Source: Candidatus Omnitrophota bacterium
Lineage (GTDB): Bacteria; Omnitrophota; Gorgyraeia; Duberdicusellales; 4484-171
Direction: 5' to 3'
DNA: 64,000 bases
Assembly: GCA_037146775.1 (NCBI GenBank)
Contig: JBAWWL010000007.1
Coordinates: forward strand, 1,536-65,535
Shown: positions 1 to 64,000 of the stretch, in pieces
Layout of the letters: every line of letters starts with the position of its first letter
How positions within the stretch are numbered: position 1 is the stretch's first letter
Translations under genes and position numbers: made by a program
Notes under the pieces: generated by a model
What the model was told of the DNA's origin: nothing
What the model saw: only the letters and a program-made list of their open reading frames with translations
Databases searched by the model: none

Positions 1-920
<920 letters not shown>

Positions 921-1036
921 TACTCAGCCTTATTTTTCTATTGACGAATTAACGGATTAAAGAATTAACTAATTGAAGAATTATTTAATTCGATAGTCCG
1001 TTGGTTCGTTAATGTTTTAATCCTTTAATTGACATT

Positions 1037-1155
1037 TATGGGGGTGCTCACACCGAAGGGGCCACACCCGTTCCCATTCCGAATACGGCCGTTAAGCCCT
1101 TCAGGGCCAATGGTACTGCCTTCGAAAGGAGGTGGGAGAGTAGGTCGGTGCCCCC
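1037..1155 (+). rRNA. rrf: 5S rRNA
   Basis: About 118 nt immediately downstream of the 23S with the 5S signature (CCGTTCCCATTCCGAACACGG-like CCGTTCCCATTCCGAATACGGCCGTTAAGCCC and a 3' GAGAGTAGGTCGGTGCCCC helix). Ends are approximate. Confidence 0.8.
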
Positions 1156-1377
1156 TTGTCTTTTTCTCCTTAAAAGGAGGAAAAAACAAATTGTCACCGC
1201 TAAAAGATTAGGCGGATAGTAACCAATCTCTCCGCCTGAGGCGAGCAAAGCGGCGGGCAAAGCGCAAACTTCAAAATTCCAAACAAGAAATTAGAATTCA
1301 AAAAACATCCGTTTATTTTACTGCCTCGGTGGTGACCTTTGTTGATTTTTCCTTTCTTTAGCATATAATATTTAAAT

Positions 1378-2046
1378 ATGAAATACGACGTATTGTTATG
1401 TTTGAGCGGAGGCAAAGACAGCTGTTCTCTTGCCTGTAAACTTAAAGAGAAAGGGCTTTCGATTTTGGCCTTTACCAACGACGTTGGTTTTATGAGTCCG
1501 GTAGCCCTGGAAAATATCAGGAAGCTGGTTGATGTACTGGAAATAGATCACCTTATGTTTAGGCCTAAACCAAGCGTGCATAAAAAAATTATTGACGAAT
1601 ATTTTTCTGACTCCCGGCAGAGCCTTGAAGATGTGTGTGGCCGTTGCGCCAGCTTGATGGCTCAGGCTGCCGCTTTTTTCGCGCGGGCCCACGGTATCAA
1701 CACTATCGTTTCAGGCTTTACCAAATACCATGCACAGGCCCTTCAGGCCGATAGAGGTATGCAGATATTACCTAAAATGGATATGGGAGGTATTACCGCG
1801 CTTAACCCTTATTGCAAATTTTATAACTTGAAAAAAATTGAACAGATGCTAAAAAAATTTGATATTGTTACCGATCCTACCCAGACTAACTGTAAATTTT
1901 TGCCTAAAATTATTGCCACCGATATAAAGCGTTTCGGCAAATGCTCAATGGAAGATGAGTTTAATTTGTTGCTTCAGGATAAGCAGATTACCCAGGAAGA
2001 ATACACCTATTACCGTAAATGGGTTACCAAGGAATTCAAACTTTAA
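1378..2046 (+). CDS. PP-loop superfamily ATP pyrophosphatase (N-type ATPase), subfamily unresolved
   Basis: N-terminal SGGKDS PP-loop motif (LCLSGGKDSCSLA). 222 aa with CxxC near residue 85. QueC/LarE/TilS-like fold, but the subfamily cannot be assigned by eye. Confidence 0.6.
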   Translation: MKYDVLLCLSGGKDSCSLACKLKEKGLSILAFTNDVGFMSPVALENIRKLVDVLEIDHLMFRPKPSVHKKIIDEYFSDSRQSLEDVCGRCASLMAQAAAFFARAHGINTIVSGFTKYHAQALQADRGMQILPKMDMGGITALNPYCKFYNLKKIEQMLKKFDIVTDPTQTNCKFLPKIIATDIKRFGKCSMEDEFNLLLQDKQITQEEYTYYRKWVTKEFKL

Positions 2047-2052
2047 GAAATT

Positions 2053-2916
2053 ATGCAACGAAAATTGTTGGTTTTCATTTGTTTCATGATTTTTGGTGTT
2101 GGTGTGGCGCGCGGCGAAATTATTCGGTTGAAAAACGGTAAAACTATTGAAGCGAGGATTACCGAAAGAAATGAGCGCTCGATTACGCTGGATATGTCAG
2201 GAGCTCCGCTCACTTATTATCTTTATGAGATCGATACTATCGATGGCGCGATACCGAAAGTATCTCTCCCGCAGCAGAAAATCGATCCCCAGCCATCACT
2301 GGTGGCTGTGCCGACAAAAGCGTCTTTAACTGCGCAGCAAATACAGGAAGCAGACGCGCACATGCAGAAAGGTTCGGACTATCTTAACGAACGTAAACAT
2401 CGGTTAGCGCTGGAGGAGTTTCAGAGCGCGGTTACTTTTAATCCTTATTTAGCCGATGGCTACTACAACATTGGTAATATTTATGCTTCTTCGCGCCAAT
2501 ACCCCGAGGCTATCGAAAATTATAAAAAAGCTATTGAGCTCAATCCTGTTTTCGAGAAGGCATATAGTAATCTTGGCCGTGTGTATATCTATAAGATGCA
2601 TCTTCATGAGGCAGCTATTTATTTGCAAAGGACCATTGAGCTTAATCCGCAGTCCGCTGAGGCGTACGATCAGCTTGGTCTTATTTACGTTCTTTCCGGA
2701 CAATATCAGCAAGCGCTTGATTATTATCAGAAGGTACTGCGGCTGGAGCCTAATTATCCCGATGTGTATTTTAAAATTGGCCTGACTTATTCTTCACTGG
2801 GAAAATATGCTAAGGCGCGCGAATATATCCAGAAAGCAAAACGTTTATTCCAGGCTCGCGGCGATATGATGAGCATAAAAGAAATGGACAAATATTTGAA
2901 GGAAATACCGCAATAG
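2053..2916 (+). CDS. Secreted TPR-repeat protein with conserved N-terminal LKNGKTIEA...PVTYYL module
   Basis: Signal peptide. Multiple TPR-like repeats (AxxYxxAlelnP pattern repeated). N-terminal 45-aa module shared with the 3486 and 10970 proteins. Confidence 0.7.
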   Translation: MQRKLLVFICFMIFGVGVARGEIIRLKNGKTIEARITERNERSITLDMSGAPLTYYLYEIDTIDGAIPKVSLPQQKIDPQPSLVAVPTKASLTAQQIQEADAHMQKGSDYLNERKHRLALEEFQSAVTFNPYLADGYYNIGNIYASSRQYPEAIENYKKAIELNPVFEKAYSNLGRVYIYKMHLHEAAIYLQRTIELNPQSAEAYDQLGLIYVLSGQYQQALDYYQKVLRLEPNYPDVYFKIGLTYSSLGKYAKAREYIQKAKRLFQARGDMMSIKEMDKYLKEIPQ

Positions 2917-2940
2917 CAATTGCATGTAGCAGGAGAAAAC

Positions 2941-3414
2941 ATGGAAAGAACATATTTAACACAGGAAGGCTATGATAAGTTGGTTCATGAACTTGAGTAT
3001 TTAAAAAATGTAAAACGCAAAGAAATATCAAGCGCGATTGAACACGCGCGTTTGCTCGGTGATTTGCGAGAGAACGCCGAATATAGTGCGGCCAAGGAGG
3101 CCTGTGCGTTTAATGAAAAACGTATTCGTGAGTTAGAAGATAAGATGAGCAGAGCGGAAATTATCGAACATATTGGTAAAGCCGCGGAAGGTGTTTATCT
3201 TGGCTCAAAAGTAACATTACTTGACGTTGAGACAAATGAAAGAATAGAGTATATGTTGGTCGGTCCGGATGAATCAAATCCTTCGGAAGGGTTTATTTCC
3301 GTAGCTTCCCCGGTGGGTAAGGCGTTATTGGGACACCAGGAGAATGATATAATCGAGATAACGATCCCCAGCGGTTTGCTAAAATATAAAATAGTGGGTA
3401 TATCATCCCGGTAA
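2941..3414 (+). CDS. greA: Transcription elongation factor GreA
   Basis: TYLTQEGYDKLVHELEYLKNVKRKEISSAIEHARLLGDLRENAEYSAAKE is the canonical GreA N-terminal coiled coil. AGGAG RBS 7 nt before the ATG at 2941; the upstream in-frame extension to 2920 is unlikely. Confidence 0.85.
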   Translation: MERTYLTQEGYDKLVHELEYLKNVKRKEISSAIEHARLLGDLRENAEYSAAKEACAFNEKRIRELEDKMSRAEIIEHIGKAAEGVYLGSKVTLLDVETNERIEYMLVGPDESNPSEGFISVASPVGKALLGHQENDIIEITIPSGLLKYKIVGISSR

Positions 3415-3485
3415 TGGCGGGATTATTGCTTGTCGGTGATAAAATTTCTTGCTTTTCTCGTTAAATATATATAAAATAAATTCAT

Positions 3486-4544
3486 ATGTTAAAAATCGTA
3501 ACCTTATTCATGGCAGTAATGTTTTTCTTGTATCCTTCCGTATTCGGCGAAAATATCAAATTAAAGAATGGCCAAACTGTTGACGCAAAGATTATTGAAA
3601 AAACAGACCGATATCTCAAGGTCGATATTGCCGGTATCCCAGTTACCTATTATTTAAACGAAATTGAATCCGTTGATGGAGTTGCAACCGGTGTTACTCC
3701 CCAGCAAGATGTAACCAAACCCCTGGAAACTCCGGCGGCGGAAAAAATTCCTTCTGATGCCACCAGCGTGTCGTCTACGGCACAGGATGATTTTCAGAAA
3801 GGCGTAGACTATCTCAACAATCGACAATACCCCGAGGCAGTCGCGGCATTCCAGAAGGCTGCACAGGCTAATCCCCGCGATGAGAAAACGTACTATAATC
3901 TTGGGTGCACTTACGATGCCATGGGCCAATACCCGCAGGCGGTTGATTTTTATAAAAAAGCCCTTGAAGTAAACGGTAACTATGTCGATGCTTATAACAA
4001 TCTTGGCGCCGACTATCATTCGTTAGGCAAGTATAAAGACGCGATCGAGTCGTATCAAAAAGCTATCCAGGTAAATCCTAATTTTAGCGAAGCGTATTCT
4101 AATATCGGAGCCGAATATATTTGTTTAGGCCAATATAAAGAGGCAATACCGTTTTTAGAAAAGGCTGTGCAAAAGAATCCTAAAAGCTCCGCGATCTACA
4201 ATAATCTTGGCGCGGCATATCGTTTTCTGGGGCAGCATCAGCAAGCTATAGATTATTATGAGAAGTCATTGAAACTTGAACCTTCTATTACTACCTATTA
4301 CGGTTTAGGGGCAAGTTACTATTATTTAAATAAACACAAAGAAGCGGTTGATTCTTTTAAGAAGGTTACGGAGCTTGATCCGAAGTACGCCGAGGCTTAC
4401 AGCGGTATGGGGCTTGCGTATGCCGGATTGAATAAAAAACAAGAAGCTATTCAGAATCTTACTAAAGCTAAGGAATTGTTTCAGGCTAAAGGCGACTCGC
4501 AAAGCGTTTCCCAAATCGAATCTTACTTGAAGAAATTACAATAA
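3486..4544 (+). CDS. Secreted TPR-repeat protein (paralogue of 2053 gene) with same N-terminal module
   Basis: Signal peptide. At least eight TPR units (YxNLGxxYxxxGxYxxAIxxYxKAlxlnP). N-terminal IKLKNGQTVDAKIIEKT...IAGIPVTYYLNEI module. Confidence 0.7.
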   Translation: MLKIVTLFMAVMFFLYPSVFGENIKLKNGQTVDAKIIEKTDRYLKVDIAGIPVTYYLNEIESVDGVATGVTPQQDVTKPLETPAAEKIPSDATSVSSTAQDDFQKGVDYLNNRQYPEAVAAFQKAAQANPRDEKTYYNLGCTYDAMGQYPQAVDFYKKALEVNGNYVDAYNNLGADYHSLGKYKDAIESYQKAIQVNPNFSEAYSNIGAEYICLGQYKEAIPFLEKAVQKNPKSSAIYNNLGAAYRFLGQHQQAIDYYEKSLKLEPSITTYYGLGASYYYLNKHKEAVDSFKKVTELDPKYAEAYSGMGLAYAGLNKKQEAIQNLTKAKELFQAKGDSQSVSQIESYLKKLQ

Positions 4545-4605
4545 AACTTCTTTTATCATTCGTTTCTTCCTCAGGTTTTATATTCGAACAAGGAGAGGTG
4601 AAGCT

Positions 4606-5022
4606 ATGGATAAAAAAATAATGTTATTTTTCTCAGCGTCATTTTTGGTTTTTTCTTTTCCTGCTTTTTCTCAGTTGGTTGACGATTCCGACTTTAATAT
4701 CCAGCATCAATATATTGGCAAATCGCAAAAAGAAACAGACGCTTTAAAAAAAGTGCATAATGGTATGGAGTACCTTAGTAAGGGGAAATATGACGATGCG
4801 ATAGTTGAGTTTAACAAAGCAATAGAAATTAATTCCAACTGCGCTGAAGCCTATTGTAAGAAGGGGATTGCTTATGTAAAGAAAGGCAATCGCCAAGAAG
4901 CCGCTTATAATCTTAAAAAAGCACTTATTATCGCTCCTCATTATTCCGAAGCCTTATCTGCCCTCTCTGATATGGGGTATGTTGAAGGGCTTAAAAGTGA
5001 TATATCCTCGGGTAATAAGTAG
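4606..5022 (+). CDS. Small secreted TPR-repeat protein
   Basis: Signal peptide plus 2-3 TPR units (AIVEFNKAIEINSNCAEAYCKKGIAY...). AGGAGAGG RBS. Confidence 0.55.
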   Translation: MDKKIMLFFSASFLVFSFPAFSQLVDDSDFNIQHQYIGKSQKETDALKKVHNGMEYLSKGKYDDAIVEFNKAIEINSNCAEAYCKKGIAYVKKGNRQEAAYNLKKALIIAPHYSEALSALSDMGYVEGLKSDISSGNK

Positions 5023-5128
5023 AGAGTTGTTCTGTGGATTAGTATTATTCCTGTAGTCCTTTTGCCTCTCCCTGCCATTAACCCCCTTACTATTTTTAGA
5101 GATAAGTGATATAATCAAAAAATAATAT

Positions 5129-6112
5129 ATGAAAAATACTATTATTTCGGTAGCTATTTTAATGGCACTTTTATTTCCACTAACCGTTAAGAGTGTTGTA
5201 AAAAAATACCCCGGTAAGAAAATACTCCTTATAAATTCTTATCATCAAGGATATTTTTGGAGCGATGGAGAACAGGAAGGGGTTGTAAAAACACTGGCCA
5301 ATACCGGCATACAACTTACGATCATATATATGGATACCAAGAATAATCCTTCGAATGAGTTTTGTAAGGAGGCGGGCCTTAAGGCAAAAAAGGCGATCGA
5401 AGAGTTTAAGCCCGATGTGGTAATTACCGGCGACGATAATGCTTTTCAATACGTCATTATGCCGTATTATCGCAACGCCCAGCTGCCGGTTGTATTTTAC
5501 GGTATTAACTGGGATATAACTGTTTATGGCGCACCTTACAAGAATACTACCGGGATGATTGAGATAAGTTTAGTTGAGTCTAATTCCAATCATTTAAAAA
5601 AGTTTGCCAAAGGTAACAAGCTCGGTGTTCTTGGTTTTGATTCGCTTGGTGAACGTGATACCGCCGCATATATTGGCCGATATTTTAAGGGCGAAGTGGT
5701 CTGTATGGAATTTGTAAAAGATTTCCAGTCCTGGAAGCAGAAATTTCTCGAGATTCAAAATAAAGCCGATATGATTTACATCACTTCTCCCGATGGAATC
5801 AAGAATTGGGATATAAAAGAGGCTGAGAAGTTTGTTTTGGAGAATGTGCGTATTCCGACTTGCGCGGATACGGGTCCGGCCTTAGCCACCTTAGCTTTGC
5901 TTGCAGTAATGAAGGTTCCTCAGGAAGAAGGCGAATATGCGGCCTTTACGGCTTTGCGTATCCTTGATGGCGAGAAGCCGTCCAGTATACCGATCGTCAC
6001 CAATAAGAGGGGTGATTTGTACTTGAATTTAAAAATTGCGGAAAAATTAAACGCGGTATTTCCGCCGTCAATGCTTCGAAGCGCTAAAATGATTGTTGAT
6101 AAGGATGGGTAA
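5129..6112 (+). CDS. Periplasmic substrate-binding-like protein (ABC_sub_bind/PF04392-like), probable sensor-associated
   Basis: Signal peptide. KKILLINSYHQGYFWSD...VVITGDDNAFQYV pattern typical of the uncharacterised ABC-type periplasmic component family that often partners with signalling proteins. Assigned from memory of the family only. Confidence 0.5.
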   Translation: MKNTIISVAILMALLFPLTVKSVVKKYPGKKILLINSYHQGYFWSDGEQEGVVKTLANTGIQLTIIYMDTKNNPSNEFCKEAGLKAKKAIEEFKPDVVITGDDNAFQYVIMPYYRNAQLPVVFYGINWDITVYGAPYKNTTGMIEISLVESNSNHLKKFAKGNKLGVLGFDSLGERDTAAYIGRYFKGEVVCMEFVKDFQSWKQKFLEIQNKADMIYITSPDGIKNWDIKEAEKFVLENVRIPTCADTGPALATLALLAVMKVPQEEGEYAAFTALRILDGEKPSSIPIVTNKRGDLYLNLKIAEKLNAVFPPSMLRSAKMIVDKDG

Positions 6113-6391
6113 GTATTTTTTTATTCTCCTTTGCCGAATAACCAGTGTGTATTACGGGGGTATTCTTTTTTACAAAAGTGTCGCAGAAATCTCTTCGAAG
6201 TTTTGCCTGTAGTCAAGAAAGAGCGTGGCAAAGGAGGATATCCGGGTATCCGTTTTGCCTTTGCGAAGATTTCTGTGAAACTTTTTTGAGGGATGTCTTA
6301 GAGGAATGAATCGGGCACTCCCCGTGGCTTGCGGGCCGCGAGAGTACGTGAAATTTATTGATTTAATCGAGAATATACGCGAGTACGCATT

Positions 6392-6718
6392 ATGACACTA
6401 GAAGAAATTCTTAAGGCATGCAAGGATCTGAGTATCTGCGAGGAGCGGTCTATGGGGGGAGAATATTGTGAATTGGTTTTTCTCAATAAAGAAATTGATA
6501 GATGGAATAAGATTTTTAATGGTATTTTTGGGCCTGCGATAAAACCAAAAGGATCAAAGCCCACCAAAGCAGACCTTCTCTTGACGGATGAACATGGCGG
6601 AATCTCCGACAATCAGACGTTGTTTCAGAGAGACTTCGGCAAAGAAATGATTTTTGCAATGTTTTGGCCATGGCAAGATGGTATCAACGTTACCTTAAAA
6701 ATAGTTCTCGTGAGGTGA
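6392..6718 (+). CDS. Hypothetical protein
   Basis: ORF only; no recognisable motif. Confidence 0.3.
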   Translation: MTLEEILKACKDLSICEERSMGGEYCELVFLNKEIDRWNKIFNGIFGPAIKPKGSKPTKADLLLTDEHGGISDNQTLFQRDFGKEMIFAMFWPWQDGINVTLKIVLVR

Positions 6719-6800
6719 TAGAGTTCTTTTTGGCAAGAGATTGCATTTGTTTATGAAGGCGATTTGCCATGCCTGTTAGCACGTTCATTTTTAGAGCGCA

Positions 6801-6836
6801 AACTCTTTACCTTTTTGTCGGGGTGGTGGTATAATT
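6801..6836 (+). promoter_or_regulatory. Sigma70-type promoter with extended -10 (TTACCT-N17-TGGTATAAT) and G-rich spacer; copy 1 of 3
   Basis: CTTTACCTTTTTGTCGGGGTGGTGGTATAATTA read directly. Same GGGGTGGTATAATTA core recurs at 9043-9074 and 12326-12357. Confidence 0.45.
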
Positions 6837-6906
6837 ATTTCGAAGTTTAAGAGTTAACGTGAAGTTATGGAAAATCCGGATTCCCAATCTTTATTATAGG
6901 TAGAAA

Positions 6907-8874
6907 ATGAAAAAGTTCAAAAAAACTAAAGCAAAAAATAAGTCACCAGGCTCCCGTAATGATAGTTTTATGCGCTCACACGAGCTGTTAAATGATTTGA
7001 TGCGTCTTATCCCCGATGTGATCTATTTTAAAGATAAGCATGGCAGGCTTGTCCTGGTGAATGAGGCCCACGCCAGAGGCCTAGGCCTTACGCCACAGCA
7101 GGTGATTGGTAAAACAGATTTTGATATTTTTCCCAAAGACAGGGCTAAGAAAATGTGGGACGATGACTTGCGCGTAATAAAGAGCGGCAAGCCTATTATT
7201 GATAAAATTGAACGAGCTACGCGCGCAGATGGAGCAGATAACTATGTTTCTACCACAAAGATACCGCGCTACGACGCTAAGGGCAATGTCATAGGCCTGA
7301 TTGGTATCACCAGAGATATTACAAAACGTATTCATCTTGAACAGTTAACGGAGCAAAGGCTGCATATTGAGAAAAAATTCAAGGCCCTGGAAGACCTGCA
7401 TAAGATCAAGTCGGAATTCATATCGGTTATATCGCATGAGCTCAGGACTCCGCTGGCGATTGTTCAAGACGCAGTTCTTCTTATATCTGAAGGTTTGGCC
7501 GGGCCAACCACCGAGAAACAGAGAGAATTGATTGCCAAAGCAAAAAATAATATTGAACGTTTGAAAAAGATGATAGATGAATTACTGGATTTGTCGCGGA
7601 TAGAAAATAGCCAGTTCAAATTGCAATATTCGCTAGTGAATTTTAATGATTTACTGCAAGATTCTTCGGAATTCTTTCGGAAATTAGCGCACGATAAAAA
7701 CATCACTCTGGAGTATGGCTTTCCGGAAAAACAGGTAAATATATTTTTGGATTATGAAAGGATAAACCAAGTCGTGTCAAATTTGATTACCAACGCGATA
7801 AAGTATACCGAGCCTGCCGGGACGATCAAGGTTGATCTAAGAATTCTTGAAAATAGAGTAAGGGTGGGCGTTATAGATACGGGTGTGGGAATCTCCAAGG
7901 AAGACCTCCCGAAGTTATTCAACAGATTTATGCAATTGGGCACGGTGCGTGAAGTTGACAGGAAAGGCGTGGGGTTGGGTTTATCTATCGTAAAACATCT
8001 CGTCGAGAAACATGGAGGGGAGATCTGGGCTGAGTCAAAATTGGGAGTGGGCAGTAAATTCTATTTTACCGTACCCAGATTTTATACTACCAGTGTATTG
8101 GAAAGCGATGTGAGAATGCGAATAGACCAGCTCCTGGAAAAGGATATATCGGTATATTTGCTTAATGCTTTAATCGTAAATTATGCGCTTTTTAAAAAGA
8201 GGATCAAGATAGAACCAAAGAAATTATTTAATGATCTTATCGTGATTTTGGGGGAATATTTGAAAGAGCGGGTTCAGGCAAAAACAGAGAAACCTCAGAT
8301 GATCTTCGGCAATGCAAGGTATGGAGAATTTAGCGTTCTTTATCCTGAGGCGACAGAAGAGGAAGCCGAAAAAGTTTGCAGGGATATCAAGGGTAAAATT
8401 CAGCAGTATCTCACAGATAACCAAATAGAGAATGTATTTATTAATATGGGAGTTATGTCTTATTCCGCGGAGAGCCAGCTTAAAACCACCCAACAGCTTC
8501 TTGCTAATCTCTATATGAAAAGGGTATACATTGGTTCAAATGTAAGGCGCCACCAGAGGATTGCCTATAAAGCTAACTTTGATATCCTTTCATCCAAGGG
8601 GGTAAGTGAATCGTTACATACGGTAGATATATCCGAAGGAGGATTGTGTTTTATTAGCCGCGATCCCCTAAGAACAGATTCCGAGGCAGAGGTAAGATTG
8701 AAGTTGCCCGGGAATTTGACTTTTCTTCTTAAGGGCAGAGTCGCCTGGATGAAGCCGCTGGAAGACTTGGCTAGCCCCGATACCTATACCTATAAAATCG
8801 GCATAGAGTTTATGAACCTGAAAGCCAAAGATAGAAAGAATCTGCGTAAGTTTATTACATCCATACCTTCCTAG
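6907..8874 (+). CDS. PAS sensor histidine kinase with C-terminal PilZ (c-di-GMP binding) domain
   Basis: PAS-like N-terminus. H-box SVISHELRTPL. HATPase N/G boxes (NAIKYT, DTGVGI, GVGLGLSIV). C-terminus carries both PilZ signatures, RRHQR (RxxxR) and DISEGG (DxSxGG). Confidence 0.8.
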   Translation: MKKFKKTKAKNKSPGSRNDSFMRSHELLNDLMRLIPDVIYFKDKHGRLVLVNEAHARGLGLTPQQVIGKTDFDIFPKDRAKKMWDDDLRVIKSGKPIIDKIERATRADGADNYVSTTKIPRYDAKGNVIGLIGITRDITKRIHLEQLTEQRLHIEKKFKALEDLHKIKSEFISVISHELRTPLAIVQDAVLLISEGLAGPTTEKQRELIAKAKNNIERLKKMIDELLDLSRIENSQFKLQYSLVNFNDLLQDSSEFFRKLAHDKNITLEYGFPEKQVNIFLDYERINQVVSNLITNAIKYTEPAGTIKVDLRILENRVRVGVIDTGVGISKEDLPKLFNRFMQLGTVREVDRKGVGLGLSIVKHLVEKHGGEIWAESKLGVGSKFYFTVPRFYTTSVLESDVRMRIDQLLEKDISVYLLNALIVNYALFKKRIKIEPKKLFNDLIVILGEYLKERVQAKTEKPQMIFGNARYGEFSVLYPEATEEEAEKVCRDIKGKIQQYLTDNQIENVFINMGVMSYSAESQLKTTQQLLANLYMKRVYIGSNVRRHQRIAYKANFDILSSKGVSESLHTVDISEGGLCFISRDPLRTDSEAEVRLKLPGNLTFLLKGRVAWMKPLEDLASPDTYTYKIGIEFMNLKAKDRKNLRKFITSIPS

Positions 8875-9042
8875 AATCGAGCAATTCCGGTCATTTTGTT
8901 TCTGTCAACACAATATAATTTTTGAGCCCGAGACAGCAGCAAGGTACTCTAGTTTTAGTATACCGTTGCATCATGAAGGCGGTATATCCACGGCATCTTT
9001 CTGGGTATTTTTTGTGATCCTTTAGATTTGATCCGGAAAATC

Positions 9043-9074
9043 GCTTACCATTTTGAAAGGGGGGTGGTATAATT
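9043..9074 (+). promoter_or_regulatory. Sigma70-type promoter, extended -10, copy 2 of 3 (TTACCA-N17-TGGTATAAT)
   Basis: TCGCTTACCATTTTGAAAGGGGGGTGGTATAATTAAAAAC, about 120 nt upstream of the 9192 ORF. Confidence 0.45.
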
Positions 9075-9191
9075 AAAAACAAGTTTGATTTGGCATAAAA
9101 TAGTGTCAGCAGAAATTTTTATAGACACTGGAAATTAAATAGTGAGGAGCCAGGTTTTTAAACCAAAACCTTGGATGGTCGGTGAATTAAG

Positions 9192-9464
9192 ATGATTTAT
9201 GCGCAAGCTCTGAAATATCAAAAAGTAGCTTTGTATGCAGGGTTAATTTTTGTTGGCGGGTTTCTTATCGTTGGAGCACTGCACCAGCGGTATACTGGCC
9301 AAACTTACGGTGAGGAAGGTAAGCCTGGAAGGGGCTATCACGTAGTAAGACGGCAGGAAATGCCGGTATATTTCGAATTTTTATTTTTTGTACGCTTAAT
9401 TCTGGGTATAATTTTATTGTTGTTGGGTTTGTATATGTGCGGACAGAAAACGGTTACTTTTTAA
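9192..9464 (+). CDS. Small membrane protein (2 predicted TM helices), hypothetical
   Basis: Hydrophobic segments LYAGLIFVGGFLIVGAL and LILGIILLLLGLYMC. Sits downstream of the conserved promoter. Confidence 0.4.
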   Translation: MIYAQALKYQKVALYAGLIFVGGFLIVGALHQRYTGQTYGEEGKPGRGYHVVRRQEMPVYFEFLFFVRLILGIILLLLGLYMCGQKTVTF

Positions 9465-9562
9465 TAAGTAGATATTCGTTATGGCCGTCAATGATGAGTT
9501 TTTAATCTAAGATTGTTGAAGTTTGCGGCCCCGGAAGGTGTTTTCTGCTAGTGAGAGGTAAA

Positions 9563-10867
9563 ATGAAGGATAATTGTTATATTCTGGGTGCGGGTGTTAC
9601 CGGCCTTGCCGCAGGTATCGCAACTAAATGGCCGATTTTTGAAACCGCAGACAGGGCTGGGGGGATATGCGCCTCGTATTATATACGGCCTGGTACAACA
9701 AAACGTTTAGCATGTTTTCCTCCGGACGAAGAAGCTTATCGGTTCGAGGTAGGCGGTGGACATTGGATTTTTGGAGCCGATTCTGCCACTAAGACGGTTT
9801 TGAATAAGTTTAGCCGGATGAAAGCGTATCGTAGAGCATCTTCCATATTTTTTCCGGATAGAAAAACAAGCGTTCCTTACCCCATACAAAACAATTTACG
9901 CTTTTTTAGCAAGAAAATAATTGCTAAAGTTTTAAAAGAGATATCTGGGTCGGGTAACCAAAAAAATAGAACCATGAAAGAATGGCTGGTTTCAAATTTT
10001 GGTGCCACATTAAGCAGTCTATTCTTTTACCCATTTCACGACTTATATACGGCTGGCTTGTATGACAGGATTGCCCCCCAAGATAGTTTTAAATCCCCGG
10101 TTGATATGGGGCTTATTAAAAAAGGTGCTCGCACAACGAACGCGCCGATTGGATATAACGCGAACTTTCTATATCCTTGTGAGGGGCTCGATTTTCTTAT
10201 TCGGCGAATGGCAAAGGAATGTCGCATTAGTTATTTTAAGAACGTCGAAGGGATCGACGTAGAAGCCCGCGAAATATATTTTTCCGATAAATCTACGGTT
10301 AAATATAAAAAACTGATATCCACGCTTTCCCTTGATGTGATGATCGGGCTTACAGGGTTAAAGCCAAGTGTTAAAGCCGATCCACATACTTCAGTGCTAG
10401 TTATGAATATCGGGGCAGTAAAAGGCAAAAATTGTCCGAAGGATCACTGGCTTTATGTCCCCGAAACGAGCTCCGGATTTCATAGGGTTGGTCTCTACAG
10501 TAACGTTGATGCGTCGTTTCTTCCTAAAACTTTCCGTAAATCGGGTACGCGGGTTGGTATGTATATCGAGCGAAGCTATAAGGCGGGGCAGAGGCCATCG
10601 AAACGCGCAGTAGAACAATATGTAAATTGCGTGATCAAAGAACTACAAAGCTGGGAATTTATACGGGAAGTCGACGTCGTCGATACCACATGGGTAGATG
10701 TTGCATATACGTGGAGTTGGCCGCAGTCTCAATGGAAAACAGAAGCCTTGAGGTTATTGCGCGAAAAAAATATTTACCAGATAGGTAGATACGGTGCTTG
10801 GAAATTCCAGGGAATCGCAGAGTCTGTGCAGCAGGGATTAGCAGCTAGGGCATTCGTTGATTGTTAA
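9563..10867 (+). CDS. FAD/NAD(P)-binding oxidoreductase (amine oxidase / UDP-galactopyranose mutase-like fold)
   Basis: N-terminal Rossmann dinucleotide-binding motif ILGAGVTGLAAG...ETADRAGG. GAGAGG RBS before the ATG at 9563; an alternative GTG sits at 9551. Confidence 0.65.
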   Translation: MKDNCYILGAGVTGLAAGIATKWPIFETADRAGGICASYYIRPGTTKRLACFPPDEEAYRFEVGGGHWIFGADSATKTVLNKFSRMKAYRRASSIFFPDRKTSVPYPIQNNLRFFSKKIIAKVLKEISGSGNQKNRTMKEWLVSNFGATLSSLFFYPFHDLYTAGLYDRIAPQDSFKSPVDMGLIKKGARTTNAPIGYNANFLYPCEGLDFLIRRMAKECRISYFKNVEGIDVEAREIYFSDKSTVKYKKLISTLSLDVMIGLTGLKPSVKADPHTSVLVMNIGAVKGKNCPKDHWLYVPETSSGFHRVGLYSNVDASFLPKTFRKSGTRVGMYIERSYKAGQRPSKRAVEQYVNCVIKELQSWEFIREVDVVDTTWVDVAYTWSWPQSQWKTEALRLLREKNIYQIGRYGAWKFQGIAESVQQGLAARAFVDC

Positions 10868-10969
10868 AAGAGGAACGGGTTGCTCGTGGGCGCGCGTTTC
10901 TTTTGCATTTTAGCATGCAGCGGTTAAATATGTTGGTGTGAAGGGTGGTATACGTCCTTTGAGGCATAC

Positions 10970-12145
10970 ATGATTAAATGTTTATTCCTTTTGTCACTTA
11001 TGTGTGTGGCGCATCCTTTGTGTTTTTCGGAAGTGATACGGCTTAAAAATGGCAAAACTATAGAAGCGGATATAATTGATAAAACCGGTAGTTGTGTCAA
11101 AGTAAATATTGCCGGAGTGCCTGTAACTTATTATTTGGAAGATATCGCTGAAATCAAAGGATTGGAAAACGCTGCCCCCAAACAAGCAAAAAACACAGTC
11201 ACCTGCAAGGTAAATAAGAAATTTTACTTAAAAGCTTTGAGTGATGTGTATAACTTGAAATTTTGCATGCCGCTGCCCCAGCAGGATTCGTTATATCAAA
11301 AAATAAGCGATATCGTGGTATATCCGGAGAAGAACGCGTTTATCAAGGCTGATTCGGGAGTAGATATACCGATTTTTTATTTTGGGGCACTTAGCGGGGC
11401 CAATACCGCGATCGTCGGGGTCAACTATACGGTTACGTTTGATGTTGAACCGTCTACGATTGATCGTTCTAAAATTGCCGATACCTATTCCAAGCTTGAT
11501 GCGGAATACACACGTTATATAGGCAGCGAAAGTGACATAGATATTGACGACCCTTTAATCAAAGAAAAAATGCACACCATAACCGATTCTTTGGGCAATC
11601 CCTATGATAAAGCCAAAGCATTATATGATTTTATTACATCGTATATTCATTACGATATGAATCTTGCTATGCAGGTTATGAGCGGCGGGTGGTACGAACC
11701 CGCGAAGCCGATGGATACGCTTCAGAGCGGTAAAGGTATTTGTTATGATATCGCTAAACTTTATGTTGCGCTTGCACGATCTGCGGGAATTCCTTCAAGG
11801 GTTGTCCGGGGTGTCGCGTTCCAACCCCAAGAAGGCGTGAATACGTATGTCGTAAAGATAGGCCATGCCTGGGCAGAGATTTATCTGCCGACATATGGCT
11901 GGCAGAAGGTTGATCCTACCTCGGGCATTGCGGAGAAAGACAGGTTTTTTTGTTTTAATGAGATTTCTCATATTGCGGAGGAATACGGGTTGATGAGTGC
12001 GCGAGAGTTTGGTTCTCTTGAAAAAGGGTGGTCACTGCAATTACGTACGAAAAGCCAGGTAGCCAGGATTCCTCTTCAGGTAGCCGAAGAGATCGAAATA
12101 GAGGTTGTCCCAAATTCGCCCTCAAAAGAAGATAAAAAACCATAA
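10970..12145 (+). CDS. Secreted transglutaminase-like cysteine protease-family protein with N-terminal LKNGKTIEA module
   Basis: Transglutaminase core: GKGICYDIAKLYVALARSAGIPSRVV (Cys) ... GHAWAEIYL (His) ... WQKVDPTSG (Asp). N-terminal VIRLKNGKTIEADIIDKT...IAGVPVTYYLEDI module. Confidence 0.7.
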   Translation: MIKCLFLLSLMCVAHPLCFSEVIRLKNGKTIEADIIDKTGSCVKVNIAGVPVTYYLEDIAEIKGLENAAPKQAKNTVTCKVNKKFYLKALSDVYNLKFCMPLPQQDSLYQKISDIVVYPEKNAFIKADSGVDIPIFYFGALSGANTAIVGVNYTVTFDVEPSTIDRSKIADTYSKLDAEYTRYIGSESDIDIDDPLIKEKMHTITDSLGNPYDKAKALYDFITSYIHYDMNLAMQVMSGGWYEPAKPMDTLQSGKGICYDIAKLYVALARSAGIPSRVVRGVAFQPQEGVNTYVVKIGHAWAEIYLPTYGWQKVDPTSGIAEKDRFFCFNEISHIAEEYGLMSAREFGSLEKGWSLQLRTKSQVARIPLQVAEEIEIEVVPNSPSKEDKKP

Positions 12146-12325
12146 CTACCCGTTTTTAGATCATTTTCGTTGCCATTTCATTCTTCCGTGTTTTTCTAGG
12201 TATAAAACATTACAAATAATTTTATCCGAAACGATAGCCCCGTTATTATATGAAAGATCGGTAATTTTTCTTTCCGCATAACGCCGCCTACTCTTATTTA
12301 TTCCTCAAAATCGAGCCGGGAAAAT

Positions 12326-12357
12326 GCTTACTATTTTCGAGGGGGGGTGGTATAATT
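12326..12357 (+). promoter_or_regulatory. Sigma70-type promoter, extended -10, copy 3 of 3
   Basis: TGCTTACTATTTTCGAGGGGGGGTGGTATAATTAAAAAAAC, about 140 nt upstream of the 12494 ORF. Confidence 0.45.
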
Positions 12358-12493
12358 AAAAAAACATAACACTATGAAGAAAAAACTTTTTTTACTATGT
12401 GTATGGTTTAACTGAATACTTGTCTCTTATGGCATTATTTTTTCTGCCTTTGTTACTGTTTGATTGTGTGAGTTTTAGGCAAAGAGAAGTTGT

Positions 12494-12799
12494 ATGAAAA
12501 AACTAATCTACCTGCTTATAATGACTGTGGTGGTGAACGGCTGCGTGGCTACCACCGCACGAACAAATAAGTTAAGTTTAGGGATGAGCAAAGAGGATGC
12601 GATCAGGGCCATGGGTAATCCTACGTCCGTCAAGGCAAAGGACAGCGAGGAAGTCTTGGAATACATCTTATATCCCACCTGGACTCCGTCAATTTATGAC
12701 AAAAGCCAGCAATTCTGGATAATCTTGCGGGATGGTAAGGTTGTCCAGTACGGTAATGCCGGTGATTTCAATTCCGCCATGCCGGAGGATGGAGAGTAA
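12494..12799 (+). CDS. Putative lipoprotein, hypothetical
   Basis: Signal peptide ending in lipobox-like VVNGC. Confidence 0.45.
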   Translation: MKKLIYLLIMTVVVNGCVATTARTNKLSLGMSKEDAIRAMGNPTSVKAKDSEEVLEYILYPTWTPSIYDKSQQFWIILRDGKVVQYGNAGDFNSAMPEDGE

Positions 12800-12855
12800 A
12801 AATAAATTTGTGAATGAGAATATTGGAGGGGAAAAGGTAAAAAGGAGGCTTAAAA

Positions 12856-13008
12856 ATGTGGTTAAGTGAGGTATTCATTATAATCATTACTTTTGGGGTA
12901 GTTGGCATCCTTATTGATTTGCACATTAACAGTAAAAAAGCACGAAAGGATATTGATGAAATAAAAGGAACTCTTCAAGAAATAAGCAATAAAATTGTTC
13001 CGAAATAA
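12856..13008 (+). CDS. Unlisted 50-aa single-TM small protein (MWLSEVFIIIITFGVVGILIDLH...)
   Basis: AAGGAGG RBS 8 nt upstream of the ATG at 12856. Below the ORF-track length cutoff. The overlapping minus ORF 12862-13128 looks spurious. Confidence 0.35.
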   Translation: MWLSEVFIIIITFGVVGILIDLHINSKKARKDIDEIKGTLQEISNKIVPK

Positions 13009-13213
13009 GAAGAAATAGAATCCAAAAAACCGCAAAAAGCCAACCTCCAAGAGTCTTCTCTGACATGTATCGGCTGGAGTTTTTGTGGTAGATTTTTCGA
13101 TTGATGATGGTATAATCATTAAAGTCAAAAATTAATGATTCAGTATCAACTTTTAATTTTTATTGCATCTATATATTTTTAATATTTGATATTTAATTTT
13201 TGATATTTCTTCC

Positions 13214-13286
13214 GGGCCATTAGCTCAGTTGGTAGAGCAGGACACTCTTAATGTCAAGGTCGTAGGTTCAAATCCTACATGGCCCA
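13214..13286 (+). tRNA. tRNA-Lys (anticodon CTT)
   Basis: Cloverleaf folded by hand: acceptor GGGCCAT/ATGGCCC, D-arm GCTC-AGTTGGTA-GAGC, anticodon loop CTCTTAA, T-arm GTAGG-TTCAAAT-CCTAC, discriminator A. No encoded CCA. Confidence 0.85.
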
Positions 13287-13386
13287 TGTTTTTATTCGAG
13301 ATAGGTAGCAAGTAGCGAGCATAGAGTAGCGAGATAAAAAATCAATAAAATAAGTCGTTTTACTTGCTACGCCTTACTTGCTGGCT

Positions 13387-13812
13387 ATGAAAAAGTACGA
13401 ACTGTTAGAACATACTGCTGATGTACGAGTTCGAGTGCACGGTAAAACGCTAGAGTTATTATTTAAGCATGCCGCAATAGCGCTTTTTGACCTTCTTGTA
13501 AACTATAAACCTAAGAGAAAAAAGACACGGGAAATCAGCCTTGAGGCGGAAACGCTGGAAGAACTTTTTGTTAACTGGCTCAACGAACTTATCTCCATAT
13601 TTTATGCCTACAAATTTTTGCCGTCAGATTATAATATTATTATTGTAGACGCCGAACATCGTAAAACCATGCATGCAAGCGTCAAGGGAGAATTCTTTAA
13701 TCCCTATGATAATAAGAAAATAAATCAGGAGATAAAAGCCGCTACCTATCATAATCTTAAGATAGAGAAAGACAAAAAAGGGTACCGCGCGGAAATTATA
13801 TTTGATGTATGA
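13387..13812 (+). CDS. Archease (RtcB activator)
   Basis: N-terminal YELLEHTADVRVRV archease signature. Lies 1.8 kb upstream of rtcB. The listed start at 13378 is TTG; the ATG at 13387 is preferred. Confidence 0.8.
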   Translation: MKKYELLEHTADVRVRVHGKTLELLFKHAAIALFDLLVNYKPKRKKTREISLEAETLEELFVNWLNELISIFYAYKFLPSDYNIIIVDAEHRKTMHASVKGEFFNPYDNKKINQEIKAATYHNLKIEKDKKGYRAEIIFDV

Positions 13813-14104
13813 GTAGGCATGTATCGGTAGTGTCATAAGATTTATGAAAAAATAAAAGCAAAAACTTTGATTTTTAAGGTTAATTTTATTGTAACCAGGG
13901 GCGAAGGAAACTCTAAGCCCTAAATAAACTTAAAATGAACCAAGCCCAAAACGAGATAAATTAAGACAAAAGCCTTGTATTTTTTAATATTTTGAGTTTG
14001 GGGTTTGATATTTTGGATTTGTTTAGGGTTTAGCGTTTCGGGTTTAGAGTTTGAAAAACAGAAGATAGTTTTGGCAGTAGGTATGTATCAAGGAGGAGGT
14101 GGCT

Positions 14105-15508
14105 ATGAAAAAGCTATATATATTTGTGGTAAGCATTTTTCTCTCCTTATCTGTCCATGCGCAGGAGAATGTCGAGTTAACGGTTTATAACCAGAATTTC
14201 GCGCTCGTCAAGGACCAGAGAACCTTTGAATTCAATAAGGGCGCGAATAAGATCGAATTTAGAGATGTTGCTTCGTTGATTGAGCCAACCTCGGTGCATT
14301 TTGTTTCGCTTACCGCGCCCGAATCCTGTTTCATCTTAGAGCAGAATTATGAATACGATTTAATGAGTTCGGACAAATTACTTTCCAAATATATCGATCA
14401 ACCGATCAAAGTGATTACAAAAGACGAAAAGAACTATGATGGCATACTCGCTAGTTATGACGCGATTAACTTAGTTTTGAATAATGGCGGGGCATTGAGC
14501 ATGATCACAAGAGCCGATAACGTTAAGCAGATAAGTTTTGAAAAAATCCCCGAAGGCCTCATTACTAAACCGACTTTAGTCTGGGAGATTGACAGCAAAA
14601 AGGAAGGAAAACATTTAACCGAAGTATCATATTTGACCGGCGGCGTTAACTGGAATTGTGAATATGTCGCGGTTTTGGACAAGAACGATAAAAACATTTC
14701 TCTTGATGGCTGGGTCAGCGTTGACAATAGAAGCGGCGCAAGCTACAAAAATGCGAAATTAAAGCTTATCGCCGGCGATGTCAAAAGGGTGGCCAATGCT
14801 TCCATGGAAAGGGCAGGTATGATGAAAGCATCGTATGCGTTAGCCGAAAAGGCTGTTCCACAGTTTGAGGAAAAAGCATTCTTTGAGTACCATATGTATA
14901 CATTGCAGCGTAAGGCTACTTTAAAGAATAATCAGACTAAACAGATATCGCTCCTTTCCGCCGCCAATATTCCGATTAAGAAGTTATTTGTTTATGATCC
15001 GGTAGATTATTATGGGTGGAATTGGTATTATTACGATACCCGTCCGGACAATAAAGAGCAGAAAATAAAGGTAAAATTGGAATTGGTGAACAGCAAACAG
15101 AATAATCTTGGGATTCCTTTGCCGAAAGGCAAAGTCAAAGTTTATAAAAAAGATACCGATGAAAGTTTGCAATTTGCCGGAGAAGATCAGATTGACCATA
15201 CGCCAAAAGATGAGACTGTCAGGCTTTATATCGGCGATGCCTTTGACGTGGTGGGTGAACGCAAACAGACCAGCTATCGCACCGGCCATGACTGGGCGGA
15301 AGAAAGCTTTGAGGTTTCATTACGAAATCATAAAGACAGTAATATTGAAGTAATGGTGGTAGAGCATCTTTACCGCTATGCGAACTGGAAAATTATTGAG
15401 AAATCCCACGAGTTTAACAAGAAAAATTCTAATACCGTAGATTTTAAGGTTCCGGTTTCTTCTAATGGTGAAACAAAGGTAACGTATACAGTGAGATATT
15501 GGTGGTAG
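14105..15508 (+). CDS. Secreted DUF4139/DUF4140-family protein (mucoidy-inhibitor MuiA-like), function unknown
   Basis: Signal peptide. N-terminal ELTVYNQNFALVKDQRTFEF pattern characteristic of this family (from memory). Strong AGGAGGAGG RBS before the ATG at 14105. Confidence 0.55.
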   Translation: MKKLYIFVVSIFLSLSVHAQENVELTVYNQNFALVKDQRTFEFNKGANKIEFRDVASLIEPTSVHFVSLTAPESCFILEQNYEYDLMSSDKLLSKYIDQPIKVITKDEKNYDGILASYDAINLVLNNGGALSMITRADNVKQISFEKIPEGLITKPTLVWEIDSKKEGKHLTEVSYLTGGVNWNCEYVAVLDKNDKNISLDGWVSVDNRSGASYKNAKLKLIAGDVKRVANASMERAGMMKASYALAEKAVPQFEEKAFFEYHMYTLQRKATLKNNQTKQISLLSAANIPIKKLFVYDPVDYYGWNWYYYDTRPDNKEQKIKVKLELVNSKQNNLGIPLPKGKVKVYKKDTDESLQFAGEDQIDHTPKDETVRLYIGDAFDVVGERKQTSYRTGHDWAEESFEVSLRNHKDSNIEVMVVEHLYRYANWKIIEKSHEFNKKNSNTVDFKVPVSSNGETKVTYTVRYWW

Positions 15509-15640
15509 GTTTTGCGTTATTAGGTTGATAGGTTATTATGTTGCTATGTGGATAGGTGGATAAGCTAGGTTTTCAAATGTAAACGTCGAACATTGAACAT
15601 CGGACGTTGAGCATTGAACTCTGAACGTTGAACATATCAT

Positions 15641-18613
15641 ATGTGGCAGGGTGAGTTAGAAAAAATCAACGACTATAAATTCAGGATTCCCAGAAGCTAT
15701 AAACCGGGAATGCGCGTGGACGGTATTATTTACGCGAACGAAAAGCTTTTGGTTGATATTAAACGCGATAAAGCGCCGGAGCAGGTGGCAAACGTTGCGT
15801 TTTTACCCGGTATAGTCAAATATTCCTTGGCAATGCCTGATATCCATTGGGGTTACGGTTTTTGTTTAACAAGGGACGCCAAAATATTAACTAATTTTGG
15901 TTTCTATAAAACAATCTGTGATTTTGAAAAAGATTGGTCTACGTGTTATCTCAAGAGCATGGATTTAAATTCGCAGAAACCAACAGAGACCCCCATTCTA
16001 AAATTTATAAAGTTAAAACCAAAAACATTATTTAAAGTAACTACTAAGACAGGTTATGAAATCAAAGCTACAGGAGATCATCCATTCCTGACGCCTTTCG
16101 GTATGAAGCCGATACAGCAATTGACCGCTCAAGATAAAGTAGCACTTTTTCCTTTTCGGGGAATTCAGTACGAACATGCTTCTACCAAAACCATCATTAC
16201 GGAGAAAGATGTTAAAAAAACTTTATTAAGATTGGCAAGGCGGCCAAATACTCCAAAATTCGAAATAATATTAGAGAAAATAAGAATGCGTAAACTTATA
16301 CCATTAACTTATGATCACCCAAGTTTGCCTTATATTTTAAAAATAATGGGTTTTATTTTCGGCGACGGTTCAATGAATTTCATCGGGAAAAAAGGAGATG
16401 GCATAATACATTTTTCGGGCAAGCCCGAAGATTTAGAGAACGTAAGAAAGGATATAGAAAAAATTGGCTATACGCCAAGTCCTATTCATTATCAGAAGTC
16501 AAAACTTGCTATCACTGGTAAAAATTATGATTCCTATTCGTTTGTGGTTAATGCATCTAGTTTGGTGGTTCTTTTGGAGACGTTAGGGGTTCCGCGCGGT
16601 ACGAAGGTGACTCAGTCATATAGGGTCCCCGAATGGATTTTGAAATCACCACTTTGGCAGAAACGTTTATTTTTAGCCTCTCTTTTTGGGTGTGAATTAA
16701 GAATGCCTCATAGACGATTGGGGAGGAGAGGCTATTTTAACGCCCCTGTTTTTCCTATGGCAAAAAGCGAAGAACTCATAAAGAATGGAAAAGAATTTTT
16801 AAATGATCTTGAGCGGCTTTTGAAAGAATTTGGAGTAAGAACAATCGGCATCAACATGAGAAGAAGGCATATTAGTAGAAGGGGGATAGTCACAAGGTCG
16901 TTGGAATTGTTAATTTCTCCGTCGCCGGAAAATCTTTTTAATCTATGGGGCAAGATTGGTTTTGAATATAATCTTAAAAGGTCTTTTGTATCAAATGTGG
17001 CGGTGCATTACCTAAAGTTGAAATTGAGGATATTGAAAGAGAAAGAAGAAGCAGTAAAAATAACTATCCCTAAATTGCTAAAAAATGGGTTAAGTTACCA
17101 AAAGATCGCTCTTCAATTGGCAGGAAATTCTCTAACCAAGAGGTTTATCATAGATATTTGTTGGAAGCTTAATAAAGGTAAAGTGGTTGTGCCGCGAATC
17201 CCTGCGAGTTTTCCTTTTTTTGAGAATCATCTCAGAGAAATTAGGAAAGGGCTTGGTGATAGTGGAATGCTTTGGGACGAAATTAAGACAATAGAAAGTA
17301 TTCCTTCCCAAGATTTTGTCTATGATTTTACCGTATCCCATCCGGATCATAATTTTATCGCAAATAATTTTGTTGTTTCGAACTGCATAGGTGGAGTTGC
17401 GGCAACCGATCCGCAAGATGGCGGCGTAATTTCTCCCGGAGGCGTGGGGTACGATATCAACTGTGGGGTGCGTCTGCTTAGAACCAATCTAAGCGTTGAA
17501 GATCTTAAAACTAAAGTAAATAAAATTGTAGATACTTTGTATAATGATATTCCTTCCGGCGTGGGCTCGACCGGTGAAATTAAGGTTTCTCATCAGGAAG
17601 AGAGGAAGTTACTTCTCGAAGGCGCAAGGTGGGCGGTTTTGCGTGGCTTAGGAGTCAAAGATGACCTGGAGTACTGTGAAGAATACGGAGCAATCGAGGG
17701 TGCGGATCCTGACAGTGTTTCTCGTCGGGCTTACGAGCGAGGCAAGGAGCAGGCCGGGACCTTAGGCAGTGGCAACCATTTTATCGAAGTGCAGGTTATT
17801 GAGGATATATACGATAAAGATGTAGCCCAGGTACTCGGATTAGACATCGGTCAGGTTACGGTGATGATCCATTCTGGTTCGCGCGGGTTGGGCTATCAGG
17901 TCTGTGACGATTATGCCCGGGAAATGATTGGATGTTTATCGAAATATTCTATAAATGTTCCTGATCCCCAATTGGCTTGCGCGCCCGTTAATAGTCCTGA
18001 AGCGAAAAATTATATCGGTGCAATGCGGGCTGCGGCAAATTATGCCTGGGCAAACAGGCAAGTGCTGATGCATTTAACCAGAGAAAGTTTTGGGCGAGTA
18101 TTTTCCAAGAGTTGGCAATCTTTGGGGATGGATTTGATCTATGATGTTGCGCATAATATCGCGAAATTTGAAAAACATATAGTAGATGGTAAAGAAAAGA
18201 TGCTTTGTATCCATCGTAAGGGCGCTACTCGTGCGTTCGGGCCGCAGCATCCGGAACTACCTGCACGATATAAAGCTATCGGCCAGCCGGTTATTATTCC
18301 CGGAGACATGGGCAGGGCATCGTATCTTTTGGTGGGGACCAAAAAAGCCGAAGAGGAAACATTTGCCAGTACTTGTCATGGTGCCGGTAGAGTTGCTTCG
18401 CGGCACCAAGCGTTGAAGACCATCGATTTAAATGATTTATTGCATGAGTTAAAAGCTAAGGGAATAGAGGTTAGGGCAACTAGTAAAAAAACCATTGTCG
18501 AAGAGGCTCCTGCGGTGTATAAGAATGTAGATGACGTGGTGGAGATAGTGCACAAGACAGGCCTGGCAAAGAAAGTCTGCAGGATGCGGCCGGTTTGTGT
18601 GGTGAAAGGCTAA
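15641..18613 (+). CDS. rtcB: RNA-splicing ligase RtcB containing a 507-aa intein
   Basis: N-extein ends MPDIHWGYGF. C-extein resumes CIGGVAATDPQDGGVISPGGVGYDINCGV and continues with RtcB motifs (GSGNHFIEVQ, HSGSRGLG, HRKGATRA, TCHGAGR). Exteins sum to about 483 aa, the normal RtcB size. Confidence 0.85.
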   Translation: MWQGELEKINDYKFRIPRSYKPGMRVDGIIYANEKLLVDIKRDKAPEQVANVAFLPGIVKYSLAMPDIHWGYGFCLTRDAKILTNFGFYKTICDFEKDWSTCYLKSMDLNSQKPTETPILKFIKLKPKTLFKVTTKTGYEIKATGDHPFLTPFGMKPIQQLTAQDKVALFPFRGIQYEHASTKTIITEKDVKKTLLRLARRPNTPKFEIILEKIRMRKLIPLTYDHPSLPYILKIMGFIFGDGSMNFIGKKGDGIIHFSGKPEDLENVRKDIEKIGYTPSPIHYQKSKLAITGKNYDSYSFVVNASSLVVLLETLGVPRGTKVTQSYRVPEWILKSPLWQKRLFLASLFGCELRMPHRRLGRRGYFNAPVFPMAKSEELIKNGKEFLNDLERLLKEFGVRTIGINMRRRHISRRGIVTRSLELLISPSPENLFNLWGKIGFEYNLKRSFVSNVAVHYLKLKLRILKEKEEAVKITIPKLLKNGLSYQKIALQLAGNSLTKRFIIDICWKLNKGKVVVPRIPASFPFFENHLREIRKGLGDSGMLWDEIKTIESIPSQDFVYDFTVSHPDHNFIANNFVVSNCIGGVAATDPQDGGVISPGGVGYDINCGVRLLRTNLSVEDLKTKVNKIVDTLYNDIPSGVGSTGEIKVSHQEERKLLLEGARWAVLRGLGVKDDLEYCEEYGAIEGADPDSVSRRAYERGKEQAGTLGSGNHFIEVQVIEDIYDKDVAQVLGLDIGQVTVMIHSGSRGLGYQVCDDYAREMIGCLSKYSINVPDPQLACAPVNSPEAKNYIGAMRAAANYAWANRQVLMHLTRESFGRVFSKSWQSLGMDLIYDVAHNIAKFEKHIVDGKEKMLCIHRKGATRAFGPQHPELPARYKAIGQPVIIPGDMGRASYLLVGTKKAEEETFASTCHGAGRVASRHQALKTIDLNDLLHELKAKGIEVRATSKKTIVEEAPAVYKNVDDVVEIVHKTGLAKKVCRMRPVCVVKG
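15863..17383 (+). mobile_element. Intein with LAGLIDADG homing endonuclease, inserted in rtcB
   Basis: Starts with Cys (CLTRDAKILT), ends ...FVVSN followed by +1 Cys. Internal LAGLIDADG-type motifs IMGFIFGDGSM and LASLFGCE. 1521 nt, in frame. Confidence 0.75.
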
Positions 18614-18684
18614 CGGTGAACAGGTTGATATGTCGTTAGGTTGTTATGTTGATAGGTTAAAACAATAGGTGGGGAAGGAGAATA

Positions 18685-19956
18685 ATGTTAGACCCGAAAT
18701 TTATAAGAGAAAATCAGGAAGCGGTGAGGCAGGCGTTAAAGAACCGCAACGATAAGTTTGATCTCGATAGTTTTCTGAAGCTTGACGAAGAACGCAGAAA
18801 AATAATGCACGAGATAGAGCAGCTATATGCCGCGCAGAATAAAATTGACGCTGACATGAAAGTATTGCTTAAAGAGAAAAAAGATCCGTCAACAAAAATT
18901 GCGGAAGCAAAGGAGATTAAAAAGCATACCGCGGAAATAGAGAAATCTTTAGCGGCCATTGAGGCACAATTTAAAGACCAGCTGTTGCGCATACCTAACG
19001 TGCCGCATCCGTCAATTCCTCTGGGGCATCCTTCGAATAATAAAATTGTCAAAGAGTGGTCGAGCCCGAAGCAATTTGATTTTAAACCGCTCGATCATAT
19101 CGCAATAGCGGAGCGTCTCGATATCATTGATTTTAAACGTGCCACTAAAATAAGCGGCTCCAACTTTATTCTTTTTAAAGGTATGGGGGCGTTGTTGGAG
19201 CGCGCATTGATTAATTTTATGCTTGATATACACACTACCCAGCATGGTTACAAAGAAATCTGTCCGCCGGTTTTAGTGAATCGAGATTCAATGCGTGCAA
19301 CCGGACAGCTTCCTAAGCTTGAAGAGGATATGTACCGTTTACCGGAAGATGATTTATTCATGATTCCAACCGCGGAGGTGCCGGTAACCAACATACATCG
19401 CGACGAAATATTATTGGAAGAGCAATTGCCCATTTACTATACCGCCTACACGCCTTGTTTCCGTCGCGAGGCAGGTTCGTACGGAAAAGATACCCGTGGT
19501 TTAGTACGGGTACATCAGTTTGATAAGGTTGAGCTGGTGAAGTTCGTAAAGCCGGAGTGTTCTTATGACGAGCTGGAAGCTCTTCTTGGAAATGCGTGCA
19601 AGATTCTTGAGCTTCTGGATATTCCTTATCGCATACTTATGCTGGCTACCGGAGATATTAGTTTTGCCGCGGCCAAATGCTATGACATCGAAATTCATGC
19701 TCCGGGTATAGATAAGTGGCTCGAAGTTTCCAGCTGCTCAAATTTTGAAGATTTTCAGGCTCGGCGCGGCAATATCCGATATCGGGAAAAAGCAACGGGT
19801 AAAATGCGTTTTGTCCACACACTGAACGGTTCCGGCGTTGCCTTGGCCAGGCTTGTTGTCGCCATAATAGAAAATTATCAAAATAAAGACGGTTCCATTA
19901 CCATTCCTGCGAAGCTACGAGAATATATGGGAAACAAAGAAGTAATTGCTGTCTAA
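18685..19956 (+). CDS. serS: Seryl-tRNA synthetase
   Basis: MLDPKFIRENQEAVRQALKNR N-terminal coiled-coil arm. Class II core motifs (FRREAGSYGKDTRGLVRVHQFDKVE, NGSGVALARL). AAGGAG RBS. Confidence 0.9.
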   Translation: MLDPKFIRENQEAVRQALKNRNDKFDLDSFLKLDEERRKIMHEIEQLYAAQNKIDADMKVLLKEKKDPSTKIAEAKEIKKHTAEIEKSLAAIEAQFKDQLLRIPNVPHPSIPLGHPSNNKIVKEWSSPKQFDFKPLDHIAIAERLDIIDFKRATKISGSNFILFKGMGALLERALINFMLDIHTTQHGYKEICPPVLVNRDSMRATGQLPKLEEDMYRLPEDDLFMIPTAEVPVTNIHRDEILLEEQLPIYYTAYTPCFRREAGSYGKDTRGLVRVHQFDKVELVKFVKPECSYDELEALLGNACKILELLDIPYRILMLATGDISFAAAKCYDIEIHAPGIDKWLEVSSCSNFEDFQARRGNIRYREKATGKMRFVHTLNGSGVALARLVVAIIENYQNKDGSITIPAKLREYMGNKEVIAV

Positions 19957-19981
19957 TATTTGATATTTTATATTTAATTTA

Positions 19982-20590
19982 ATGAGGAGAGGGGAGGATA
20001 CGATGGACGAAAAAGGCGCAAAACACAATTATTTTTTTACGTTAATAAAATTTTTCCTGTTTTTAATTATTTTCTGTTTTCTAGTCTCGATAAGTAAGGA
20101 GTTTTTCCGGCATGTGAGGGCGGTAAAGGCGCTTAATATCGATATTCTTTATCTGGCGGTACTTTCTGCTTTCGCTTTTTACGCTTTTGTCGCTGACTTG
20201 AATGATTTTTATAAAAAAATACAGAATTTTTTCTTCCACTCTTCTTTCTTGTCATACCTGGTCCCCTCTTTTCTTGTTTTGGTTGGATTGGGGTATTTTA
20301 TTCTGCCCAGAGTTTTTAACTTAGATATCGATAAAGAAATTTTTGTCTATGTGGGCGGTTTTATTTTCACTTCCCATCTTATTTTTATCGCGCGCGAAAA
20401 CAAAGGTGACACCTTTGCAGCTTTCATACACTATTTATTCAACTTCAGTATTCTTTATATTGTAAACCTTATTTTACTTGGACTATATTTAACATCGGCA
20501 TTCAAAATCAACTTGGGCAAAATCGTCGTTGATGGTCTTTCCGGGGGAGCCCTTTTAATTAAAAATCTTTTTACACAAGTTTTACATTGA
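19982..20590 (+). CDS. Polytopic membrane protein, hypothetical
   Basis: Five to six hydrophobic helices; no motif recognised. Confidence 0.4.
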   Translation: MRRGEDTMDEKGAKHNYFFTLIKFFLFLIIFCFLVSISKEFFRHVRAVKALNIDILYLAVLSAFAFYAFVADLNDFYKKIQNFFFHSSFLSYLVPSFLVLVGLGYFILPRVFNLDIDKEIFVYVGGFIFTSHLIFIARENKGDTFAAFIHYLFNFSILYIVNLILLGLYLTSAFKINLGKIVVDGLSGGALLIKNLFTQVLH

Positions 20591-20919
20591 TGGTTATGTT
20601 GGCTGAATTTCGTGAGTTTGTGGGTAGTAAAGTGTATAAGCAAAAAATAACTGGTTGCATACTAGTGTTATCATTTCTTTCTTTTCTTGTCTTTGCCGCA
20701 GATATTCCTCAGGAGCTGCAAAAGCTTGGTTTCACCGAAAAGAATCTTGTGAGCTACAATAAAGAAGGCTCGGAAGAATTCTTTACCTTCTCTGATCCGG
20801 AAACCATGGGCAAAGGAGACACCGTTACCTTTATCCTTGCGGATGGGAAGGTTGATCAGGTTGTCCGGGGCGAAGAAATAAAATCACTTCAATACAGTAC
20901 TTCCACTCAAAGTAAATAA
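20587..20919 (+). CDS. Hypothetical secreted/membrane-anchored protein
   Basis: Start overlaps the upstream stop. Single N-terminal hydrophobic helix. Confidence 0.35.
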   Translation: MMVMLAEFREFVGSKVYKQKITGCILVLSFLSFLVFAADIPQELQKLGFTEKNLVSYNKEGSEEFFTFSDPETMGKGDTVTFILADGKVDQVVRGEEIKSLQYSTSTQSK

Positions 20920-20979
20920 ATGGCTGCGGTTTTAAGGATGCGAGCTACTTGTTAATTCTACGGAGAAGGTTTAGGCCTC

Positions 20980-21354
20980 ATGAACGTGATAACGATACAT
21001 AATATTCTCGGGTTTGTGGCTTGCTTGGCTATTCTTTTGCTTTGTGTTTATGTGTTTGTTATCTTTAGTTTTTGTAGGATCCGGTGGGCTATCTTTTTAT
21101 GGCGAAACAGGAAAAAAATGAAAAGTTTATGGGGTATAAATTTAAATTATTTTTTCTTGGGTAATATCAATATGGCCGATTGTAAAAAGTTTATTAAGCC
21201 TGAATATCCCGATTTTGTCGATACTTTTAATGCATATGCCGTACATATTAGGAAGAAACTCGACAAAAGCGATCTTATTGTAAGTATTGGGATTATTGTT
21301 GCGGTTATGGCTTTTGTCGGGTATAAACTGGCAAGCAATGGACATGGTGATTGA
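20980..21354 (+). CDS. Hypothetical membrane protein
   Basis: ORF with two hydrophobic helices. Confidence 0.3.
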   Translation: MNVITIHNILGFVACLAILLLCVYVFVIFSFCRIRWAIFLWRNRKKMKSLWGINLNYFFLGNINMADCKKFIKPEYPDFVDTFNAYAVHIRKKLDKSDLIVSIGIIVAVMAFVGYKLASNGHGD

Positions 21355-21362
21355 AGGTATAT

Positions 21363-22223
21363 ATGGTGATTGATCTTTTAAGATATGCGATAGTTGGCTT
21401 TCTGTGTTTTTTTAGTTGTACTCCTGCGTTTTGTGCTCAGCAATGGCAAGAATTGGGGAGCGATCATTTTTTTGTATATTTCACTCAAGATGAAAATTTC
21501 GCTAAAGAGGTTTCCGATAAAGCCGAGGAGTACTATATAAAAATCGCCACTGATTTAGGCTACCCTCGCTATTCGCAATTCTGGACTTGGGAGAATAGGG
21601 TAAAAATTTTTCTCTATCCTGACCGCGATGCTTATCTGAAAGGAACAAATCAGCCCAGTTGGTCGGGAGGAATGGCGGATTATACTGCGAAACGTATCGT
21701 GAGCTATGTTAACAGTGAGGGGTTTGTCTATAATATTCTTCCGCACGAAGTCGCACATCTTATTTTCAGAGATTTTGTGGGTTTTAAGGGTGAGGTGCCG
21801 CTTTGGCTGGATGAAGGCGTTGCTCAGTGGGCCGAGCCGCTTAAGAGAGAAAAGGTAAAGGTTGTCAGCAAGAAACTTTTGGATAAGGGGCTACTTTTTT
21901 CCGTCGCAGATATGATTAATCTAAATATCAGAGAAGTTAACGAAAACGACGTAGTGAAGATCAACTCGATACGTAACCAAGACGGCAACAGGACTTTATT
22001 GTCTTTAAGCGGTGGGGAAGTCGTAGGAACCTATTATGTGGAGGCGGTTTCTTTGGTGGACTTTTTGGTAGATTATGGCGGTGCCAGTGGTTTTACCGAA
22101 TTTTGTAGGCAGCTACGTAATGGTAAAAGCCTTCAAAACGCCCTGAAGTCAGCGTATTCTACGCGCATAGGCAGCATAGAGGATTTAGAAAATGCTTGGC
22201 TAGGCTATTTAAGGGCAGAGTAA
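21363..22223 (+). CDS. Secreted peptidase MA-like (HExxH...EG) domain protein
   Basis: Signal peptide. ILPHEVAHLIF...PLWLDEGVAQWAEP matches the HExxH plus downstream Glu layout of the MA-clan metallopeptidase-like domain. The listed TTG at 21351 is less likely than the ATG at 21363. Confidence 0.45.
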   Translation: MVIDLLRYAIVGFLCFFSCTPAFCAQQWQELGSDHFFVYFTQDENFAKEVSDKAEEYYIKIATDLGYPRYSQFWTWENRVKIFLYPDRDAYLKGTNQPSWSGGMADYTAKRIVSYVNSEGFVYNILPHEVAHLIFRDFVGFKGEVPLWLDEGVAQWAEPLKREKVKVVSKKLLDKGLLFSVADMINLNIREVNENDVVKINSIRNQDGNRTLLSLSGGEVVGTYYVEAVSLVDFLVDYGGASGFTEFCRQLRNGKSLQNALKSAYSTRIGSIEDLENAWLGYLRAE

Positions 22224-22546
22224 TTGTGCATGGAAAGAGTTTATTTTGGAAACCTCAATAGCCCATTATAAAAAACTTTATTAAAGGAGGCCTTTTAAGT
22301 AGAGAATCTTCCCCGGGAAGTCCACAAGAAATGCGTTTGAAAAGGCCTTGAAAAATGCTATAATAAACAGCTTTATCAGCGTTCATTGAGGTATAGTTTT
22401 CTGAACCGTCTCGCCATGGAGTGATCATTTCTTGATGAACATTGAAGAATTATCCTTGGAAAGCCTGTTCATCGAAGGCATCTCGGATGCATATCCTCGA
22501 TGCCAATGAAAAACAAGGAATAACCTTAAATAATTTCTTTTTCATT

Positions 22547-22640
22547 GGAGAGGTGGCCGAGTGGTTTAAGGCGGCGGTTTGCTAAACCGCTGTATGGTCG
22601 AAAGGCTGTACCTGGGGTTCAAATCCCCACCTCTCCGCCA
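22547..22640 (+). tRNA. tRNA-Ser (anticodon GCT), long variable arm, CCA encoded
   Basis: Acceptor GGAGAGG/CCTCTCC. Anticodon stem GCGGT/ACCGC with loop TTGCTAA. 21-nt variable arm. T-arm CTGGG-GTTCAAAT-CCCCA. Followed by a 13-bp hairpin at 22660-22695. Confidence 0.85.
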
Positions 22641-22876
22641 TAATTTCTGTAAAGCAAAAATTATGGCGAGACCTCGTCAAAAAATCCTGAAGGATTTCTT
22701 GACGGGTCCGTTCACGGAATCAAGTTTTAGTAAATTTTGAAGAGGCGGACTCTCCGCATTATTTTGAAAAGGAAAAATAGCGGGTCCACGATTACCCATT
22801 GTTTTAAAAGTTGGAATAAAAAATAATAAATTATAAATCATTAGACTCTAAACATTGAACCCCGAACACTAACAAT

Positions 22877-24565
22877 ATGGACTATAAAGCATTTGCCTTA
22901 AAATATCGGCCGCAGAACTTTGATGAAGTCGTAGGTCAGGAACAAACCGTCCTTTCTCTGCGCAACGCCATTATTAAAAAACATGTTCATCATGCTTACC
23001 TTTTTAGCGGTCCGCGCGGGACCGGAAAAACATCTTTGGCAAGAATTTTTGCGAAGTCGCTAAATTGTCAAAGTGCGAACGGCCCGGTTATTAAGCCTTG
23101 CGGCAAGTGCGTGAGTTGCGCGGAAATCATCAAAGGCACCTCACTCGATATTATTGAGATAGACGGCGCTTCCAATCGCCAGATTGACGATATCCGTTCA
23201 TTGCGTGAGAACGTAAAGCTTTCGCCGGCACACTCGCGTTATAAAATCTACATTATTGATGAAGTGCACATGCTTACGTCGGAAGCATTCAATGCGTTGC
23301 TTAAAACCCTTGAAGAGCCGCCACCGCACGTAAAATTTATTTTTGCCACTACTCATCCTCATAAAGTTTTACCTACGATTTTGTCGCGCTGCCAAAAGTT
23401 TCCATTTAGCCTGGTGCCGCTGGAAAAAATCGTTGATAAATTAAAGCGAATAGTTACATCCGAAGGCTTAAAAATTGAAGATAGTCTTCTCTATGCTATT
23501 GGTAGAGCCGCAGGCGGGAGTATTCGTGACGCGGAATCGTTATTAGACCAATTAGTACCGGTGTTGGCACAAAACGGCTCGATAGAAGAGGTATTTTCTT
23601 TTCTTGGTATTATCGACGAAGAAACGCTCAACAGGGCGTTGCAATATATTATAGAAAAAGACTTGGATTCTTCTTTAGCCTTTATAGATAAAATTGCCAA
23701 AGAAGGAAAAGATTTGGGGATATTTCTTAATGCTTTGATCGAATATGTCAGGAATCTTCTTCTCTCGCAGGTCAGCGCAAAAAGCTTTAAAGAACTTATT
23801 GATATATCGCCTCAGGCAAAAGATTTTATTTCTAAATATTCTTCCGGTATTTCTACGACAGAGGTATTACGGATCATTGATTCGCTTATTGAAGCTAAAG
23901 ATTTATCGCATAAACTTAATACCGTGAGAATTCCTCTAGAGCTTGCTTTGGTAAAGTGCTCTTATCATGAGGAGAATCAGAAAATCCTGCCGCAAAAGAA
24001 GGACGATCCGGCCGTTGATACAAAGCCTGCAGTAAGCGACGCCGTTGTCGCGGCTAAGATTGTCGAGGACGAATTTGATTTAGATGTCGAGCCGACAGAT
24101 ATACATAAGGACAAAATGCTCGATGGCGATATTGAGGAAGACCGGCCGGCCGGTGAAGATAACGTGCTCTTTGAGGAGCTGAAAAGCAAATGGCAGGGAA
24201 TAATTGTGCATATTCAGAAAATGAGAGCGGCGATAGCTTCGCATCTTTCCCTTGCCGAGCCCCTTTCTTCGTCGGGGGCGGTTGTGACAATAGGTTTTTC
24301 CCGTAAGGACTATTTTCATAAAGAGATTGTGGAAAGTGCAAAAAACGCAAAGTTTATTGAGGGCGTAATTTCTAATATATTGGGCAAGTCTGTTGGCGTA
24401 AAATTTACTCTTTCTGACAGCGTGAAGCCTTCGGCGCAGCATAGAGTACGAGATGAAGAGGCGGCTAATGAAGAAATTGCTTCGCAGGCAGACGAAGGCG
24501 GTAATGAATTTATGAATGAATTATTGGATACATTTAAGGGGCAATTACATACGGAAAGCGAATAG
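22877..24565 (+). CDS. dnaX: DNA polymerase III subunit gamma/tau
   Basis: N-terminus MDYKAFALKYRPQNFDEVVGQE. Walker A GPRGTGKTS. DEVHML, SRC motif (LSRCQKF). Zn module CGKCVSC. Confidence 0.9.
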   Translation: MDYKAFALKYRPQNFDEVVGQEQTVLSLRNAIIKKHVHHAYLFSGPRGTGKTSLARIFAKSLNCQSANGPVIKPCGKCVSCAEIIKGTSLDIIEIDGASNRQIDDIRSLRENVKLSPAHSRYKIYIIDEVHMLTSEAFNALLKTLEEPPPHVKFIFATTHPHKVLPTILSRCQKFPFSLVPLEKIVDKLKRIVTSEGLKIEDSLLYAIGRAAGGSIRDAESLLDQLVPVLAQNGSIEEVFSFLGIIDEETLNRALQYIIEKDLDSSLAFIDKIAKEGKDLGIFLNALIEYVRNLLLSQVSAKSFKELIDISPQAKDFISKYSSGISTTEVLRIIDSLIEAKDLSHKLNTVRIPLELALVKCSYHEENQKILPQKKDDPAVDTKPAVSDAVVAAKIVEDEFDLDVEPTDIHKDKMLDGDIEEDRPAGEDNVLFEELKSKWQGIIVHIQKMRAAIASHLSLAEPLSSSGAVVTIGFSRKDYFHKEIVESAKNAKFIEGVISNILGKSVGVKFTLSDSVKPSAQHRVRDEEAANEEIASQADEGGNEFMNELLDTFKGQLHTESE

Positions 24566-24624
24566 AGGCAATTAACGAATTAAAACATTAACGGATTAAC
24601 TAATTTTTGCACAGGATAACAGAT

Positions 24625-25227
24625 ATGGGAAGTTTTCCTAAAATTTTTAACGATTTAGTCCACAGCTTGGCGCATTTCCCCGGAATAGGTAAGCGTAGTG
24701 CCGAGCGTATTGCGTATTATTTATTGAAGTTGTCGCCTGAGCAGGCTAGCGATCTGGCACAAAAAATAGAGAATATTCATCGCTATATCAAGCCGTGCAA
24801 ACTTTGCAATAATTTTTCTACAGAAGAAATATGCTCTATTTGTGCTGATTACAAAAGGGAAAAAGACATTATTTGTATTGTAGAAGAGCCGAAAGATATT
24901 TTAGCCATAGAAAAGACTGCCCACTATAATGGTCTTTATTATTGTTTGCTGGGGGCGCTTTCTCCCTTGGAGGGCGTGGAGGGCGAGGATTTAAATATAC
25001 GGAAGCTAACCCAGCGCGTTGAGCGTGGCGAAATCAGCGAAGTTATTATTTCTACCGATCCGGATAACGATGGCGAATTGACCGCTCAGTTCTTAATCCA
25101 GCAACTTTCCCCTTATAAAGCGAAAATCTATCGTCTTGCGATTGGTATACCTTTGGGCACGCAAATTGAATATATTGATTCTGCGACGCTGGGCAAAGCG
25201 CTGCTGGATAAGAAACCGGTTGTTTAG
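24625..25227 (+). CDS. recR: Recombination protein RecR
   Basis: HhH LAHFPGIGKRSAERIAYYLL. C4 zinc finger CKLCNNFSTEEICSICAD. Toprim region. The ATG at 24625 fits RecR length better than 24607. Confidence 0.85.
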   Translation: MGSFPKIFNDLVHSLAHFPGIGKRSAERIAYYLLKLSPEQASDLAQKIENIHRYIKPCKLCNNFSTEEICSICADYKREKDIICIVEEPKDILAIEKTAHYNGLYYCLLGALSPLEGVEGEDLNIRKLTQRVERGEISEVIISTDPDNDGELTAQFLIQQLSPYKAKIYRLAIGIPLGTQIEYIDSATLGKALLDKKPVV

Positions 25228-25265
25228 GTTTAATTAGTAGTATAAGATATTATAGTGAGGGTGTT

Positions 25266-25637
25266 ATGGGAAAGAGAAAAATATTAATTATTGACGATGA
25301 TCCTGATTTATCAAAGCTTCTGGCCATGCTTTTGAGGGCGAATGGTTATGGGGTGTGCAATGCGCTTGATGGTCATAATGGGTTTGTGCTTGCAGAACGA
25401 GAGAAGCCTGATCTCATCCTTCTTGATATAAAAATGCCCGGTAAAGGAGGATTATCAGCCTACAAAGATATCCGAAATTCTGCTGCGACAGCTACCATCC
25501 CTATTATTTTGATGTCGGGTTTATCCAGGGATACCGTTGAAACAGTCGCGAAGGAAATCGCAGCGAACGGTTTTGTGCATAAGCCTTGCGACTCATCAGA
25601 ATTGCTTACTAAGATAAAAGAGGTCTTGAAAGATTAA
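25266..25637 (+). CDS. Single-domain response regulator (CheY-like receiver)
   Basis: ILIIDDDPD...LILLDIKMPGKGG...KP receiver signature (DD, phospho-acceptor D, conserved K). Confidence 0.75.
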   Translation: MGKRKILIIDDDPDLSKLLAMLLRANGYGVCNALDGHNGFVLAEREKPDLILLDIKMPGKGGLSAYKDIRNSAATATIPIILMSGLSRDTVETVAKEIAANGFVHKPCDSSELLTKIKEVLKD

Positions 25638-25998
25638 TTTTGCTGGCACATTTGATTACTGTTGTTGACGCTGTGAGATAATTAAGTTATAATTGGAAAA
25701 TATTTTTTTGATAATTCGGTTTTTCTTACTTCAATATAGCTAAAAACACGCATGTTGGTGGGTAACTTTTATTAGCCAGTGTCTATAATGACGTGTTATA
25801 GATTTTTGTTATTGTTCATATCATATTTAATCTTTAATTTTTGATCTTTGATATTTGATTTTTAGTTCCCCGGTAGCTTCCGCCTCTCTGCCTTCGGCAG
25901 AGGGCGAGACCTCGCCACACGAAGGCGTGGCGGGCAATTGGTTTCTAGGTACAACCTTTGTTTAGATAGAAACCATTAGATGTTCTTTTAAAATTTAT

Positions 25999-26295
25999 TC
26001 CCCGGTAGCTCAATTGGTAGAGCGGCTGGCTGTGCGAAGAAGTGCAGCTTTCCCGAGAAATCGGGATTGAAAAAGCGGGCTAATTCAGGGAACCCCTATT
26101 CCATGTAAATGGAAGGGCAATCCTGAGCTAAGTGGCTAGAGCGAAAGCTTTAGCCTAAATGTGCAGAGACTATATACCCGCTGCCTAACCCCGTATCGTA
26201 TACGGGTATGGTGATGAGATAGTCCAGGCCTTAAAGTAATTTAAGGGATACCTGTAACCAGTAGGTCGTAGGTTCGAGCCCTACCCGGGGAGCCA
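25999..26295 (+). tRNA. tRNA (read as Asn, anticodon GTT) split by a 221-nt group I intron; exons 25999-26033 and 26255-26295
   Basis: Exon 1 TCCCCGG-TA-GCTC-AATTGGTA-GAGC-G-GCTGG-CTGT. Exon 2 TAA-CCAGT-AGGTC-GTAGG-TTCGAGC-CCTAC-CCGGGGA-G-CCA. Spliced length 76 nt with a 7-nt loop CTGTTAA. Confidence 0.7.
26034..26254 (+). ncRNA. Group I self-splicing intron in the tRNA anticodon loop
   Basis: 5' exon ends in U and pairs with an internal guide GCAGC (26044-26048), giving a U-G wobble at the splice site. The intron ends in G. R-like element GTGCAGAGACTATA (26161-26174) and S-like element ATGAGATAGTCC (26214-26226) match the group I consensus R/S sequences. Confidence 0.65.
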
Positions 26296-27894
26296 TATTG
26301 ACGTCTGACAGCGGATTGCTCCGTCAGACGCCGCAGTATCAAATAGCCCTATTTGGGGATACTTCCCGAATAGGGCTATTTTTATGCCCTCGGGGCCCAA
26401 GACGGCCTTTTTGAGGAGGAGCTTGAAGATCTCTTTCTTCTGGTAGGGATGCAGGGTGTCGAAAAGGCTGTTAAACTTGTCCACAGCCATCATCACGTCC
26501 TCTTTGCGGATCGCTTCACGCTGTATATCGTTTATCTGCGCGTCGAGTTCCACCATCCCGGCCTCAGTGTCTTTTCTTTCCTTGGCCAATTCATCGAGTT
26601 TTTCACGCAGGAATATGCTGTTGTCGGTTGTAGCAAGGGTTGTCCACTTGATCATGATGCCGTCAGCTTGCATTTTTATGTCTTCGAGCTTTCGCTTGAG
26701 CGCGTCACGTTGCGCGTTAAGCTGTGGCAGTTCTTTTTGAAGCTCAGCGTTTGCATCGCGCACCATTGTTTCAATAACGTCCTCTTGGGTTACGAGTCCT
26801 TTTATGTGGTCAATTACCACGCCTTCAATTTCATCGGCTGACATTTTGAATCTGCATGCTTTGCAGTGATAGTAAAAATATTTATTCCCTTTGTGGCCGG
26901 TTCCGCAGGTTCCTTCCATAGGCTTTCCGCAGTTTTCGCATAAGAGCAATCCGCTATTCAAAATATAAACATGTTTTATTGGCGCAGTCTCATTGTGTTT
27001 TGTCGCGGTGTTTTTGGCTAAAAGATTTTGAGTTTTGTAAAAAGTTTCTTCATCGATAATCGGTTCCCATACGGCAGGAACGGTGCGGTATCTGTTGTTT
27101 TCTGGAAGCTTGTCCTGATCCTGCGTTTTCCACTTTTTATTGATTTCCTTTTTACCGATATAAGCGAGATTCACAAGCATCTGTTTCATTGATGACCGGC
27201 CGAATGTTTGCGGTGATCGTGTTTTGTTGCGCCGGGATGTATATCCTTTGGTTCTGTAGCCGTTGGTATTTAACGCCCTGCCGGTTTCAATAAGCGATCC
27301 GCATTCCAGATATTTCCTGAAGGCGAACTGGATCGCGGCTTTTTCCTGTTCGCTTACTTCGAGGTAGCCTTTTTTGTTTGAATTCAAGTTATAGCCTAGT
27401 AAATGCCCGCCATTCCAGAGTCCGCGCTCTGCCCGAGCGATGGTAGCGTCTTTATTGCGCTCGGAGGTTTGCGTCCGTTCAAATTCTGCGAGCGCCATCA
27501 TGATCGTAATGAAAAGCTTGCCTTGCGAGGACGTGGTGTCGTAGTTTTGCTTTAAGCAGACGAACTCGACGTTGTATTTTGTGAGTATCTCGAAGAAGTT
27601 GAGAAAGTCTTTAACGGATCGGCTTATGCGGTCGAGGGCGGTGCAAATAACCGTGTCAACTTTACCGGATTCCATATCGGCAAAAAGTTGTGCGAATTCC
27701 GAGCTTCGAAATGAATCTTTACCCGATACGCCTTTAAGAATATACCGGCCGGTTTCAAGCCAGCTTTCACCGCAGGCTGTGTTCTTATATTCGATGTGGG
27801 CCTGTAACCGCTGGAGCTGGTTTGTGAGTGATCCTTCCGGGTTTCGGGCTTGTTTGTCGGTGCTGACTCTTATAACGAATCCACATTTTTTCAT
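26281..27894 (-). CDS. Large serine recombinase (island 1 integrase)
   Basis: N-terminal resolvase domain with catalytic Ser in CGFVIRVSTDKQ. Recombinase domain, zinc ribbon (CENCGKPMEGTCGTGHKGNKYFYYHCKAC) and coiled coil. The last 5 codons overlap the tRNA 3' end. Confidence 0.85.
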   Translation of the reverse strand: MKKCGFVIRVSTDKQARNPEGSLTNQLQRLQAHIEYKNTACGESWLETGRYILKGVSGKDSFRSSEFAQLFADMESGKVDTVICTALDRISRSVKDFLNFFEILTKYNVEFVCLKQNYDTTSSQGKLFITIMMALAEFERTQTSERNKDATIARAERGLWNGGHLLGYNLNSNKKGYLEVSEQEKAAIQFAFRKYLECGSLIETGRALNTNGYRTKGYTSRRNKTRSPQTFGRSSMKQMLVNLAYIGKKEINKKWKTQDQDKLPENNRYRTVPAVWEPIIDEETFYKTQNLLAKNTATKHNETAPIKHVYILNSGLLLCENCGKPMEGTCGTGHKGNKYFYYHCKACRFKMSADEIEGVVIDHIKGLVTQEDVIETMVRDANAELQKELPQLNAQRDALKRKLEDIKMQADGIMIKWTTLATTDNSIFLREKLDELAKERKDTEAGMVELDAQINDIQREAIRKEDVMMAVDKFNSLFDTLHPYQKKEIFKLLLKKAVLGPEGIKIALFGKYPQIGLFDTAASDGAIRCQTSIWLPG

Positions 27895-27949
27895 TCTTTC
27901 CTCCGTGTTATAGGTACAACAACACCCCTATAACAACAAGCGGTTCCAG

Positions 27950-28171
27950 TCAAGCTGAATCAATGCCTTGTGACGGCATATCGCGGTTTGCGATTTCGCG
28001 GGCATTGTCTATGGCTTGGCGGACTTTTTCATGTCGTTTAGGATCAACCCGCAATAATCCTTCTTTTTTAAGATAGGCGTATACGCCTTCCGCGAGGATC
28101 TTGGCGACCTTCCTTATCCGTTCGGCTTCGTCCGGGCTCTCAACGTATTCAACTTCAACTTTTAACGCCAT
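27950..28171 (-). CDS. Hypothetical small protein
   Basis: ORF only, adjacent to the recombinase. Confidence 0.3.
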   Translation of the reverse strand: MALKVEVEYVESPDEAERIRKVAKILAEGVYAYLKKEGLLRVDPKRHEKVRQAIDNAREIANRDMPSQGIDSA

Positions 28172-28264
28172 GCCTTAAGCCTCCTTAAGGCATATATACG
28201 GATTTTGATTACAGAATGTCGGAGGCGGTCATCACTGATACGTCAGTTATAGATTGGTAGTAAG

Positions 28265-28760
28265 TTTCGGCGTATTCTGATTTTGGGCTTGCAAGACACA
28301 CGCAAAACAAAGCGAAGGTGTCTCGCAGGCCCTCATCTTTTACGGCTTAGAACCTAAGTTAGCCCTATGTCGTAGCGCCGATGTCGGTTCGGGGATATTC
28401 TGATTCTGGGCTCGATTGAGACACCTGAAAAAAACGGCAAGGTGTCTTGATTGGGCCTTTTTATACCCCGCCGGTACATCCGTAATTATGGAGCTACTGG
28501 TTTCGGCGTATCCTGAATTTGAGCTCGTTTTCAAGACACCTGCAAAAAAACGCGGTGTCTTAAGGCGAGCTTTCTAATCACGGAGCCCTCCGTGATTTCC
28601 TAAGCCCTCAAACTGGCCTATTCTTTAGTTGGGCTTGCTTCAAGACACCGCAAAAAAAACAGCGCGGTGTCTTAGGCGGGCCCTAATTCATTTATACGGC
28701 AAAAGCCGTAGAAGTGTCGGCCTCAAAGGCACCTCGCACAACAGGAGGTGTCTTATGGGG
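28265..28760 (+). repeat. Array of 4-5 direct repeats (period about 90-125 bp), each with a hairpin AAGACACC-N10-14-GGTGTCTT
   Basis: Units begin near 28265, 28385, 28501, 28625 and 28715. The conserved 5' part is TTCGGCGTATYCTGAWTYTGGGCT. The last hairpin overlaps the RBS and start of the 28755 gene. Confidence 0.6.
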
Positions 28761-29327
28761 CTTACGTATGGGTGTGTATTTGAAGGTTGGGAGATCGCGG
28801 TTGCCAAGAAGCTGGTGGATCAGTTCAAGCGCAAGTGGAAGTGTTTTTCCAAGGATGATTTCGATGATCTTTTACAGGAATGTCTGAGCCATTGGTATTT
28901 CGTGAGGAAGAAATACGAAGTATCAAAAGGCGCGTCAAAATCAACGTATATGTCGAACGTCATTAAAAATAAGTTGATGGACATGGTCGAGGAGCGCATG
29001 GCGGAGAAGCGCAAGACTGATCAGATGAGTGTTTCGCTGTATGAGCCTATCAGCGAAGACGACGAAACCGCCATCATCGACAAAATCGCGGACAAATTGA
29101 CAGAGGATTTGACGGAAGTCTTTCGAGTAATCGGCTTAAAGCATGACCTTGCCAGTGCTTTGGAAAAACTTACGCCTCAGCAAAAAGAGCTTTGCCGTTT
29201 GCTTGAGGAAGGCGTGAGTATTAAGGAGGCCGGACAGAAGCTCAATATTCACCGAAGCACTGTTTATGAAGAAATAAAGCGTATCGCAGAGGCGTTCGAA
29301 GGAAACGGCTTAAAAAATTATCTATAA
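28755..29327 (+). CDS. Sigma-70-family-like / HTH transcription regulator (region 4-type HTH at C-terminus)
   Basis: C-terminal ELCRLLEEGVSIKEAGQKLNIHRSTVYEEIKRI helix-turn-helix. AGGAGG RBS before the ATG at 28755; the listed upstream extension to 28629 runs through the repeat array and is unlikely. Confidence 0.5.
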   Translation: MGLTYGCVFEGWEIAVAKKLVDQFKRKWKCFSKDDFDDLLQECLSHWYFVRKKYEVSKGASKSTYMSNVIKNKLMDMVEERMAEKRKTDQMSVSLYEPISEDDETAIIDKIADKLTEDLTEVFRVIGLKHDLASALEKLTPQQKELCRLLEEGVSIKEAGQKLNIHRSTVYEEIKRIAEAFEGNGLKNYL

Positions 29328-29382
29328 ATCACCCGACACTTTGGCGTGGGAGTCCGTATATATGCCTTAGGAGGAAAGAAAA

Positions 29383-29619
29383 GTGCAGGACACAGGTGAA
29401 ATATTTGAAGCAGGCAATATCTACTTAGCGGCCTATCTCGTTTACCGTGGATTTTCTATTCGCGGGCTTACCGGTTACGGCAGACAGAAACGCCTCCAGT
29501 TTGATAACTCCCCGGAAATTCAAAAGACCAGCAAAGAATTCTTCGAGAATTCCGATGCATCGCGTCTTTTCGATTGTTACCGCAAAACCAAAGACTATTT
29601 ATTTCAAAACGGAGTGTGA
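29383..29619 (+). CDS. Small hypothetical protein (possibly DUF5659-like, mobile-element associated)
   Basis: IFEAGNIYLAAYLVYRGFSI resembles small proteins seen next to phage or plasmid primases. Low-certainty recollection. Confidence 0.3.
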   Translation: MQDTGEIFEAGNIYLAAYLVYRGFSIRGLTGYGRQKRLQFDNSPEIQKTSKEFFENSDASRLFDCYRKTKDYLFQNGV

Positions 29620-29621
29620 TC

Positions 29622-31967
29622 ATGCAATTTGAGGAAAGAAAAGACAAGAAATGGATCATTGAAAATATCCCGCAGGAATTAAAAGCACTTCCCAACTGGG
29701 TCGGGTTTAAATTCATCCCGCAAGAAGGCAAAAAGCCCAAGAAAGACCCGATCAATGTCGCGACCGGCGGCCATGCTAAGTCTAACGATTCGAAAACATG
29801 GCGCCCATTTGATGAGGTTATCGCGAAAGCCGAAACGCTGAATTTTGACGCAATAGGCATTGCTGTTGTCGAGCCGTATATCGTTTGCGATATTGATCAT
29901 TCTGTTCGCGAAAAAATTATTGCACCGCTCGCAAAGAAAATAATATCCGCTTTTCCCAGTTACACCGAATATTCACCGAGTAAGACCGGCATTCATATTG
30001 TTGGCAAAGGCAAAATCCCAAGAGATCGTAAATTTACCACGCTCGACGTTGAGATGTATTCCGGCAGTAGGTTCTTTACTTTCACCGGCGACCTTGTGCC
30101 GGAGTGTCCTCAAGATATACGCGAAGTGGATATTTCGAAGCTCTACGGTGAGCTCGAGCAGATGGATGATGCGAATAAGCAGATCGACGCACTCTTCAAA
30201 CGCATAAAAAAGAGTAATGACGACACGTTTTTCGCGCTCTATGAAGGCAAGTGGCAGGATTCATATCCTTCTCAATCCGAGGCAGACCTTGCTCTGTGCA
30301 ATAAACTCGCCTTCTGGACGGGCAAGGATCCGGCGTTCATGGATTTGCTTTTCCGCAGGTCGGGCCTCATGCGCCCCAAGTGGGATGAAAAACATTTTAG
30401 CGACGGACGGACTTACGGCCAGTCGCTGATTGAGAAAGCCGTTGAGAGTTGCGCCAACTTCTATCACTCGTCAGGAAATGAATTTAAACACAAGCCCACT
30501 CAAGGCGAAATCATTACCTGCGACTGCGAGGAGAACAGTAAAGACTTTTTCCGCGATCAACATGGCAATTCAATAATCGTGCTTCCAGTCAGTGACCACC
30601 TCGAAGTGTGCCCTACAACGAGCACGAGTTTCAGGAATTGGACAGCTACCCGCTATCGTGAGAAATACGGTGTGCCACCCAAGACAGACGCAATCAATCA
30701 GGCGAAAGTTCAGATTGAGGCGCGGTGCGCGGCTTCCCGTCAGGTTGAATTATTTAATCGTGTCGGCTGGCATGATAACAAGATTTTCTTCGACTTGACC
30801 ACTGCAGATCATAAAGGCGTTGAGATCGACAGAATTGGTTGGAGAGTTGTTGGTATTCCTCCAATGTTCAGGCGTTATCAACATCAGGCTGAACAGGTCG
30901 TGCCGGTAGCTGGATGCGACCCGAAAGATTTCCTGCGGTTCTGCAATATCTCGATAGATGATCGTTGCCTTTTTATGGCGCTTATCGCTTCGTATTTTAT
31001 TCCAAATATTCCGCACGTTATTTTAAGCCAGACCGGCGAACAGGGATCTGGTAAATCGAACAACTCCCGCAAGATTAAAAGTTTGGTTGATCCCTCGCGT
31101 GTCACGCTCATCTCAAGCCCGAAAGATCTGGAACACGCGCAAATGATCGGCGAGAAACACTGGCTTATCTCATTTGATAATATCTCCAGAATTCCCGATT
31201 GGCTAAGTGACTACTATTGCCGTGGCGTGACAGGCGAAGGTGATATGAAACGAAGCCTGTACACCAATGACGATGAGTTTATCCGTTCATATCGCAGGTG
31301 TTTTGTTTTAAACGGTATCGGCTCATCCATGTATCGGCCTGATTTGCTTGATCGCTCGATCATCTTTGAAATTCCCATACTCAAAAGCTCCCGGCCGGAG
31401 AACGCCATGAATGAAGAATGGCACAAATCTCTACCGGGCATCTTAGGCGGGTTCTTCACTGTGGTTTCAAAAGCCATGAGTCGTGTGTCGCAAGTCAGCG
31501 GCCATGAGAAATTCCGCATGTCTGACTTCGCCCAGTGGGGCGGTGCTCTTGCCGAGGCTCTCGGGTATTCGCAGGATGAGTTTTTTAAGAAGTATCAGGA
31601 GTCCGTTGATCGCAAATGGCAGGACACCGCGGAGGACAGCGTATTTGCCAAAAGGATTACTGAATTCTTGGAGAGGCATGGCGGTTACTGGTCGGGTTCG
31701 CCCGCGGAACTTCTTTCTGAAATAAAGCCGGAAGATGATGAGAAAGGAATCCCCAAGACGGCCAAGTGGCTGTCGAATGAGCTGGTCAGGATCGCGCCGG
31801 TTATGCGTAATGTGGGCATTGACATCATCAAGGATAAACGCGAAGGCGGTACCGGCAGGCGCATTTTTGTTCTCAAGAAATGTGAGCGAAAAACTTGTGA
31901 GGATGGTGTGAGGATCGGGCAATTTTGTGAGGATGGCCATGAGGTGGACAGTGACCGGCCATTCTGA
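29622..31967 (+). CDS. Bifunctional primase-polymerase (prim-pol) with P4/D5-type helicase (SF3-like) domain
   Basis: N-terminal prim-pol motifs (FDAIGIAVVEPYIVCDIDH; D-x-D and His). Walker A SQTGEQGSGKSNNS. C-terminal CEDG repeats encoded by the iterons. GGAG RBS before the ATG at 29622. Confidence 0.7.
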   Translation: MQFEERKDKKWIIENIPQELKALPNWVGFKFIPQEGKKPKKDPINVATGGHAKSNDSKTWRPFDEVIAKAETLNFDAIGIAVVEPYIVCDIDHSVREKIIAPLAKKIISAFPSYTEYSPSKTGIHIVGKGKIPRDRKFTTLDVEMYSGSRFFTFTGDLVPECPQDIREVDISKLYGELEQMDDANKQIDALFKRIKKSNDDTFFALYEGKWQDSYPSQSEADLALCNKLAFWTGKDPAFMDLLFRRSGLMRPKWDEKHFSDGRTYGQSLIEKAVESCANFYHSSGNEFKHKPTQGEIITCDCEENSKDFFRDQHGNSIIVLPVSDHLEVCPTTSTSFRNWTATRYREKYGVPPKTDAINQAKVQIEARCAASRQVELFNRVGWHDNKIFFDLTTADHKGVEIDRIGWRVVGIPPMFRRYQHQAEQVVPVAGCDPKDFLRFCNISIDDRCLFMALIASYFIPNIPHVILSQTGEQGSGKSNNSRKIKSLVDPSRVTLISSPKDLEHAQMIGEKHWLISFDNISRIPDWLSDYYCRGVTGEGDMKRSLYTNDDEFIRSYRRCFVLNGIGSSMYRPDLLDRSIIFEIPILKSSRPENAMNEEWHKSLPGILGGFFTVVSKAMSRVSQVSGHEKFRMSDFAQWGGALAEALGYSQDEFFKKYQESVDRKWQDTAEDSVFAKRITEFLERHGGYWSGSPAELLSEIKPEDDEKGIPKTAKWLSNELVRIAPVMRNVGIDIIKDKREGGTGRRIFVLKKCERKTCEDGVRIGQFCEDGHEVDSDRPF

Positions 31968-32190
31968 TTTTGTGAGGATTGAGATGTATCCTCACGCAAA
32001 CTCACAGGCATCCTCACAGGGTCAACACGCCTGTTCACAAGTAGTTACACCAATCTGTGAGGATTGTGAGGCTATTTTCTTTAAAGTAGTAAGAAAGAAA
32101 AATATATAGGAAAGCTCATAAAAACTCACACGCAAATACATGAGGTTTAAGGATAGGGATTTTAGCCTCACGAACCTCACAAGCTCACAA
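31879..32190 (+). repeat. Iteron cluster: at least 6 direct TGTGAGGAT repeats plus about 4 inverted copies (ATCCTCACA / CCTCAC); putative origin of replication
   Basis: Direct copies at about 31894, 31905, 31924, 31969, 32054, 32063. Inverted copies at about 31988, 32009, 32167, 32176. The cluster spans the last 90 nt of the primase gene and the following 220 nt. Confidence 0.6.
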
Positions 32191-32273
32191 AAGGAGGTGA
32201 TGTCTGGGCAGGTGTAGAAGCGGAAAAACAATTGGCAATGTAATTAACATTTAACTAAATGAAAGGAAAAACC

Positions 32274-32948
32274 ATGAAACTGAATTTTTTGAACGCGTTA
32301 AACGGTAAGGTCAATCACGAAGAGATTGCCGAGCAGATCATCGCTCTGGAAATCAAACAAAAGGAATGCGAGAACGAGCGGAACCTCTCAAAGATTCTCT
32401 GCAAGGAAGTCCGGGGCAAGACCCTGTGCGGGGAAAAGATAAGCCCCGACGTCATTAAAAGCGCGGATAAAGGCTACGAGGAGGCATTGCTTAATCTCGA
32501 GATCGTTACCGAAGGCCTCGAGGAGCTCGGGAAAAAGCTCACTGTTGAGCTTGAGGCATACAGGCAAGACGAGGCAAAACGGATCGCTAATATGCGCAGT
32601 AAGCTTGAACAGGAGCGCGAGAAGGTCATGCGGGAGTTCGCCAAGGCCAAAGGAAGGCTGTTAGGGCTGGCTTTCGGTATTTACGGCCACCCGGCGGTTG
32701 CACGCAGGCACCTTGAGGTTTTACGGAGTTTTACCTATACCAATACGGATCAGTTTTCCGAGGAGTTCGAGGCTGAGCAAAACAAAACAGTCGCCGAGTT
32801 AAAACGTCCGACCTTTGCCGATCTTGATGAGGAGTGTCAGCAGAAAGACCGCTGGCTATCTTCTTTTAATATCGATGAAGAGTATGCCCGCATTCTCAAG
32901 AAGTATCGGGATCAGCATGGGGTTGAAGGTCAGCCGGTTGAGTCGTAG
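32274..32948 (+). CDS. Hypothetical coiled-coil protein
   Basis: Charged heptad-like sequence. AAGGA RBS before the ATG at 32274. Confidence 0.4.
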   Translation: MKLNFLNALNGKVNHEEIAEQIIALEIKQKECENERNLSKILCKEVRGKTLCGEKISPDVIKSADKGYEEALLNLEIVTEGLEELGKKLTVELEAYRQDEAKRIANMRSKLEQEREKVMREFAKAKGRLLGLAFGIYGHPAVARRHLEVLRSFTYTNTDQFSEEFEAEQNKTVAELKRPTFADLDEECQQKDRWLSSFNIDEEYARILKKYRDQHGVEGQPVES

Positions 32949-33380
32949 AGGCAAAGGACTGCGGAGGAGCCTGCGCGGGGTTTTCCTTTTTGTTTCCCTT
33001 CGTGCTGGCTTTGCCGGAGAAGCGCGTCCGGCAGGGGCGGTCTTGTTACCCGACCTCTTCGCACGCCCCCTTTTTTACGGGTCCTTGGAAGGGGGTGTCG
33101 GCCGAGGGTCGGGCGAGGCGCGGGCTTTGAGTGATGTCAGTTTTTGAAAATGTCATGTCGTGGTCGTATAGGCATATTTCGGGGTGTCCGGTTGGTAATG
33201 GCTCAAAAAGGCGTTTACCGTCGGGAAAACGGCTCAATTTTGGCTCAAAATCGGTTCAAAAACGATGTCCTACGAGTCGGACATATACGACATTTTCGAT
33301 GTCCGAATGTCCTATTGGTAGCGACAGGAAAATCAACTCGCATAAAACAAGGCGCGCTTCCATTTTTAAAAGAATAATAC

Positions 33381-33409
33381 TTGATTTTTTGTCTCTTGTG
33401 CAATATAAT
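33381..33409 (+). promoter_or_regulatory. Sigma70 promoter (TTGATT-N17-TATAAT) for the XRE gene, preceded by ATGTCCGA/TCGGACAT operator-like palindromes (33270-33320)
   Basis: Hexamers and the 17-nt spacer read directly. An ATG 8 nt downstream of the -10 suggests a leaderless mRNA. Confidence 0.4.
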
Positions 33410-33416
33410 GCAAGAT

Positions 33417-33647
33417 ATGCAAGATAGATCGAAGAATACAATCTCGCCGGAGCAAAATCCTATGGATATCGTCAAACAATTAGAGCTTTACCGTTTGGAG
33501 AACAGAATTACTCAAGATGAGCTTGCTAAGGAGATCGGCGTCAATTTCTCCACAGTGAGCCGGTGGCTCAATGGTAAAACCACTCCGAATAAGATTCAGC
33601 AGTATCATATAGAAAAATTATTAAAGCAAAAGGCAACGAGAAAATAA
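33417..33647 (+). CDS. XRE-family helix-turn-helix transcriptional regulator
   Basis: ITQDELAKEIGVNFSTVSRWLNGKTTPN is the classic XRE HTH. The start is uncertain (33417 leaderless or 33462); the listed TTG at 33381 overlaps the promoter. Confidence 0.6.
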   Translation: MQDRSKNTISPEQNPMDIVKQLELYRLENRITQDELAKEIGVNFSTVSRWLNGKTTPNKIQQYHIEKLLKQKATRK

Positions 33648-33654
33648 AGTATTT

Positions 33655-36600
33655 ATGAAAAACGATTCGTCAAAAATATCAAAGATGAAATTGCAGATCG
33701 AAGAGTGGAAGAAAAGACTCATAGATCTAACGCGAAGGAATCAGCTTGTTTTTTTTAATTCCACGAAAAAAAGCACTATTGAAATTAAACATCCTTCTTT
33801 CGAAGATGTGTTCAGTTCGCTATTCAATGAAAAGAAATTTAGTGTTTGGTTGCCACCAAAGGATGATGAAAATAATAAATTAAGTGACAGCGAAAAAGAG
33901 GATCTTTTTAATAGTAGCCCAGCGGACGATGATGAGTATAATTTAAGAGATAATGAGTTAGCTTTCGTTTTATCTGAGCGGAAGGAAACTGAACGTAGAA
34001 TAAAGAGCATTTATAGAAAAGCGTCCTCAGATTACCTTGAAAAAGGCATAAGAACGTCTATAGTTGCTTTTGGTTTACTATGGTGGAAAGAAAAGGATTC
34101 TCACGAAGAAGTATGCTCTCCTTTGTTGTTGTATTCAGTCGAGATATTGCAGGCCACTCCTGAAGAACCATATAAAATCCTTGGATCAGAAGAAGATGTT
34201 ATTTTAAATCCCGCAATTCAAGTCAAGATGAATTGGGATTTCAAAATTCAATTGCCCGAACCGGATTTTGATTCTGATGATTGGAATCTTGATGCATATT
34301 TATCTTCAATAGAAAAACTTGGCAAGCGGGACGGTTGGCGCGTTGAAAAGAGGATGTTTCTTGGAAACTTTTCTTTTCATAAGATAGCGATGTATCAGGA
34401 TCTTGCAGTTAATGCTTCAATAATGGAGCAACATCTGATAATAAAAGGGCTCGCAGAAGGATTTTTAGATGAGCGGCTTTGCGTAAATGATATCCCAAAT
34501 GAGAAAGAGCTCGATAATAATGCTGATTCGAAGAGGATGCTTTACATATTAGATGCAGATAGTAGTCAGTCGAAGGCCATTGAGTCTTCGATATGTGGGC
34601 ATAGCTTTGTCTTGAAAGGGCCTCCGGGTACAGGAAAAAGTCAAACTATTAGCAATATAATTGCCGAGTTTCTAGAGGAAGGTAAAACGGTTTTATTTGT
34701 CAGCGAAAAAATGGCGGCCTTGGAGGTTGTTTTTAATCGATTGAAACAGGCTCGATTAACCGATTATTGCCTTGAACTTCACAGCCACAAAGCCAATAAA
34801 AAAGAGGTTGTCAAAGAACTTAAGAGATGCCTAGACGAACAGCCGATCGCTAACAAGAAAGTTACTTCTCTTGAATTAGAAAAACTTCGGGCTCTTCGTA
34901 CTAGATTAAATGAGTATGTTCTTGAGCTACATTTTGTTAGAGATCCACTTGGGGAGAGCATGTATCAAGTGTTTGGAAAATTATCAAGGCTAGATAGAAT
35001 GACGCTTATTCCCATAAAACTTCCCGACGATAGTTTTTCCCCAATTTCATTTCAATCGATGAAAGATTTAATTTCAAGACTTCGGAATTGCTTCATTGTT
35101 ATTGAGGAGGGGCGAGTTTTCCCTTGGCGAGGATTTAAACCGCAAAGATTTACACATAGTTTACGAGCAGATCTTATTGATAAGCTTACAAAAATAAGGT
35201 CACAAATAAGTAAGTTGGATGGGCTTTTTAAGGATCATTCATCTATTTTAGGATTAGACTCTCCAGTTAGTCTTTCTGGATGTAAATGGATGCTTCAGAT
35301 GAGCAGAAAGTTAACCAATAATCCATCCCCGGTCAAGCTGTGGTTTTCCGAAATCGAGAGAAAGCAATTGTTATTAGAGGCACAGAAATATTGCGATTTA
35401 GACGAGCGTTACCAGCTATTAAGGAATGAAGTTCTTGGTGATTTTAACGAAACTTTCTTTGGCCTGACTGTTAGTATAAAAAATGATTTTCAATCAGTTT
35501 GGGGCGACCTAAGCGCCCTAATATCGAAAGATGCGGGCATGGACGCTCAGCTACTTGTTGTTCGAAAAGAACTAGAAGCATTTTCGGATAGCTCTAGGCA
35601 ATATTTAGAAGGTTATATACGGGATGTTCGAGAGATTAAAGAAGCTTTTGGCTTAACGATTCCAGAGAATTATTCGATAGAGCGTATCAAGCAATTAACA
35701 GAACTAGTTTCCCTCCTATTCGTAGAGAATAAGCCTGAGAAGGCGTGGTTTGACCCTGTGGCCCTCAACAGAGCGGTCAATATGATCAAGAAGCTCCGAG
35801 TTTATTGTGAAAAATACTCCCAGCTCACGACTGAAATAGCCTCAAAATATTACACTGGATTCCTAACGCTAGACACCGAACGGTTAATAAAAAACTTTGA
35901 GGGTAGATATAAAAGTATATTCAGATTTTTTATTCCCGGATATTATTTCGATATTAGTCGTATCAAGAAAATCAGCAAAACAAAAAGTTTTCTCGCCACG
36001 ATTGTCACCGATTTAAGGAACGTTAGAGAACTAAAAGAGCTTGAGAACACTTTTAATGTCGAGAGTCCGTCCATAAAAGAAGCCCTTGGGAATTATTTTA
36101 ATGGGTTTGATACAAATCTTGAAGCCACAGAGTTTGCAATTGAGACGGCGGATAAGATCATCCGTCTTGTTGGCGAGCTACCTTTACCCGTAGGCGTCTT
36201 AAATGCCGGGGCTTTTGGTGGAATTGCGCATCCAAATTTGAAAATCATTTCTAGCCGGCTTCATAATACATTAACTGTGTGGTTACGTGAACTTGAGAAA
36301 TTCGGAATAATTGTTTCAGACAAGTGTTTGATGGTAACAAAATTACCCCTTGTCGAAAGTTCCGTTGTTTCACTAAATCAGTATTTTTATGACTTATCTC
36401 TCGCTCTAAAGAATTTAAATATAGTTGTTAATGCAATTGAACAACCTAAACGAGTGGGGCATTTTAATTCATGTTCGGAAATATTTGAAAAATTGGATAG
36501 TCTTGCCCAAATCCGAGATTTTGAGAAAGATATTCAAGGAAGATCAGAAAAACTAAGTCAATCATTTGGTAATAAATTTCTTGGTCTACAAACAAATTGG

Positions 36601-39258
36601 CGAGAAATAGTGAATGCTTTAAATTGGACAAAAGAGTTTACTGGGATGATCGAAGGAGTTCCTCTTTCCGACGATTTTCTTGCCAACGTTATTTCGGGGA
36701 TACGGCCCAAAGAATCTGAAATATCAGAATTGGATTCCGAACGTCAGACGGCCGAAAACAGGATTAAAGAATTCGAAGAATTATTTAACGACAAAGAAGA
36801 TCAATTTCCTCCTGTTCGTCTCGAAAATCTCGATTTCGATCACATCACTATGGATCTAGATCAACTCATCAGTAGGATTGATGATCTTTCGTATTGGCTT
36901 GAATACATCAACATAGCCGGAGAATTACGGAAATACGGGCTATCATCTTTCATAGAAAAGATTGTTGCTATTCCACCCAACCCCGATCAATTAGGTGATA
37001 TTTTTGTTAAATCTTTTTACAATGCATGGGTGAACAAAGTTTCTGAACAAGTTCCGGTGCTGGGTGAGTTTAAGGGTATTAATCATGAAGATACGGTTAC
37101 TGAATTTAGGGCGCTTGACAAGAAATTAAATTCACTCTCATCTTCTTTAATTATTGAGAAATTAAACGAATCAAAAAGTGGCTTGTTGGATGGGGTGCGA
37201 GGCAGTGAGGTATCAGTATTGCGAGACCAATCAGCTCGTGTTCGTCGGCATTTTCCCTTGAGGGTGCTTTTTTCTCGTATTCCGCATTTATTGCTTAAAC
37301 TAAAACCTTGCCTACTTATGAGTCCTCTTTCCGTAAGTCATTTTATTGACCAAACGAACTACAAATTTGATCTTGTAATTTTCGATGAGGCTTCGCAAAT
37401 ATGTTCGGAAGACGCCGTAGGTGCGATTGCGCGAGGTAAACAATTAATTGTAGCTGGAGATAACAAACAATTACCTCCGACTAAGTTTTTTCAAGGAGAT
37501 TCGACTGACGAGGATGATATTGAGGAGTCTAATGAATCATTTGGAGTATATCAAAGCGTTTTAGATGATTGCGAGAGAATAGGATTGACGCCACAGCCTT
37601 TAATGTTGAAATGGCATTATCGAAGTAAGCACGAAGGTTTAATCGCATATTCGAATTTGCGATTTTATGAGAATAAGCTTGTTACATTTCCATGTGCAAA
37701 AGAAAAGCATGACGATTTAGGCATTAAGTTTATTTATGTAAGCGATGGTGTTTTTGATCGTGGAGGGAAAAGGAACAACTTAAAAGAAGCTGAAATAGTT
37801 GCGGATTTGGTTTTTGACCACCTCACTAAGTATGGTGACAGTAAAACATTGGGCGTTGCGACATTAAATCTGCCGCAGAAAGATGCTGTGCTGGATGCTA
37901 TAGAACAAAGGAGAAAAATTCATCCGGAGCTGGACAAATTTTTTCTCACTGATAGACTGTCAGGTTTCTTTGTGAAAAACCTTGAATCAGTACAAGGCGA
38001 TGAGCGCGATGTTATCATTCTGAGTCTCGGGTACGGGCGTGATTCTCAAGGTAGATTCACAATGAATTTCGGGCCAATTAATAAAGATGGTGGTGAAAAA
38101 CGCCTAAATGTTATTGTTACTCGAGCAAAAGAAAAGTTGATTTTAGTAAGCTCAATCAAGGCATCCGATTTTGATTTAAGCAATCTTAATACAGAGGGCG
38201 TTAGACACTTATATCGCTACTTGGACTATGCTGAGAGAGGCAAAGAGGCTCTTGAGCTACAAGATATTACCGATGGAGATGTCGACTCTCCGTTTGAGGA
38301 AGATGTGAAGAATGCAATCAGGGCGTTTGGATTTGACGCGGTTAGTCAAGTTGGTTGTAGTGGATTTAGAATTGATATTGGGGTCATTGATCCTGCTCAT
38401 CCCGGATGTTTCATCTTAGGCGTTGAATGTGATGGCGCCACATATCACTCTGCATTCACAGCTCGAGAGAGAGATAGAATTAGGCAAGAAATCTTAGAGA
38501 AGCTAGGATGGAAAATGCATAGAATTTGGTCGCCGGATTGGTTCTATAGAAAAGCAGAAGAAATCGCAAAATTGAAAGAAGTGATTGATAAGGTGCGGAC
38601 TAATGGTTATTGTTCAGGCGTATCACATAAAAGTCATGAGATAGAAATTCGTTATGATAAACGAGAACCAAATGATTTTAAGGAAAATTTTGTTGACGGG
38701 ATCGTTGAATACTCAATATACAAGCGGAGGAACACGTATCCATCGTATGAATTTAATCTTCCGGAAAGTTGCGAAAAACGAGCTGATATTCTTGTAGAAA
38801 TAGTAAGGCATGAAAGTCCAATCCATGTTGATTTAGTTTCAAGACGTCTTCTTTCGATCTGGGGTATACAGCGTATGGGTTCTGTAGTTGAAGACACGAT
38901 GGATAGAACGGTGAGATATTGTTTAAGAAAGGAATATATCTTCCGAAAAGGTAAATTCCTGTACTCAGATTCGTTATTTGTAGTTAATAATGTTCGAAAA
39001 CCGATTGAGGGCAAGCCTGAGACATTTCGAGACGCCGAGCTCATTTCCGAGGATGAAGTTGAGTTAGCCCTAACACTTTTCATTAAAAATGCAATGAGTA
39101 TCGATAAAGAGGCTCTTATTACTGAGACCGCAAGGCTCTTTGGCTGGGCAAGAAATGGATCAAAAGTGGAGTCTCTTATTGTCAAGGCTTTTGGTGAGCT
39201 TTTAAAGAAAGAACTAATCGTAACAAATAATAATTTAGTTTATCTAAAAACGAATTGA
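33655..39258 (+). CDS. 1867-aa DUF4011 / Upf1-like SF1 helicase (AAA_11-AAA_12) / REase-fold (DUF559-like) / DUF3320 protein
   Basis: N-terminal WKKRLIDLTRRNQLVFF (DUF4011-like). Walker A LKGPPGTGKSQT and motif II VIFDEASQ. Helicase C-terminal motifs (NVIVTRAKEKLILV). REase-like FRIDIGVIDP...GVECDGATYHS. C-terminal conserved tail. Confidence 0.75.
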   Translation: MKNDSSKISKMKLQIEEWKKRLIDLTRRNQLVFFNSTKKSTIEIKHPSFEDVFSSLFNEKKFSVWLPPKDDENNKLSDSEKEDLFNSSPADDDEYNLRDNELAFVLSERKETERRIKSIYRKASSDYLEKGIRTSIVAFGLLWWKEKDSHEEVCSPLLLYSVEILQATPEEPYKILGSEEDVILNPAIQVKMNWDFKIQLPEPDFDSDDWNLDAYLSSIEKLGKRDGWRVEKRMFLGNFSFHKIAMYQDLAVNASIMEQHLIIKGLAEGFLDERLCVNDIPNEKELDNNADSKRMLYILDADSSQSKAIESSICGHSFVLKGPPGTGKSQTISNIIAEFLEEGKTVLFVSEKMAALEVVFNRLKQARLTDYCLELHSHKANKKEVVKELKRCLDEQPIANKKVTSLELEKLRALRTRLNEYVLELHFVRDPLGESMYQVFGKLSRLDRMTLIPIKLPDDSFSPISFQSMKDLISRLRNCFIVIEEGRVFPWRGFKPQRFTHSLRADLIDKLTKIRSQISKLDGLFKDHSSILGLDSPVSLSGCKWMLQMSRKLTNNPSPVKLWFSEIERKQLLLEAQKYCDLDERYQLLRNEVLGDFNETFFGLTVSIKNDFQSVWGDLSALISKDAGMDAQLLVVRKELEAFSDSSRQYLEGYIRDVREIKEAFGLTIPENYSIERIKQLTELVSLLFVENKPEKAWFDPVALNRAVNMIKKLRVYCEKYSQLTTEIASKYYTGFLTLDTERLIKNFEGRYKSIFRFFIPGYYFDISRIKKISKTKSFLATIVTDLRNVRELKELENTFNVESPSIKEALGNYFNGFDTNLEATEFAIETADKIIRLVGELPLPVGVLNAGAFGGIAHPNLKIISSRLHNTLTVWLRELEKFGIIVSDKCLMVTKLPLVESSVVSLNQYFYDLSLALKNLNIVVNAIEQPKRVGHFNSCSEIFEKLDSLAQIRDFEKDIQGRSEKLSQSFGNKFLGLQTNWREIVNALNWTKEFTGMIEGVPLSDDFLANVISGIRPKESEISELDSERQTAENRIKEFEELFNDKEDQFPPVRLENLDFDHITMDLDQLISRIDDLSYWLEYINIAGELRKYGLSSFIEKIVAIPPNPDQLGDIFVKSFYNAWVNKVSEQVPVLGEFKGINHEDTVTEFRALDKKLNSLSSSLIIEKLNESKSGLLDGVRGSEVSVLRDQSARVRRHFPLRVLFSRIPHLLLKLKPCLLMSPLSVSHFIDQTNYKFDLVIFDEASQICSEDAVGAIARGKQLIVAGDNKQLPPTKFFQGDSTDEDDIEESNESFGVYQSVLDDCERIGLTPQPLMLKWHYRSKHEGLIAYSNLRFYENKLVTFPCAKEKHDDLGIKFIYVSDGVFDRGGKRNNLKEAEIVADLVFDHLTKYGDSKTLGVATLNLPQKDAVLDAIEQRRKIHPELDKFFLTDRLSGFFVKNLESVQGDERDVIILSLGYGRDSQGRFTMNFGPINKDGGEKRLNVIVTRAKEKLILVSSIKASDFDLSNLNTEGVRHLYRYLDYAERGKEALELQDITDGDVDSPFEEDVKNAIRAFGFDAVSQVGCSGFRIDIGVIDPAHPGCFILGVECDGATYHSAFTARERDRIRQEILEKLGWKMHRIWSPDWFYRKAEEIAKLKEVIDKVRTNGYCSGVSHKSHEIEIRYDKREPNDFKENFVDGIVEYSIYKRRNTYPSYEFNLPESCEKRADILVEIVRHESPIHVDLVSRRLLSIWGIQRMGSVVEDTMDRTVRYCLRKEYIFRKGKFLYSDSLFVVNNVRKPIEGKPETFRDAELISEDEVELALTLFIKNAMSIDKEALITETARLFGWARNGSKVESLIVKAFGELLKKELIVTNNNLVYLKTN

Positions 39259-39411
39259 TTGAAATTATTGGCGCCAGAAGCTGATTGCTCGAATAATATG
39301 GTTAATCAAAGCGCGGTTGCAGAATTTGAGAAACAAATAAATGATTTGGTTTATGGATACTATGGTTTAACGAAAAAAAATAGACTTACTGGAAAACTCG
39401 GCTGGAGATAA

Positions 39412-40029
39412 ATGAATCAAAGAGACATTAAAGAGTTATACTTCATAACCCCGATTGATAATATTCCATCGATATTCCAACATGGGATTATGTCGCATAA
39501 TAAAATTAGGGCAAGCAAGTTATCTCATAAGAGCGTTGCTCATGGAGAAGTCCAGAAGCGCCGGGAGGACAAAGTCATTCCCGGAGGAAAACGCAAGTTG
39601 CATAATTATGTGAATCTGTACTTTAACCCTCGAAATTCAATGATGTATAGTCGTAAAAACTTACATGAAGATCTTTGCGTTTTGGCTGTACATGCGGATG
39701 TTTTAACTCATCAAGGTATTATTATCGCGGATGGAAATGCTTCGAGCAACTATACTCGTTTTTTTGAAACATCCGAAGGCATTAAATCTTTGGATAAAGA
39801 TTCCGTTTTTACTGAAAACTGGTGGGACCCGGATCATTACGAGATGTGTCGAAAACGAAGTGCGGCTTGTGCCGAAGCCTTATTCCCCGATCAATTGCCA
39901 CCATCCAAAATTACAGGGATATATGTATCGAGCGAAGAGGCTCATGGGAAGGTGGCGTCAATTATTGCCGATATTCGTATCAATATACCAGTTATTATAA
40001 ATGGCAAAATGTTTTTTAAGGAGGCTTGA
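39412..40029 (+). CDS. darT: DarT-like DNA ADP-ribosyltransferase toxin (DUF4433)
   Basis: N-terminal ELYFITPIDNIPSIFQHGIMS matches the DarT/DUF4433 signature (YHFTHI-NL-SIL-GL). About 205 aa. Immediately followed by a macrodomain gene. Confidence 0.65.
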   Translation: MNQRDIKELYFITPIDNIPSIFQHGIMSHNKIRASKLSHKSVAHGEVQKRREDKVIPGGKRKLHNYVNLYFNPRNSMMYSRKNLHEDLCVLAVHADVLTHQGIIIADGNASSNYTRFFETSEGIKSLDKDSVFTENWWDPDHYEMCRKRSAACAEALFPDQLPPSKITGIYVSSEEAHGKVASIIADIRINIPVIINGKMFFKEA

Positions 40030-40030
40030 A

Positions 40031-41152
40031 ATGGTAAAGAATATTTTAATCGGGGATATTTTTAATTCGGAAACTCAGACATTGGTAAACACTGTCAATT
40101 GCGTCGGTATCATGGGTAAAGGAATCGCGGCTGAATTCAAGAAACGCTATCCCGAGATGTTTGATGATTATGTGGCACGTTGCCAAAAAGGCGAAGTCAA
40201 GCCGGGCGTTCCTTACCTATTCAAAATGCCTTCGCTTTTTGCTCCGCAGGTGATTAATTTTCCAACAAAAAGCGATTGGCGAGCGGCATCGCGGGTCGAG
40301 GATATAGAAAAGGGTCTCAAAATACTTATTTCGAAATATAAAGAATGGGGTATTGAGTCAATAGCGGTTCCCCCGTTAGGCTGTGGCAATGGTCAATTAC
40401 TTTGGGAAACCGTTGGCCCTCTGATTTACAAGTATCTCTCGAAGCTGGATATTTTGGTCAAAATTTATGCTCCATATGGCACACCGCCTGCACAGTTGAC
40501 CGAGAAGTTTCTCTCGCAAGAGTATAATTTGCGGGATGCTAAGTCAGGCGAGGCAATCCTTCAGAAACTGGAACCCGCTTGGGTCGCGTTGATTGAGATA
40601 GTTCATCGCATTGAAAAGCAGGCGTATCATATGCCTGTCGGCAGGACTATTTTTCAAAAGATTGCCTATGTTGCCACTGCATTAGGTATCCCTACCGGTT
40701 TGGCGCATGTTCGTGGATCATATGGGCCTTATTGCAAAGAGCTAAATGATGTTAAAAAACGATTATCGAATGATGGATTATTGCAGGAAGAAAAAAGCGG
40801 GTCTATGTTTCAGGTTATTCCGGGCCTCGCGTATGAGAAGAATCGTTTGAAATATCAGGATACTTTTCAAAAATGGGATAATATGATCGACAAGACGGTT
40901 GATCTTTTTCTGCGATTAGATACTAATAAGGCCGAAATTGTGGCAACCGTTCTTTTCGTTGAGCGCGAAATGAATAAAAACAATATGTCTGAGGATGATA
41001 TTTTGCAAGAAGTGATGAAGTGGAAACAGAAGCGCATTCCTCCAATTAATAAGAAAGAGGTCGCTCAAGCTATCCGCAATCTTGGTGTGTTGAAATGGTT
41101 TACGCTGAAGCCTTCGGCAGACTTGCCGGTTGAGGAAGATTGGGCAAATTAA
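40031..41152 (+). CDS. darG: DarG-like macrodomain antitoxin (N-terminal macro domain + C-terminal DarT-binding region)
   Basis: LVNTVNCVGIMGKGIAAEFKKRYPEMF matches the DarG/ADP-ribose-processing macro domain. AAGGAGG RBS inside the 3' end of darT. The listed start at 40001 is unlikely. Confidence 0.7.
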   Translation: MVKNILIGDIFNSETQTLVNTVNCVGIMGKGIAAEFKKRYPEMFDDYVARCQKGEVKPGVPYLFKMPSLFAPQVINFPTKSDWRAASRVEDIEKGLKILISKYKEWGIESIAVPPLGCGNGQLLWETVGPLIYKYLSKLDILVKIYAPYGTPPAQLTEKFLSQEYNLRDAKSGEAILQKLEPAWVALIEIVHRIEKQAYHMPVGRTIFQKIAYVATALGIPTGLAHVRGSYGPYCKELNDVKKRLSNDGLLQEEKSGSMFQVIPGLAYEKNRLKYQDTFQKWDNMIDKTVDLFLRLDTNKAEIVATVLFVEREMNKNNMSEDDILQEVMKWKQKRIPPINKKEVAQAIRNLGVLKWFTLKPSADLPVEEDWAN

Positions 41153-41158
41153 AAAATT

Positions 41159-41587
41159 ATGGATATAAAAAACGATAACCATGACTTTTTACTCAAAGAG
41201 ATTGATCTAATTCAAGATGTGATCAGGCGAATGGCTCATAATTCATTCTTGATCAAAGGATGGGCTGTTACTTTGATCGTTGGTTCTTTATTATTAAAAG
41301 GGACGATGCTTGAAGTTTATATTGCGGTGATTCCGCTGATTTCTTTTTGGATTCTGGACGCTTATTTTCTTAGGCAAGAACGTCTATATCGGAAACTTTA
41401 CGATTGGGTTATTAATAATCGGCACAAAACAAGCGAATATCTTTTTGATTTAAGCACGTCGCGATTCAAGGGCGCGGTGCAGTCAATTCCTCGAATTATG
41501 TTTTCGATTACTTTGGGCATCTTTTATGGTTCGATTGCAGTTTTATTGGCTATTTATATTGTCATGCTTTTGAAATTTCATGCATAA
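41159..41587 (+). CDS. Small 3-TM membrane protein, possible membrane effector
   Basis: Three hydrophobic helices; no catalytic motif. 7-nt gap from darG and 13-nt gap to the TIR gene. Confidence 0.45.
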   Translation: MDIKNDNHDFLLKEIDLIQDVIRRMAHNSFLIKGWAVTLIVGSLLLKGTMLEVYIAVIPLISFWILDAYFLRQERLYRKLYDWVINNRHKTSEYLFDLSTSRFKGAVQSIPRIMFSITLGIFYGSIAVLLAIYIVMLLKFHA

Positions 41588-41599
41588 GGAATTGATATT

Positions 41600-42181
41600 A
41601 TGGCTAAACAAGTATTTTTTAGCTTTCATTATGATGATGTAAAAACATTTCGTGCGAATGTTGTTAGGAACCACGGATTTACAAAGGAAGATGGTCAAGA
41701 AGCAGGATTTTTTGATGCCTCAATCTGGGAAGATGCGAAACTACATGGTGATATTTCTGTAAAAAGACTCATCAATTCGAATCTGGACAACACATCGGTT
41801 ACTTGTCTTTTAATTGGTACAGGAACGTGGAATAGGCGTTGGGTCAGATATGAGATATTGAAAAGCTATGATCGGGGCAACGCACTGTTTGGAGTTCATA
41901 TCAACAGCGTGACTGATAAAAATAGGCAGACGTTTCCTCAAGGACTAAATCCATTCGATTATTTAGGATTTATCGTTAGTGAAGACGGGAAGAAGCTTAC
42001 TTATCAAGAACACGATGGAACAAGTTGGAAAGTTTATCAAGACTTGCCACCTAAAATGACAAACTTTGACAGACAACATTGGAATAAAGGTTTTAAGCTA
42101 TCCAGCTGGGTTCCGTGTTACGACTGGACAAGTGGGGATGGATATAATAAATTTTCATCTTGGGTAGAGAGTGCCAAATAA
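41600..42181 (+). CDS. TIR-like domain protein (ThsB-like / DUF1863-type)
   Basis: N-terminus VFFSFHYDDVKTF. WVRYEI (Trp-x-x-x-Glu) region typical of bacterial TIR NADase domains. 193 aa. Confidence 0.55.
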   Translation: MAKQVFFSFHYDDVKTFRANVVRNHGFTKEDGQEAGFFDASIWEDAKLHGDISVKRLINSNLDNTSVTCLLIGTGTWNRRWVRYEILKSYDRGNALFGVHINSVTDKNRQTFPQGLNPFDYLGFIVSEDGKKLTYQEHDGTSWKVYQDLPPKMTNFDRQHWNKGFKLSSWVPCYDWTSGDGYNKFSSWVESAK

Positions 42182-42251
42182 ACCCTATGGCGTTGTGGTT
42201 CGAGCTGTAGGCTAACTTGGCGATACTCTCTAAAACTTGGAGGTTTGAACA

Positions 42252-42497
42252 ATGGGTAATCGAGCAGAAAATAATTTCAAAAAACGTTTCGGTGATCCTC
42301 CTCGGTTTAATGTTATATACCCGAAAAAACCTTTAGAAGGGTCTGAGCGGATATACCGCAATCAAAAAATCGCTGACGCGGTCGATAAAGTCTTAACCGG
42401 TATTTTAGGACGGAAGCCAACAAAAGACGAATTGATCGGACGCAAGCGTATAAATGAAGCGGAAATCCAAGCGTGCTTGGTCGGTAAAACGGAATAA
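42252..42497 (+). CDS. Small hypothetical protein
   Basis: ORF within the operon; no motif. Confidence 0.3.
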   Translation: MGNRAENNFKKRFGDPPRFNVIYPKKPLEGSERIYRNQKIADAVDKVLTGILGRKPTKDELIGRKRINEAEIQACLVGKTE

Positions 42498-42561
42498 GCG
42501 CAGATTACGCTATATTTAGAGCGAGACTTTTTTATAGCCATTATTAAGTTAGGAGTTATTC

Positions 42562-43542
42562 GTGGCATCAATGGGCGATTTAATTGATGAATTGAAACGT
42601 GTCGATTTTGAAAGACCGATTGTCTTTATCAGTTACGCTGGCGAGGAGCTTGCGTTAGCGGATTTTATTAGGGACATCATAAGTCGTCTCACTGAATTTA
42701 AGGTTGAGGCGTTTGTTGCTAAAAGAGATATCCCGCCCGGAGATAATCCACTAAAAACAATGATGGAAGAAAAACTTAAGAATGCAAAAGCGATTATTCC
42801 TATATGTTCTGTCAAGTCGAAGATGTCATCATGGGTCTGGTGGGAATCGGCCGCTGTTTGGGCTAAGGACAAAAAGGTTTATCCCCTGTTTACCAATATT
42901 TCAGCAAGTGATTTTGGTGCGCCTTTAACGCTGGTAAGCCAAGGGAAAGAATATTTTATTAGATCGGAGTTTATTGAGACAGTGAGAATGGTTTGTGAGG
43001 ATGTCGGGACCCCGGTTGTCGATAAGGATTTAACCAAAGAGGAATGGGATGAATATGAGAAGCTAAAAACTGAGTATTCTAAGCCGGAAACTTCAGCAAA
43101 AGTTACAGCGGATTATAAGAAACTTGAAATGACTCAGGATTTACACAAATATTCTTTTGTTTTTGAAATCGAGAATAGGAATCAGAAAAGATTTGATGAT
43201 GTTGATGTAGAGCTTTATTTCCCGGTAGACTACATTGAGGAGAAAAAATGGGAATATCCGCATTTAAGATCTTCTACTTCACATGACAAACCGGGTTACT
43301 TATGCTTAACATTTTCTTTTTCCGGGTTGCCAGAAACTGCGAAAAAACAATTCATCAGCAGTTTATTGCCCGGTAAAAAGCTAAAGGTTTTTGGTGAAGA
43401 TGGAATGACCAAACTTCATTATTACATGGATCATGATCGTTGGGACAAAAGGTTTAAGTATGATGTGCAGTGGAAAGTTTATATCAATGGCGGAGCCCCT
43501 CAAGAAGGCAGTATCCCATTAAATTCAATTCAGTATTTTTAA
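42562..43542 (+). CDS. TIR-domain protein with about 170-aa C-terminal domain of unknown function
   Basis: IVFISYAGEELALADFIRDII...SSWVWWESAAVW matches the bacterial TIR pattern (FISY..D, SxWCxxE-like). Confidence 0.6.
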   Translation: MASMGDLIDELKRVDFERPIVFISYAGEELALADFIRDIISRLTEFKVEAFVAKRDIPPGDNPLKTMMEEKLKNAKAIIPICSVKSKMSSWVWWESAAVWAKDKKVYPLFTNISASDFGAPLTLVSQGKEYFIRSEFIETVRMVCEDVGTPVVDKDLTKEEWDEYEKLKTEYSKPETSAKVTADYKKLEMTQDLHKYSFVFEIENRNQKRFDDVDVELYFPVDYIEEKKWEYPHLRSSTSHDKPGYLCLTFSFSGLPETAKKQFISSLLPGKKLKVFGEDGMTKLHYYMDHDRWDKRFKYDVQWKVYINGGAPQEGSIPLNSIQYF

Positions 43543-43781
43543 GGATGGTTGGTCTGTAATCGCGTTACAAAGCTTTCTTGTTCTTTGGGACTTTTAAGCA
43601 TCTGCCGTAGCTGGCGTTCAGTTATCAGTCGTTTGGGCATGGGATCGCCCAGCGCTTCAACGGCTTCGACCAGCGAGGGGTTAAGGTCGAGAAGGCTCGT
43701 ATATTGCCAGATTCGGACCCGGGAGATGCCTACCTTGCGAGCAAGGTCACTTTCGTTCTTGGCTTGGCCGGATTCAATCAT
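43539..43781 (-). CDS. Small HTH DNA-binding protein next to the island junction (candidate excisionase/RDF or ParB-like fragment)
   Basis: ESDLARKVGISRVRIWQY helix-turn-helix-like segment. Location adjacent to the 13-bp repeat. Confidence 0.35.
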   Translation of the reverse strand: MIESGQAKNESDLARKVGISRVRIWQYTSLLDLNPSLVEAVEALGDPMPKRLITERQLRQMLKSPKEQESFVTRLQTNHP

Positions 43782-43964
43782 GCGGGCGTATTCCTTGGCT
43801 CGAAAGATGGGGTTGCGGTAGGTACGGACGGGTTTTGGGGGTATTCTTCGGGCCTGTTCAGGCGTCTGGCCTTCTCGGATGACTGAAATGAGCCGGTGAT
43901 TCCACTTTTCCTTCTCGGTAATGAAGGCGGTGAACTGCCATAAAAGCCCGCAGTCAGACGACTG

Positions 43965-43977
43965 CCCGGGGAGCCAT
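43965..43977 (+). repeat. Second copy of the tRNA 3'-end repeat CCCGGGGAGCCAT (att-like site)
   Basis: Exact 13/13 match to 26284-26296; no other copy was noticed in the window. Confidence 0.6.
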
Positions 43978-44014
43978 CTTTATATCTCTCAATCCATAAG
44001 GAGAGATGCAAAAA

Positions 44015-44041
44015 GCCCTGATTGCCATCAACGATCAGGGC
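44015..44041 (-). terminator. Rho-independent terminator downstream of recombinase 2 (minus strand)
   Basis: GCCCTGAT-N11-ATCAGGGC hairpin followed on the minus strand by TTTT. Confidence 0.4.
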
Positions 44042-44289
44042 TTCTTTATCCCTTGGTTTTTCAAAGAGTTATGCCATTAATTTCAAACGCTATTCCAGTA
44101 AATTATTGATATCTTTCCCGCCACTATATAAACCACCAAAGTTAGCAAAATATTCCTGAAATTACCCCATTTATCTCGGCATGGGCTCATTTATAATGGT
44201 TCGTATATAATCATAAAATACGCCAATAGTAAGGGAATTAAAGCAGACTATCGAGCCATTATATAGAAAAAGAAGGTGGTGAAGCGAGA

Positions 44290-45894
44290 TTACGCGGTAG
44301 GTTTCTGAATAAGTGATCGCCACATATCGTATTGCTTTCCCCAGTCTGGCTCTCTGGCAATAATGTTGGCTTTATACTCGGGTATTTCAGAGATAGTTTC
44401 ATTAGGCCCAAGAAGGATTTCTTCCTGTATCCTTGGTGAAATATAGAGCAGCTCCATAACAAGATGTAGCTTAATGGCCGACATATTAAGCCAAATAGCA
44501 AGCAGTTTAATGTTTTCAGCTTGACCAGAGTCAAGCAGCTGTTGTGCTTGGTGGGCAAGAATCAGCAGTTGGCGCAGTTTTGGTTCTTTCAAGATGCCAT
44601 CTTTAGGGTCATGTGTAATAGTATGGTTTACTTCTTTTAACTCCCCGCTATATTCTTGAGAAATCCCGTCAGAGAATGCAACCATCAGTTTTTTAGTTAC
44701 CCCGTCATAATCAACGCGTTTAATATGGCTGACTAAGATAGATTTTTGTTCCTGGGCAGTAATACTTTTCCAGTTTTCTTTAAAGCTAGCCGCGTCAGCT
44801 CGCGTAAACAAACATTCCGCCACGGCATTCTCAATTTCAAGAGCGTTAACTGATTTTGTCGCGCAGCCGTCGTAGCCGTATTTCTGCGCATGGAGGCATA
44901 CGTAATATCGGTAGTAGATTTTCTGTTCCTTGAAAGTGCTTGTGCCAAACATTGGCGTATTGCAATGCTTACAGAAGAGAAGCTTGGTTAGTGGGTTTAC
45001 GACGTTCTTTCCGCGGGTTAGTTCCTGATAATTACGGTTTTTCTTTAGAGCCTCTTGTGCCTTATTATAAGTTTCCTCGTCAATTATGGCTTCCTGTTGT
45101 CCGGGGTAAAATTCGCCCGCATATTTGACTTTACCGATATAAAGAGGATTCAGAATAATACTGTTAATTGAATTATTCTGAAATATGTTACCGCCGTTTG
45201 TTTTACCTTTTTTATTGGTATGGACTTTACTTCGTAACCCTCTTTCATTTAGTTCTCGCGCCAGCATTCTGAGCGAATATCCTTTCAGATAAAGCTCATA
45301 AATGGTTTTAATTATTTGAGCCTCAGCAGGATTAATAACAAGTTTTCCGGCTTCTTTGTCGAAGTCATACCCTAATGGAGGCCTGCCGCCTAGCCATTTA
45401 CCTTTCTTCCTGGCCGCTCCCATTTTATCTTTTGTGCGCTCTGAAATAATCTCACGTTCAAACTGGGCAAAGGAGAGCAGGATGTTAAGTGTAAGTCTGC
45501 CCATAGAGGTATTGGTATTAAAGGCTTGAGTTACTGATACAAAAGTTACCTTATTTTGATCAAAAAGCTCAAGAAGCTGGGAAAAGTCAATAAGAGAGCG
45601 GGAGAGCCGGTCAACTTTGTAAACTACAACGCAGCTAATTTTTCCAGCCCTAATATCCTCAATAAGCTTTTGAAGCGCCGGCCTGTCAGTATTTGCTCCT
45701 GTATATCCACCGTCGTCGTAACGGTCTTCCAGGGCGATCCAGCCTTCATTCTTTTGGCTGTTAATATAGCTAATCGCCGATTCTCGTTGGGCGTCCAGCG
45801 AGGTAAAGTCCTGGTCCAAGCCTTCAGAAGTTGATTTACGTGTATAGATAGCGCAATAAAGGTTAGGTTTATCTTTAATATTGTCGTTGTTCAT
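44290..45894 (-). CDS. Large serine recombinase (island 2)
   Basis: LYCAIYTRKSTSEGLDQD catalytic-Ser resolvase domain. VYKVDRLSRS. Recombinase and zinc-ribbon domains (CKHCNTPMFG). The start may be 45894 (MNNDN) or 45921. Confidence 0.85.
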   Translation of the reverse strand: MNNDNIKDKPNLYCAIYTRKSTSEGLDQDFTSLDAQRESAISYINSQKNEGWIALEDRYDDGGYTGANTDRPALQKLIEDIRAGKISCVVVYKVDRLSRSLIDFSQLLELFDQNKVTFVSVTQAFNTNTSMGRLTLNILLSFAQFEREIISERTKDKMGAARKKGKWLGGRPPLGYDFDKEAGKLVINPAEAQIIKTIYELYLKGYSLRMLARELNERGLRSKVHTNKKGKTNGGNIFQNNSINSIILNPLYIGKVKYAGEFYPGQQEAIIDEETYNKAQEALKKNRNYQELTRGKNVVNPLTKLLFCKHCNTPMFGTSTFKEQKIYYRYYVCLHAQKYGYDGCATKSVNALEIENAVAECLFTRADAASFKENWKSITAQEQKSILVSHIKRVDYDGVTKKLMVAFSDGISQEYSGELKEVNHTITHDPKDGILKEPKLRQLLILAHQAQQLLDSGQAENIKLLAIWLNMSAIKLHLVMELLYISPRIQEEILLGPNETISEIPEYKANIIAREPDWGKQYDMWRSLIQKPTA

Positions 45895-46358
45895 AGTCTG
45901 AAAAATTGGTAACCGTTCCAATGGTTACCTCCAATTAGTGAGGCTACACTGGAAAGAGTTTTATATATCTTCCCATTATATTCAAAACCATTTTCTAAAA
46001 CTTTCACCATGATTTTTTGCCCTTTATAATTCTTGGTAATTATGCTTCCTGGGATAGGCAGGCGCCGGTCATTTTTACGAGAAGGCCTTTTTCCGGGAGT
46101 ATTCTCGCTTTCTGGCCGTAATAATGGATTGTTTACAGGTTCATATTTTTGTATTAATTCGTCTAATTTGCTTTTAACTTTCTCTGAAAGTCCGCCAAAT
46201 TCTAATTCCTGGTTACGATAGGCGATTTTACGCCATAAATGTACCTTATTGTTGGAAGGTCTCTTGTTATCCCCAAAAGCTTCCTTGTATTTCTTCTGTA
46301 ATTCATACAGGGGTACGCTTTTTAGCTCCGTTATCTTGGTTACCGCATTTTCGCTCAT
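45891..46358 (-). CDS. DUF2924-like recombinase-associated protein
   Basis: LYELQKKYKEAFGDNKRPSNNKVHLWRKIAYRNQ resembles the DUF2924 motif (LWKRIAWRLQ) that commonly precedes large serine recombinases. Overlaps the recombinase start. Confidence 0.5.
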   Translation of the reverse strand: MSENAVTKITELKSVPLYELQKKYKEAFGDNKRPSNNKVHLWRKIAYRNQELEFGGLSEKVKSKLDELIQKYEPVNNPLLRPESENTPGKRPSRKNDRRLPIPGSIITKNYKGQKIMVKVLENGFEYNGKIYKTLSSVASLIGGNHWNGYQFFRL

Positions 46359-46866
46359 ATTCGTCTCCTTTTGTCAGTACACATATAGCCATACAATTAG
46401 AGATATAGCAAGGGAAATAGAGAGGTATTTTAAGGGATATTAAGGATAAAAAGAGAGCATAATTAATACCAAATTAGCATTTTTTATAAAAGGTAAATCT
46501 ATAACTATCCAACGTAATACCTCTTTAATCACAAACCGTCTTATTAAGCTAATGCTATTTTTCACACTTGACCAATATCTACTATAGCGGTATTATTCTA
46601 TCTTATTGACTACAGAGGCGTAGTTGATAGATGAGGGTAAAGTGGCATCTGAAAGTACAATTGGGTTATTTTTTCTAAGGCAATTCTCTAGATAGGGGAT
46701 TGCCTTTTTTATTTGAAGGAAAATGAGGGTTTAGCTGGAAACAGTGAATGAATTTTTTGTTTGATTGCAGAAGTTATGTTTTAATGTGGATCTTTAGGGT
46801 TGGTGGACAGCGGAGATTTGATAAATCTGAGATACAAAAATGGACTACTAATAAAGGAATAAAAGA

Positions 46867-49800
46867 ATGAATACCGATCTCACATTTTTTACAAACGAAA
46901 AAGGAGCAACCCTGCTAGACAGGTTCAAAGTAACCCTTGAAAACAATACAAAGTTTTTTGATGTCCTAGTGGGTTATTTTAGAACGAGTGCATTTTTTAG
47001 TTTATATAAGTCGCTTGAAAAAGTTGAAAAAATTAGAATTTTGGTTGGGATTAATGTTGATAAACAAACACAAAATCTATTAGGGCAAGCCAAGGAAGGG
47101 CAGCTTACACTTAAGTTTTCGCATAAAGAAGTAAAAGACGCTTTTGTCGAAGAAGTTAGCAAGGAAATGGAGGAGTCCGAAGATAACTCAGAAATAGAAT
47201 TAGGTGTCTATAAATTTATCGAATTTATAAAATCTGGTAAGCTAGAAATCAGAGCCCATCCTTCGCAGTCTATTCACGCCAAGCTCTATATAATCCGTAA
47301 AGATTCTACAAAAAGTGAAGATTATGGTAGGGTTATAACTGGTTCGAGTAATTTTACCTTCTCTGGTCTCCAGGAAAATATCGAATTTAATGTAGAATTA
47401 AAAGATAGCCGGGATGTGGAATATGCTTTAAAAAAATTTGATACACTTTGGGAACAATCAGTGCCTATCTCTAATGAATACATCGAAGCAATCAATGATA
47501 AGACTTGGCTTAATGACGCAATTAAGCCTTATGAACTTTACCTAAAATTCCTTTACGAATATTTTAAAGATAAAATAAATGAAGATATGGATTCCATTTA
47601 TAAGGATAGAAGATTCTTGCCTGAAGGCTACATGGAGCTTGAGTATCAAGACGAAGCCGTAAAAGATGCTTTAGCTAAATTAGGTGATTACGGTGGAGTT
47701 TTCTTAGCAGACGTTGTCGGCCTAGGAAAAACTTATATTTCAGCTTTACTTGCCCAGCAGCTCGACGGTTATACTCTTATAATTTGTCCACCGGTACTAA
47801 AAAACTATTGGCATGATACCTTCCGAGATTTTGGAGTAAGGGGATTTGAAGTAGAATCTTTGGCCTTGAGCAAAATTGATAGAATAATTGAGGAAGGTCC
47901 TGAAAAGTACAAGAATATTTTCATCGATGAGGCACATCGCTTCCGTAATGAGACAAACCAGACTTATGCAAAGTTAAAACAGCTTTGTTGGGGGAAGCGA
48001 GTTATTTTAGTTTCTGCAACACCATTGAATAATACTCCATTTGATATCCTAAGTCAAATAAAGCTATTTCAAAAGGAACATAATAGTACGGTTCCTAATG
48101 TTCGGGATCTAGGAAGATTCTTCGCTGGACTACACGAGAGATTAAAATCAACTGATCGTAAGAATCTCAAGGAATATTTAGCGATAGTAAAGGAGAATTC
48201 ACAAGCAATTAGAGAGAATGTGCTTAAATATTTGATGGTTAGAAGAACCCGTTCAGAAGTTCTGAAATACTTCAAGAAAGATCTTGATAAGAGAAAGATT
48301 AAGTTTCCTTCAGTGGCTGAGCCCAAGAGGGTCTACTATGAATTTGATAATAATCTAGAAAATGTATTTATTCAAACAATCAAACTCATTAAGACATTTA
48401 AGTATTCCAGGTATATGCCATTCAATTACTTAAAGAATCCAGATGCGGAAGACAGACAGGAACAAGTTTCTCAACGTAACCTTGGTCGTTTCATGAAGAT
48501 ACTATTAGTGAAGCGTCTAGAAAGCAGTTTTTATGCTTTCAACATGACTCTGGACAGGTTCATTAATTCTTACAAGGATTTTATCGATATGCTAAATAAA
48601 GGGAATATTTATATAAGCAAGAAATATAGCGATAAAATTTACGAAGCAATAGGTAATGACACAGAGGATAGTCTAGATGAACTAGTTAATCAGGAGAAAA
48701 TTAAAAAATATAAGAAAGGTGATTTTGCAAATGATTTTCAGAAAGATTTAGAAAGCGATTATAAAATATTATTGGAAATAAAAAAAATGTGGAACAGTGT
48801 AAAAACAGATCCTAAGATAATAAAATTTAAGGCTATACTTAATAATGATAAGATTCTAAAGAATAATAAAATAATTATCTTTACAGAATCTAAGGAAACA
48901 GCAGAATATCTAGATAGAAATTTAAGAGATGTCTTTGGCGATAAGATCATATCTTATTCAAGCAAGTCTGGCTCTACTGTTCGTGATGAAATCACTGCAA
49001 ACTACGACCCTAATTCTAAGATCCACAAGGACAACATAAGAATACTAATTACTACTGATGTACTGGCAGAGGGTGTTAATATGCATCGTTCCAATGTGGT
49101 TATAAATTATGATATTCCTTGGAACCCTACCAAAGTCTTGCAAAGAGTGGGACGTGTTAACAGGATTGGGACTATTCATGACAATATATATGTTTATAAC
49201 TTTTTTCCTACCGTTTATTCAAATAGTGAAATTAAGCTAGAGGAGGCGGCTATTGCAAAAATTCAAGCATTTCATCATACTCTCGGAGAAGATGCGCAAT
49301 ACTTAACCGACGGGGAAGAAATCAGCTCCCATGAGTTGTTTACTAGGCTTAATTCTAAAAAGGTACTCGAAAATGGCGAAGAAGAAGAAAGGGATTCAGA
49401 ACTTCAATATTTATCTGAGATACGTAATGTCCGCGATGCTAACCAACAGTTATATGAAAGAATTAAAAAACTTCCTAAGAAATCACGGAGTGCTAAGTTT
49501 TATAAAGGGGAGAAAGAATCAGGGGTAACATTTTTTAGAAAAGGAAAATTACGTAAAATGTTTATTGCTGACTCTCAAAGTGCAAGAGAATTAAACTTCT
49601 TTGCCGCGGCTCGGTTATTAAAAGCGGAAGCCAGTGATATCAGGGAAAAAATTGCAGCGAGTTTTTATGAATTCATTGTTAAGAACAAAAAAGCATTCAG
49701 CTCGGCCACTGCTGAAGAGGTGAGACAATTTGGGCAACTGGGAGCCGGTAGTAATGAGAAAAAGCTTATTCGATACACAAAGGCAATCAGAAAAACTGCT

Positions 49801-50082
49801 GGATTCACTGATCGAGACGAAGAATATCTAAATAAAATAATAACGATTTTAGAAGATGGAACGCTAGCTAAACAGACAACCAAGGTTTTAATCAAAGAGA
49901 TTGATAAAGAGACTAAAAAAGAAATAAAAAAAGACAAAGTCCCCTTTAATATTTTAAAGAAATTTAAAGAAAAAATTCCAGATACATTTTTTGCCGAATC
50001 TATTTTGAGCAGCCCACATCAGGTTTCTTCCCCGAAGGAAGTTATTCTCTCCGAACTTTTAATTCCCGAAAGAAAAACTTAA
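46867..50082 (+). CDS. PLD-family nuclease (HxK) fused to SNF2-family helicase (DISARM DrmC+DrmD-like fusion)
   Basis: N-terminal HAKLYIIRK...GSSNFT (PLD HKD motif). SNF2 motifs: GLGKTYISA, DEAHRFRN, SATPLNNT, helicase-C ITTDVLAEGVNMHRSNVVINYDIPWNPTKVLQRVGRVNRIG. Confidence 0.8.
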   Translation: MNTDLTFFTNEKGATLLDRFKVTLENNTKFFDVLVGYFRTSAFFSLYKSLEKVEKIRILVGINVDKQTQNLLGQAKEGQLTLKFSHKEVKDAFVEEVSKEMEESEDNSEIELGVYKFIEFIKSGKLEIRAHPSQSIHAKLYIIRKDSTKSEDYGRVITGSSNFTFSGLQENIEFNVELKDSRDVEYALKKFDTLWEQSVPISNEYIEAINDKTWLNDAIKPYELYLKFLYEYFKDKINEDMDSIYKDRRFLPEGYMELEYQDEAVKDALAKLGDYGGVFLADVVGLGKTYISALLAQQLDGYTLIICPPVLKNYWHDTFRDFGVRGFEVESLALSKIDRIIEEGPEKYKNIFIDEAHRFRNETNQTYAKLKQLCWGKRVILVSATPLNNTPFDILSQIKLFQKEHNSTVPNVRDLGRFFAGLHERLKSTDRKNLKEYLAIVKENSQAIRENVLKYLMVRRTRSEVLKYFKKDLDKRKIKFPSVAEPKRVYYEFDNNLENVFIQTIKLIKTFKYSRYMPFNYLKNPDAEDRQEQVSQRNLGRFMKILLVKRLESSFYAFNMTLDRFINSYKDFIDMLNKGNIYISKKYSDKIYEAIGNDTEDSLDELVNQEKIKKYKKGDFANDFQKDLESDYKILLEIKKMWNSVKTDPKIIKFKAILNNDKILKNNKIIIFTESKETAEYLDRNLRDVFGDKIISYSSKSGSTVRDEITANYDPNSKIHKDNIRILITTDVLAEGVNMHRSNVVINYDIPWNPTKVLQRVGRVNRIGTIHDNIYVYNFFPTVYSNSEIKLEEAAIAKIQAFHHTLGEDAQYLTDGEEISSHELFTRLNSKKVLENGEEEERDSELQYLSEIRNVRDANQQLYERIKKLPKKSRSAKFYKGEKESGVTFFRKGKLRKMFIADSQSARELNFFAAARLLKAEASDIREKIAASFYEFIVKNKKAFSSATAEEVRQFGQLGAGSNEKKLIRYTKAIRKTAGFTDRDEEYLNKIITILEDGTLAKQTTKVLIKEIDKETKKEIKKDKVPFNILKKFKEKIPDTFFAESILSSPHQVSSPKEVILSELLIPERKT

Positions 50083-53000
50083 TGAAGAACATAATTAAAC
50101 AATCTTTAGAAGGCAGCTTTAATCTAGATAATTTTAGCCTATTAGTTAAGAATATTTTCAATAAAATTGATATAAACCCACAAGAGATAACAGTATTTAA
50201 TGGTTTCGAAGAGCATATAAAGAGTCTTACTTTTCTAGGAGAATATTGCGATTCTCAAGATAAAAATCTTGATGTTTTAGCTATCGAGTTAATAGGTGAT
50301 ACGAAAATTGAAAGAGCCCGCTCATTTCAGAGGAACATAGTTGCTAAATATCTTAAAAATAATACTAAAGATTCTAGCCTTGTTGCTTTTTATTCCCAAG
50401 GCAACCCCGATTGGCGGCTATCATTCGTAAAACTCGATTATAAGCTTACCGATAAAGGCCCGAGAGCTGAAGTTGGTACACCTGCAAAGCGATATTCATT
50501 TCTTGTAGGAGAAACAGAACCATCACACACAGCTCAAGCTCAGTTACTTCCTATCCTAGAGAAGCAAAAAGAGAATCCGTCAATTTCTGAAATTGAAGAG
50601 GTTTTTAGCGTTGAAAAAGTTACGAAAGAATTTTATGAGAAATACCTAGATCTATTTAAAAGGCTGTCAAGAAACTTAGAAAGAAATAAAGAATTTGAAG
50701 ATATTGCCAATAAAGAACAGATTGATATTGAAAACTTCACGAAAAAACTAATTGGCCAGATAGTTTTCTTATATTTTCTACAGAAAAAAGGGTGGCTAGG
50801 AGTACCCCGTAAAAAATCTTGGGGTGAGGGGGATAAGTTTTTCTTAAGAACCTTATTTGATAAAGCAGAAAAAGAAAAAGGAAACTTTTATAACGATTAC
50901 CTCGAAATCCTCTTTTATGATACATTAAACAATCCTCGTAAAGATAAAGATGAGCCAGAATATTCTACTTATTTTGACTGTAAAATACCTTTCTTAAATG
51001 GCGGACTATTTGGACCAGATTATGATTGGAAGAATACAACGGTGAAACTATCCAATGAGATTTTTGAAGACATCATATCTACGTTCGATATTTATAACTT
51101 TACTGTGAAAGAGGATGACCCACTAGAGAAAGAAATTGCTGTTGATCCAGAAATGCTAGGTAAGGTTTTTGAGAATCTACTTCCGGAAAACCTACGTAAA
51201 GGTAGGGGCGCCTATTATACTCCTAGAGAAATAGTTCACTATATGTGTCAGGAAAGCTTAATTAACCATCTTTCTACTGAAACAAAGGTGGATATTGAAA
51301 AAGTCAGAAAATTAGTCAATTTAAGCGATTCAGGAATATCTAAAAATGAAGCAGAATCAATTGATAAGGCAATTTCCAGCATAAAGGTCTGCGATCCGGC
51401 TTGTGGCTCTGGTGCATTTCTTGTAGGCATGCTTCACGAAATAGTGAATACGCGTCACAACCTAACTAATCTCCTGAATTTAGAAGGTAAAGATTTAAAA
51501 GAAAGGGGCGAATACAACCTAAAGAAGCAAGCGATAGAAAATTGTATATATGGGGTTGATATAGACCCTGGAGCCGTGGATATTGCTAAGCTCAGGCTTT
51601 GGCTTAGCCTAGTTGTAGATTACGATGAAGAAGTTATTAAACCATTGCCTAATCTTGACTATAGAATAATGTGTGGTAACAGTCTATTAGAGGAATTTGA
51701 AGGTGTTAGATTCTATGATGGTAGTAATGGAAATGGAGAGAAATCTTTGTTTAAAGATGAGCGGAAGGAAAAGATAGAAGAGCTAAGAAGAAAAACGAAA
51801 GAATATTTTAATATTTTTGATGATGAAGAAAAACACAATAAAAGTAAAGAAATTAATAAACTCAAAGATTGGTTTATAAGGACAACTTTAGAAAAGAGAA
51901 GAAAGAAAATTACTCTTCAGCGTAAGAAAATAGAAGCCAATGTAAATATGTTTAACAGTGAAAGCCAGAAAGAATATTTTGTGAATCAAAAGCATATATT
52001 TATTTCAGAAGCAAAAATCAATGAGGTTTTACAAAATTTGCATAATCCACAAAAGGCGCGGCCATTCTTTATTTGGAAGCTAGAATTTATGGATGTTTTT
52101 GAGGAAAAAGGTGGGTTTGATGTGATAATGGCAAATCCGCCGTATGGGATAATTTTCAAAGATGATCTTAAGGAAGAATACGAAGGTAAATACAATACAT
52201 TTTTGAGGAATAACGATATTTATGTTGCATTTATTGAACGCGGAATAGATCTAATACAAAACAATGGCATGATAACATACATAACGCCGAATACTTACCA
52301 AAATGGAGATTATTTTATCAAATTAAGAAACTTTATGATTTCGAATTTAAAAATTTTTGAAATTCTTGATTTTAAAAATATTCCAGTTTTTGACGATCCG
52401 ACGGTTTTTGTGTCAATTTTTAATGCACAAAAAAATAACTCAGGGTCTTCTATAATTCCCCTGGGAATAGTAATAAGTTATAAAGAAAGGATGGAGCGCG
52501 TTCTTTCACTTATCAGAATTGACAAAGGGGATAAAAATTTATTTTTTAAACCTCAAAATCAAATTATTCAAAAATTCATTAAGGACTGCTCAATAGAAGA
52601 ATTTGACAAAGTATTTTATATAAAAGATGTTGGTTTCAATTACTGGACAGTAGGAAAGGGTAAAAAGAGAGATGGCAATTCTATCGGAGACAGGATTTTT
52701 TACGCAGGTAAAAGACTCAGTGAATCAGACATCCCATTTCTTAAAGGTAGGAATATTGATAGGTTTTTCATACAAGAACCAGATAATTATTTGAGACATA
52801 ATTATAAAGACTTCCTTAATTCTAAATTTGACGTTTTTAGATTTTCCAAAGAATTTCTTGAAATTTCACCTAAAATAATTTATAGACAAACTTCCGCAGA
52901 TATTAAGGCAACAATTGATCATGGTAAGAACTATCTGGATAAAACTGTTCATTTGATTGTGTTACGTGATATTAATTTAAAAATTAATTTAAAATATGTT

Positions 53001-53321
53001 TTAAGTTTACTTAATTCGAAATTATTCCAATATCTATACGCTTATATCTCGCAAGAAAGCTATGGGAGGACATTCGCACAAGTCAAAACTACATATATAA
53101 AGAAGCTGCCCTTTAAAAAAATATCCGAGGACGAGCAAATCTCTTTTGTTAAGCTTGTTGATAGGATTCTTTCTGTCACGAAGGATGAAGACTACTTAAC
53201 TAATTCTGTTAAGCAAGCAAAAGTCAAAGAATACGAACACCAGATTAACCAGATGGTCTATAAACTTTACGGACTTACCAAAGAAGAAATTGAAGTCGTT
53301 GAAAGTTTTAATAAAAAATAA
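50082..53321 (+). CDS. Large N6-adenine DNA methyltransferase, Eco57I/PglX/DrmMI-like
   Basis: GAYYTPREIVHYM (motif X/I region). CDPACGSGAFL (FxGxG SAM site). IMANPPYG (NPPY catalytic motif). 1079 aa. Start overlaps the upstream stop (TAATG). Confidence 0.8.
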   Translation: MKNIIKQSLEGSFNLDNFSLLVKNIFNKIDINPQEITVFNGFEEHIKSLTFLGEYCDSQDKNLDVLAIELIGDTKIERARSFQRNIVAKYLKNNTKDSSLVAFYSQGNPDWRLSFVKLDYKLTDKGPRAEVGTPAKRYSFLVGETEPSHTAQAQLLPILEKQKENPSISEIEEVFSVEKVTKEFYEKYLDLFKRLSRNLERNKEFEDIANKEQIDIENFTKKLIGQIVFLYFLQKKGWLGVPRKKSWGEGDKFFLRTLFDKAEKEKGNFYNDYLEILFYDTLNNPRKDKDEPEYSTYFDCKIPFLNGGLFGPDYDWKNTTVKLSNEIFEDIISTFDIYNFTVKEDDPLEKEIAVDPEMLGKVFENLLPENLRKGRGAYYTPREIVHYMCQESLINHLSTETKVDIEKVRKLVNLSDSGISKNEAESIDKAISSIKVCDPACGSGAFLVGMLHEIVNTRHNLTNLLNLEGKDLKERGEYNLKKQAIENCIYGVDIDPGAVDIAKLRLWLSLVVDYDEEVIKPLPNLDYRIMCGNSLLEEFEGVRFYDGSNGNGEKSLFKDERKEKIEELRRKTKEYFNIFDDEEKHNKSKEINKLKDWFIRTTLEKRRKKITLQRKKIEANVNMFNSESQKEYFVNQKHIFISEAKINEVLQNLHNPQKARPFFIWKLEFMDVFEEKGGFDVIMANPPYGIIFKDDLKEEYEGKYNTFLRNNDIYVAFIERGIDLIQNNGMITYITPNTYQNGDYFIKLRNFMISNLKIFEILDFKNIPVFDDPTVFVSIFNAQKNNSGSSIIPLGIVISYKERMERVLSLIRIDKGDKNLFFKPQNQIIQKFIKDCSIEEFDKVFYIKDVGFNYWTVGKGKKRDGNSIGDRIFYAGKRLSESDIPFLKGRNIDRFFIQEPDNYLRHNYKDFLNSKFDVFRFSKEFLEISPKIIYRQTSADIKATIDHGKNYLDKTVHLIVLRDINLKINLKYVLSLLNSKLFQYLYAYISQESYGRTFAQVKTTYIKKLPFKKISEDEQISFVKLVDRILSVTKDEDYLTNSVKQAKVKEYEHQINQMVYKLYGLTKEEIEVVESFNKK

Positions 53322-53335
53322 CTTAAGAAATTATA

Positions 53336-54265
53336 GTGGTAATTAAACATAAAATTGAGCCACAATCTGAAGCAAAGCCTTTTTTGAAATGGGCTGGGGG
53401 AAAAACAAGATTACTTAAATATTTCAGGGAATATTACCCTAGAAATATTGGAAGAGAATTCAAAAGATACAGTGAGCCTTTTGTTGGTAGCGGAGCTGTT
53501 TTTTTTGATTTGGTATCCCAAGGTGCGCTAAAGGGTAAGGAGGTAGTATTAGCTGATTCTAGCAATTATTTGATTAATTGTTATAAGCAATTGCAAAAAA
53601 GTACCTGGCTAGAAGTATTGCGCCAATTAAATAGACTAACTAAACAATGGCAGGATAACGAATCGTATAGTAAAAATAAAGATGAATATAACGAATTAAT
53701 CGAGGATGATCGTTCTGGTAGACGAGTTGATCTTATTCGCTGCGCAGCTTTGTTTATTTTTCTAAATAAGACTTGTTTCAATGGGGTTTACCGGGTTAAT
53801 AGTAAAGGTTATTTTAATGTACCAAAAGGCAAATATGCTGAAGTTCCAGTTTTTAAAAGAGGAGCCCTTGAGGCAATCCATTCGGCGTTAAGGGGTGTTA
53901 AACTAATGAGCGGTCCGTATAAACAAATTATTGAAGGTATAAAGGTAACTAGAAATGATTTCTTGTATATGGACCCTCCTTACATAAAATTAAGTAAAAC
54001 ATCAAGTTTTACTGGTTATCAACAAGAACCCTTTGGAATGGATGAGCAGAAGGAATTAGCCGAATATTGCGTAGAACTTCAGAAGAAAGGTTGTTATTCG
54101 TTAATAAGTAACCATTGGGTAGAATGTATTAAAGAATTATACCCTAAAGATTATTTCAAATATAAAACTTTTTCAGTTTCAAGATGTATTAATTCAATTG
54201 CCGAAAGAAGAGGTAATCTAACAGAAGAAGTTTTAATCATCTCTAAAGAAAAAGAGACAAACTAA
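53336..54265 (+). CDS. Dam-family (D12 class) N6-adenine DNA methyltransferase
   Basis: FLKWAGGKTRLL N-terminal motif. FVGSGAVFFDL (SAM). LYMDPPYI (DPPY). Confidence 0.75.
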   Translation: MVIKHKIEPQSEAKPFLKWAGGKTRLLKYFREYYPRNIGREFKRYSEPFVGSGAVFFDLVSQGALKGKEVVLADSSNYLINCYKQLQKSTWLEVLRQLNRLTKQWQDNESYSKNKDEYNELIEDDRSGRRVDLIRCAALFIFLNKTCFNGVYRVNSKGYFNVPKGKYAEVPVFKRGALEAIHSALRGVKLMSGPYKQIIEGIKVTRNDFLYMDPPYIKLSKTSSFTGYQQEPFGMDEQKELAEYCVELQKKGCYSLISNHWVECIKELYPKDYFKYKTFSVSRCINSIAERRGNLTEEVLIISKEKETN

Positions 54266-54266
54266 A

Positions 54267-54809
54267 ATGAAGAAGAACATAGATTTTCTTAATTATGGTA
54301 CGGTTAAACATATTAAAGACTTGCTTAGAAGGGTTGATGAAGGAAAAGAGCCATACGCCCAAGGGGTTTGCTATCCGCAGGCTGATGATGTTGAGAAGGT
54401 CAATAGGCTTGTGATCAGTATTTTTAATGGTCAGACTAGCAAGGAAGATTTAGGCAGAATATTAAATGTTACCTTAAGGCAGGTTGATTACTATGGTAAT
54501 GCAGCAGTTTATCTCGGTTTCTTGCAGACAAACCGAGGACAATTTCAGCTTACTGAATTGGGGAAAAAGTTTGCTCAATATGATAAAAAACAAAGAGAAA
54601 ATTTGCTTATTGAGCAGTTTTTTAAAATTCCTAGTATAAGGAAAGTTTTCAGACAGTTACTTCCCTTGACGCTTGATATTAATTTAGTGATGGATTCTAT
54701 GGCTAGGGCACAAGTAAACCTAAACACAAAGAAAATGCAACGTAGAAGGGCACAAACTATCCACGCTTGGGTTAATTGGGCTTTAGAAAACATGGAAAAG
54801 ACAATTTAA
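54267..54809 (+). CDS. Hypothetical 180-aa protein in the methyltransferase-helicase operon
   Basis: No nuclease or HTH motif confidently recognised. 1-nt gap after the Dam gene. Confidence 0.35.
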   Translation: MKKNIDFLNYGTVKHIKDLLRRVDEGKEPYAQGVCYPQADDVEKVNRLVISIFNGQTSKEDLGRILNVTLRQVDYYGNAAVYLGFLQTNRGQFQLTELGKKFAQYDKKQRENLLIEQFFKIPSIRKVFRQLLPLTLDINLVMDSMARAQVNLNTKKMQRRRAQTIHAWVNWALENMEKTI

Positions 54810-54817
54810 CATATATG

Positions 54818-56743
54818 GCAATTATAATTCCGAGTAATTTTAGTAAACTTAAAGGCGATCTCGAACTTAAGAATAAAGAAGAGAATCTAATTATGACCTT
54901 ACAGGAGTTATTTAATGACCAGACAATATGTTTAGTGCAAGTTAACTCATTCCCGTACGAGAAGGCGAAGTTTTTGGCTTGTTTAATCTTGAAGGATAAA
55001 GGGATAATTCTCATAAAATCAATGGAGACTAAAAAGACCCCTAATTTTAAAGAACTTGAGGTAGACGTCCACTCATTGCTTTTTGAGTGTAGCTATAAGA
55101 AATTAGCAAACCATAGACAGTTGCAACTAACAGCACCTGATGGTGTATACCTTAAATTTCCTTTGAAAATTATTTTTTATTTTTATTCTCTTAATAGAAA
55201 AGATATCGATTCGAATGGTGTAAAAAAGTTTACTGAGGAGAATACACTCTTTGATGATGATGTTGATAAGTCTTTTGATGATCCTGATAAATTTAAGAAT
55301 CGTTTATATAGTGGTTTAAAAACAGTTAATCCAGAGTTCGCGCAATTATCGGCCGATGATATTCAGGCTATTACTTTTCAGGTTTGTCCTGAGTATACAA
55401 TCCCGCGATATTTATGCGAGGCAGTTCAGCCCATAAAAGTTACTTCGATTAATCCTGAAAAATCGTTAAGACCCATAGAGGTAACAGGAGACGAGAATTT
55501 TGTTAAAGCCTGGGGTATGGATGATGAGCAGATAAAATTAGTAAACAGCCTTCTTGAGCAGCATGAGCTTTTATTAGCATGCGCAGGTAGTGGTAAGAGT
55601 GTTTTACTTCTCTCGCGTGCTATAAAAATAGCTAAGATGTATCCAGAGAAGAAAATCTTACTTACTTTTTACAATACCCCCCTGCGCTCTTTTTATGAAT
55701 GGCGTCTTGCTGTGGCGGGGGTTAACTTGCGCAACATAATTTGTACAAATTTTCATCAGCTATGTTTTCAGTTGCTAGAAAGAAATCATTTACCAACGCC
55801 AACTCGCAGGCCAGAAGAAGATGAAGATCATTTCTTTAAAAGAGTTATAGCTGAGACGCGTCAGGCAATTGAAGATGAAGAAATAGAAGACAGATTTGAT
55901 GCGATATTTATCGATGAAATACAAGATTTTGATTCAGAATGGTATAGATTGTGCTACAGTCTTTTCAAGGATAAAAAGAAAAACTATATTTTGTGTTTAT
56001 GTGGCGATGTAACTCAAGATGTAAATAATCGAATTAAGGGAAGTACAGCTCCTTGGCATGGTGAAGGTTTGCCAAGTTTCAAGGGCCATGCAAAGAGATT
56101 AAGAAAAAACTACCGTAACAGTAGAGAAATAAATGAGTTGGTGAAAAACTTTTCTAACCTTTGTTGTAGTTGGGCTCTTGGTAATCTTGGTATTAAAATT
56201 AATGATGATGATTTTCTGGATGGTGTAGCAGAAAAAATAACAGGTATTTATCCAAAAATACATCAAGCGACGCGAATGGAAGAGAGTTCTTTGGTATTAA
56301 AAATAGTAAAAGAACTCAAAGAAAAACATGGAGTTCCTTACAGCGACATAGCCGTTTTGTATCCATATAAAGGATTTACAGGGGCGTTAAATTATCACAT
56401 ACAACATTGGTTATCAGAAAAGCTTAGAGAAGCAGGGATTCAACATTCTTTTGTCCGCGATTGCGATAACTTTCCTACTTTTTATCATTATGCGACAAGG
56501 AGGGGTGTTACTTTGGCTAGTATGGGGGTGATTAAGGGATTAGATTTCCAAGCAATTATAATTTGCGGCCTTTTACCATTTGTTTGTAGGAATCAACAAA
56601 GCCCTGAACAGCTATTAACTAACATGAAAAGAATTTACACGGCCATGACTAGAGCAATGACGCATTTAGAGGTAGTTTTAACTAATCCTCCAGAAAGAGA
56701 CTTGATTACTAAGTTTATTTTAGAGGCGTATAAGAGTCTTTAA
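54818..56743 (+). CDS. NERD-like N-terminal domain + UvrD/Rep-like SF1 helicase
   Basis: Walker A LLACAGSGKSVLL. Motif II IFIDEIQDFDSEW. N-terminal FLACLILKDKGIILIKSMETK resembles the NERD segment of the 62012 paralogue. ATG at 54818 preferred over 54776. Confidence 0.55.
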   Translation, partial: AIIIPSNFSKLKGDLELKNKEENLIMTLQELFNDQTICLVQVNSFPYEKAKFLACLILKDKGIILIKSMETKKTPNFKELEVDVHSLLFECSYKKLANHRQLQLTAPDGVYLKFPLKIIFYFYSLNRKDIDSNGVKKFTEENTLFDDDVDKSFDDPDKFKNRLYSGLKTVNPEFAQLSADDIQAITFQVCPEYTIPRYLCEAVQPIKVTSINPEKSLRPIEVTGDENFVKAWGMDDEQIKLVNSLLEQHELLLACAGSGKSVLLLSRAIKIAKMYPEKKILLTFYNTPLRSFYEWRLAVAGVNLRNIICTNFHQLCFQLLERNHLPTPTRRPEEDEDHFFKRVIAETRQAIEDEEIEDRFDAIFIDEIQDFDSEWYRLCYSLFKDKKKNYILCLCGDVTQDVNNRIKGSTAPWHGEGLPSFKGHAKRLRKNYRNSREINELVKNFSNLCCSWALGNLGIKINDDDFLDGVAEKITGIYPKIHQATRMEESSLVLKIVKELKEKHGVPYSDIAVLYPYKGFTGALNYHIQHWLSEKLREAGIQHSFVRDCDNFPTFYHYATRRGVTLASMGVIKGLDFQAIIICGLLPFVCRNQQSPEQLLTNMKRIYTAMTRAMTHLEVVLTNPPERDLITKFILEAYKSL

Positions 56744-56762
56744 CTAACAAAGGATCGAATTT

Positions 56763-59700
56763 ATGAATGATATTCGTGCAAAAATAATTGAGCATATTAA
56801 CCAGAAGCTTTTTCAAGAAGTTACTGGTAGAAATATAGACAGATTGATATGGCAAGATAGGTTTGATGAAAAATTCTTTATCGGCTTGCTTTCAGCCGGA
56901 AGCACAGAGCATGAAGAATTTCAAACTCGTGCTCGGACAAAGCAGATAGGTATCGATATATTATTAAAAAAGGAAGAAGTTGAAAAAATAAAATTAACCT
57001 ATTCTGTAAGTGGCTCATTTTTTTATAGAGTTTTTCCTAGTCTTACCGAGCAAAGAGAATTTTACGTTAAAAAGTTTAATGAGAACTTTTCGCAACAGAT
57101 TGATTCCTGGAATGATTTAACCTATTTTCTTCAGAATAATCCCTCCTTCAAACCAATCAAGTGTGATGTTGCTCCAGTTTTTTGTAAGATTAAGCTTGTA
57201 GATGAACCAATTGAATATAGGTTAGCAGGTAAAGAGCTTGATTCACATTTGAATGTAAAGAGCGATGCGCACAGGGAGTTTGTTTTGAATATGGCAAATA
57301 GTAGCACTGACTATTATTATATTATTCGCGAAGAAGTAGAATTAAAAGATTTAAATAGCAAAGATAAATGGCAAGAGTTTATTAGAAATAACAAAAGCGA
57401 TAGAATGCCTTTACAGTGGGACTTTGATTATAACATCAAAGAAATTGATTATGATAAAGATAGAATGCGTATTTCTTTTACTTGGTCGAATATGGCGCAG
57501 GTGGAAACAAGAAATGGCAAATTAGTATATGATGGAATTAGGGTGAATGAGATATTTGATTGTAAGATTAAGTTAAAAGTTGATGGCGGCGAGCCTTGTA
57601 GGTTTACGATGAAGGGCTTCGCAGAAGATTATAAATACGACCGTACTATAAAAGCAATAGGAAAGAATTGTTTCATCGAGGAAAATAATGTTAACGGTAA
57701 TATTCTTGAGACGAATCCGTGCCCTGTGTATGAACAGTACAGGTTAAAAGTAAGGCGTTTTGGCTTAATTCCAACTTTTGAGGGGTTTTCTAAAGAACCT
57801 TTGCCTATTCTTGATTCTATTGCTTCGGAAATGGATAAGTACATTGAAAATTTTGATATTGAAGTAAAAGAGTTTTTTGCACATAAAGGTTTGGATATGC
57901 AAGAAAAGAAGACGCAGCTAGATTACGAGAAGGCAGATTTTTCTAGAGAAAGAGAAAGATTCAAAAAAGGTATTAGTATTTTAAAAAACTGTCCGGACGT
58001 TCTGCAAGCATTCAGACTAATGAATAAAAGTTTTCTAAATAGTAGCATTAACTTTAATTCTTGGCATTTATTTCAGATAGTATTCATTGTGTCTTTGCTT
58101 CCAGATTTCGCGAAGAATAAGTATAGTGAAATAGAGGGTGATAGCTTAGACAAGGTTGATTTATTATATTTTCCAACCGGTGGTGGAAAAACAGAGGCTT
58201 TCTTGGGGTTAATAATTTTTAATCTGTTTTTTGATCGCCTTAGAGGGAAAAAATTAGGTGTTACCGCTTTAGTTAAATATCCATTAAGGCTTTTGTCTAT
58301 TCAACAGATGCAAAGAATCGCTGATATAGTAGCTTCTGCAGAAAAGATACGAAGAGAGGAGGAGAACTTAAAGGATAGCGAAGGCTTTGCGGTTGGATAT
58401 TTTGTAGGAGAAAGTAATACTCCTAATAAGATAGACAAGAAAGAGTCCCAAAATTTAGTTAAAATGAGTCAAGATAACTTAACGAAACAGTACCTCATTC
58501 TCGACAAGTGTCCTTTTTGTCAGAAAAAAGGTATGATAATTAAGTATCTTGAGCAAAACAATCGACTAGCACATTTTTGTCCCAATTGTGATGAGGGCTT
58601 ATTACCGATCTATATTGTTGATAGAGAAATATATAGATATTTGCCTTCAGTTGTAGTAAGTACGATTGATAAATATGCTGGAGTTGGTAATCAGAGAAAT
58701 TTCAGAAACATTCTAGGCTGCGTATCTGCAAGATGTTCTCTGCATGGGTTTACCAGCCAACTTGAATGTACGGAAAAGGGTTTTGCTGGGGTTTGCACTT
58801 TATCAAAAGACAAGTTAGAAAAAGTTAATTATCAGAATTTATCTCCCACTCTCTTAGTTCAAGATGAGTTACATCTTTTATCGGAATCATTAGGGATATT
58901 TGATTCTCATTATGAGACGTTTATTAAGTATTTCATTGAGCATTTAATGAGTAGTACGAGTAAGCTTAAAATTATTGCTGCAACAGCTACAATTTCACAT
59001 TATAAGAATCAAATAAAGCATTTATATATGCAAGATGCTATTCGTTTTCCAACCCCATCTCCAAATCCAAATAAGTCTTTTTATTATATGGTTGACTATA
59101 ATGAATTAAATAGAGTATTTATCGGCATCGCTCCTGTAGGCATAACCCCTAAGACTGCCGTTTATAAGATTGTTGAACTTTTACGTAATTATATTTTTGA
59201 ATATTATGATAGCCCAGTAAAATTAAATAATGAATTAAAGCTAAAGCTGAGCGATTCAGAGATTAAAGAAATTCTTCGTGATTACTGGACTATATTGGAA
59301 TATAACCAGAAGAAAAGTGACACATTAAATATTTGTGATACCCTTGGTAAAACAGTAAATCCGAAGCTTAAGGAGCAAGCTAGGTTTAATATTGAGAACT
59401 TAACTGGAGATAAGAAGTTAGAAGAGGTACGACAAATAATTTCAGATATAGAAAATCCTAATAATCCATTACCAAGCCCGGATTTTCTTGCGGCGACCAG
59501 CATGATATCTCACGGAGTCGATATTGATATCTTTAATATTATGGTACTCTATGGTGTTCCTCAGACCATAGGTGAGTATATTCAGGCTACGAGCCGTGTT
59601 GGGAGGCAACATCCTGCTTTTGTCTTCTGCATATTTATAGTTAATAGGGAAAAAGATAGAAGCTATTATAAATATTTCAAGCAATTCAACGAGTGTAAAG

Positions 59701-62003
59701 ATATTCTTATTGAACCAGTTCCGATTAATAGGTGGGTAAACAATGCTGTCGACAGGACTCTTCCAGGTATATTTTTCGCATTAATGCTTCTTTACTATGA
59801 TTTCAAAATTCAGAATGAGCATGGTTCTAATATTTATTTAACCGGTGGATTTCGTGATGCAGTAAAAAATGGCTGGTTGGCTAGCTCTGACAATATAGCC
59901 GATATGGTTATTCAATCTTATTTAGCTTATGGGCCATCAGGAGAATTATTTCGAGAGAAGATAAAAGTCAAAGTGAAAGACATTTACGATAAGCTAAGTA
60001 ATTGGTCGTTAAGCAAGAGAGACTTTATCGCTACGGCTCTTGATGGATATCATCCTATGCGCAGCTTGCGAGATACAGATATTCAGATAGAGATCGAGCA
60101 TCCGCAGCTAAATAAAACAATGAGTCGGGGAGTTATGCAGTTGTTGTATAGACACTTTCCTTGTACCTGGTTGTATTTTGATAAAGGTAGATTAGAGCAA
60201 GAAGTTTCTTTTATTGATTTCTGGGATAGCCGTGAAATACCAGTCGCAAATTTAAATAAGAAACGGTTATTAAAAAGAGTAGAAAAGTATATAAGTGGTT
60301 TTGGTAATAGAAAGAACATCAATATTCCTTTAAATGAGAATGAATATTTAGTATTACAACCAATAAGAGCTCATGCAGTTACAAAAGCAGAAACGTATTT
60401 CTGCACCAATAATAAGTGCAATAAAGTATTTAAAAAACATGCTTTAATTAATGGAAATTGCCCAGATTGTCATCGTAGAGCTAGCCAAATGCCGCTAGTA
60501 TATGCATGTGATTGTGGCTGGACAGGTCCAGTAGAGGTTATGGGTTGTAGACAGCATGGCTTGCAGGATATGAGATTTCGTGACGGCAGGTATGATACTA
60601 GGAGTTGGATTTGTAAAATAGATAACCAAGCCGTTAATGTAAGAACACGTTGCCCGGAGTGTCAGAAGGTTCCCCTATATCCTAAGAATATCGGAGATGC
60701 TTCTATTTCTATACCTAGAACTGTAACAATGATTGATCTTGTTGAGTCTGATAAGGAGAAATCACTTGAGCATCCAAATGGGGTCCCCCTCATATATGCT
60801 ACATGGCTAGGTAAAGTTTCAATTTCAGAAGCCGCAGACTTATTTAGGAGCATTCTGAATCCATTGCCAGAACAGGAAGATTTAGCTAAGAAGATGGAGG
60901 AAGAAGTTAAACAAAATATGGAAAATCTGGGAGTTGACGAGAACTTAGCCAGAAGGATTGCGGAGAAATATCTTAAGGGTAGCCGTGATATTACCGGTAG
61001 ATTAAATGAAATTAATAACTGGATTTCAGATAAAATCGTTAATCTATCTGAAGATGCTAAAAGAATAAATGCAACTAGCATTCTTGAGTTTGAGACAATA
61101 AATTCTTTAAAAGAAGCGCGGGATCTTAGCACTATTTCTGAATTTAACAAGCAGCTTTTATCCCAAGAGAATTTACAGGATTATAAGAGCATTGCAAACA
61201 AATACGGATTTATTAGCGTAAAAGCTTGTTCTAACGTTCCTATGGTGTATTGCAATTATGGATACTCAAGAAATGAATTTGAAATGGGCGGTTCAACAAC
61301 ATTATTAGGTTTTCCTCCTGATAGAGAAGTAAAGGCTAGATTTCCCGGAAAGAAGAATATTTATGCCCAAAAATATAATACAGAAGGTATAGTTTTTGAG
61401 CTTGATAGGGCACGAATATTATTCTGGTTGCTTAAAAACAAAATAGTTGATAGGGTTACTAATAATTTACCCGGAAATTTAAATAACGAAGAAGAAGCGA
61501 AACTATGGTTTATAAACAACTTAAGGCAGGATTTACTTTCTCCATTCAAACCTATTAAAGTAATAGATCATAAAATTACCTATTATGTGCATACCCTAAC
61601 CCATACACTTTCACACATGCTCATAAAAAATGCCGAAGCCTTGTTGGGGTTAGATAAAAATTCTTTAGGCGAGTATTCATTTTTAACTGTTCCCAGTTTC
61701 TTAATATATTCACATGACATGCACGATTTTCCGCTAGGAGCATTCTTTAATTTATTTGCGAACTCTTTCCAGGCGTGGCTTGAGAATTCGTTTGAGGCTA
61801 GTTCGTCTTGCATAAACGATCCAATATGTATCGAACATTTAACTAAAGAGCCTGGAGATGAAACAGCTTCGTGTTTCGATTGTCTTCACCTCAATGAAAT
61901 ATCTTGCCAGTATATGAATTATAATTTAGATAGAAAATTGTTAACTGGTAAGGTAAAAGAAGATAAACATATTTTCTTCGGTTATTGGGAGAATCTGGAG
62001 TAA
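56763..62003 (+). CDS. 1746-aa SF2 (DExH) helicase with multiple zinc ribbons and DUF1998-like 4-Cys C-terminus (DrmA+DrmB / DruE / MrfA-like)
   Basis: Motif I YFPTGGGKTEAFL. Motif II LVQDELHLL. Motif VI QATSRVGRQ. Cys clusters CPFCQ...CPNC, CTNNKCN...CPDCH, CDCGW, CPECQ. C-terminal SCINDPIC...SCFDC...C. Confidence 0.7.
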   Translation: MNDIRAKIIEHINQKLFQEVTGRNIDRLIWQDRFDEKFFIGLLSAGSTEHEEFQTRARTKQIGIDILLKKEEVEKIKLTYSVSGSFFYRVFPSLTEQREFYVKKFNENFSQQIDSWNDLTYFLQNNPSFKPIKCDVAPVFCKIKLVDEPIEYRLAGKELDSHLNVKSDAHREFVLNMANSSTDYYYIIREEVELKDLNSKDKWQEFIRNNKSDRMPLQWDFDYNIKEIDYDKDRMRISFTWSNMAQVETRNGKLVYDGIRVNEIFDCKIKLKVDGGEPCRFTMKGFAEDYKYDRTIKAIGKNCFIEENNVNGNILETNPCPVYEQYRLKVRRFGLIPTFEGFSKEPLPILDSIASEMDKYIENFDIEVKEFFAHKGLDMQEKKTQLDYEKADFSRERERFKKGISILKNCPDVLQAFRLMNKSFLNSSINFNSWHLFQIVFIVSLLPDFAKNKYSEIEGDSLDKVDLLYFPTGGGKTEAFLGLIIFNLFFDRLRGKKLGVTALVKYPLRLLSIQQMQRIADIVASAEKIRREEENLKDSEGFAVGYFVGESNTPNKIDKKESQNLVKMSQDNLTKQYLILDKCPFCQKKGMIIKYLEQNNRLAHFCPNCDEGLLPIYIVDREIYRYLPSVVVSTIDKYAGVGNQRNFRNILGCVSARCSLHGFTSQLECTEKGFAGVCTLSKDKLEKVNYQNLSPTLLVQDELHLLSESLGIFDSHYETFIKYFIEHLMSSTSKLKIIAATATISHYKNQIKHLYMQDAIRFPTPSPNPNKSFYYMVDYNELNRVFIGIAPVGITPKTAVYKIVELLRNYIFEYYDSPVKLNNELKLKLSDSEIKEILRDYWTILEYNQKKSDTLNICDTLGKTVNPKLKEQARFNIENLTGDKKLEEVRQIISDIENPNNPLPSPDFLAATSMISHGVDIDIFNIMVLYGVPQTIGEYIQATSRVGRQHPAFVFCIFIVNREKDRSYYKYFKQFNECKDILIEPVPINRWVNNAVDRTLPGIFFALMLLYYDFKIQNEHGSNIYLTGGFRDAVKNGWLASSDNIADMVIQSYLAYGPSGELFREKIKVKVKDIYDKLSNWSLSKRDFIATALDGYHPMRSLRDTDIQIEIEHPQLNKTMSRGVMQLLYRHFPCTWLYFDKGRLEQEVSFIDFWDSREIPVANLNKKRLLKRVEKYISGFGNRKNINIPLNENEYLVLQPIRAHAVTKAETYFCTNNKCNKVFKKHALINGNCPDCHRRASQMPLVYACDCGWTGPVEVMGCRQHGLQDMRFRDGRYDTRSWICKIDNQAVNVRTRCPECQKVPLYPKNIGDASISIPRTVTMIDLVESDKEKSLEHPNGVPLIYATWLGKVSISEAADLFRSILNPLPEQEDLAKKMEEEVKQNMENLGVDENLARRIAEKYLKGSRDITGRLNEINNWISDKIVNLSEDAKRINATSILEFETINSLKEARDLSTISEFNKQLLSQENLQDYKSIANKYGFISVKACSNVPMVYCNYGYSRNEFEMGGSTTLLGFPPDREVKARFPGKKNIYAQKYNTEGIVFELDRARILFWLLKNKIVDRVTNNLPGNLNNEEEAKLWFINNLRQDLLSPFKPIKVIDHKITYYVHTLTHTLSHMLIKNAEALLGLDKNSLGEYSFLTVPSFLIYSHDMHDFPLGAFFNLFANSFQAWLENSFEASSSCINDPICIEHLTKEPGDETASCFDCLHLNEISCQYMNYNLDRKLLTGKVKEDKHIFFGYWENLE

Positions 62004-62011
62004 GGTTAATT

Positions 62012-63697
62012 ATGGCGAAAATGATTCCCGAAAGCTTAACTTATTATAATTTTACTGAATCGGAAAAGTTAGTTTTTGATTCTTTGCGTACCCTAGGAGA
62101 AAATTTTACAGTTTTTTATTCTGTTCCTTGGCAAAAGAAAACCAATTTGGGTAACTTTAGATTCAATGGTGAGTGCGATTTTATAATCGAACATAAGGAT
62201 AAAGGATTTATATCCCTAGAAGTTAAGGGCGGTAAGGATATTAAAATAGAGAATAACATTTGGTACCTATATTTTAGTGAACGAGAACGACTAGACAGTG
62301 ATGAATATTTAGAAAATACTAATCAATTTATCAGGCGATTAAGGCAAAGTCCATTAGCTCAGTCACGGGATTCCATGTATTTCTTCGTTGATCATTTCAA
62401 GGAAAAATACGGAAGAGATTTCTCGGGGTTATTTGGGCATGCTGCTTGTTTCCCTAACTTTCGAATTAAGGATGACCTTGGGCCTGAAGCGCCAAAACAG
62501 ATTATTATTGATGCAAGCGGCATGATTAATATCGAGAAAAGAATTAATGAAATTTTTACTTATTACGAACATGATAGGAAGGGGCGATATATAGATAAAG
62601 ATCATTACGACTTTATTAATATAATTAGACTTAGGCGACACTATTCTATAACTAAAGGTAGCTTGATTAGAAATAGAAGCGATATCTTCGAGTCGATAAA
62701 CCATACTCAAGATTTATATTTAGAAATGATTGGAGAATATAAAGATGCTCTTATAACGGGTGGAGCTGGTACAGGAAAAACCTTTTGTGCTATTAAAAAA
62801 ACTAAACAATTAGCTAGCCAAGGGAAAAGAGTACTATTCATATGTTTTAATAAAAATCTTGCGGAGCATATAAAAGTTAATTATTTTTATAACATACATA
62901 ATGTCGATTGTTATAACTTTCATGAATTTATAAAGCTTTCGATAGGTTTAGACTTTTATAAAAAAATTTTCTTAGAGAGCAATAATAGATTTAACGGGCT
63001 TTTAAACCAGCTTCAAAATTCGCTCGAACGACTACCAAAATTCGATGCAATTATAGTAGACGAAGGACAGGATTTTGAAGAAGAGTGGTTTAAGTGTTTG
63101 AGTTTATTTGCGAAGGATGTACAAAACAAGATATTTTATGTTTTCTATGATAAAAATCAAGACATCTTTCAGGGGAATATTAGTCGGATATTAAAACTAT
63201 TTAATTATCCGCCTTTTCATTTGATTGAAAATCTTAGAAATTGTTCAGAAATTCAGAAGTGGGTTGTTGAAAAAACTGGTTTCGGTCATGATGTCATGCC
63301 CAACAAAATAGAAGGGGTGGAGCCGATAATATTTGAAGTAAAAAGTTTCGAACAAGTAAGTAGTGTTTTAAGTTCACTTTTTGACTCTCTTATCAAAAAT
63401 GAACTTATTGAGAATCACCAACTGATAATACTTTCTGATAGAAAACTGGAGAATAGTATTTTAAAAGAAAATAGACGAGTTGGTAACTATAGAATAATCG
63501 ATAGCATAATTGTTTGCGATCCCAACCCCGCCAATATTAGATTTGCTACTGTTCAGTCTTTTAAGGGGCTGGAATCCGATGTGGTTATCTATTTACAGCA
63601 CGATAATATTGAGCAAGGAAATAATAATATGCTTAAATATGTTGCATATACTAGAGCCCGGTTCATTCTTTATATTTTTAAATGTTTTATTTCTTAA
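62012..63697 (+). CDS. NERD domain + UvrD/Rep-like SF1 helicase (paralogue of 54818 gene)
   Basis: NERD: GECDFIIEHKDKGFISLEVKGGKDIKIENNIWY. Walker A ITGGAGTGKTF. Motif II IIVDEGQDFEEEW. GGAG RBS before the ATG at 62012. Confidence 0.6.
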   Translation: MAKMIPESLTYYNFTESEKLVFDSLRTLGENFTVFYSVPWQKKTNLGNFRFNGECDFIIEHKDKGFISLEVKGGKDIKIENNIWYLYFSERERLDSDEYLENTNQFIRRLRQSPLAQSRDSMYFFVDHFKEKYGRDFSGLFGHAACFPNFRIKDDLGPEAPKQIIIDASGMINIEKRINEIFTYYEHDRKGRYIDKDHYDFINIIRLRRHYSITKGSLIRNRSDIFESINHTQDLYLEMIGEYKDALITGGAGTGKTFCAIKKTKQLASQGKRVLFICFNKNLAEHIKVNYFYNIHNVDCYNFHEFIKLSIGLDFYKKIFLESNNRFNGLLNQLQNSLERLPKFDAIIVDEGQDFEEEWFKCLSLFAKDVQNKIFYVFYDKNQDIFQGNISRILKLFNYPPFHLIENLRNCSEIQKWVVEKTGFGHDVMPNKIEGVEPIIFEVKSFEQVSSVLSSLFDSLIKNELIENHQLIILSDRKLENSILKENRRVGNYRIIDSIIVCDPNPANIRFATVQSFKGLESDVVIYLQHDNIEQGNNNMLKYVAYTRARFILYIFKCFIS

Positions 63698-63750
63698 CCA
63701 GCATTTTCGAGATATTTGAAATTATTTATTAAATAAAAAAATGGGGGGGT

Positions 63751-64000
63751 ATGAAATATAAATTAGATAAGATTAAGAAAAGAGAAGAATGTTTTGGCTC
63801 TGTGCAGATTGGAAAGGAAAATTCCAATCTTGCTGAATTGATGGTTAGAAAGAGCATGAATATAAAATTATCCTTAGAGAATGTTTTAAAACTAAAGTTG
63901 GCCCTTGAGGCAGCTGCTTTGGAGCTTAACAAATATCATTTGGGCCAACTAAAAGCGCGTAATATAGGAGTAAATTTATTTATAGGCCCACAGAAGCAAA
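63751..64000 (+). CDS. 5' part of an unlisted ORF running off the window (MKYKLDKIKKREECFGSVQIGKEN...)
   Basis: G-rich RBS (GGGGGGG) 4 nt before the ATG. Open to the window edge. Function unknown. Confidence 0.3.
   Translation, partial: MKYKLDKIKKREECFGSVQIGKENSNLAELMVRKSMNIKLSLENVLKLKLALEAAALELNKYHLGQLKARNIGVNLFIGPQKQ

Follow-up and report, generated by a model that had tools for sequence, protein, structure and literature searches.

The 1521-bp segment between the Phe74 and Cys75 codons of a Candidatus Omnitrophota rtcB gene is very probably a mobile class-1 intein with a single-chain LAGLIDADG homing endonuclease of two motifs. The gene lies in the window, i.e., the 64,000-nucleotide stretch of DNA analysed here, where its ORF is unbroken across 2970 nt and encodes a 990-residue precursor deposited under the product name "RtcB family protein" (NCBI, MEI8349805.1). 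An NCBI MAG and a Logan contig from an independent assembly both encode a protein identical to this precursor, and the insert is therefore no assembly artefact. The original prediction, made from the DNA alone, described an in-frame insertion of 507 residues that follows HWGYGF (precursor residues 69–74, nt 15845..15862), starts with Cys and ends in Asn followed by Cys; its coordinates are confirmed exactly (Table 1). The GC content of the intein is 0.36, compared with 0.47 for the exteins.

Spliced product and gene neighbourhood

Removal of the insert in silico was expected to restore an RtcB of about 483 residues, and it yields exactly 483. This product aligns with P. horikoshii RtcB (Pho; 1UC2) at an E-value of 7e-168, residues 6–483 against 5–481, with no gap at the junction, and it is also collinear with syntenic intein-free Omnitrophota alleles. 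In the Pho enzyme, the metal ligands are Asp95, Cys98, His203, His234 and His329, and Cys98 bridges two Mn ions (PMC9745838). These ligands and the Pho nucleophile His404 are all matched in the alignment with the spliced window RtcB, where the catalytic residues Asp98, Cys101, His206, His237, His331 and His406 (spliced numbering) are all present.

The window rtcB belongs to an operon-like cluster with the gene for archease. The two genes had been described as neighbours, which is correct insofar as they share a strand and a cluster, but approximate, in that a DUF4139 gene intervenes. A separate observation concerns an intron-containing tRNA, for which brute-force ARAGORN searches gave ambiguous exon boundaries; the boundaries were picked by group I splice rules.

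Table 1 Features of the intein-containing rtcB gene and its neighbourhood in the window. A1 and A2 are the two family alignments; a slash marks a splice junction
Feature	Position	Strand	Remarks
Archease gene (RtcB activator)	13378..13812	+	1.8 kb upstream of rtcB; Pfam Archease E 3.2e-38
DUF4139 gene, between archease and rtcB	14099..15508	+	Pfam DUF4139 33.3 bits, cutoff 31.8; syntenic copy in L121
rtcB precursor ORF	15641..18613, stop included	+	990 aa with intein; Pfam RtcB E 3.5e-170 and Intein_splicing
N-extein, aa 1–74, ending MPDIHWGYGF	15641..15862	+	aligned to Pho RtcB residues 5–72
Intein, 507 aa, Cys1 to Asn507	15863..17383	+	1521 nt = 507 codons; starts CLTRDAKILT, ends NNFVVSN
Splicing block A (CLTRDAKILT), Cys1 nucleophile	15863..15892	+	Cys1 invariant in A2
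Splicing block B (GYEIKATGDHPFLT), TxxH = Thr70 and His73	16052..16093	+	Asp72-His73-Pro74 invariant in A2
LAGLIDADG motif 1 (YILKIMGFIFGDGS), Asp168 putative catalytic Asp	16331..16372	+	Gly167-Asp168 invariant in 45 sequences
LAGLIDADG motif 2 (QKRLFLASLFGCEL), Glu278 putative catalytic Glu	16658..16699	+	Phe275-Gly276-Glu278 invariant in A2
Lys301, invariant basic residue of the endonuclease core	16763..16765	+	invariant in A1 and A2
Extra helical region, intein aa 366–461, between endonuclease core and C-terminal splicing blocks	16958..17245	+	model pLDDT 92
Splicing block F (DFVYDFTVSHPDHNFIA), Asp488 = F:4, His496 = F:13	17312..17362	+	conserved family residues
Splicing block G (NNFVVSN) and Cys+1	17363..17386	+	Ser506 penultimate, Asn507 terminal, Cys+1 opens the C-extein
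C-extein, 409 aa and stop	17384..18613	+	bears every RtcB catalytic residue
Codon of the metal-bridging Cys (Pho Cys98), classical RtcB intein site b	17462..17464	+	unoccupied here; DINC codons uninterrupted

Splicing residues and endonuclease domain

Conservation was counted over 45 family sequences of 25–82% identity (A1) and in a second alignment (A2), and the standard splicing residues are all conserved apart from the penultimate His. Position 1 is Cys (codon TGC at 15863). In the block B motif T70-G-D-H73, His73 is invariant in A2 and almost so in A1, and in block F, Val486, His496, Asn497 and Phe498 are invariant in the 45 sequences, with Tyr487 and Asp488 nearly so and invariant in A2, as is His496. 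Asn507 is invariant among the 45 sequences, and the +1 residue, Cys (codon TGC, 17384–17386), is nearly invariant in the family. The roles of the block B residues in class 1 inteins have been described (PMC4031507). The insert scores 68–70 bits against the Pfam Intein_splicing profile (PF14890; cutoff 35.8), and phmmer matches it over blocks B, F and G to the Npu DnaB (E = 9e-9) and Ssp DnaB inteins, with whose block B its own aligns. Furthermore, a search with the family profile retrieves dozens of inteins of known structure, e.g., 1MI8 at E = 5e-19. With a Pfam score above threshold and blocks A, B, F and G in place, the proposed intein identity is borne out: the insert is a class-1 intein with a LAGLIDADG endonuclease domain in a bacterial rtcB, and to judge from its residues it is a real and intact-looking one that is predicted to splice.

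The penultimate position (G:6) is occupied by Ser506 and not by the His that is canonical for class 1 inteins. The lack of this His had been named in advance as evidence against an intein; it is indeed lacking, but this does not refute the assignment, since Ser is found family-wide and inteins without a penultimate His are documented (Chen, Benner and Perler 2000; Sun et al. 2005 for Ssp DnaE; both as cited in PMC4031507). The His is an assisting residue that is absent from some documented inteins, and is therefore not strictly defining. Like the window intein, the known inteins without it retain Asn at G:7 and the assisting residues of block F; the difference is that the replacement in the present family is Ser and is conserved across the entire large family. 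The ending VVSN/C is common to nearly all members, bacterial and archaeal, those inserted at the essential metal-bridging Cys included, from which we argue that Ser506 is compatible with splicing.

Both of the LAGLIDADG-like motifs that had been claimed are present, with cores ILKIMGFIFGDGS (intein residues 158–170, ending GFIFGD168G) and KRLFLASLFGCE (residues 267–278, ending SLFGCE278). In the AF2 model of the intein (pLDDT 95.1, pTM 0.92), motif 1 lies at the C-terminal end of helix 155–166, and Glu278 is the end of helix 264–278; Asp168 is invariant and Glu278 is kept in at least 90% of the 45 sequences. For Lys301 we infer a role in the active site. The order of secondary-structure elements in the model fits the duplicated α-β-β-α-β-β-α topology of LAGLIDADG proteins, and Foldseek matches the model to TliVMA (7QSS; 1e-18), PI-PkoII (2CW7; 3e-14) and PI-SceI (4e-11), as well as to I-SceI, I-WcaI, I-AniI, I-OnuI and the bI3 maturase at E-values of 7e-6 to 3e-4. 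The Hint part matches mini-inteins with an rmsd of 1.4–2 Å over approximately 96 residues. The window domain scores 12.8 bits (E = 0.15) against Pfam LAGLIDADG_3, below the cutoff of 22.5 that the homologue P0009 (50% identical) exceeds with 28.7 bits, and its assignment is based on motifs, family conservation and fold, not on a Pfam match of its own. As modelled, the central domain is a two-motif single-chain LAGLIDADG homing endonuclease with putative catalytic residues.

PI-SceI, PI-PkoII and the Tli and Pho VMA inteins resemble the window intein in that a two-motif LAGLIDADG domain splits the Hint domain, and they are its best structural matches; however, they share only 11–16% identity with it, reside in VMA ATPase or DNA polymerase, and differ from it with respect to the extra helical segment, residues 366–461. 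They also have the penultimate His. The Ssp and Npu DnaB mini-inteins are the closest solved sequence relatives for blocks B, F and G, but lack an endonuclease domain (chains of 142–158 residues), reside in another host protein and end in HN. A Foldseek comparison of the extra helical region with the PDB returned no significant match (best E = 1.1), the weak similarities being HTH-like, to sigma region 4, DeoR and Myb-like folds, and the homologue P0105 has sub-threshold Pfam HTH matches in a region that is only possibly equivalent to window residues 366–461. The region may bind DNA.

Insertion site, distribution and site switching

The insertion point (GYGF/C, site a) corresponds to Pho Phe72/Pro73, 26 residues upstream of Pho Cys98, and is not at a metal ligand. 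The +1 Cys does not coincide with a functional RtcB residue, and the position varies among Cys, Ser, Pro and Ala in intein-free homologues. The placement of the insert "in the metal-binding region" has consequently to be corrected, since the site precedes Cys98 at a variable position, and the classical junction at Cys98 is a different site. The intein of P. horikoshii RtcB (PH1602) resides in the same host enzyme, the mature form of which likewise arises by protein splicing, with Cys98 as the classical splice junction (PMC4150793). The window intein does not show the feature of this classical allele, i.e., insertion right before the metal-bridging Cys (DIN/C); it lies 26 codons upstream, and its +1 Cys is non-catalytic, whereas Pho Cys98 bridges the two Mn ions.

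RtcB inteins had been regarded as classically archaeal and a bacterial one as notable, a view that does not agree with the list of Novikova et al. (2016; PMC4760082), in which five bacterial phyla account for 27 RtcB inteins and archaea for 10. Nor does it agree with our genome scan, in which at least 523 species genomes proved to carry relatives of the window intein; the best 80 come mostly from bacteria (Omnitrophota, Planctomycetia, Chloroflexota, Poribacteria, Atribacterota, CPR groups, Clostridia and others). This family of RtcB inteins is very large and spans both domains, and since rtcB genes of bacteria and archaea already commonly carry its members, the window copy is a fairly ordinary mobile element.

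The insert is absent from all 120 closest RtcB homologues (70–84% identity; Omnitrophota where named), and the window exteins are 84% identical to the nearest intein-free orthologue. In locus L121, the order archease-DUF4139-rtcB-serS is retained, the site is empty, and rtcB measures 1452 nt, equal to the joined window exteins; the intein is a precise presence/absence polymorphism relative to such syntenic intein-free alleles. The closest relatives of the intein itself (60–70% identity) inhabit RtcBs that are just 50–70% identical to the window RtcB, and their hosts include MAGs labelled Planctomycetia, Clostridia and Saccharibacteria. A viral vector for the transfer was considered and is unsupported: searching IMG/VR with the family alignment gave only distant inteins (at most 26% identity or matching in blocks F and G only) and no close relatives. 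Within the window, a six-frame hmmsearch for further family copies found the rtcB copy alone.

Related inteins, 30–60% identical, occupy three distinct sites in rtcB, and in some cases one gene holds two of these inteins. Most family members are inserted at the metal-bridging Cys (Pho Cys98), the sub-clade of the window copy is found 26 codons upstream, and the third site follows Pho His234; members also occur in unrelated proteins, i.e., ribosomal protein S12 (PNSAxRK/C loop) and thioredoxin (W/CGPC active site). Those at site b (DIN/C) have a Cys +1 nucleophile and a LAGLIDADG domain as in the window intein, and many are 30–60% identical to it. The RtcB intein of Methanocaldococcus sp. 28A (L043) occupies exactly the window's site (GYGF/C ... 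LVSN/CIGGV), is 43–46% identical to the window intein over its full length and belongs to the same clade; in contrast to the window gene, which has one intein, this archaeal rtcB holds a second at site b (VVHN/C, 30% identical).

Because the related inteins occupy three rtcB sites, our data suggest that the family has switched sites within the gene. With modest preference, we propose that the GYGF/C sub-clade arose when an RtcB intein moved 78 bp upstream from DIN/C, that at least one lineage may have moved back, and that the family also reached the site after His234, S12 and thioredoxin. Microhomology between sites a and b was rejected as the basis of switching, the 14 of 48 nt shared at the junction being not above the in-frame background (mean 12.9; 180 of 435 positions score 14 or more).

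Proposed splicing and homing cycle and competing explanations

In the proposed cycle, the 990-residue precursor would be inactive as a ligase. Cys1, aided by Thr70 and His73 of block B, would perform the N-S acyl shift, Cys+1 would attack the thioester, and Asn507 would cyclise with the aid of Asp488 and His496 of block F, Ser506 replacing the usual His. An S-N shift would then give the 483-residue RtcB (GYGF-C-IGGV) and a free 58-kDa intein, which, by means of Asp168, Glu278 and a divalent metal, would cut intein-less rtcB alleles near the sequence coding for GYGF/CIGG. Repair of the break, with the intein-containing copy as template, would propagate the element, and horizontal transfer would have brought the intein into the Omnitrophota lineage.

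An intein that splices yet no longer moves, with an inactive endonuclease, and that persists since its imprecise deletion would destroy RtcB, is a possible but rather unlikely alternative to this cycle. It would fit the score of the window domain below the LAGLIDADG_3 cutoff, and the classical homing cycle, in which endonuclease activity decays after fixation (PMC10710043). However, Asp168 is invariant, Glu278 nearly so, and Lys301 and many other residues of the endonuclease core are kept in the 45 sequences down to 25% identity, and confidence in the modelled core is very high. Furthermore, the element is far from fixed, being absent from the 120 closest host homologues, and is therefore in a phase where selection for homing activity is expected. 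We consider it very unlikely that the gene is a decaying pseudogene in which the intein, with Ser for His at G:6, has ceased to splice and RtcB is non-functional. RtcB is generally dispensable in bacteria, and the missing His would be in line with decay, but the ORF runs unbroken through 2970 nt with all RtcB catalytic residues kept, the exteins retain 84% identity to the closest intein-free orthologue, and VVSN/C is near-universal in the family, including the members at the essential metal-bridging Cys.

Co-option of the intein as a conditional, e.g., redox- or temperature-dependent, post-translational switch of RtcB is an explanation to which we assign minimal weight. Conditional splicing is known for some inteins, and Cys1 and Cys+1 present adjacent thiols, while the patchy distribution, with its appearance of horizontal transfer, is that expected of a selfish element. 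The active-site Cys of RtcB is sensitive to oxidation (PMC9745838); the +1 position, on the other hand, is not functional in RtcB, as its C/S/P/A variation in homologues indicates. Finally, the reading of the segment as a native RtcB insertion domain retained in the mature enzyme is effectively refuted. The NCBI name for the entire 990-residue product and the missing penultimate His are compatible with it, but the 120 closest homologues are collinear without the segment, which has a Hint and LAGLIDADG fold and possesses Cys1, TxxH, block F, the terminal Asn and the +1 Cys, and the same element is found at other RtcB sites and in ribosomal protein S12 and thioredoxin.

Bacterial RtcB inteins have been documented before, and the present case is in this respect biologically routine. 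For annotation it means that the predicted mature product of the deposited protein is approximately half as long as annotated, and that the gene harbours a selfish mobile element. The case also draws attention to a second, non-catalytic rtcB insertion site whose residue differs (C/S/P/A) between empty alleles, and the family-wide Ser in place of the penultimate His provides a natural setting in which to test what assists Asn cyclisation. Homologous inteins at several sites of one gene bear on how homing endonucleases change their targets. If the proposed site switching is true, the family would provide a densely sampled natural series of closely related LAGLIDADG endonucleases (40–60% identical) with differing targets, among them genes in which two paralogous inteins lie next to each other. 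Such a series would be a resource for retargeting studies and would run counter to the "allelic rule" in a prokaryotic setting.

An intein with a LAGLIDADG endonuclease in rtcB

The rtcB reading frame is interrupted directly after the HWGYGF motif (precursor residues 69–74) by an in-frame insert with Cys as its first residue and Asn followed by Cys at its end, and deletion of this segment leaves 483 residues. From residue 6 to the C-terminus, the spliced protein aligns with crystallised Pyrococcus horikoshii (Pho) RtcB (1UC2; E 7e-168), and the alignment runs through the junction without a gap. The ligands of both metals and the His that becomes guanylylated are preserved (D98, C101, H206, H237, H331 and H406, spliced numbering), their roles being those described in PMC9745838. 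In the precursor, Pfam reports the RtcB family at E 3.5e-170, along with Intein_splicing at 68 bits, above the cutoff of 35.8. Since the open reading frame, the segment, the 1UC2 alignment and Pfam agree, the insert, frame and normal RtcB described in the original prediction are right to the base.

Features of the window and of the intein (aa, intein residues; Cys1 to Asn507)
Feature	Position	Strand	Remark
23S rRNA gene 3' end and 5S rRNA gene	1..1156	+	bacterial; window start
tRNA-Lys(CUU) gene	13214..13286	+	about 90 nt upstream of archease start
Archease gene	13378..13812	+	Pfam E 3e-38; same strand as rtcB
DUF4139 gene	14099..15508	+	between archease and rtcB
rtcB precursor	15641..18613	+	one ORF, 990 codons
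Intein segment	15863..17383	+	exactly 507 codons; CLTRDAKILT start, NNFVVSN end
Extra helical segment	aa 366-461	+	between endonuclease core and block F; models confidently
Cys+1 codon TGC	17384-17386	+	directly 3' of intein
serS	downstream of rtcB		gene order archease-DUF4139-rtcB-serS
Intron-containing tRNA gene	25999..26295	+	missed by ARAGORN; group I intron inside
Exon 1	25999..26033	+	inferred boundary
Group I intron, 221 nt	26034..26254	+	inferred boundaries
Exon 2	26255..26295	+	inferred boundary

The insert is an intein that contains a homing endonuclease of the LAGLIDADG type. Its blocks B, F and G align with the Npu and Ssp DnaB inteins (E 9e-9 and 5e-6), and a profile of the family recovers dozens of inteins of solved structure, among them 1MI8 (E 5e-19). 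With 45 homologues as input, AlphaFold2 gave a model of very high confidence (pLDDT 95.1, pTM 0.92), and its top structural matches in the PDB are endonuclease-containing inteins, i.e., TliVMA (1e-18), PI-PkoII (3e-14), PhoVMA and PI-SceI (4e-11), followed by mini-inteins (rmsd about 1.5-2 Å over about 96 residues); the stand-alone LAGLIDADG enzymes I-WcaI, I-SceI, I-AniI, I-OnuI and bI3 maturase are matched as well. The two predicted LAGLIDADG-like motifs could be located: ...GFIFGD168G closes model helix 155-166 and ...SLFGCE278 closes helix 264-278, and in the model each is followed by the expected ββαββα elements. D168, K301, V486, H496, N497, F498 and N507 are invariant in 45 relatives (25-82% identity), where variation at H73, E278, Y487, D488 and Cys+1 is rare; in a cleaner, intein-only alignment of 13 sequences the invariant positions are C1, D72-H73-P74, G167-D168, F275-G276-E278, K301, Y487-D488, H496-N497-F498 and N507. 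The window's own domain stays below the Pfam LAGLIDADG_3 threshold (12.8 bits vs 22.5), which is exceeded by a homologue of 50% identity (28.7 bits). A structural search with the extra helical segment returned no significant match.

Absence of a penultimate His had been regarded as grounds for refutation, and the residue is indeed Ser506 where His is expected; the refutation nevertheless fails, as Ser is family-wide. Nearly every relative ends in VVSN|C, including those that occupy, in many phyla, the site of the metal-bridging Cys of RtcB, an indispensable residue. With VVSN|C so widely conserved, Ser506 does not have the look of decay, and we infer from the sequence that the intein is competent to splice. 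His G:6 is an assisting residue, and papers on inteins that lack it are cited in PMC4031507.

Insertion sites and relatives of the intein

The classical splice junction of P. horikoshii RtcB is at Cys98 (PMC4150793), which bridges both Mn ions (PMC9745838), whereas the present insertion point is 26 residues upstream of it, where F72 meets P73 in Pho RtcB. The insertion thus differs from the classical P. horikoshii site and, contrary to the proposed location in the metal-binding region, falls at no metal ligand but at a variable position: in 120 intein-free homologues (P0117-P0236) +1 is C in 48, P in 35, S in 30 and A in 6, whereas the Cys98 position is Cys in 120/120. The many Cys and Ser alleles at the empty site could be traces left by inteins since lost, or variants that existed beforehand and allow an intein to invade.

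Mapping of insertion points in 113 protein matches and 80 genomic loci revealed three RtcB sites used by relatives of this intein. Site a (GYGF|C, that of the window) holds 13 inteins in the 80 loci, each scored by both flanks, and at locus L005 one further intein shows the C-terminal flank of site a. Most inteins, 63 in the 80 loci, are at site b (DIN|C, the Pho Cys98 equivalent), some loci containing two inteins. In the protein P0045 the intein occupies site c (H|CGSRG), where the preceding residue is the His that binds Mn1 (Pho His234; ...VVMFH|C...TGN|CGSRGFGH). P0045 has Cys at +1, where Ser/Thr is usual. Outside RtcB, inteins about 30% identical to that of the window are inserted in the conserved KQPNSAxRK|C loop of ribosomal protein S12 (P0089, P0091 and P0099; Nanoarchaeota and Nitrososphaeria MAGs) and in a thioredoxin exactly at its W|CGPC active site (P0105).

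Homologous inteins occupy both a and b, 26 codons apart, within one rtcB in P0001, P0002, P0022, L012, L038, L075 and L043, the last of these from Methanocaldococcus sp. 28A (complete genome). A neighbour-joining tree built from 114 inteins groups every one of the 20 site-a inteins with three site-b inteins from CPR-type bacteria (P0006, L009 and L010) in a single clade that arises within the diversity of site b (71% of 200 bootstrap replicates), and site a by itself is never monophyletic. These three are 55-60% identical to the window's intein, and 56-67% in the endonuclease and helical parts; their N-terminal Hint part (38-47%) is no closer than in ordinary site-b inteins, which hints at mosaicism. 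Recombination may account for this pattern, as may a return of the intein to site b. When anchored at the junction, the DNA sequences of sites a and b have no detectable similarity. About 30% identity commonly serves to separate allelic from non-allelic inteins, and a eukaryotic case in which inteins spread non-allelically inside a single protein has been described (PMC10710043). The RtcB family appears to be a prokaryotic case of such spread, which we put forward as a reading and not as a result, because the tree is simple and only moderately supported.

Signs of mobility and genomic context

None of the 120 RtcB proteins closest to this one (70-84% identity; all that carry a name are Omnitrophota) contains the intein, as the full-length ones are 460-496 aa and the rest are shorter partials, which speaks against a native RtcB segment. 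The rtcB genes of the intein-free loci L121 (GCA_030692055.1) and L119 are each 1452 nt, the length of the window's two exteins joined exactly, and align gap-free across the junction; L121 also shares the gene arrangement from archease to serS. The nearest relatives of the intein (60-70% identity) reside in RtcBs just 50-70% identical to its host, from MAGs labeled Omnitrophota, Planctomycetia, Clostridia and Saccharibacteria, and for several of them the identity of the intein exceeds that of the host enzyme (e.g., 69.6% vs 59.8%). GC content is 0.36 in the intein vs 0.47 in the exteins. Together, the intein-free close orthologues, the relatives in distant hosts and the GC contrast fit a homing element gained by horizontal transfer.

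Immediately upstream of the insertion (15818..15862), 43 of 45 nt are identical to L121 (6178..6222), with 26/26 in one run; whole-gene identity is 75%. With two sequences compared, the codons of the LAMPDIHWGYGF motif could be under strong constraint, or the stretch could be a co-conversion tract.

Archease was placed next to rtcB in the original prediction; it is nearby and on the same strand, but the DUF4139 gene intervenes. Elsewhere in the window, a group I intron (Rfam RF00028, 82.6 bits at 26024..26246) interrupts a tRNA gene. With boundaries set by splice rules (U ends the 5' exon, G ends the intron), the joined exons would give a 76-nt tRNA-Asn(GUU) with encoded CCA. A partial copy of the tRNA-Asn 5' end (TTCCCCGGTAGCT) lies about 130 nt upstream (~25865..25960, + strand), followed by GC-rich hairpin-like sequence.

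RtcB inteins had been considered classically archaeal and a bacterial one notable, however, 27 have been reported in Actinobacteria, Aquificae, Bacteroidetes, Cyanobacteria and Deinococcus-Thermus vs 10 in archaea (Novikova et al., PMC4760082). In a scan of one genome per species, at least 523 genomes encode a relative of the present intein, and the best 80 matches are mostly bacterial. Bacterial RtcB inteins are not unusual, and the grounds for surprise, i.e., archaeal exclusivity and metal-site location, fail. The identical protein occurs on an independent Logan assembly contig and at NCBI as MEI8349805.1 ('MAG: RtcB family protein [Candidatus Omnitrophota bacterium]'), where the intein is unmentioned; the intein is a new, unannotated addition to a large and already recognised kind.

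Follow-up and report, generated by a model that had tools for sequence, protein, structure and literature searches.

The window, i.e., the whole 64,000-nt stretch of DNA analysed here, carries an Omnitrophota-related tRNA-Asn(GUU) gene whose anticodon loop is cut at U35/U36 by a group I intron; with a probability of roughly 0.9, the gene is functional and the intron self-splicing. This reading draws on the anatomy of the locus, its homology to described introns, covariation, an exact intron-less allele and the presence/absence pattern among relatives. The gene is composed as follows:

25999–26295, + strand: split tRNA-Asn(GUU) gene (5' exon, intron and 3' exon) with encoded CCA, from ARAGORN -i and the spliced cloverleaf
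25999–26033, + strand: 5' exon, tRNA positions 1–35, 35 nt, TCCCCGGTAGCTCAATTGGTAGAGCGGCTGGCTGT, 3'-terminal GGCTGT
26034–26254, + strand: group I intron, 221 nt, starting GCGAAG and ending ACCTG, without an ORF
26255–26295, + strand: 3' exon, tRNA positions 36–76, 41 nt, TAACCAGTAGGTCGTAGGTTCGAGCCCTACCCGGGGAGCCA, first bases U36-A37-A38

The 3' exon reads TAACCAG...GGGGAGCCA, and U35, the last base of the 5' exon, is U-1 of the 5' splice site. An earlier reading of the letters alone (the sequence-only reading) had proposed a tRNA gene split by a 221-nt group I intron, with tRNA-Asn(GUU) as the host that folds into a cloverleaf once the 221 nt are removed, and had named the Rfam Intron_gpI model, intron-aware tRNA detection and P1–P9 folding as checks. 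Both searches bear it out. With introns allowed, ARAGORN returned tRNA-Asn(gtt) i(36,221) at 25999–26295, and the 76-mer spliced in silico folds as a canonical cloverleaf, in which G73 is the discriminator and the CCA is encoded. G73 is an Asn identity element. With the GUU anticodon formed upon splicing and an Asn-type body, the host is tRNA-Asn. The Rfam model RF00028 (Intron_gpI) matched at 26024–26246 over its whole length (positions 1–253 of 253) and scored 82.6 bits (E = 1.7e-19; gathering score, 50); the presence of a group I intron is therefore real and far beyond chance. The split gene was missed by default ARAGORN and by the Rfam tRNA model. In the 64-kb window, default ARAGORN found tRNA-Lys and tRNA-Ser only, and no second tRNA-Asn was found.

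The secondary structure was drawn by hand as P1–P9, and pairs were counted in 24 homologues that had been aligned with plain MAFFT, without fitting to the structure. The core comprises the following elements:

26028–26049, + strand: P1, exon GGCUGU (26028–26033) with the internal guide GCAGCU (26044–26049), including the wobble U35•G26044
26052–26065, + strand: P2 hairpin CCCGA-GAAA-UCGGG, 5 of 5 pairs changed on both sides, 99% paired
26075–26079, + strand: 5' strand of P3, GCGGG, partner CCCGC at 26177–26181, pseudoknot with P7
26082–26125, + strand: J3/4-P4-P5-P5a-P4' domain, P4 being 26086–26090 with 26121–26125
26094–26117, + strand: P5/P5a with GUAA loop, reproduced by the MFE fold
26127–26162, + strand: P6/P6a, P6a at 26134–26155 with GAAA loop, P6 base pairs 100% paired
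26166–26173, + strand: 5' strand of P7, G-(A bulge)-GACUAU, partner AUAGUCC at 26219–26225
26184–26211, + strand: P8 hairpin, basal pair covarying (CG in 16, UA in 8), in the MFE fold
26226–26253, + strand: P9.0 (26226–26228 with 26251–26253) and P9 (26229–26246, GUAA loop)

In this 24-sequence alignment, 82.5% of the cells are paired versus 70.1% in shuffles, and the covariation score of 0.331 (0.118 in shuffles) was matched by 0 of 500 shuffles. When the 3' partners were shifted by 1–3 columns, pairing fell to 34–50%. The alignment has 62 invariant columns, every one of which is present in the window intron. Independently, the MFE fold gives P1, P2, P3, P4, P5, P6a, P8, and P9. Thus, the P1–P9 folding named beforehand could be carried out, with P2, P3, P4, P9.0, and P9 showing covariation across the 24 homologues.

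The wobble pair predicted from the letters between the 5' splice site and a GCAGC guide, together with a terminal G, is indeed present as U35•G26044 and G26254. The four inner pairs of P1, the U•G among them, are invariant in 24/24 homologues, and the GCAGC guide occurs in 76/76 extracted introns (75 loci among the matches listed plus the window). Likewise, the predicted R-like (GTGCAGAGACTATA, 26161–26174) and S-like (ATGAGATAGTCC, 26214–26225) elements were located, which together make P7. The P7 strands AGAGACUA and AUAGUCC with the bulged A are invariant in 24/24, and the 5' strand presumably carries the guanosine-binding G-C pair. Covariation was seen in 3/5 pairs of P3 and 2/5 pairs of P4 (both 100% paired), in 2/3 pairs of P9.0 (96% paired), and in 6/7 pairs of P9 (89% paired). 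In the MFE fold, P6a forms a 9-bp hairpin, and the metagenome contig L250 shows compensatory differences in P6/P6a. The distal parts of P5, P6, and P8 are variable in length and poorly aligned by MAFFT (51–59% paired); in the window, these parts form clean hairpins capped by GNRA loops, as judged mainly from thermodynamic folding and from comparison with L250. The terminal G (omega-G, 26254) lies directly 5' of UAACC. No convincing P10 pairing between the 3' exon and the guide could be drawn, so exon alignment would have to use the anticodon stem, as it does in the Anabaena pre-tRNA according to Zaug et al. 1993 as cited in PMC13011429. A search for a homing endonuclease reading frame found no ORF of at least 60 aa within 26034–26254.

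A splicing model can be proposed for this gene. Upstream of it lies a promoter-like element:

25665–25693, + strand: promoter-like TTGACG-17-TATAAT, 11/12 match

Similar TTGACG...TATAAT boxes precede the tRNA-Asn gene in L243, L244, L248, L250, and L253 as well. From this conserved box, the pre-tRNA would probably be transcribed with a long structured leader, and the intron would fold into its P1–P9 core with the P3/P7 pseudoknot. The GCAGC guide would pair with C32-U33-G34-U35 and the last bases of the anticodon stem, placing U35 in the U•G wobble. The first attack, after U35, would come from an external guanosine docked in P7, and the terminal G, positioned by P9.0, would next take the same guanosine site. 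Finally, the free 3'-OH of U35 would attack after the terminal G, which would ligate CUGU to UAACC and give back the loop CUGUUAA. The guide of this intron lineage matches the CUGU that is common to tRNAs with GUN anticodons. We infer catalysis by analogy with the homologous Asn and Asp introns of Patescibacteria, for which self-splicing has been demonstrated (PMC13011429).

To date, the four classical host types of bacterial tRNA introns have been expanded to 21 (Williams 2020, bioRxiv 10.1101/2020.01.27.920355), one of which is Asn.4Ug, as cited by Nakagawa et al. (PMC13011429). In Patescibacteria, 15 tRNA-Asn introns at 35/36 have been described, with precise self-splicing in vitro (Nakagawa et al. 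2026, mSystems, PMC13011429). A survey of 4,934 complete genomes in the same work turned up 28 introns at this position, of which Patescibacteria account for 19 and five further phyla for the remainder. Omnitrophota does not appear in its list of phyla for 35/36, and our literature search found no paper joining Omnitrophota with tRNA group I introns. The window intron is a member of this already described Asn 35/36 lineage (Asn.4Ug), with which it shares the host tRNA, the insertion point, U-1, the terminal G, the GCAGC guide, and direct sequence homology (about 76–80% identity by blastn). It also resembles these introns in being overlooked by standard tRNA finders and in belonging to a class mostly without endonuclease genes. 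The host tRNA is therefore not new. The sequence-only reading had regarded tRNA-Asn as an unusual host, a claim that is withdrawn because introns at Asn 35/36 have been on record since a 2020 catalogue and their self-splicing was demonstrated in 2026. The window differs from the published Asn.4Ug set in its Omnitrophota-like host and from most Asn 35/36 relatives in having no P7.1/P7.2. What remains of interest is modest, namely a compact variant, an Omnitrophota host, exact intron-less alleles, and a decayed exon copy described below; a recently described class, reported as enriched in Patescibacteria, is now extended to Omnitrophota, and the knowledge of how such introns work is unchanged.

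The compact form deserves a closer comparison. Subgroup IA introns reportedly have extra hairpins, P7.1/P7.2, between P7 and the 3' strand of P3; these subgroup IA hairpins are absent from the window intron, which reads AGAGACUAUA-UA-CCCGC from P7 to the 3' strand of P3 with no insertion. In 19 of the 24 aligned relatives, about 35–45 extra nucleotides at this point form two small hairpins, P7.1/P7.2 (for example, UCCCGAAAGGGA and GGCCGAAAGGUC). The spacer between the P7 strands is 47 nt in the window versus 59–105 nt in most relatives. Introns without P7.1/P7.2 are those of the window, L216, L135, L200, L155, L243, L250, and a few others. The presence of the hairpins in most relatives agrees with the published assignment of 25 of the 28 introns at 35/36 to subgroup IA (Nakagawa et al. 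2026, PMC13011429).

The architecture of the window intron is compatible with subgroup IC3, since P2 is present and neither P5abc nor P7.1/P7.2 is found. Classical IC3 introns lie in tRNA-Leu(UAA) of Anabaena/Nostoc at 34/35, and in tRNA-Ile(CAU) of Azoarcus and tRNA-Arg(CCU) of Agrobacterium at 36/37. Like them, the window intron is small (about 200–250 nt), sits in the anticodon loop without an ORF, forms P1 from anticodon-loop bases, and has a P1–P9 core with GNRA peripheral loops and without P5abc or P7.1/P7.2. Unlike them, it occupies another host tRNA and another insertion position, and its nearest sequence relatives are the P7.1/P7.2-bearing Asn introns rather than those of tRNA-Leu, -Ile, or -Arg. 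By architecture, the introns without P7.1/P7.2 look like compact, IC3-like derivatives; the nearest sequence relatives of the window intron are IA-like. Nested among hairpin-bearing relatives, the compact form would offer a route by which an IA-like intron shrinks to an IC3-like architecture.

Close relatives both with and without the intron were found. JGI metagenome contigs were scanned with an exon pattern for the 5' half of the tRNA, which gave seven contigs; a pattern specific for P5 of the window had no match in the JGI metagenomes. Four relatives have exons identical to those of the window:

L248: intron absent, exons identical, neighbouring response-regulator gene with 81% DNA identity to that of the window
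L253: intron absent, exons identical
L250: intron present, exons identical
L243: intron present, exons identical

In L253 and L248, the uninterrupted tRNA-Asn is identical at 76/76 positions to exon 1 plus exon 2 of the window, with the junction GGCTGT/TAACCAG and nothing added or lost. These alleles fix the splice junction, and the insertion between positions 35 and 36 that had been proposed from the letters stands. Two further Omnitrophota contigs, L244 and L245, have an intron-less tRNA-Asn at the orthologous dnaX-recR position, 88% identical to the spliced product. The nearest relative of the window intron is that of the metagenome contig L250 (about 87–90% identical). The window and L243 have exons that match at 76/76 positions and introns that share 153 of 278 aligned columns, which indicates that selection on the tRNA is strong and that the intron core is retained. 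With exact intron-less alleles and a patchy presence among close relatives, the locus is a natural system for the study of intron gain and loss. The response-regulator protein encoded beside the gene had an exact match on one short contig, which stops short of the tRNA, and a contig from run SRR12676968 carries the neighbouring genes. At the locus of the seryl-tRNA synthetase homologue P0003, synteny is not kept. The seryl-tRNA synthetase of the window is 78–89% identical to proteins named Candidatus Omnitrophota or Omnitrophica.

Upstream of the gene, a partial copy of the 5' exon precedes a structured region:

25866–25998, + strand: 'ghost' 5' exon and structured leader, fold z = -3.4

The ghost is an exact copy of the first 12–13 nt of the tRNA at 25866–25878, 132 nt upstream of the gene. 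Two GC-rich hairpins come next, then a D-loop-like CAATTGGT (25935–25942) and a third hairpin; a permissive Rfam search of the region (25640–26400) revealed no credible family. Such a ghost could be a scar of cassette mobility or the product of a tandem duplication followed by decay, in a sample that is small and not phylogenetically independent. The first of these possibilities has a stronger form, in which the intron is actively mobile and arrived recently in a cassette that recombined through homology to the tRNA exons, leaving the ghost as its scar. We consider this unlikely, although several observations speak for it. L248 and L253 are intron-less despite identical exons, and presence varies among close relatives. 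Analogous ghosts with unrelated spacers occur in the intron-bearing L243 and L250, so that all three intron-bearing Omnitrophota lineages, the window included, have one, versus none of the three intron-less ones (L244, L248, and L253). Among the 76 intron-bearing loci (listed matches plus the window), fragments of the 5' exon are found upstream of the gene in 11 and fragments of the 3' exon downstream of it in 13; in the reverse placement, a 3'-exon fragment was seen upstream once and a 5'-exon fragment downstream twice. L166 and L236 have a small free-standing GIY-YIG gene between the ghost and the tRNA gene.

Against recent mobility, there is no nuclease gene in or beside the intron of the window, and the sequences between ghost and gene are unrelated in the window and L250, though their introns are about 87–90% identical. 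Moreover, the three intron-bearing lineages may be one clade, in which case the association with ghosts may reflect a single event. Tandem duplication and subsequent decay explains the ghost exons equally well, and precise intron loss could give the same presence/absence pattern. A more specific proposal, which we hold to be somewhat more doubtful still, would read the ghost as the footprint of endonuclease-less movement: a cassette of spacer, 5' exon, and intron, sometimes with a GIY-YIG gene, would be copied by break repair into an intron-less tRNA-Asn, the exons being the sole homology. If true, this cassette copying would amount to 'collaborative homing' in a bacterial tRNA form. In a weaker variant, the ghost exon and hairpins might act in the pre-tRNA leader, e.g., as a decoy for the guide sequence. 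For the resident self-splicing intron that we favor, the compact copy, which has neither P7.1/P7.2 nor a homing endonuclease gene, would therefore have been inherited mostly vertically, with sporadic gain and loss among close relatives.

The gene might also be a decaying or redundant copy, i.e., a pseudogene or a gene with a non-splicing intron, with another tRNA-Asn serving the cell. Such a copy would be in keeping with an intron without an endonuclease gene, with a tRNA census that covers the 64-kb window, and with the degenerate partial gene copy just upstream, which shows that the locus has been rearranged. Yet, all columns invariant in the 24 homologues are kept and the core helices are intact. 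The exons are identical to those of both intron-bearing and intron-less relatives, and the gene occupies the orthologous dnaX-recR-tRNA-Asn position, at which relatives retain the tRNA-Asn gene seen on their contigs. In Patescibacteria, intron-bearing genes accounted for the tRNA-Asn genes that standard tools had missed in complete genomes (PMC13011429). Collectively, the evidence to hand argues against a pseudogene, and decay appears very improbable. We infer that the window gene is the cell's working tRNA-Asn. Without intron-aware annotation, the genome would seem to have no tRNA-Asn and its completeness would be scored lower.

The distribution of Asn 35/36 introns was surveyed by scanning species-representative genomes for a 5' exon ending in CTGT, followed by a non-T and then by the J3/4-P4 motif, which yielded at least 120 loci. 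For the 120 matches listed, ARAGORN called 61 as Asn(gtt) 35/36 and about 38, by mis-call, as Thr(tgt). A strict extraction rule (U-1, terminal G, UAA, perfect anticodon stem, and T-loop) retained at least 77 Asn-type loci among the 120 matches listed, including the window; after L202 was dropped for a doubtful 3' exon, 75 loci and the window remained.

The Thr calls raise the alternative that the window gene is a tRNA-Thr(UGU) with its intron at 33/34, a boundary that annotation tools frequently give for this intron family, that ARAGORN assigned not only to those about 38 of the 120 related loci among the matches listed but also to the close relatives L242 and L243, and which reflects a two-base ambiguity identical to that documented by Nakagawa et al. 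(PMC13011429). It is hardly credible and was rejected for the window gene, because the intron would then end in C (26252) instead of the terminal G and the splice site after U33 would be paired with A in P1 instead of in a U•G wobble; in addition, ARAGORN's own call for the window gene is Asn, the discriminator is G73, and intron-less genes equal to the Asn-type spliced product exist.

The tRNA-Asn genes with an intron at 35/36 number at least 75 in the species-representative genomes, under at least about 17 different taxon labels. By record title, at least 32 of the matches listed are Patescibacteria. Other titles listed are Planctomycetota, Nitrospirota, Omnitrophota, Binatia, delta- and gammaproteobacterial MAGs, Elusimicrobia, Stahlbacteria, Spirochaetia, Ignavibacteriota, Melainabacteria, Acidobacteriota, Actinomycetota, and others. 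This spread suggests that uncultured phyla harbour the class far more widely than the complete-genome survey indicated. In blastn comparisons with the split gene, L216 (Omnitrophota) and L135 (Planctomycetia) align over about 300 nt at 76% identity, and the Parcubacteria copy L178 aligns in two blocks at about 80%; no match was obtained against plasmids. The gene order dnaX-recR-tRNA-Asn(intron) also occurs in Omnitrophota, Planctomycetota, Nitrospirota, Rokubacteria, and other MAGs. In viral contigs, a generic group I core pattern coincided with an intron-containing tRNA called by ARAGORN at about ten of the 120 listed matches.

Quite apart from the intron, the tRNA-Asn gene very probably serves, at its 3' end, as the integration site of two tandem defence islands with large serine recombinases. 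The elements bearing on this are the following:

26281–27894, − strand: large serine recombinase of island 1, 537 aa, Pfam Resolvase + Recombinase + Zn_ribbon_recom
43965–43977, + strand: direct repeat CCCGGGGAGCCAT of the tRNA 3' end (26284–26296), 13 nt, at the island 1/island 2 junction
44290–45921, − strand: large serine recombinase of island 2, then a DUF2924 gene at 45891–46358

The sequence-only reading had described the tRNA as the attachment site of two tandem islands. The recombinases, the 13-nt repeat, and empty sites in relatives largely support this. A right end of island 2 could not be located, as there is no third copy of the repeat downstream of 43977 within the window; it may lie beyond the window or have escaped recognition. 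For island 1 (26296–43977), the recombinase, the far-end repeat, and the empty site are all present. In 100 shuffles of the window, the number of sites with at most two mismatches to the repeat never reached the observed three, both exact copies included. L250, L248, and L253 are empty sites, because a terminator directly follows the CCA; no homology to the downstream flanks of the relatives was found within the window.

The cargo of island 1 includes an NrS-1-type primase-polymerase, a DUF4011 helicase-nuclease, DarT with a macro-domain protein, and two TIR proteins; that of island 2 includes a PLD-SNF2 protein, an Eco57I-type methylase, and large helicases. The arrangement is like that of other serine-recombinase islands at tRNA 3' ends in that the recombinase adjoins the tRNA, a short repeat of the tRNA end marks the far junction, the cargo is defensive (DarT/macro, TIR/ThsB-like, and PLD-SNF2 with methylase), and relatives have empty sites. 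It is unlike them in that two islands stand in tandem and the first recombinase has its stop codon within the tRNA. Indeed, the last four codons and the stop of this recombinase are within the tRNA 3' end, and the same overlap is found in L243. Intron-bearing tRNA-Asn genes with a serine recombinase alongside were also seen in a Gemmatales MAG (L159), whose recombinase is 51% identical to that of island 2, and in another Omnitrophota MAG.

The region immediately 5' of the intron-bearing tRNA-Asn(GUU) gene (window 25866-25998) exactly repeats the gene's opening 12-13 nt, at a point 132 nt upstream of the true start. After this copy come GC-rich hairpins and a D-loop-like CAATTGGT. Because an exact copy of the tRNA start is succeeded by these elements, the segment looks, from its sequence, like a decayed "ghost" 5' exon of tRNA-Asn. 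Its predicted fold is unusually stable (z = -3.4), and a search of the segment against Rfam gave no match. Two relatives whose tRNA-Asn contains the intron, L243 and L250, have comparable ghosts; the relatives with an intron-less tRNA-Asn (L244, L248, and L253) lack them.

Exon fragments (for the 5' exon, exact matches of at least 10 nt) were also counted around the window's gene and 75 genome loci with tRNA-Asn introns kept among L122-L241, i.e., 76 loci among the matches listed. Upstream 5'-exon fragments occur at 11 of these 76 loci, and 13 of the 76 have downstream 3'-exon fragments at distances of 87-481 nt, mostly about 90-270 nt. The opposite layout is rare in this set, with a single upstream 3'-exon fragment and two downstream 5'-exon fragments.

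At two intron-bearing loci, L166 and L236, a small stand-alone ORF of 82-84 aa with a GIY-YIG domain (Pfam E values of about 1e-13 to 1e-16) lies between the ghost 5' exon and the true tRNA-Asn gene. A third locus, L129, has a 59-aa GIY-YIG ORF on the opposite strand, upstream of its intron-bearing tRNA-Asn. These ORFs may represent free-standing homing nucleases.

At the other end of the window's gene, the ORF of a large serine recombinase terminates within the tRNA-Asn gene (26281-26295), as does its counterpart in L243 (14451-14465). In both, the recombinase reading frame closes with codons that read as the reverse complement of CCCGGGGAGCCA and then a TAG, so that insertion at the end of the tRNA gene also fixes the recombinase C-terminus. 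The cargo of the two tandem islands 3' of the gene includes:

29574-31967, island 1: NrS-1-type primase-polymerase, 797 aa
33655-39258, island 1: 1867-aa protein with DUF4011, AAA_11/AAA_12 helicase, and MTES_1575 nuclease domains
39412-41152, island 1: DarT (ssDNA thymidine ADP-ribosyltransferase) gene, then a macro-domain gene
41600-43542, island 1 (right end): a pair of TIR-domain genes, one with a ThsB-like TIR and one with TIR_2
within 46867-62003, island 2: PLD-SNF2 helicase fusion, 1071 aa; Eco57I/TaqI-type N6 methylase, 1079 aa; DEAD/Helicase_C protein, 1746 aa

The DarT and macro-domain genes look like a DarTG toxin-antitoxin/defence pair. No ThsA-like partner for the TIR genes was identified. 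By domain content, the island 2 genes are reminiscent of a DISARM-like defence set.

Elsewhere, the window opens within a 23S rRNA gene, of which it includes the 3' 924 nt, and a 5S rRNA gene comes next (1-1156). An RtcB RNA ligase gene (15641-18613) encodes 990 aa with an intein, assigned from a Pfam Intein_splicing match on the identical gene of L001, whereas RtcB in relatives L242-L246 has 483 aa, lacks the intein, and adjoins an archease gene. Finally, a 42-nt motif with GGTGGTATAATT occurs in three intergenic copies (6807-6848, 9045-9086, and 12328-12369) and probably represents a shared promoter type in this organism.

Follow-up and report, generated by a model that had tools for sequence, protein, structure and literature searches.

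Why the gene of a large serine recombinase should end inside a tRNA gene is the question raised by this locus. In the window (the whole stretch of DNA analysed, 64,000 nt from an Omnitrophota bacterium), the last codons of the recombinase gene LSR1, (I)WLPG, overlie a 13-bp direct repeat, as had been pointed out in an earlier note on the sequence, and its stop codon TAG lies within the tRNA. What that note missed is that the overlap is not incidental: attP is located within the gene, and integration removes a whole C-terminal domain. On the reading developed below, which we consider probable, the region between the repeats (island 1) is an integrative element with its own replication module, whose integration splits LSR1 and whose excision would rebuild a 678-aa fusion protein.

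The repeat, CCCGGGGAGCCAT, occurs exactly twice in the window, on the + strand at 26284-26296 and at 43965-43977, and two copies were found in none of 100 dinucleotide shuffles; two exact copies are not expected by chance. The first copy consists of the last T-stem base, the acceptor 3' strand, the discriminator G, CCA and one further base, the tRNA end within the core being 12 nt long and the 13th base flanking the tRNA. ARAGORN called no tRNA at this copy because of a group I intron of 221 nt within the tRNA-Asn(GUU) gene (Rfam RF00028, 82.6 bits, E 2e-21, matched at 26024-26246). When the exons were joined by hand, the product and the intron-less tRNA-Asn(GUU) of metagenome locus L063 (76 nt) had the same sequence. 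The 28-nt 3' end of this tRNA recurs in 116 metagenome contigs. Both the recurrence of the 13-mer 17.7 kb downstream and its assignment to a tRNA 3' end, as claimed earlier, were thus confirmed. Judging from the sequence, the crossover dinucleotide would be GA at 26290-26291. The features of the integration site are as follows.

25999-26033, + strand: tRNA-Asn(GUU) 5' exon (acceptor, D arm, anticodon stem, C32 U33 G34 U35), parsed by hand and checked through the joined exons against the L063 tRNA
26034-26254, + strand: group I intron of 221 nt, separating anticodon positions 35 and 36, preceded by U and ending in G; RF00028, boundaries from the L063 comparison
26255-26295, + strand: tRNA-Asn 3' exon with genome-encoded CCA, from the L063 comparison
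26284-26296, + strand: attL core, first exact copy of the repeat, on which the centre of the reconstructed attP inverted repeat falls
43965-43977, + strand: attR core, second exact copy

These observations supported island 1 (26297-43977) as a discrete insertion at the tRNA gene's 3' end, bounded by the 13-bp direct repeat. That the 17.7 kb instead belongs to the ancestral chromosome, or is an island that arrived in another way, with the 13-mer repeated by chance, is extremely improbable and already contradicted, not only by the shuffles, but also by homologues in which the repeat is the exact exchange point between conserved and variable sequence. Furthermore, the same module of LSR, 73-aa gene and primase-polymerase (prim-pol) recurs at tRNA-Asn beside the conserved dnaX-recR in many phyla with differing cargo. 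In the closest relatives with an unoccupied tRNA-Asn, L063 and L106, island 1 is absent, but their downstream flanks differ from that of the window, and the one point favouring ancestral DNA is that no same-species empty site was found among the metagenome and genome loci compared.

Pfam (Resolvase, 1e-29; Recombinase, 1.2e-16; Zn_ribbon_recom, 2e-5) and PHROG identified the 537-aa ORF adjoining attL as a large serine recombinase and not a tyrosine integrase, in agreement with the earlier note. When position 43977 was joined to 26297 through the core, this 537-codon ORF was extended in frame to a single 678-codon ORF, the attP site lying within the LSR1 frame at codons 533-537. The 141 residues added comprise a linker and a DNA-binding domain of the ParB/Noc/KorB type. 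The reconstructed attP carries two 8-bp half-sites, gtcagacg and cgtctgac, which are separated by 22 nt and have their centre at GA in the 13-bp tRNA identity; this symmetry is weak in homologous contig L001 and absent in L002.

26281-27894, - strand: LSR1, integrated truncated form, 537 aa, with catalytic, recombinase and zinc-ribbon domains and a coiled coil (Pfam; PHROG integrase, 5.9e-99; AlphaFold)
43539-43964, - strand: detached LSR1 3' part, 141 codons, in frame across the circular junction, with an internal ATG at 43781 (in-frame join, full-length homologues, ParB-type domain, disordered linker)
26297-26330, + strand: P' arm of attP, within the LSR1 coding sequence, with half-site cgtctgac at 26302-26309 and an extra inverted copy gtcagacg at 26323-26330; conserved in L001 and L002 up to the core
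43950-43964, + strand: P arm of attP, read from the sequence, with half-site gtcagacg at 43953-43960 mirroring cgtctgac at 26302-26309 over a 22-nt spacer

The profile of the extra domain matched ParB/Spo0J (4umk, E 3.7e-8), Noc and KorB. An AlphaFold model of the detached part had pLDDT values above 90 over residues 45-140, and the top 46 Foldseek matches were all ParB-superfamily DNA-binding domains (probability about 1.0; TM 0.6 against the isolated Noc domain). By profile and fold, the C-terminal 95 residues thus resemble the DNA-binding domain of ParB, Noc, KorB and SopB; unlike in those proteins, the domain in LSR1 is accompanied by neither an N-terminal CTP-binding nor a C-terminal dimerisation domain and is tethered to a recombinase via a disordered linker. 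The AlphaFold model of full-length LSR1 was confident at residues 1-510 and 585-675, and residues 538-578, directly after those encoded by the core, scored below 50; the cut is accordingly predicted to fall within the disordered linker.

Since the chance that the 61-codon linker would be open in frame by itself was, by our own estimate, only about 0.02, the case for a split gene rests on the homologues. At least seven full-length public homologues, namely P0001 (679 aa), P0005 (679 aa), P0014, P0097, P0099, P0115 and the gene of L012, span 93-99% of the joined protein. In more than 100 others, coverage is 79-80% and the sequence stops just past a conserved ..IRCQTSIWLP; their tails (WLPxxDSNL..) are what the tRNA acceptor and T arm encode when read antisense. 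An ORF of the LSR1 family ends inside an opposite-strand tRNA-Asn in at least 25 of 43 genome loci, and inside tRNA-Arg(GCG) in two; the family at tRNA-Asn spans several phyla, with many members from Dehalococcoidia. Apart from a few substitutions, L001 and L002 agree with the window at the DNA level up to ATATGGCTCCCC and then diverge completely, which places the exchange point at the core. Full-length ORFs could derive from junctions of tandem islands instead of circles; L001, L002 and L171 all end in the repeat-array region between the LSR operon and the regulator gene, and circularity was demonstrated for none of these three contigs. The family loci were viewed with flanks of up to 10 kb, shorter than the islands, and both island ends were seen together in no other member.

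It might be argued that the distal ORF (43539-43781) encodes a small ParB-like HTH regulator of its own, situated beside attR, that the open frame across the junction is functionless, and that the 537-aa form is in both states the actual recombinase. Indeed, no canonical LSR domain is missing from the truncated LSR1, which is of the usual length; a possible ribosome-binding site (AAGGA) lies 10 nt upstream of the internal ATG at 43781, which is the called start in at least nine homologue clusters; and among the 782 representative clusters of the extra-domain family (E ≤ 1e-3), the best 150 are all short stand-alone ORFs. For the comparable gene dsiB, an overlap with attL was likewise held to be possibly trivial (McMurdie et al., 2011; PMC3146451). 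We nevertheless regard this explanation as unlikely. In at least seven independent sequences, the LSR frame stays open for about 110-145 codons although the linkers are very different, a second LSR family (P0178, P0220) keeps its frame open over the same core in a different frame, LSR2 of the window and other relatives have a domain of the same kind as an unsplit C-terminus, and no promoter-like site was found ahead of the detached fragment in the integrated state. In addition, 77 domain clusters have 30 or more residues upstream, and in 37 of these TGGCTCCCC encodes a tripeptide there (GSP or WLP) at an almost constant distance, 28-34 residues in 32 of the 37. The core was confirmed at the DNA level in L163, L175 and L177; in L175, one domain fragment sits on the unexpected side of a tRNA. 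Even with the split gene that we favour, the C-terminal piece may also be produced separately, from the internal ATG used as the called start in many homologues.

The remaining features of island 1, whose left 7 kb has a GC content of 0.46-0.49 compared with about 0.40 in the flank, are listed below.

27950-28171, - strand: 73-aa HTH protein encoded upstream of LSR1 and retained with the LSR in related islands, a candidate for an accessory or directionality factor (weak HTH match; homologues beside LSR in 13 loci)
28264-28760, no strand: repeat array separating the regulator gene from the divergent LSR operon, made up of 4-5 units, about 115-125 bp long, that all carry the inverted repeat AAGACACC..GGTGTCTT
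28629-29327, + strand: Sigma-70-like/HTH regulator (Sigma70_r2, Sigma70_r4_2; PHROG sigma factor)
29383-29619, + strand: DUF5659-like small protein (weak, E 4.8e-4)
29574-31967, + strand: primase-polymerase/helicase, replication module, start codon uncertain (NrS-1 polymerase HBD, 4e-29; PHROG DNA primase, 9e-75)
31894-32183, no strand: TGTGAGGAT iterons in both orientations, putative replication origin (repeats D6, D9, D10, I1, I4, I5)
33381-33647, + strand: XRE-type HTH regulator (HTH_3, 5.5e-10)
33655-39258, + strand: 1867-aa DUF4011/AAA_11/AAA_12/MTES_1575/DUF3320 helicase-nuclease, candidate defence system PDC-S37, Hhe-like
39412-41152, + strand: DarT-DarG toxin-antitoxin defence pair at 39412-40029 and 40001-41152 (Pfam DarT, 2e-46, and Macro; PADLOC DarT and DarG, 1.6e-89)
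41159-43542, + strand: PDC-M50A membrane protein, PDC-M50B/ThsB-like TIR protein, 81-aa ORF and TIR (bSEFIR-like) protein

The prim-pol/helicase is 90% identical in L004 and is kept beside LSR in many loci. Pfam, PHROG and PADLOC annotation of island 1 revealed no structural, capsid or transfer genes, and the content was otherwise as described in the earlier note (sigma-like regulator, prim-pol helicase, iterons, XRE protein and defence cargo).

In the mechanism we propose, recombination with the tRNA end would restore the final 12 nt of the tRNA with DNA from the element, keeping the tRNA intact, would leave the 13-bp direct repeat, and would split the recombinase gene in two. The integrated copy would then encode the 537-aa protein with all canonical LSR domains, ending a few tRNA-antisense codons past the core, and the last 141 codons, for the flexible linker and the ParB/Noc/KorB-type domain, would be stranded 17.7 kb away at attR. 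The 678-aa fusion would be encoded only by the excised circle or by a junction with another island of the same kind. We presume here that there is a circular intermediate, that the prim-pol helicase replicates it from the iterons, and that the 537-aa and 678-aa forms differ in function. We speculate that the tethered domain might bind element sites, for instance the AAGACACC..GGTGTCTT array, and take part in regulating or maintaining the free element or in choosing its site.

P4-like satellites, PICIs and PLEs likewise sit at tRNA genes as chromosomal islands; they combine a primase/helicase with regulators and defence cargo, and their set of virion genes is not complete. These satellites use tyrosine integrases and are defined by helper-exploiting genes (capsid redirection, small terminase, helper-induced derepression). 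Island 1 uses a serine recombinase instead, and no gene for exploiting a helper phage or for packaging was found in it by Pfam and PHROG annotation; the designation as a P4-like satellite is not supported by its content. Placement of attP inside an element gene is known from SSV1-type archaeal integrases and from the integration-dependent immunity of mycobacteriophages such as BPs, both with tyrosine recombinases: in SSV1, integration cuts the integrase into two inactive parts, and in BPs, the repressor and integrase lose a degradation tag. As in these systems, the integrated and free states of island 1 encode different protein forms, attP inside an element gene being a built-in sensor of the integration state. 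LSR1 differs in being a serine recombinase from which an accessory DNA-binding domain is lost, with every catalytic and core DNA-binding domain retained.

The closest layout is that of the Dehalococcoides ssrA islands, in which DsiB, a serine recombinase of about 540 aa, is encoded on the reverse strand beside attL, its gene always overlapping attL with the stop codon only outside the island (McMurdie et al., 2011; PMC3146451). Flanked by a direct repeat of the tRNA-like gene's 3' end, these islands encode integration but no transfer, and the authors suggested, as a guess only, that the dsiB gene may be complete only on the circle or beside an adjacent island (PMC3146451). Compared by description, island 1 shares the size, strand, attL overlap and outside stop codon of the recombinase gene, the tRNA-end repeat and the lack of transfer genes. 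It differs in its target (tRNA-Asn, 12 nt plus one flanking base, versus ssrA, 20 bp, in the T loop), in lacking a second small serine recombinase (DsiA), RecF-like and Mom-like genes and a separate ParB gene, and in its replication module of prim-pol helicase and iterons. With a similar layout already published (PMC3146451), what is new here is the attP site within the LSR1 gene and the identity of the missing part, 141 codons including the ParB-type domain. These published islands, together with the occurrence of the LSR1 family at tRNA-Asn in several phyla, also show that tRNA targeting by large serine recombinases is not as uncommon as had been supposed.

Tycheposons of Prochlorococcus are also tRNA-targeted and cargo-carrying with their own primase/helicase genes, as is island 1; they lie in tandem beside tRNAs and seed variable islands, and most use tyrosine recombinases, with large serine recombinases in 27 of 937 (bioRxiv 10.1101/2020.12.28.424599). 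They differ from island 1 in their marine cyanobacterial hosts and in their mostly nutrient-acquisition or PICI-like cargo, and no split integrase was described there (bioRxiv 10.1101/2020.12.28.424599).

Beyond the second repeat lies a further region of low GC content (0.32-0.36), island 2.

44290-46358, - strand: recombination module of island 2, consisting of LSR2 (543 aa, 44290-45921, with an unsplit C-terminal HTH of the same kind; PHROG integrase, 1.8e-118) and an upstream DUF2924 protein (45891-46358)
46867-64000, + strand: cargo, namely a PLD-SNF2 fusion, type IIG/DrmMI-like methyltransferase, Dam-like methylase, NERD-UvrD helicase, DrmA-DrmB fusion (DISARM-like) and a further helicase

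The module begins 313 bp past the repeat, just beyond it as the earlier note had stated, but to call it a second DUF2924 module was wrong: the 73-aa protein of island 1 gave no DUF2924 match, and island 1 has no DUF2924 gene at all. Nor was the serial integration into a regenerated site drawn from it upheld, since no third 13-mer (up to three mismatches), no further GGGGAGCCA and no tRNA were found in the 37.7 kb after the second repeat, up to coordinate 81690, where the search for the right end of island 2 likewise ended without a match. Moreover, LSR2 is only 30% identical to LSR1, and its frame does not cross the core. In L090 and L052, about 330 bp between the tRNA and the LSR2-like gene are common to L108, which has no LSR2, suggesting a separate LSR2 target just downstream of the tRNA. 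The sole 13-mer common to the LSR2-proximal region and the downstream DNA sits in an HSP70 gene and looks like chance. Against this evidence, a tandem array, with the tRNA-Asn end occupied first by island 2 and the regenerated end afterwards by island 1, has a little less than an even prospect of being correct. LSR2 is close to the repeat and oriented as LSR1, low GC and mobile-element content extend over at least 37 kb, and among the Dehalococcoides ssrA islands tandem arrays are the rule and accretion is common (PMC3146451). In other contigs, LSR genes of several families are found on the strand opposite to tRNA-Asn, 70-870 bp downstream of it. LSR2-like genes with DUF2924 recur downstream of tRNA-Asn in L090 and L152 (2.3 kb, pointing away from the tRNA) and partially in L052, so that tandem insertion stays plausible.

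The 13-mer CCCGGGGAGCCAT was shown to have exactly two copies in the window (26284-26296 and 43965-43977), as expected from the direct repeat with which the earlier note had delimited a first island, and two copies of it arose in none of 100 shuffles of the window. The first copy had been taken for the 3' end of a tRNA gene, and this assignment was confirmed. ARAGORN called only a tRNA-Lys and a tRNA-Ser elsewhere in the window and none at the repeat, because the gene is interrupted by a group I intron (Rfam, 26024-26246, 82.6 bits). Read by hand, it proved to be an intron-split tRNA-Asn(GUU) with the layout TCCCCGG..GGCTGGCTGT, intron, TAACCAGT..CCCGGGGAGCCA, in which the intron occupies 221 nt (26034-26254) between anticodon positions 35 and 36. 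Once joined, the exons were identical to the intron-less 76-nt tRNA-Asn of the metagenome locus L063, and the 13-mer was found to comprise the last T-stem base, the acceptor 3' strand, the discriminator G, CCA and one flanking T. A tmRNA as owner of this 3' end was ruled out, since Rfam reported a group I intron at this place, the exons are those of tRNA-Asn, and neither ARAGORN nor Rfam detected a tmRNA in the window. The features concerned are as follows.

Features of the two islands (positions in the window)
26034-26254, group I intron within tRNA-Asn(GUU)
26284-26296, attL core (first copy of the 13-mer)
26281-27894, minus strand, large serine recombinase of island 1 (LSR1)
28264-28760, repeat array
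31894-32183, iterons
43539-43964, minus strand, detached C-terminal piece of LSR1 (141 codons)
43965-43977, attR core (second copy of the 13-mer)
44290-45921, minus strand, large serine recombinase of island 2 (LSR2)
45891-46358, minus strand, DUF2924 gene

Unoccupied tRNA-Asn sites were found in the relatives L063 and L106 among 116 metagenome contigs with the same tRNA end, and none of the 116 carried an empty attB with the window's own flank (CTTTATATCTC..). As for the intron, it is absent from L063, a close relative whose neighbouring response regulator is 92% identical and whose exons are the same, and it is present in 4 genome loci and, among the 116 metagenome tRNA-Asn loci, in about 20; a literature search found no paper on a group I intron in a bacterial tRNA-Asn. 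In addition, a 13-nt duplicate of the tRNA 5' end (TTCCCCGGTAGCT) lies at 25862-25874, about 125 nt upstream of the tRNA and followed by GC-rich hairpins. Extra 5'-exon-like copies upstream of the tRNA were also seen in the relatives L059, L014 and L106, and the copy may be a relic of 5'-side recombination or of intron mobility.

LSR1 (537 aa) adjoins attL on the minus strand, and its last codons (..I W L P G) indeed run over the repeat, as had been noted earlier, with the stop codon in the tRNA. Pfam assigned it the Resolvase, Recombinase and Zn_ribbon_recom domains. The catalytic domain (PF00239, E 1e-29) covers residues 8-158, with R9, S11 and the other catalytic motif residues invariant in the 14 homologues aligned, and its nearest solved relative is the catalytic domain of TP901-1 integrase; the recombinase domain (PF07508) scored 1.2e-16, and the zinc ribbon (PF13408, 2e-5) fell slightly below the cut-off. 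In the AlphaFold model, long helices at residues 389-459 between the zinc-ribbon strands form a coiled coil. With a catalytic domain, a recombinase domain and a zinc ribbon with embedded coiled coil, LSR1 has the domain make-up of a large serine recombinase.

When island 1 was circularised through the 13-mer, the LSR1 frame stayed open for 141 further codons, to 43539, giving a protein of 678 aa. By our estimate, the linker alone would be open by chance with a probability of about 0.02, and it is the homologues, rather than the open frame alone, that settle the predicted in-frame continuity of LSR1 with the C-terminal piece. In a search of 5.8 billion proteins with the joined sequence, P0001 and P0005 (679 aa), P0014, P0097, P0099 and P0115 covered 93-99% of it. 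More than 100 other homologues covered just 79-80% and diverged directly after the conserved ..IRCQTSIWLP, their tails (e.g., WLPREDSNLG or WLPGQDSNLQPSG) being antisense translations of the tRNA acceptor stem and T arm. At least 25 of the 43 GTDB genome loci of the LSR1 family have the ORF end inside tRNA-Asn(GTT) on the opposite strand, 4 of them with the same group I intron, and a dnaX-recR-tRNA-Asn synteny is common to Omnitrophota and Planctomycetes MAGs. The DNA of two metagenome loci, L001 and L002, matched the window with few substitutions until ATATGGCTCCCC and was unrelated beyond, which marks the core as the exchange point and indicates that the C-terminal part moves with the cargo end. 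A full-length copy of the gene was present in a Thermodesulfovibrionia MAG (L012). No internal or terminal repeats marking a circle were found in the parts of L001, L002 and L012 that were covered, and L171 and L173 gave no evidence of a circular form. The attR with the detached gene part was sought in the 43 genome loci and 7 viral contigs, and only chance 10-12-mers occurred within the 10-kb flanks; the islands are therefore longer than the flank.

Several members of the family depart from this pattern. A subclade at 2 of the 43 loci (L021 and L023) ends in tRNA-Arg(GCG), with the tail WRP instead of WLP, and is a natural switch of target specificity. In L001, a decayed second copy of the detached C-terminal part lies in the cargo (5158-5589), 2 kb further on, with its core broken by a 6-nt insertion (TGGaaaaaGCTCCCC); we regard it as a trace of accretion, that is, of growth by fusing with neighbours. 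One Dehalococcoidia genome carries two members (L027 and L031) about 15 kb apart and convergent on contig CAXXTF010000002.1, and their tails, alike and some 60 aa long, correspond neither to a tRNA read in antisense nor to the ParB-type domain. In L173, the stretch 4379-10580 contains a related prim-pol gene and, after it, a 595-aa serine recombinase abutting a MiaB-like gene, with no tRNA nearby; the element is possibly a relative whose target is a protein-coding gene.

A profile built from the C-terminal piece and 70 homologues matched the DNA-binding domains of ParB/Spo0J (4umk, E 3.7e-8), Noc and KorB. AlphaFold predicted the piece with pLDDT >90 over residues 45-140, and the top 46 Foldseek matches in the PDB were all Noc/ParB/KorB/SopB DNA-binding domains; the single-sequence Pfam match to HTH_ParB was slightly under the cut-off (22.4 vs 22.6 bits). 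As modelled, the detached piece carries a helix-turn-helix domain of the ParB/Noc/KorB fold. This likeness to the ParB superfamily lies in the DNA-binding domain, whereas the N-terminal CTPase of ParB is absent from the 678-aa protein, in which Pfam found no ParB_N match. In the AlphaFold model of the 678-aa protein, residues 1-510 (catalytic, recombinase, zinc ribbon and coiled coil) and 585-675 were confident, and residues 538-578, immediately after the core-encoded residues 533-537, scored <50, so that integration cuts in a flexible linker. According to the model, what remains after the cut is a complete canonical large serine recombinase, deprived of an accessory DNA-binding domain that had been tethered to it. 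A conserved internal ATG at 43781 may also allow the detached piece to be produced by itself; a promoter scan of the integrated state revealed nothing promoter-like upstream of it. Read along the LSR gene, the core is followed at once by a terminator-like hairpin (GCAGTCGTCTGACTGC then GGGCTTTTAT; 43950-43965, minus strand) that overlaps the P-arm half-site; either the hairpin could reduce read-through into the C-terminal part, or it may be the att half-site only.

The attP of a serine integrase is short (~50 bp), with imperfect inverted symmetry, a non-palindromic central dinucleotide and little identity to attB beyond the core. The reconstructed attP, gtcagacg-actgCCCGGGGAGCCATattga-cgtctgac, displayed two half-sites separated by 22 nt, whose inverted symmetry is perfect over 8 bp (11 of 12 when the flanks are counted); the centre of the site is the GA at 26290-26291, i.e., tRNA positions 71-72. 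Judged from its sequence, this site appears to have the shape expected for a serine integrase; the half-site symmetry was weaker in L001 and absent in L002, and the crossover position is thus a putative one. The 13-bp identity of attP and attB exceeds the usual length, which we attribute to the need to rebuild the tRNA. An 'RTF' motif after the core in the other frame was considered as antisense of the tRNA T loop; its spacing was 6 nt too long, and it is more likely a conserved P-arm half-site.

To see how far the layout extends, the 141-residue piece was scored against 1.84 billion representatives, which yielded a C-terminal domain family of 782 matches at E <= 1e-3; the best 150 of these were all ORFs of 62-319 aa. 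In 77 matches the domain is preceded by at least 30 residues, and 37 of these contained a tripeptide encoded by TGGCTCCCC at a nearly fixed distance from the domain (28-34 residues in 32 of the 37, 52-62 in 5). In most cases the tripeptide was GSP, a product of the same tRNA core in another reading frame; at the DNA level, the core was verified in L163, L175/176 and L177-179. P0178 and P0220 were C-terminal pieces of another LSR family, joined via GSP to the same domain, and members of that family abut tRNA-Asn too (L055 and L159). LSR2 in the window has the same kind of C-terminal HTH unsplit, with a PHROG 'recombinase' match at 448-537. From the unsplit domain in LSR2 and the GSP fusions in another family, the ParB-type domain appears to be ancestral to this LSR group, attP having apparently come into the linker in at least two lineages. 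The LSR1 family itself is spread over Omnitrophota, Planctomycetota, Chloroflexota/Dehalococcoidia, Elusimicrobia and others. One contig, L175, does not fit a simple split-gene model: it carries three tRNA cores (4997, 7765 and 9387), and on the minus strand a tRNA, whole or partial, lies at about 7765; the 13-bp repeat at 4997 bounds a 2.8-kb islet without a recombinase, and the third core with a ParB-type fragment lies across the tRNA from the others, beside a phosphate regulon.

Upstream of LSR1 lies the gene for a 73-aa HTH protein, kept beside the LSR in 13 loci, whose product is the obvious candidate directionality factor. Divergent from this operon are the genes for a sigma-like regulator, a DUF5659-like protein and a 797-aa prim-pol/helicase (NrS-1 HBD, 4e-29; PHROG primase, 9e-75), with TGTGAGGAT iterons after them at 31894-32183. 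The array at 28264-28760, which separates the LSR operon from the sigma-like gene, has 4-5 units; each measures about 115-125 bp and contains the inverted repeat AAGACACC..GGTGTCTT. Three metagenome contigs (L001, L002 and L171), independent of one another and from related elements, break off in this region, which suggests that the repeats break assemblies. GC was 0.46-0.49 across the recombination and replication module versus ~0.40 in the flank. The defence cargo comprises a 1867-aa PDC-S37/Hhe-like helicase-nuclease, DarT-DarG, PDC-M50A/B (a ThsB-like TIR protein) and another TIR protein. The absence of structural genes reported earlier held, virion, packaging and conjugation genes all being without a match in island 1. 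The likeness to a P4-like satellite stood in one respect: the prim-pol/helicase and iterons of its own agree with P4-like satellites and PICIs, which have their own primase/helicase replication module. In contrast, those elements use a tyrosine integrase, whereas both recombinases here are serine recombinases, and Pfam, PHROGs and PADLOC gave no match in island 1 to capsid-size redirection, a small terminase or a helper-responsive repressor by which a helper is exploited, several small ORFs having no match at all.

Serine integrases carry out attP x attB integration without host factors and need a directionality factor for excision, and they are prized for genome engineering because they are one-directional; to our knowledge, the natural setting and the reversal of this direction are known for few phages only. 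In tyrosine systems such as SSV1 and mycobacteriophage BPs, integration is known to split a gene of the element. For island 1, we consider it most probable that LSR1 recombines an attP within its own gene with the end of tRNA-Asn. The 13 bp of the element would restore the tRNA, the integrase would lose its tethered ParB-type domain, and the domain would be regained by excision or at a junction with a like island. The domain may bind sites on the element (the AAGACACC..GGTGTCTT array and the iterons are candidates) and in this way serve regulation, maintenance or the choice of attP. With attP inside the integrase gene, the two enzyme forms would report the free versus the inserted state. A far bolder and rather doubtful extension is that a whole widespread class of tRNA-targeting serine integrases has a built-in state switch, in which topology sets the direction of recombination or expression. 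The ParB-tethered integrase of the free element would then read element sites for attP choice, self-repression or episome maintenance, integration would leave a plain integrase and a detachable DNA-binding fragment at the far end, and topology would replace, or add to, a separate directionality factor. Such an arrangement would have been selected rather than accidental, as is suggested by two divergent LSR families crossing the same tRNA core in different frames and by the 782 clusters of the domain family.

Tandem islands at ssrA have been described in Dehalococcoides, and the authors suggested that the recombinase may be fully functional only on the circle or beside an adjacent island, the missing gene part not being identified there (McMurdie et al., 2011; PMC3146451). 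Judging from the published description, the recombinase gene of those islands (DsiB) resembles that of island 1 in lying at attL and overlapping it, with its stop codon outside the island, and Dehalococcoidia members exist in the LSR1 family. The target differs, being the single-copy ssrA (tmRNA) with a 20-bp repeat there and tRNA-Asn here, as does the gene neighbourhood: the Dehalococcoides module has six genes, including a second, small serine recombinase (DsiA) and RecF-like, ParB-domain and Mom-like genes, whereas LSR1 has as neighbours the genes for the 73-aa HTH protein, the sigma-like regulator, the DUF5659 protein and the prim-pol helicase. Among tycheposons, tRNA-targeted replicative cargo elements, 27 of 937 have a large serine recombinase (bioRxiv 10.1101/2020.12.28.424599). 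Our literature search found no paper on tRNA-Asn targeting by serine integrases and, save for the Dehalococcoides speculation (PMC3146451), none on a serine integrase completed, or a ParB-type domain restored, by circularisation. New with respect to this precedent would be the identification of the missing part as a ParB-type domain and of tRNA-Asn as the target. The 2011 guess is hereby turned into a concrete testable model, with an attP, a compact and well-defined attB (the tRNA-Asn end) present in many bacteria, 537-aa and 678-aa enzyme forms and a ParB-type domain.

Beyond the second repeat, the second module of LSR2 and a DUF2924 protein was verified to lie 313 bp past it; LSR2 is 30% identical to LSR1. 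The pair is followed by a DISARM-like set (PLD-SNF2, DrmMI-like methyltransferase and DrmA-DrmB fusion) and more helicases. That island 2 is a tandem insertion at the regenerated tRNA-Asn end is plausible, at slightly under an even chance in our judgement. LSR2-like and DUF2924 genes recur downstream of tRNA-Asn elsewhere: LSR genes of several families, including LSR2-like ones with DUF2924, lie 70-870 bp downstream of it in other contigs, and L152 has a further such pair 2.3 kb away. However, in L090 and L052 the LSR2-like genes are separated from the tRNA by a flank of ~330 bp common to L108, which is without LSR2. Moreover, the search for the other end of island 2 beyond the window, proposed in the earlier note, found neither the repeat nor GGGGAGCCA a third time, and no tRNA, up to 81690, the sequence having been extended from 64000 via a Logan contig of SRR12676968, a protein of which is identical to one that NCBI assigns to a Candidatus Omnitrophota MAG. 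Another 13-mer, GAGCCATTATATA (44253 and 68238), was considered as a boundary and taken as chance, being inside an HSP70 gene and without flanking similarity. No relatives of LSR2 were found in viral contigs. Overall, tRNA-Asn represents a hot spot for anti-phage systems placed by several serine-integrase families in poorly studied phyla.

The fusions at 46867-62003 are unusual for a DISARM-like system, PLD with SNF2 helicase being 1071 aa and DrmA with DrmB 1746 aa, and a type IIG-like methyltransferase, a Dam-like methylase and a NERD-UvrD helicase also occur there. Low-GC, mosaic, mobile-looking content persists over 64000-81690, with a GrpE-like/HSP70 pair (661 and 659 aa; L174 4398-8368, window ~65400-69400), a ParB_N-methyltransferase fusion and a terminase-like 551-aa protein (L174 11984-15553, window ~73000-76600) and a WYL protein, and additional mobile or defence modules follow island 2 in a patchwork. 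Directly after the second repeat (43978-44175), a TATCTCTC-WWW-ATC motif was observed. It recurs ~190 and 310 bp downstream of tRNA-Asn in L090, L108 and L052, where the sequences diverge, and may be another attachment site near the tRNA.
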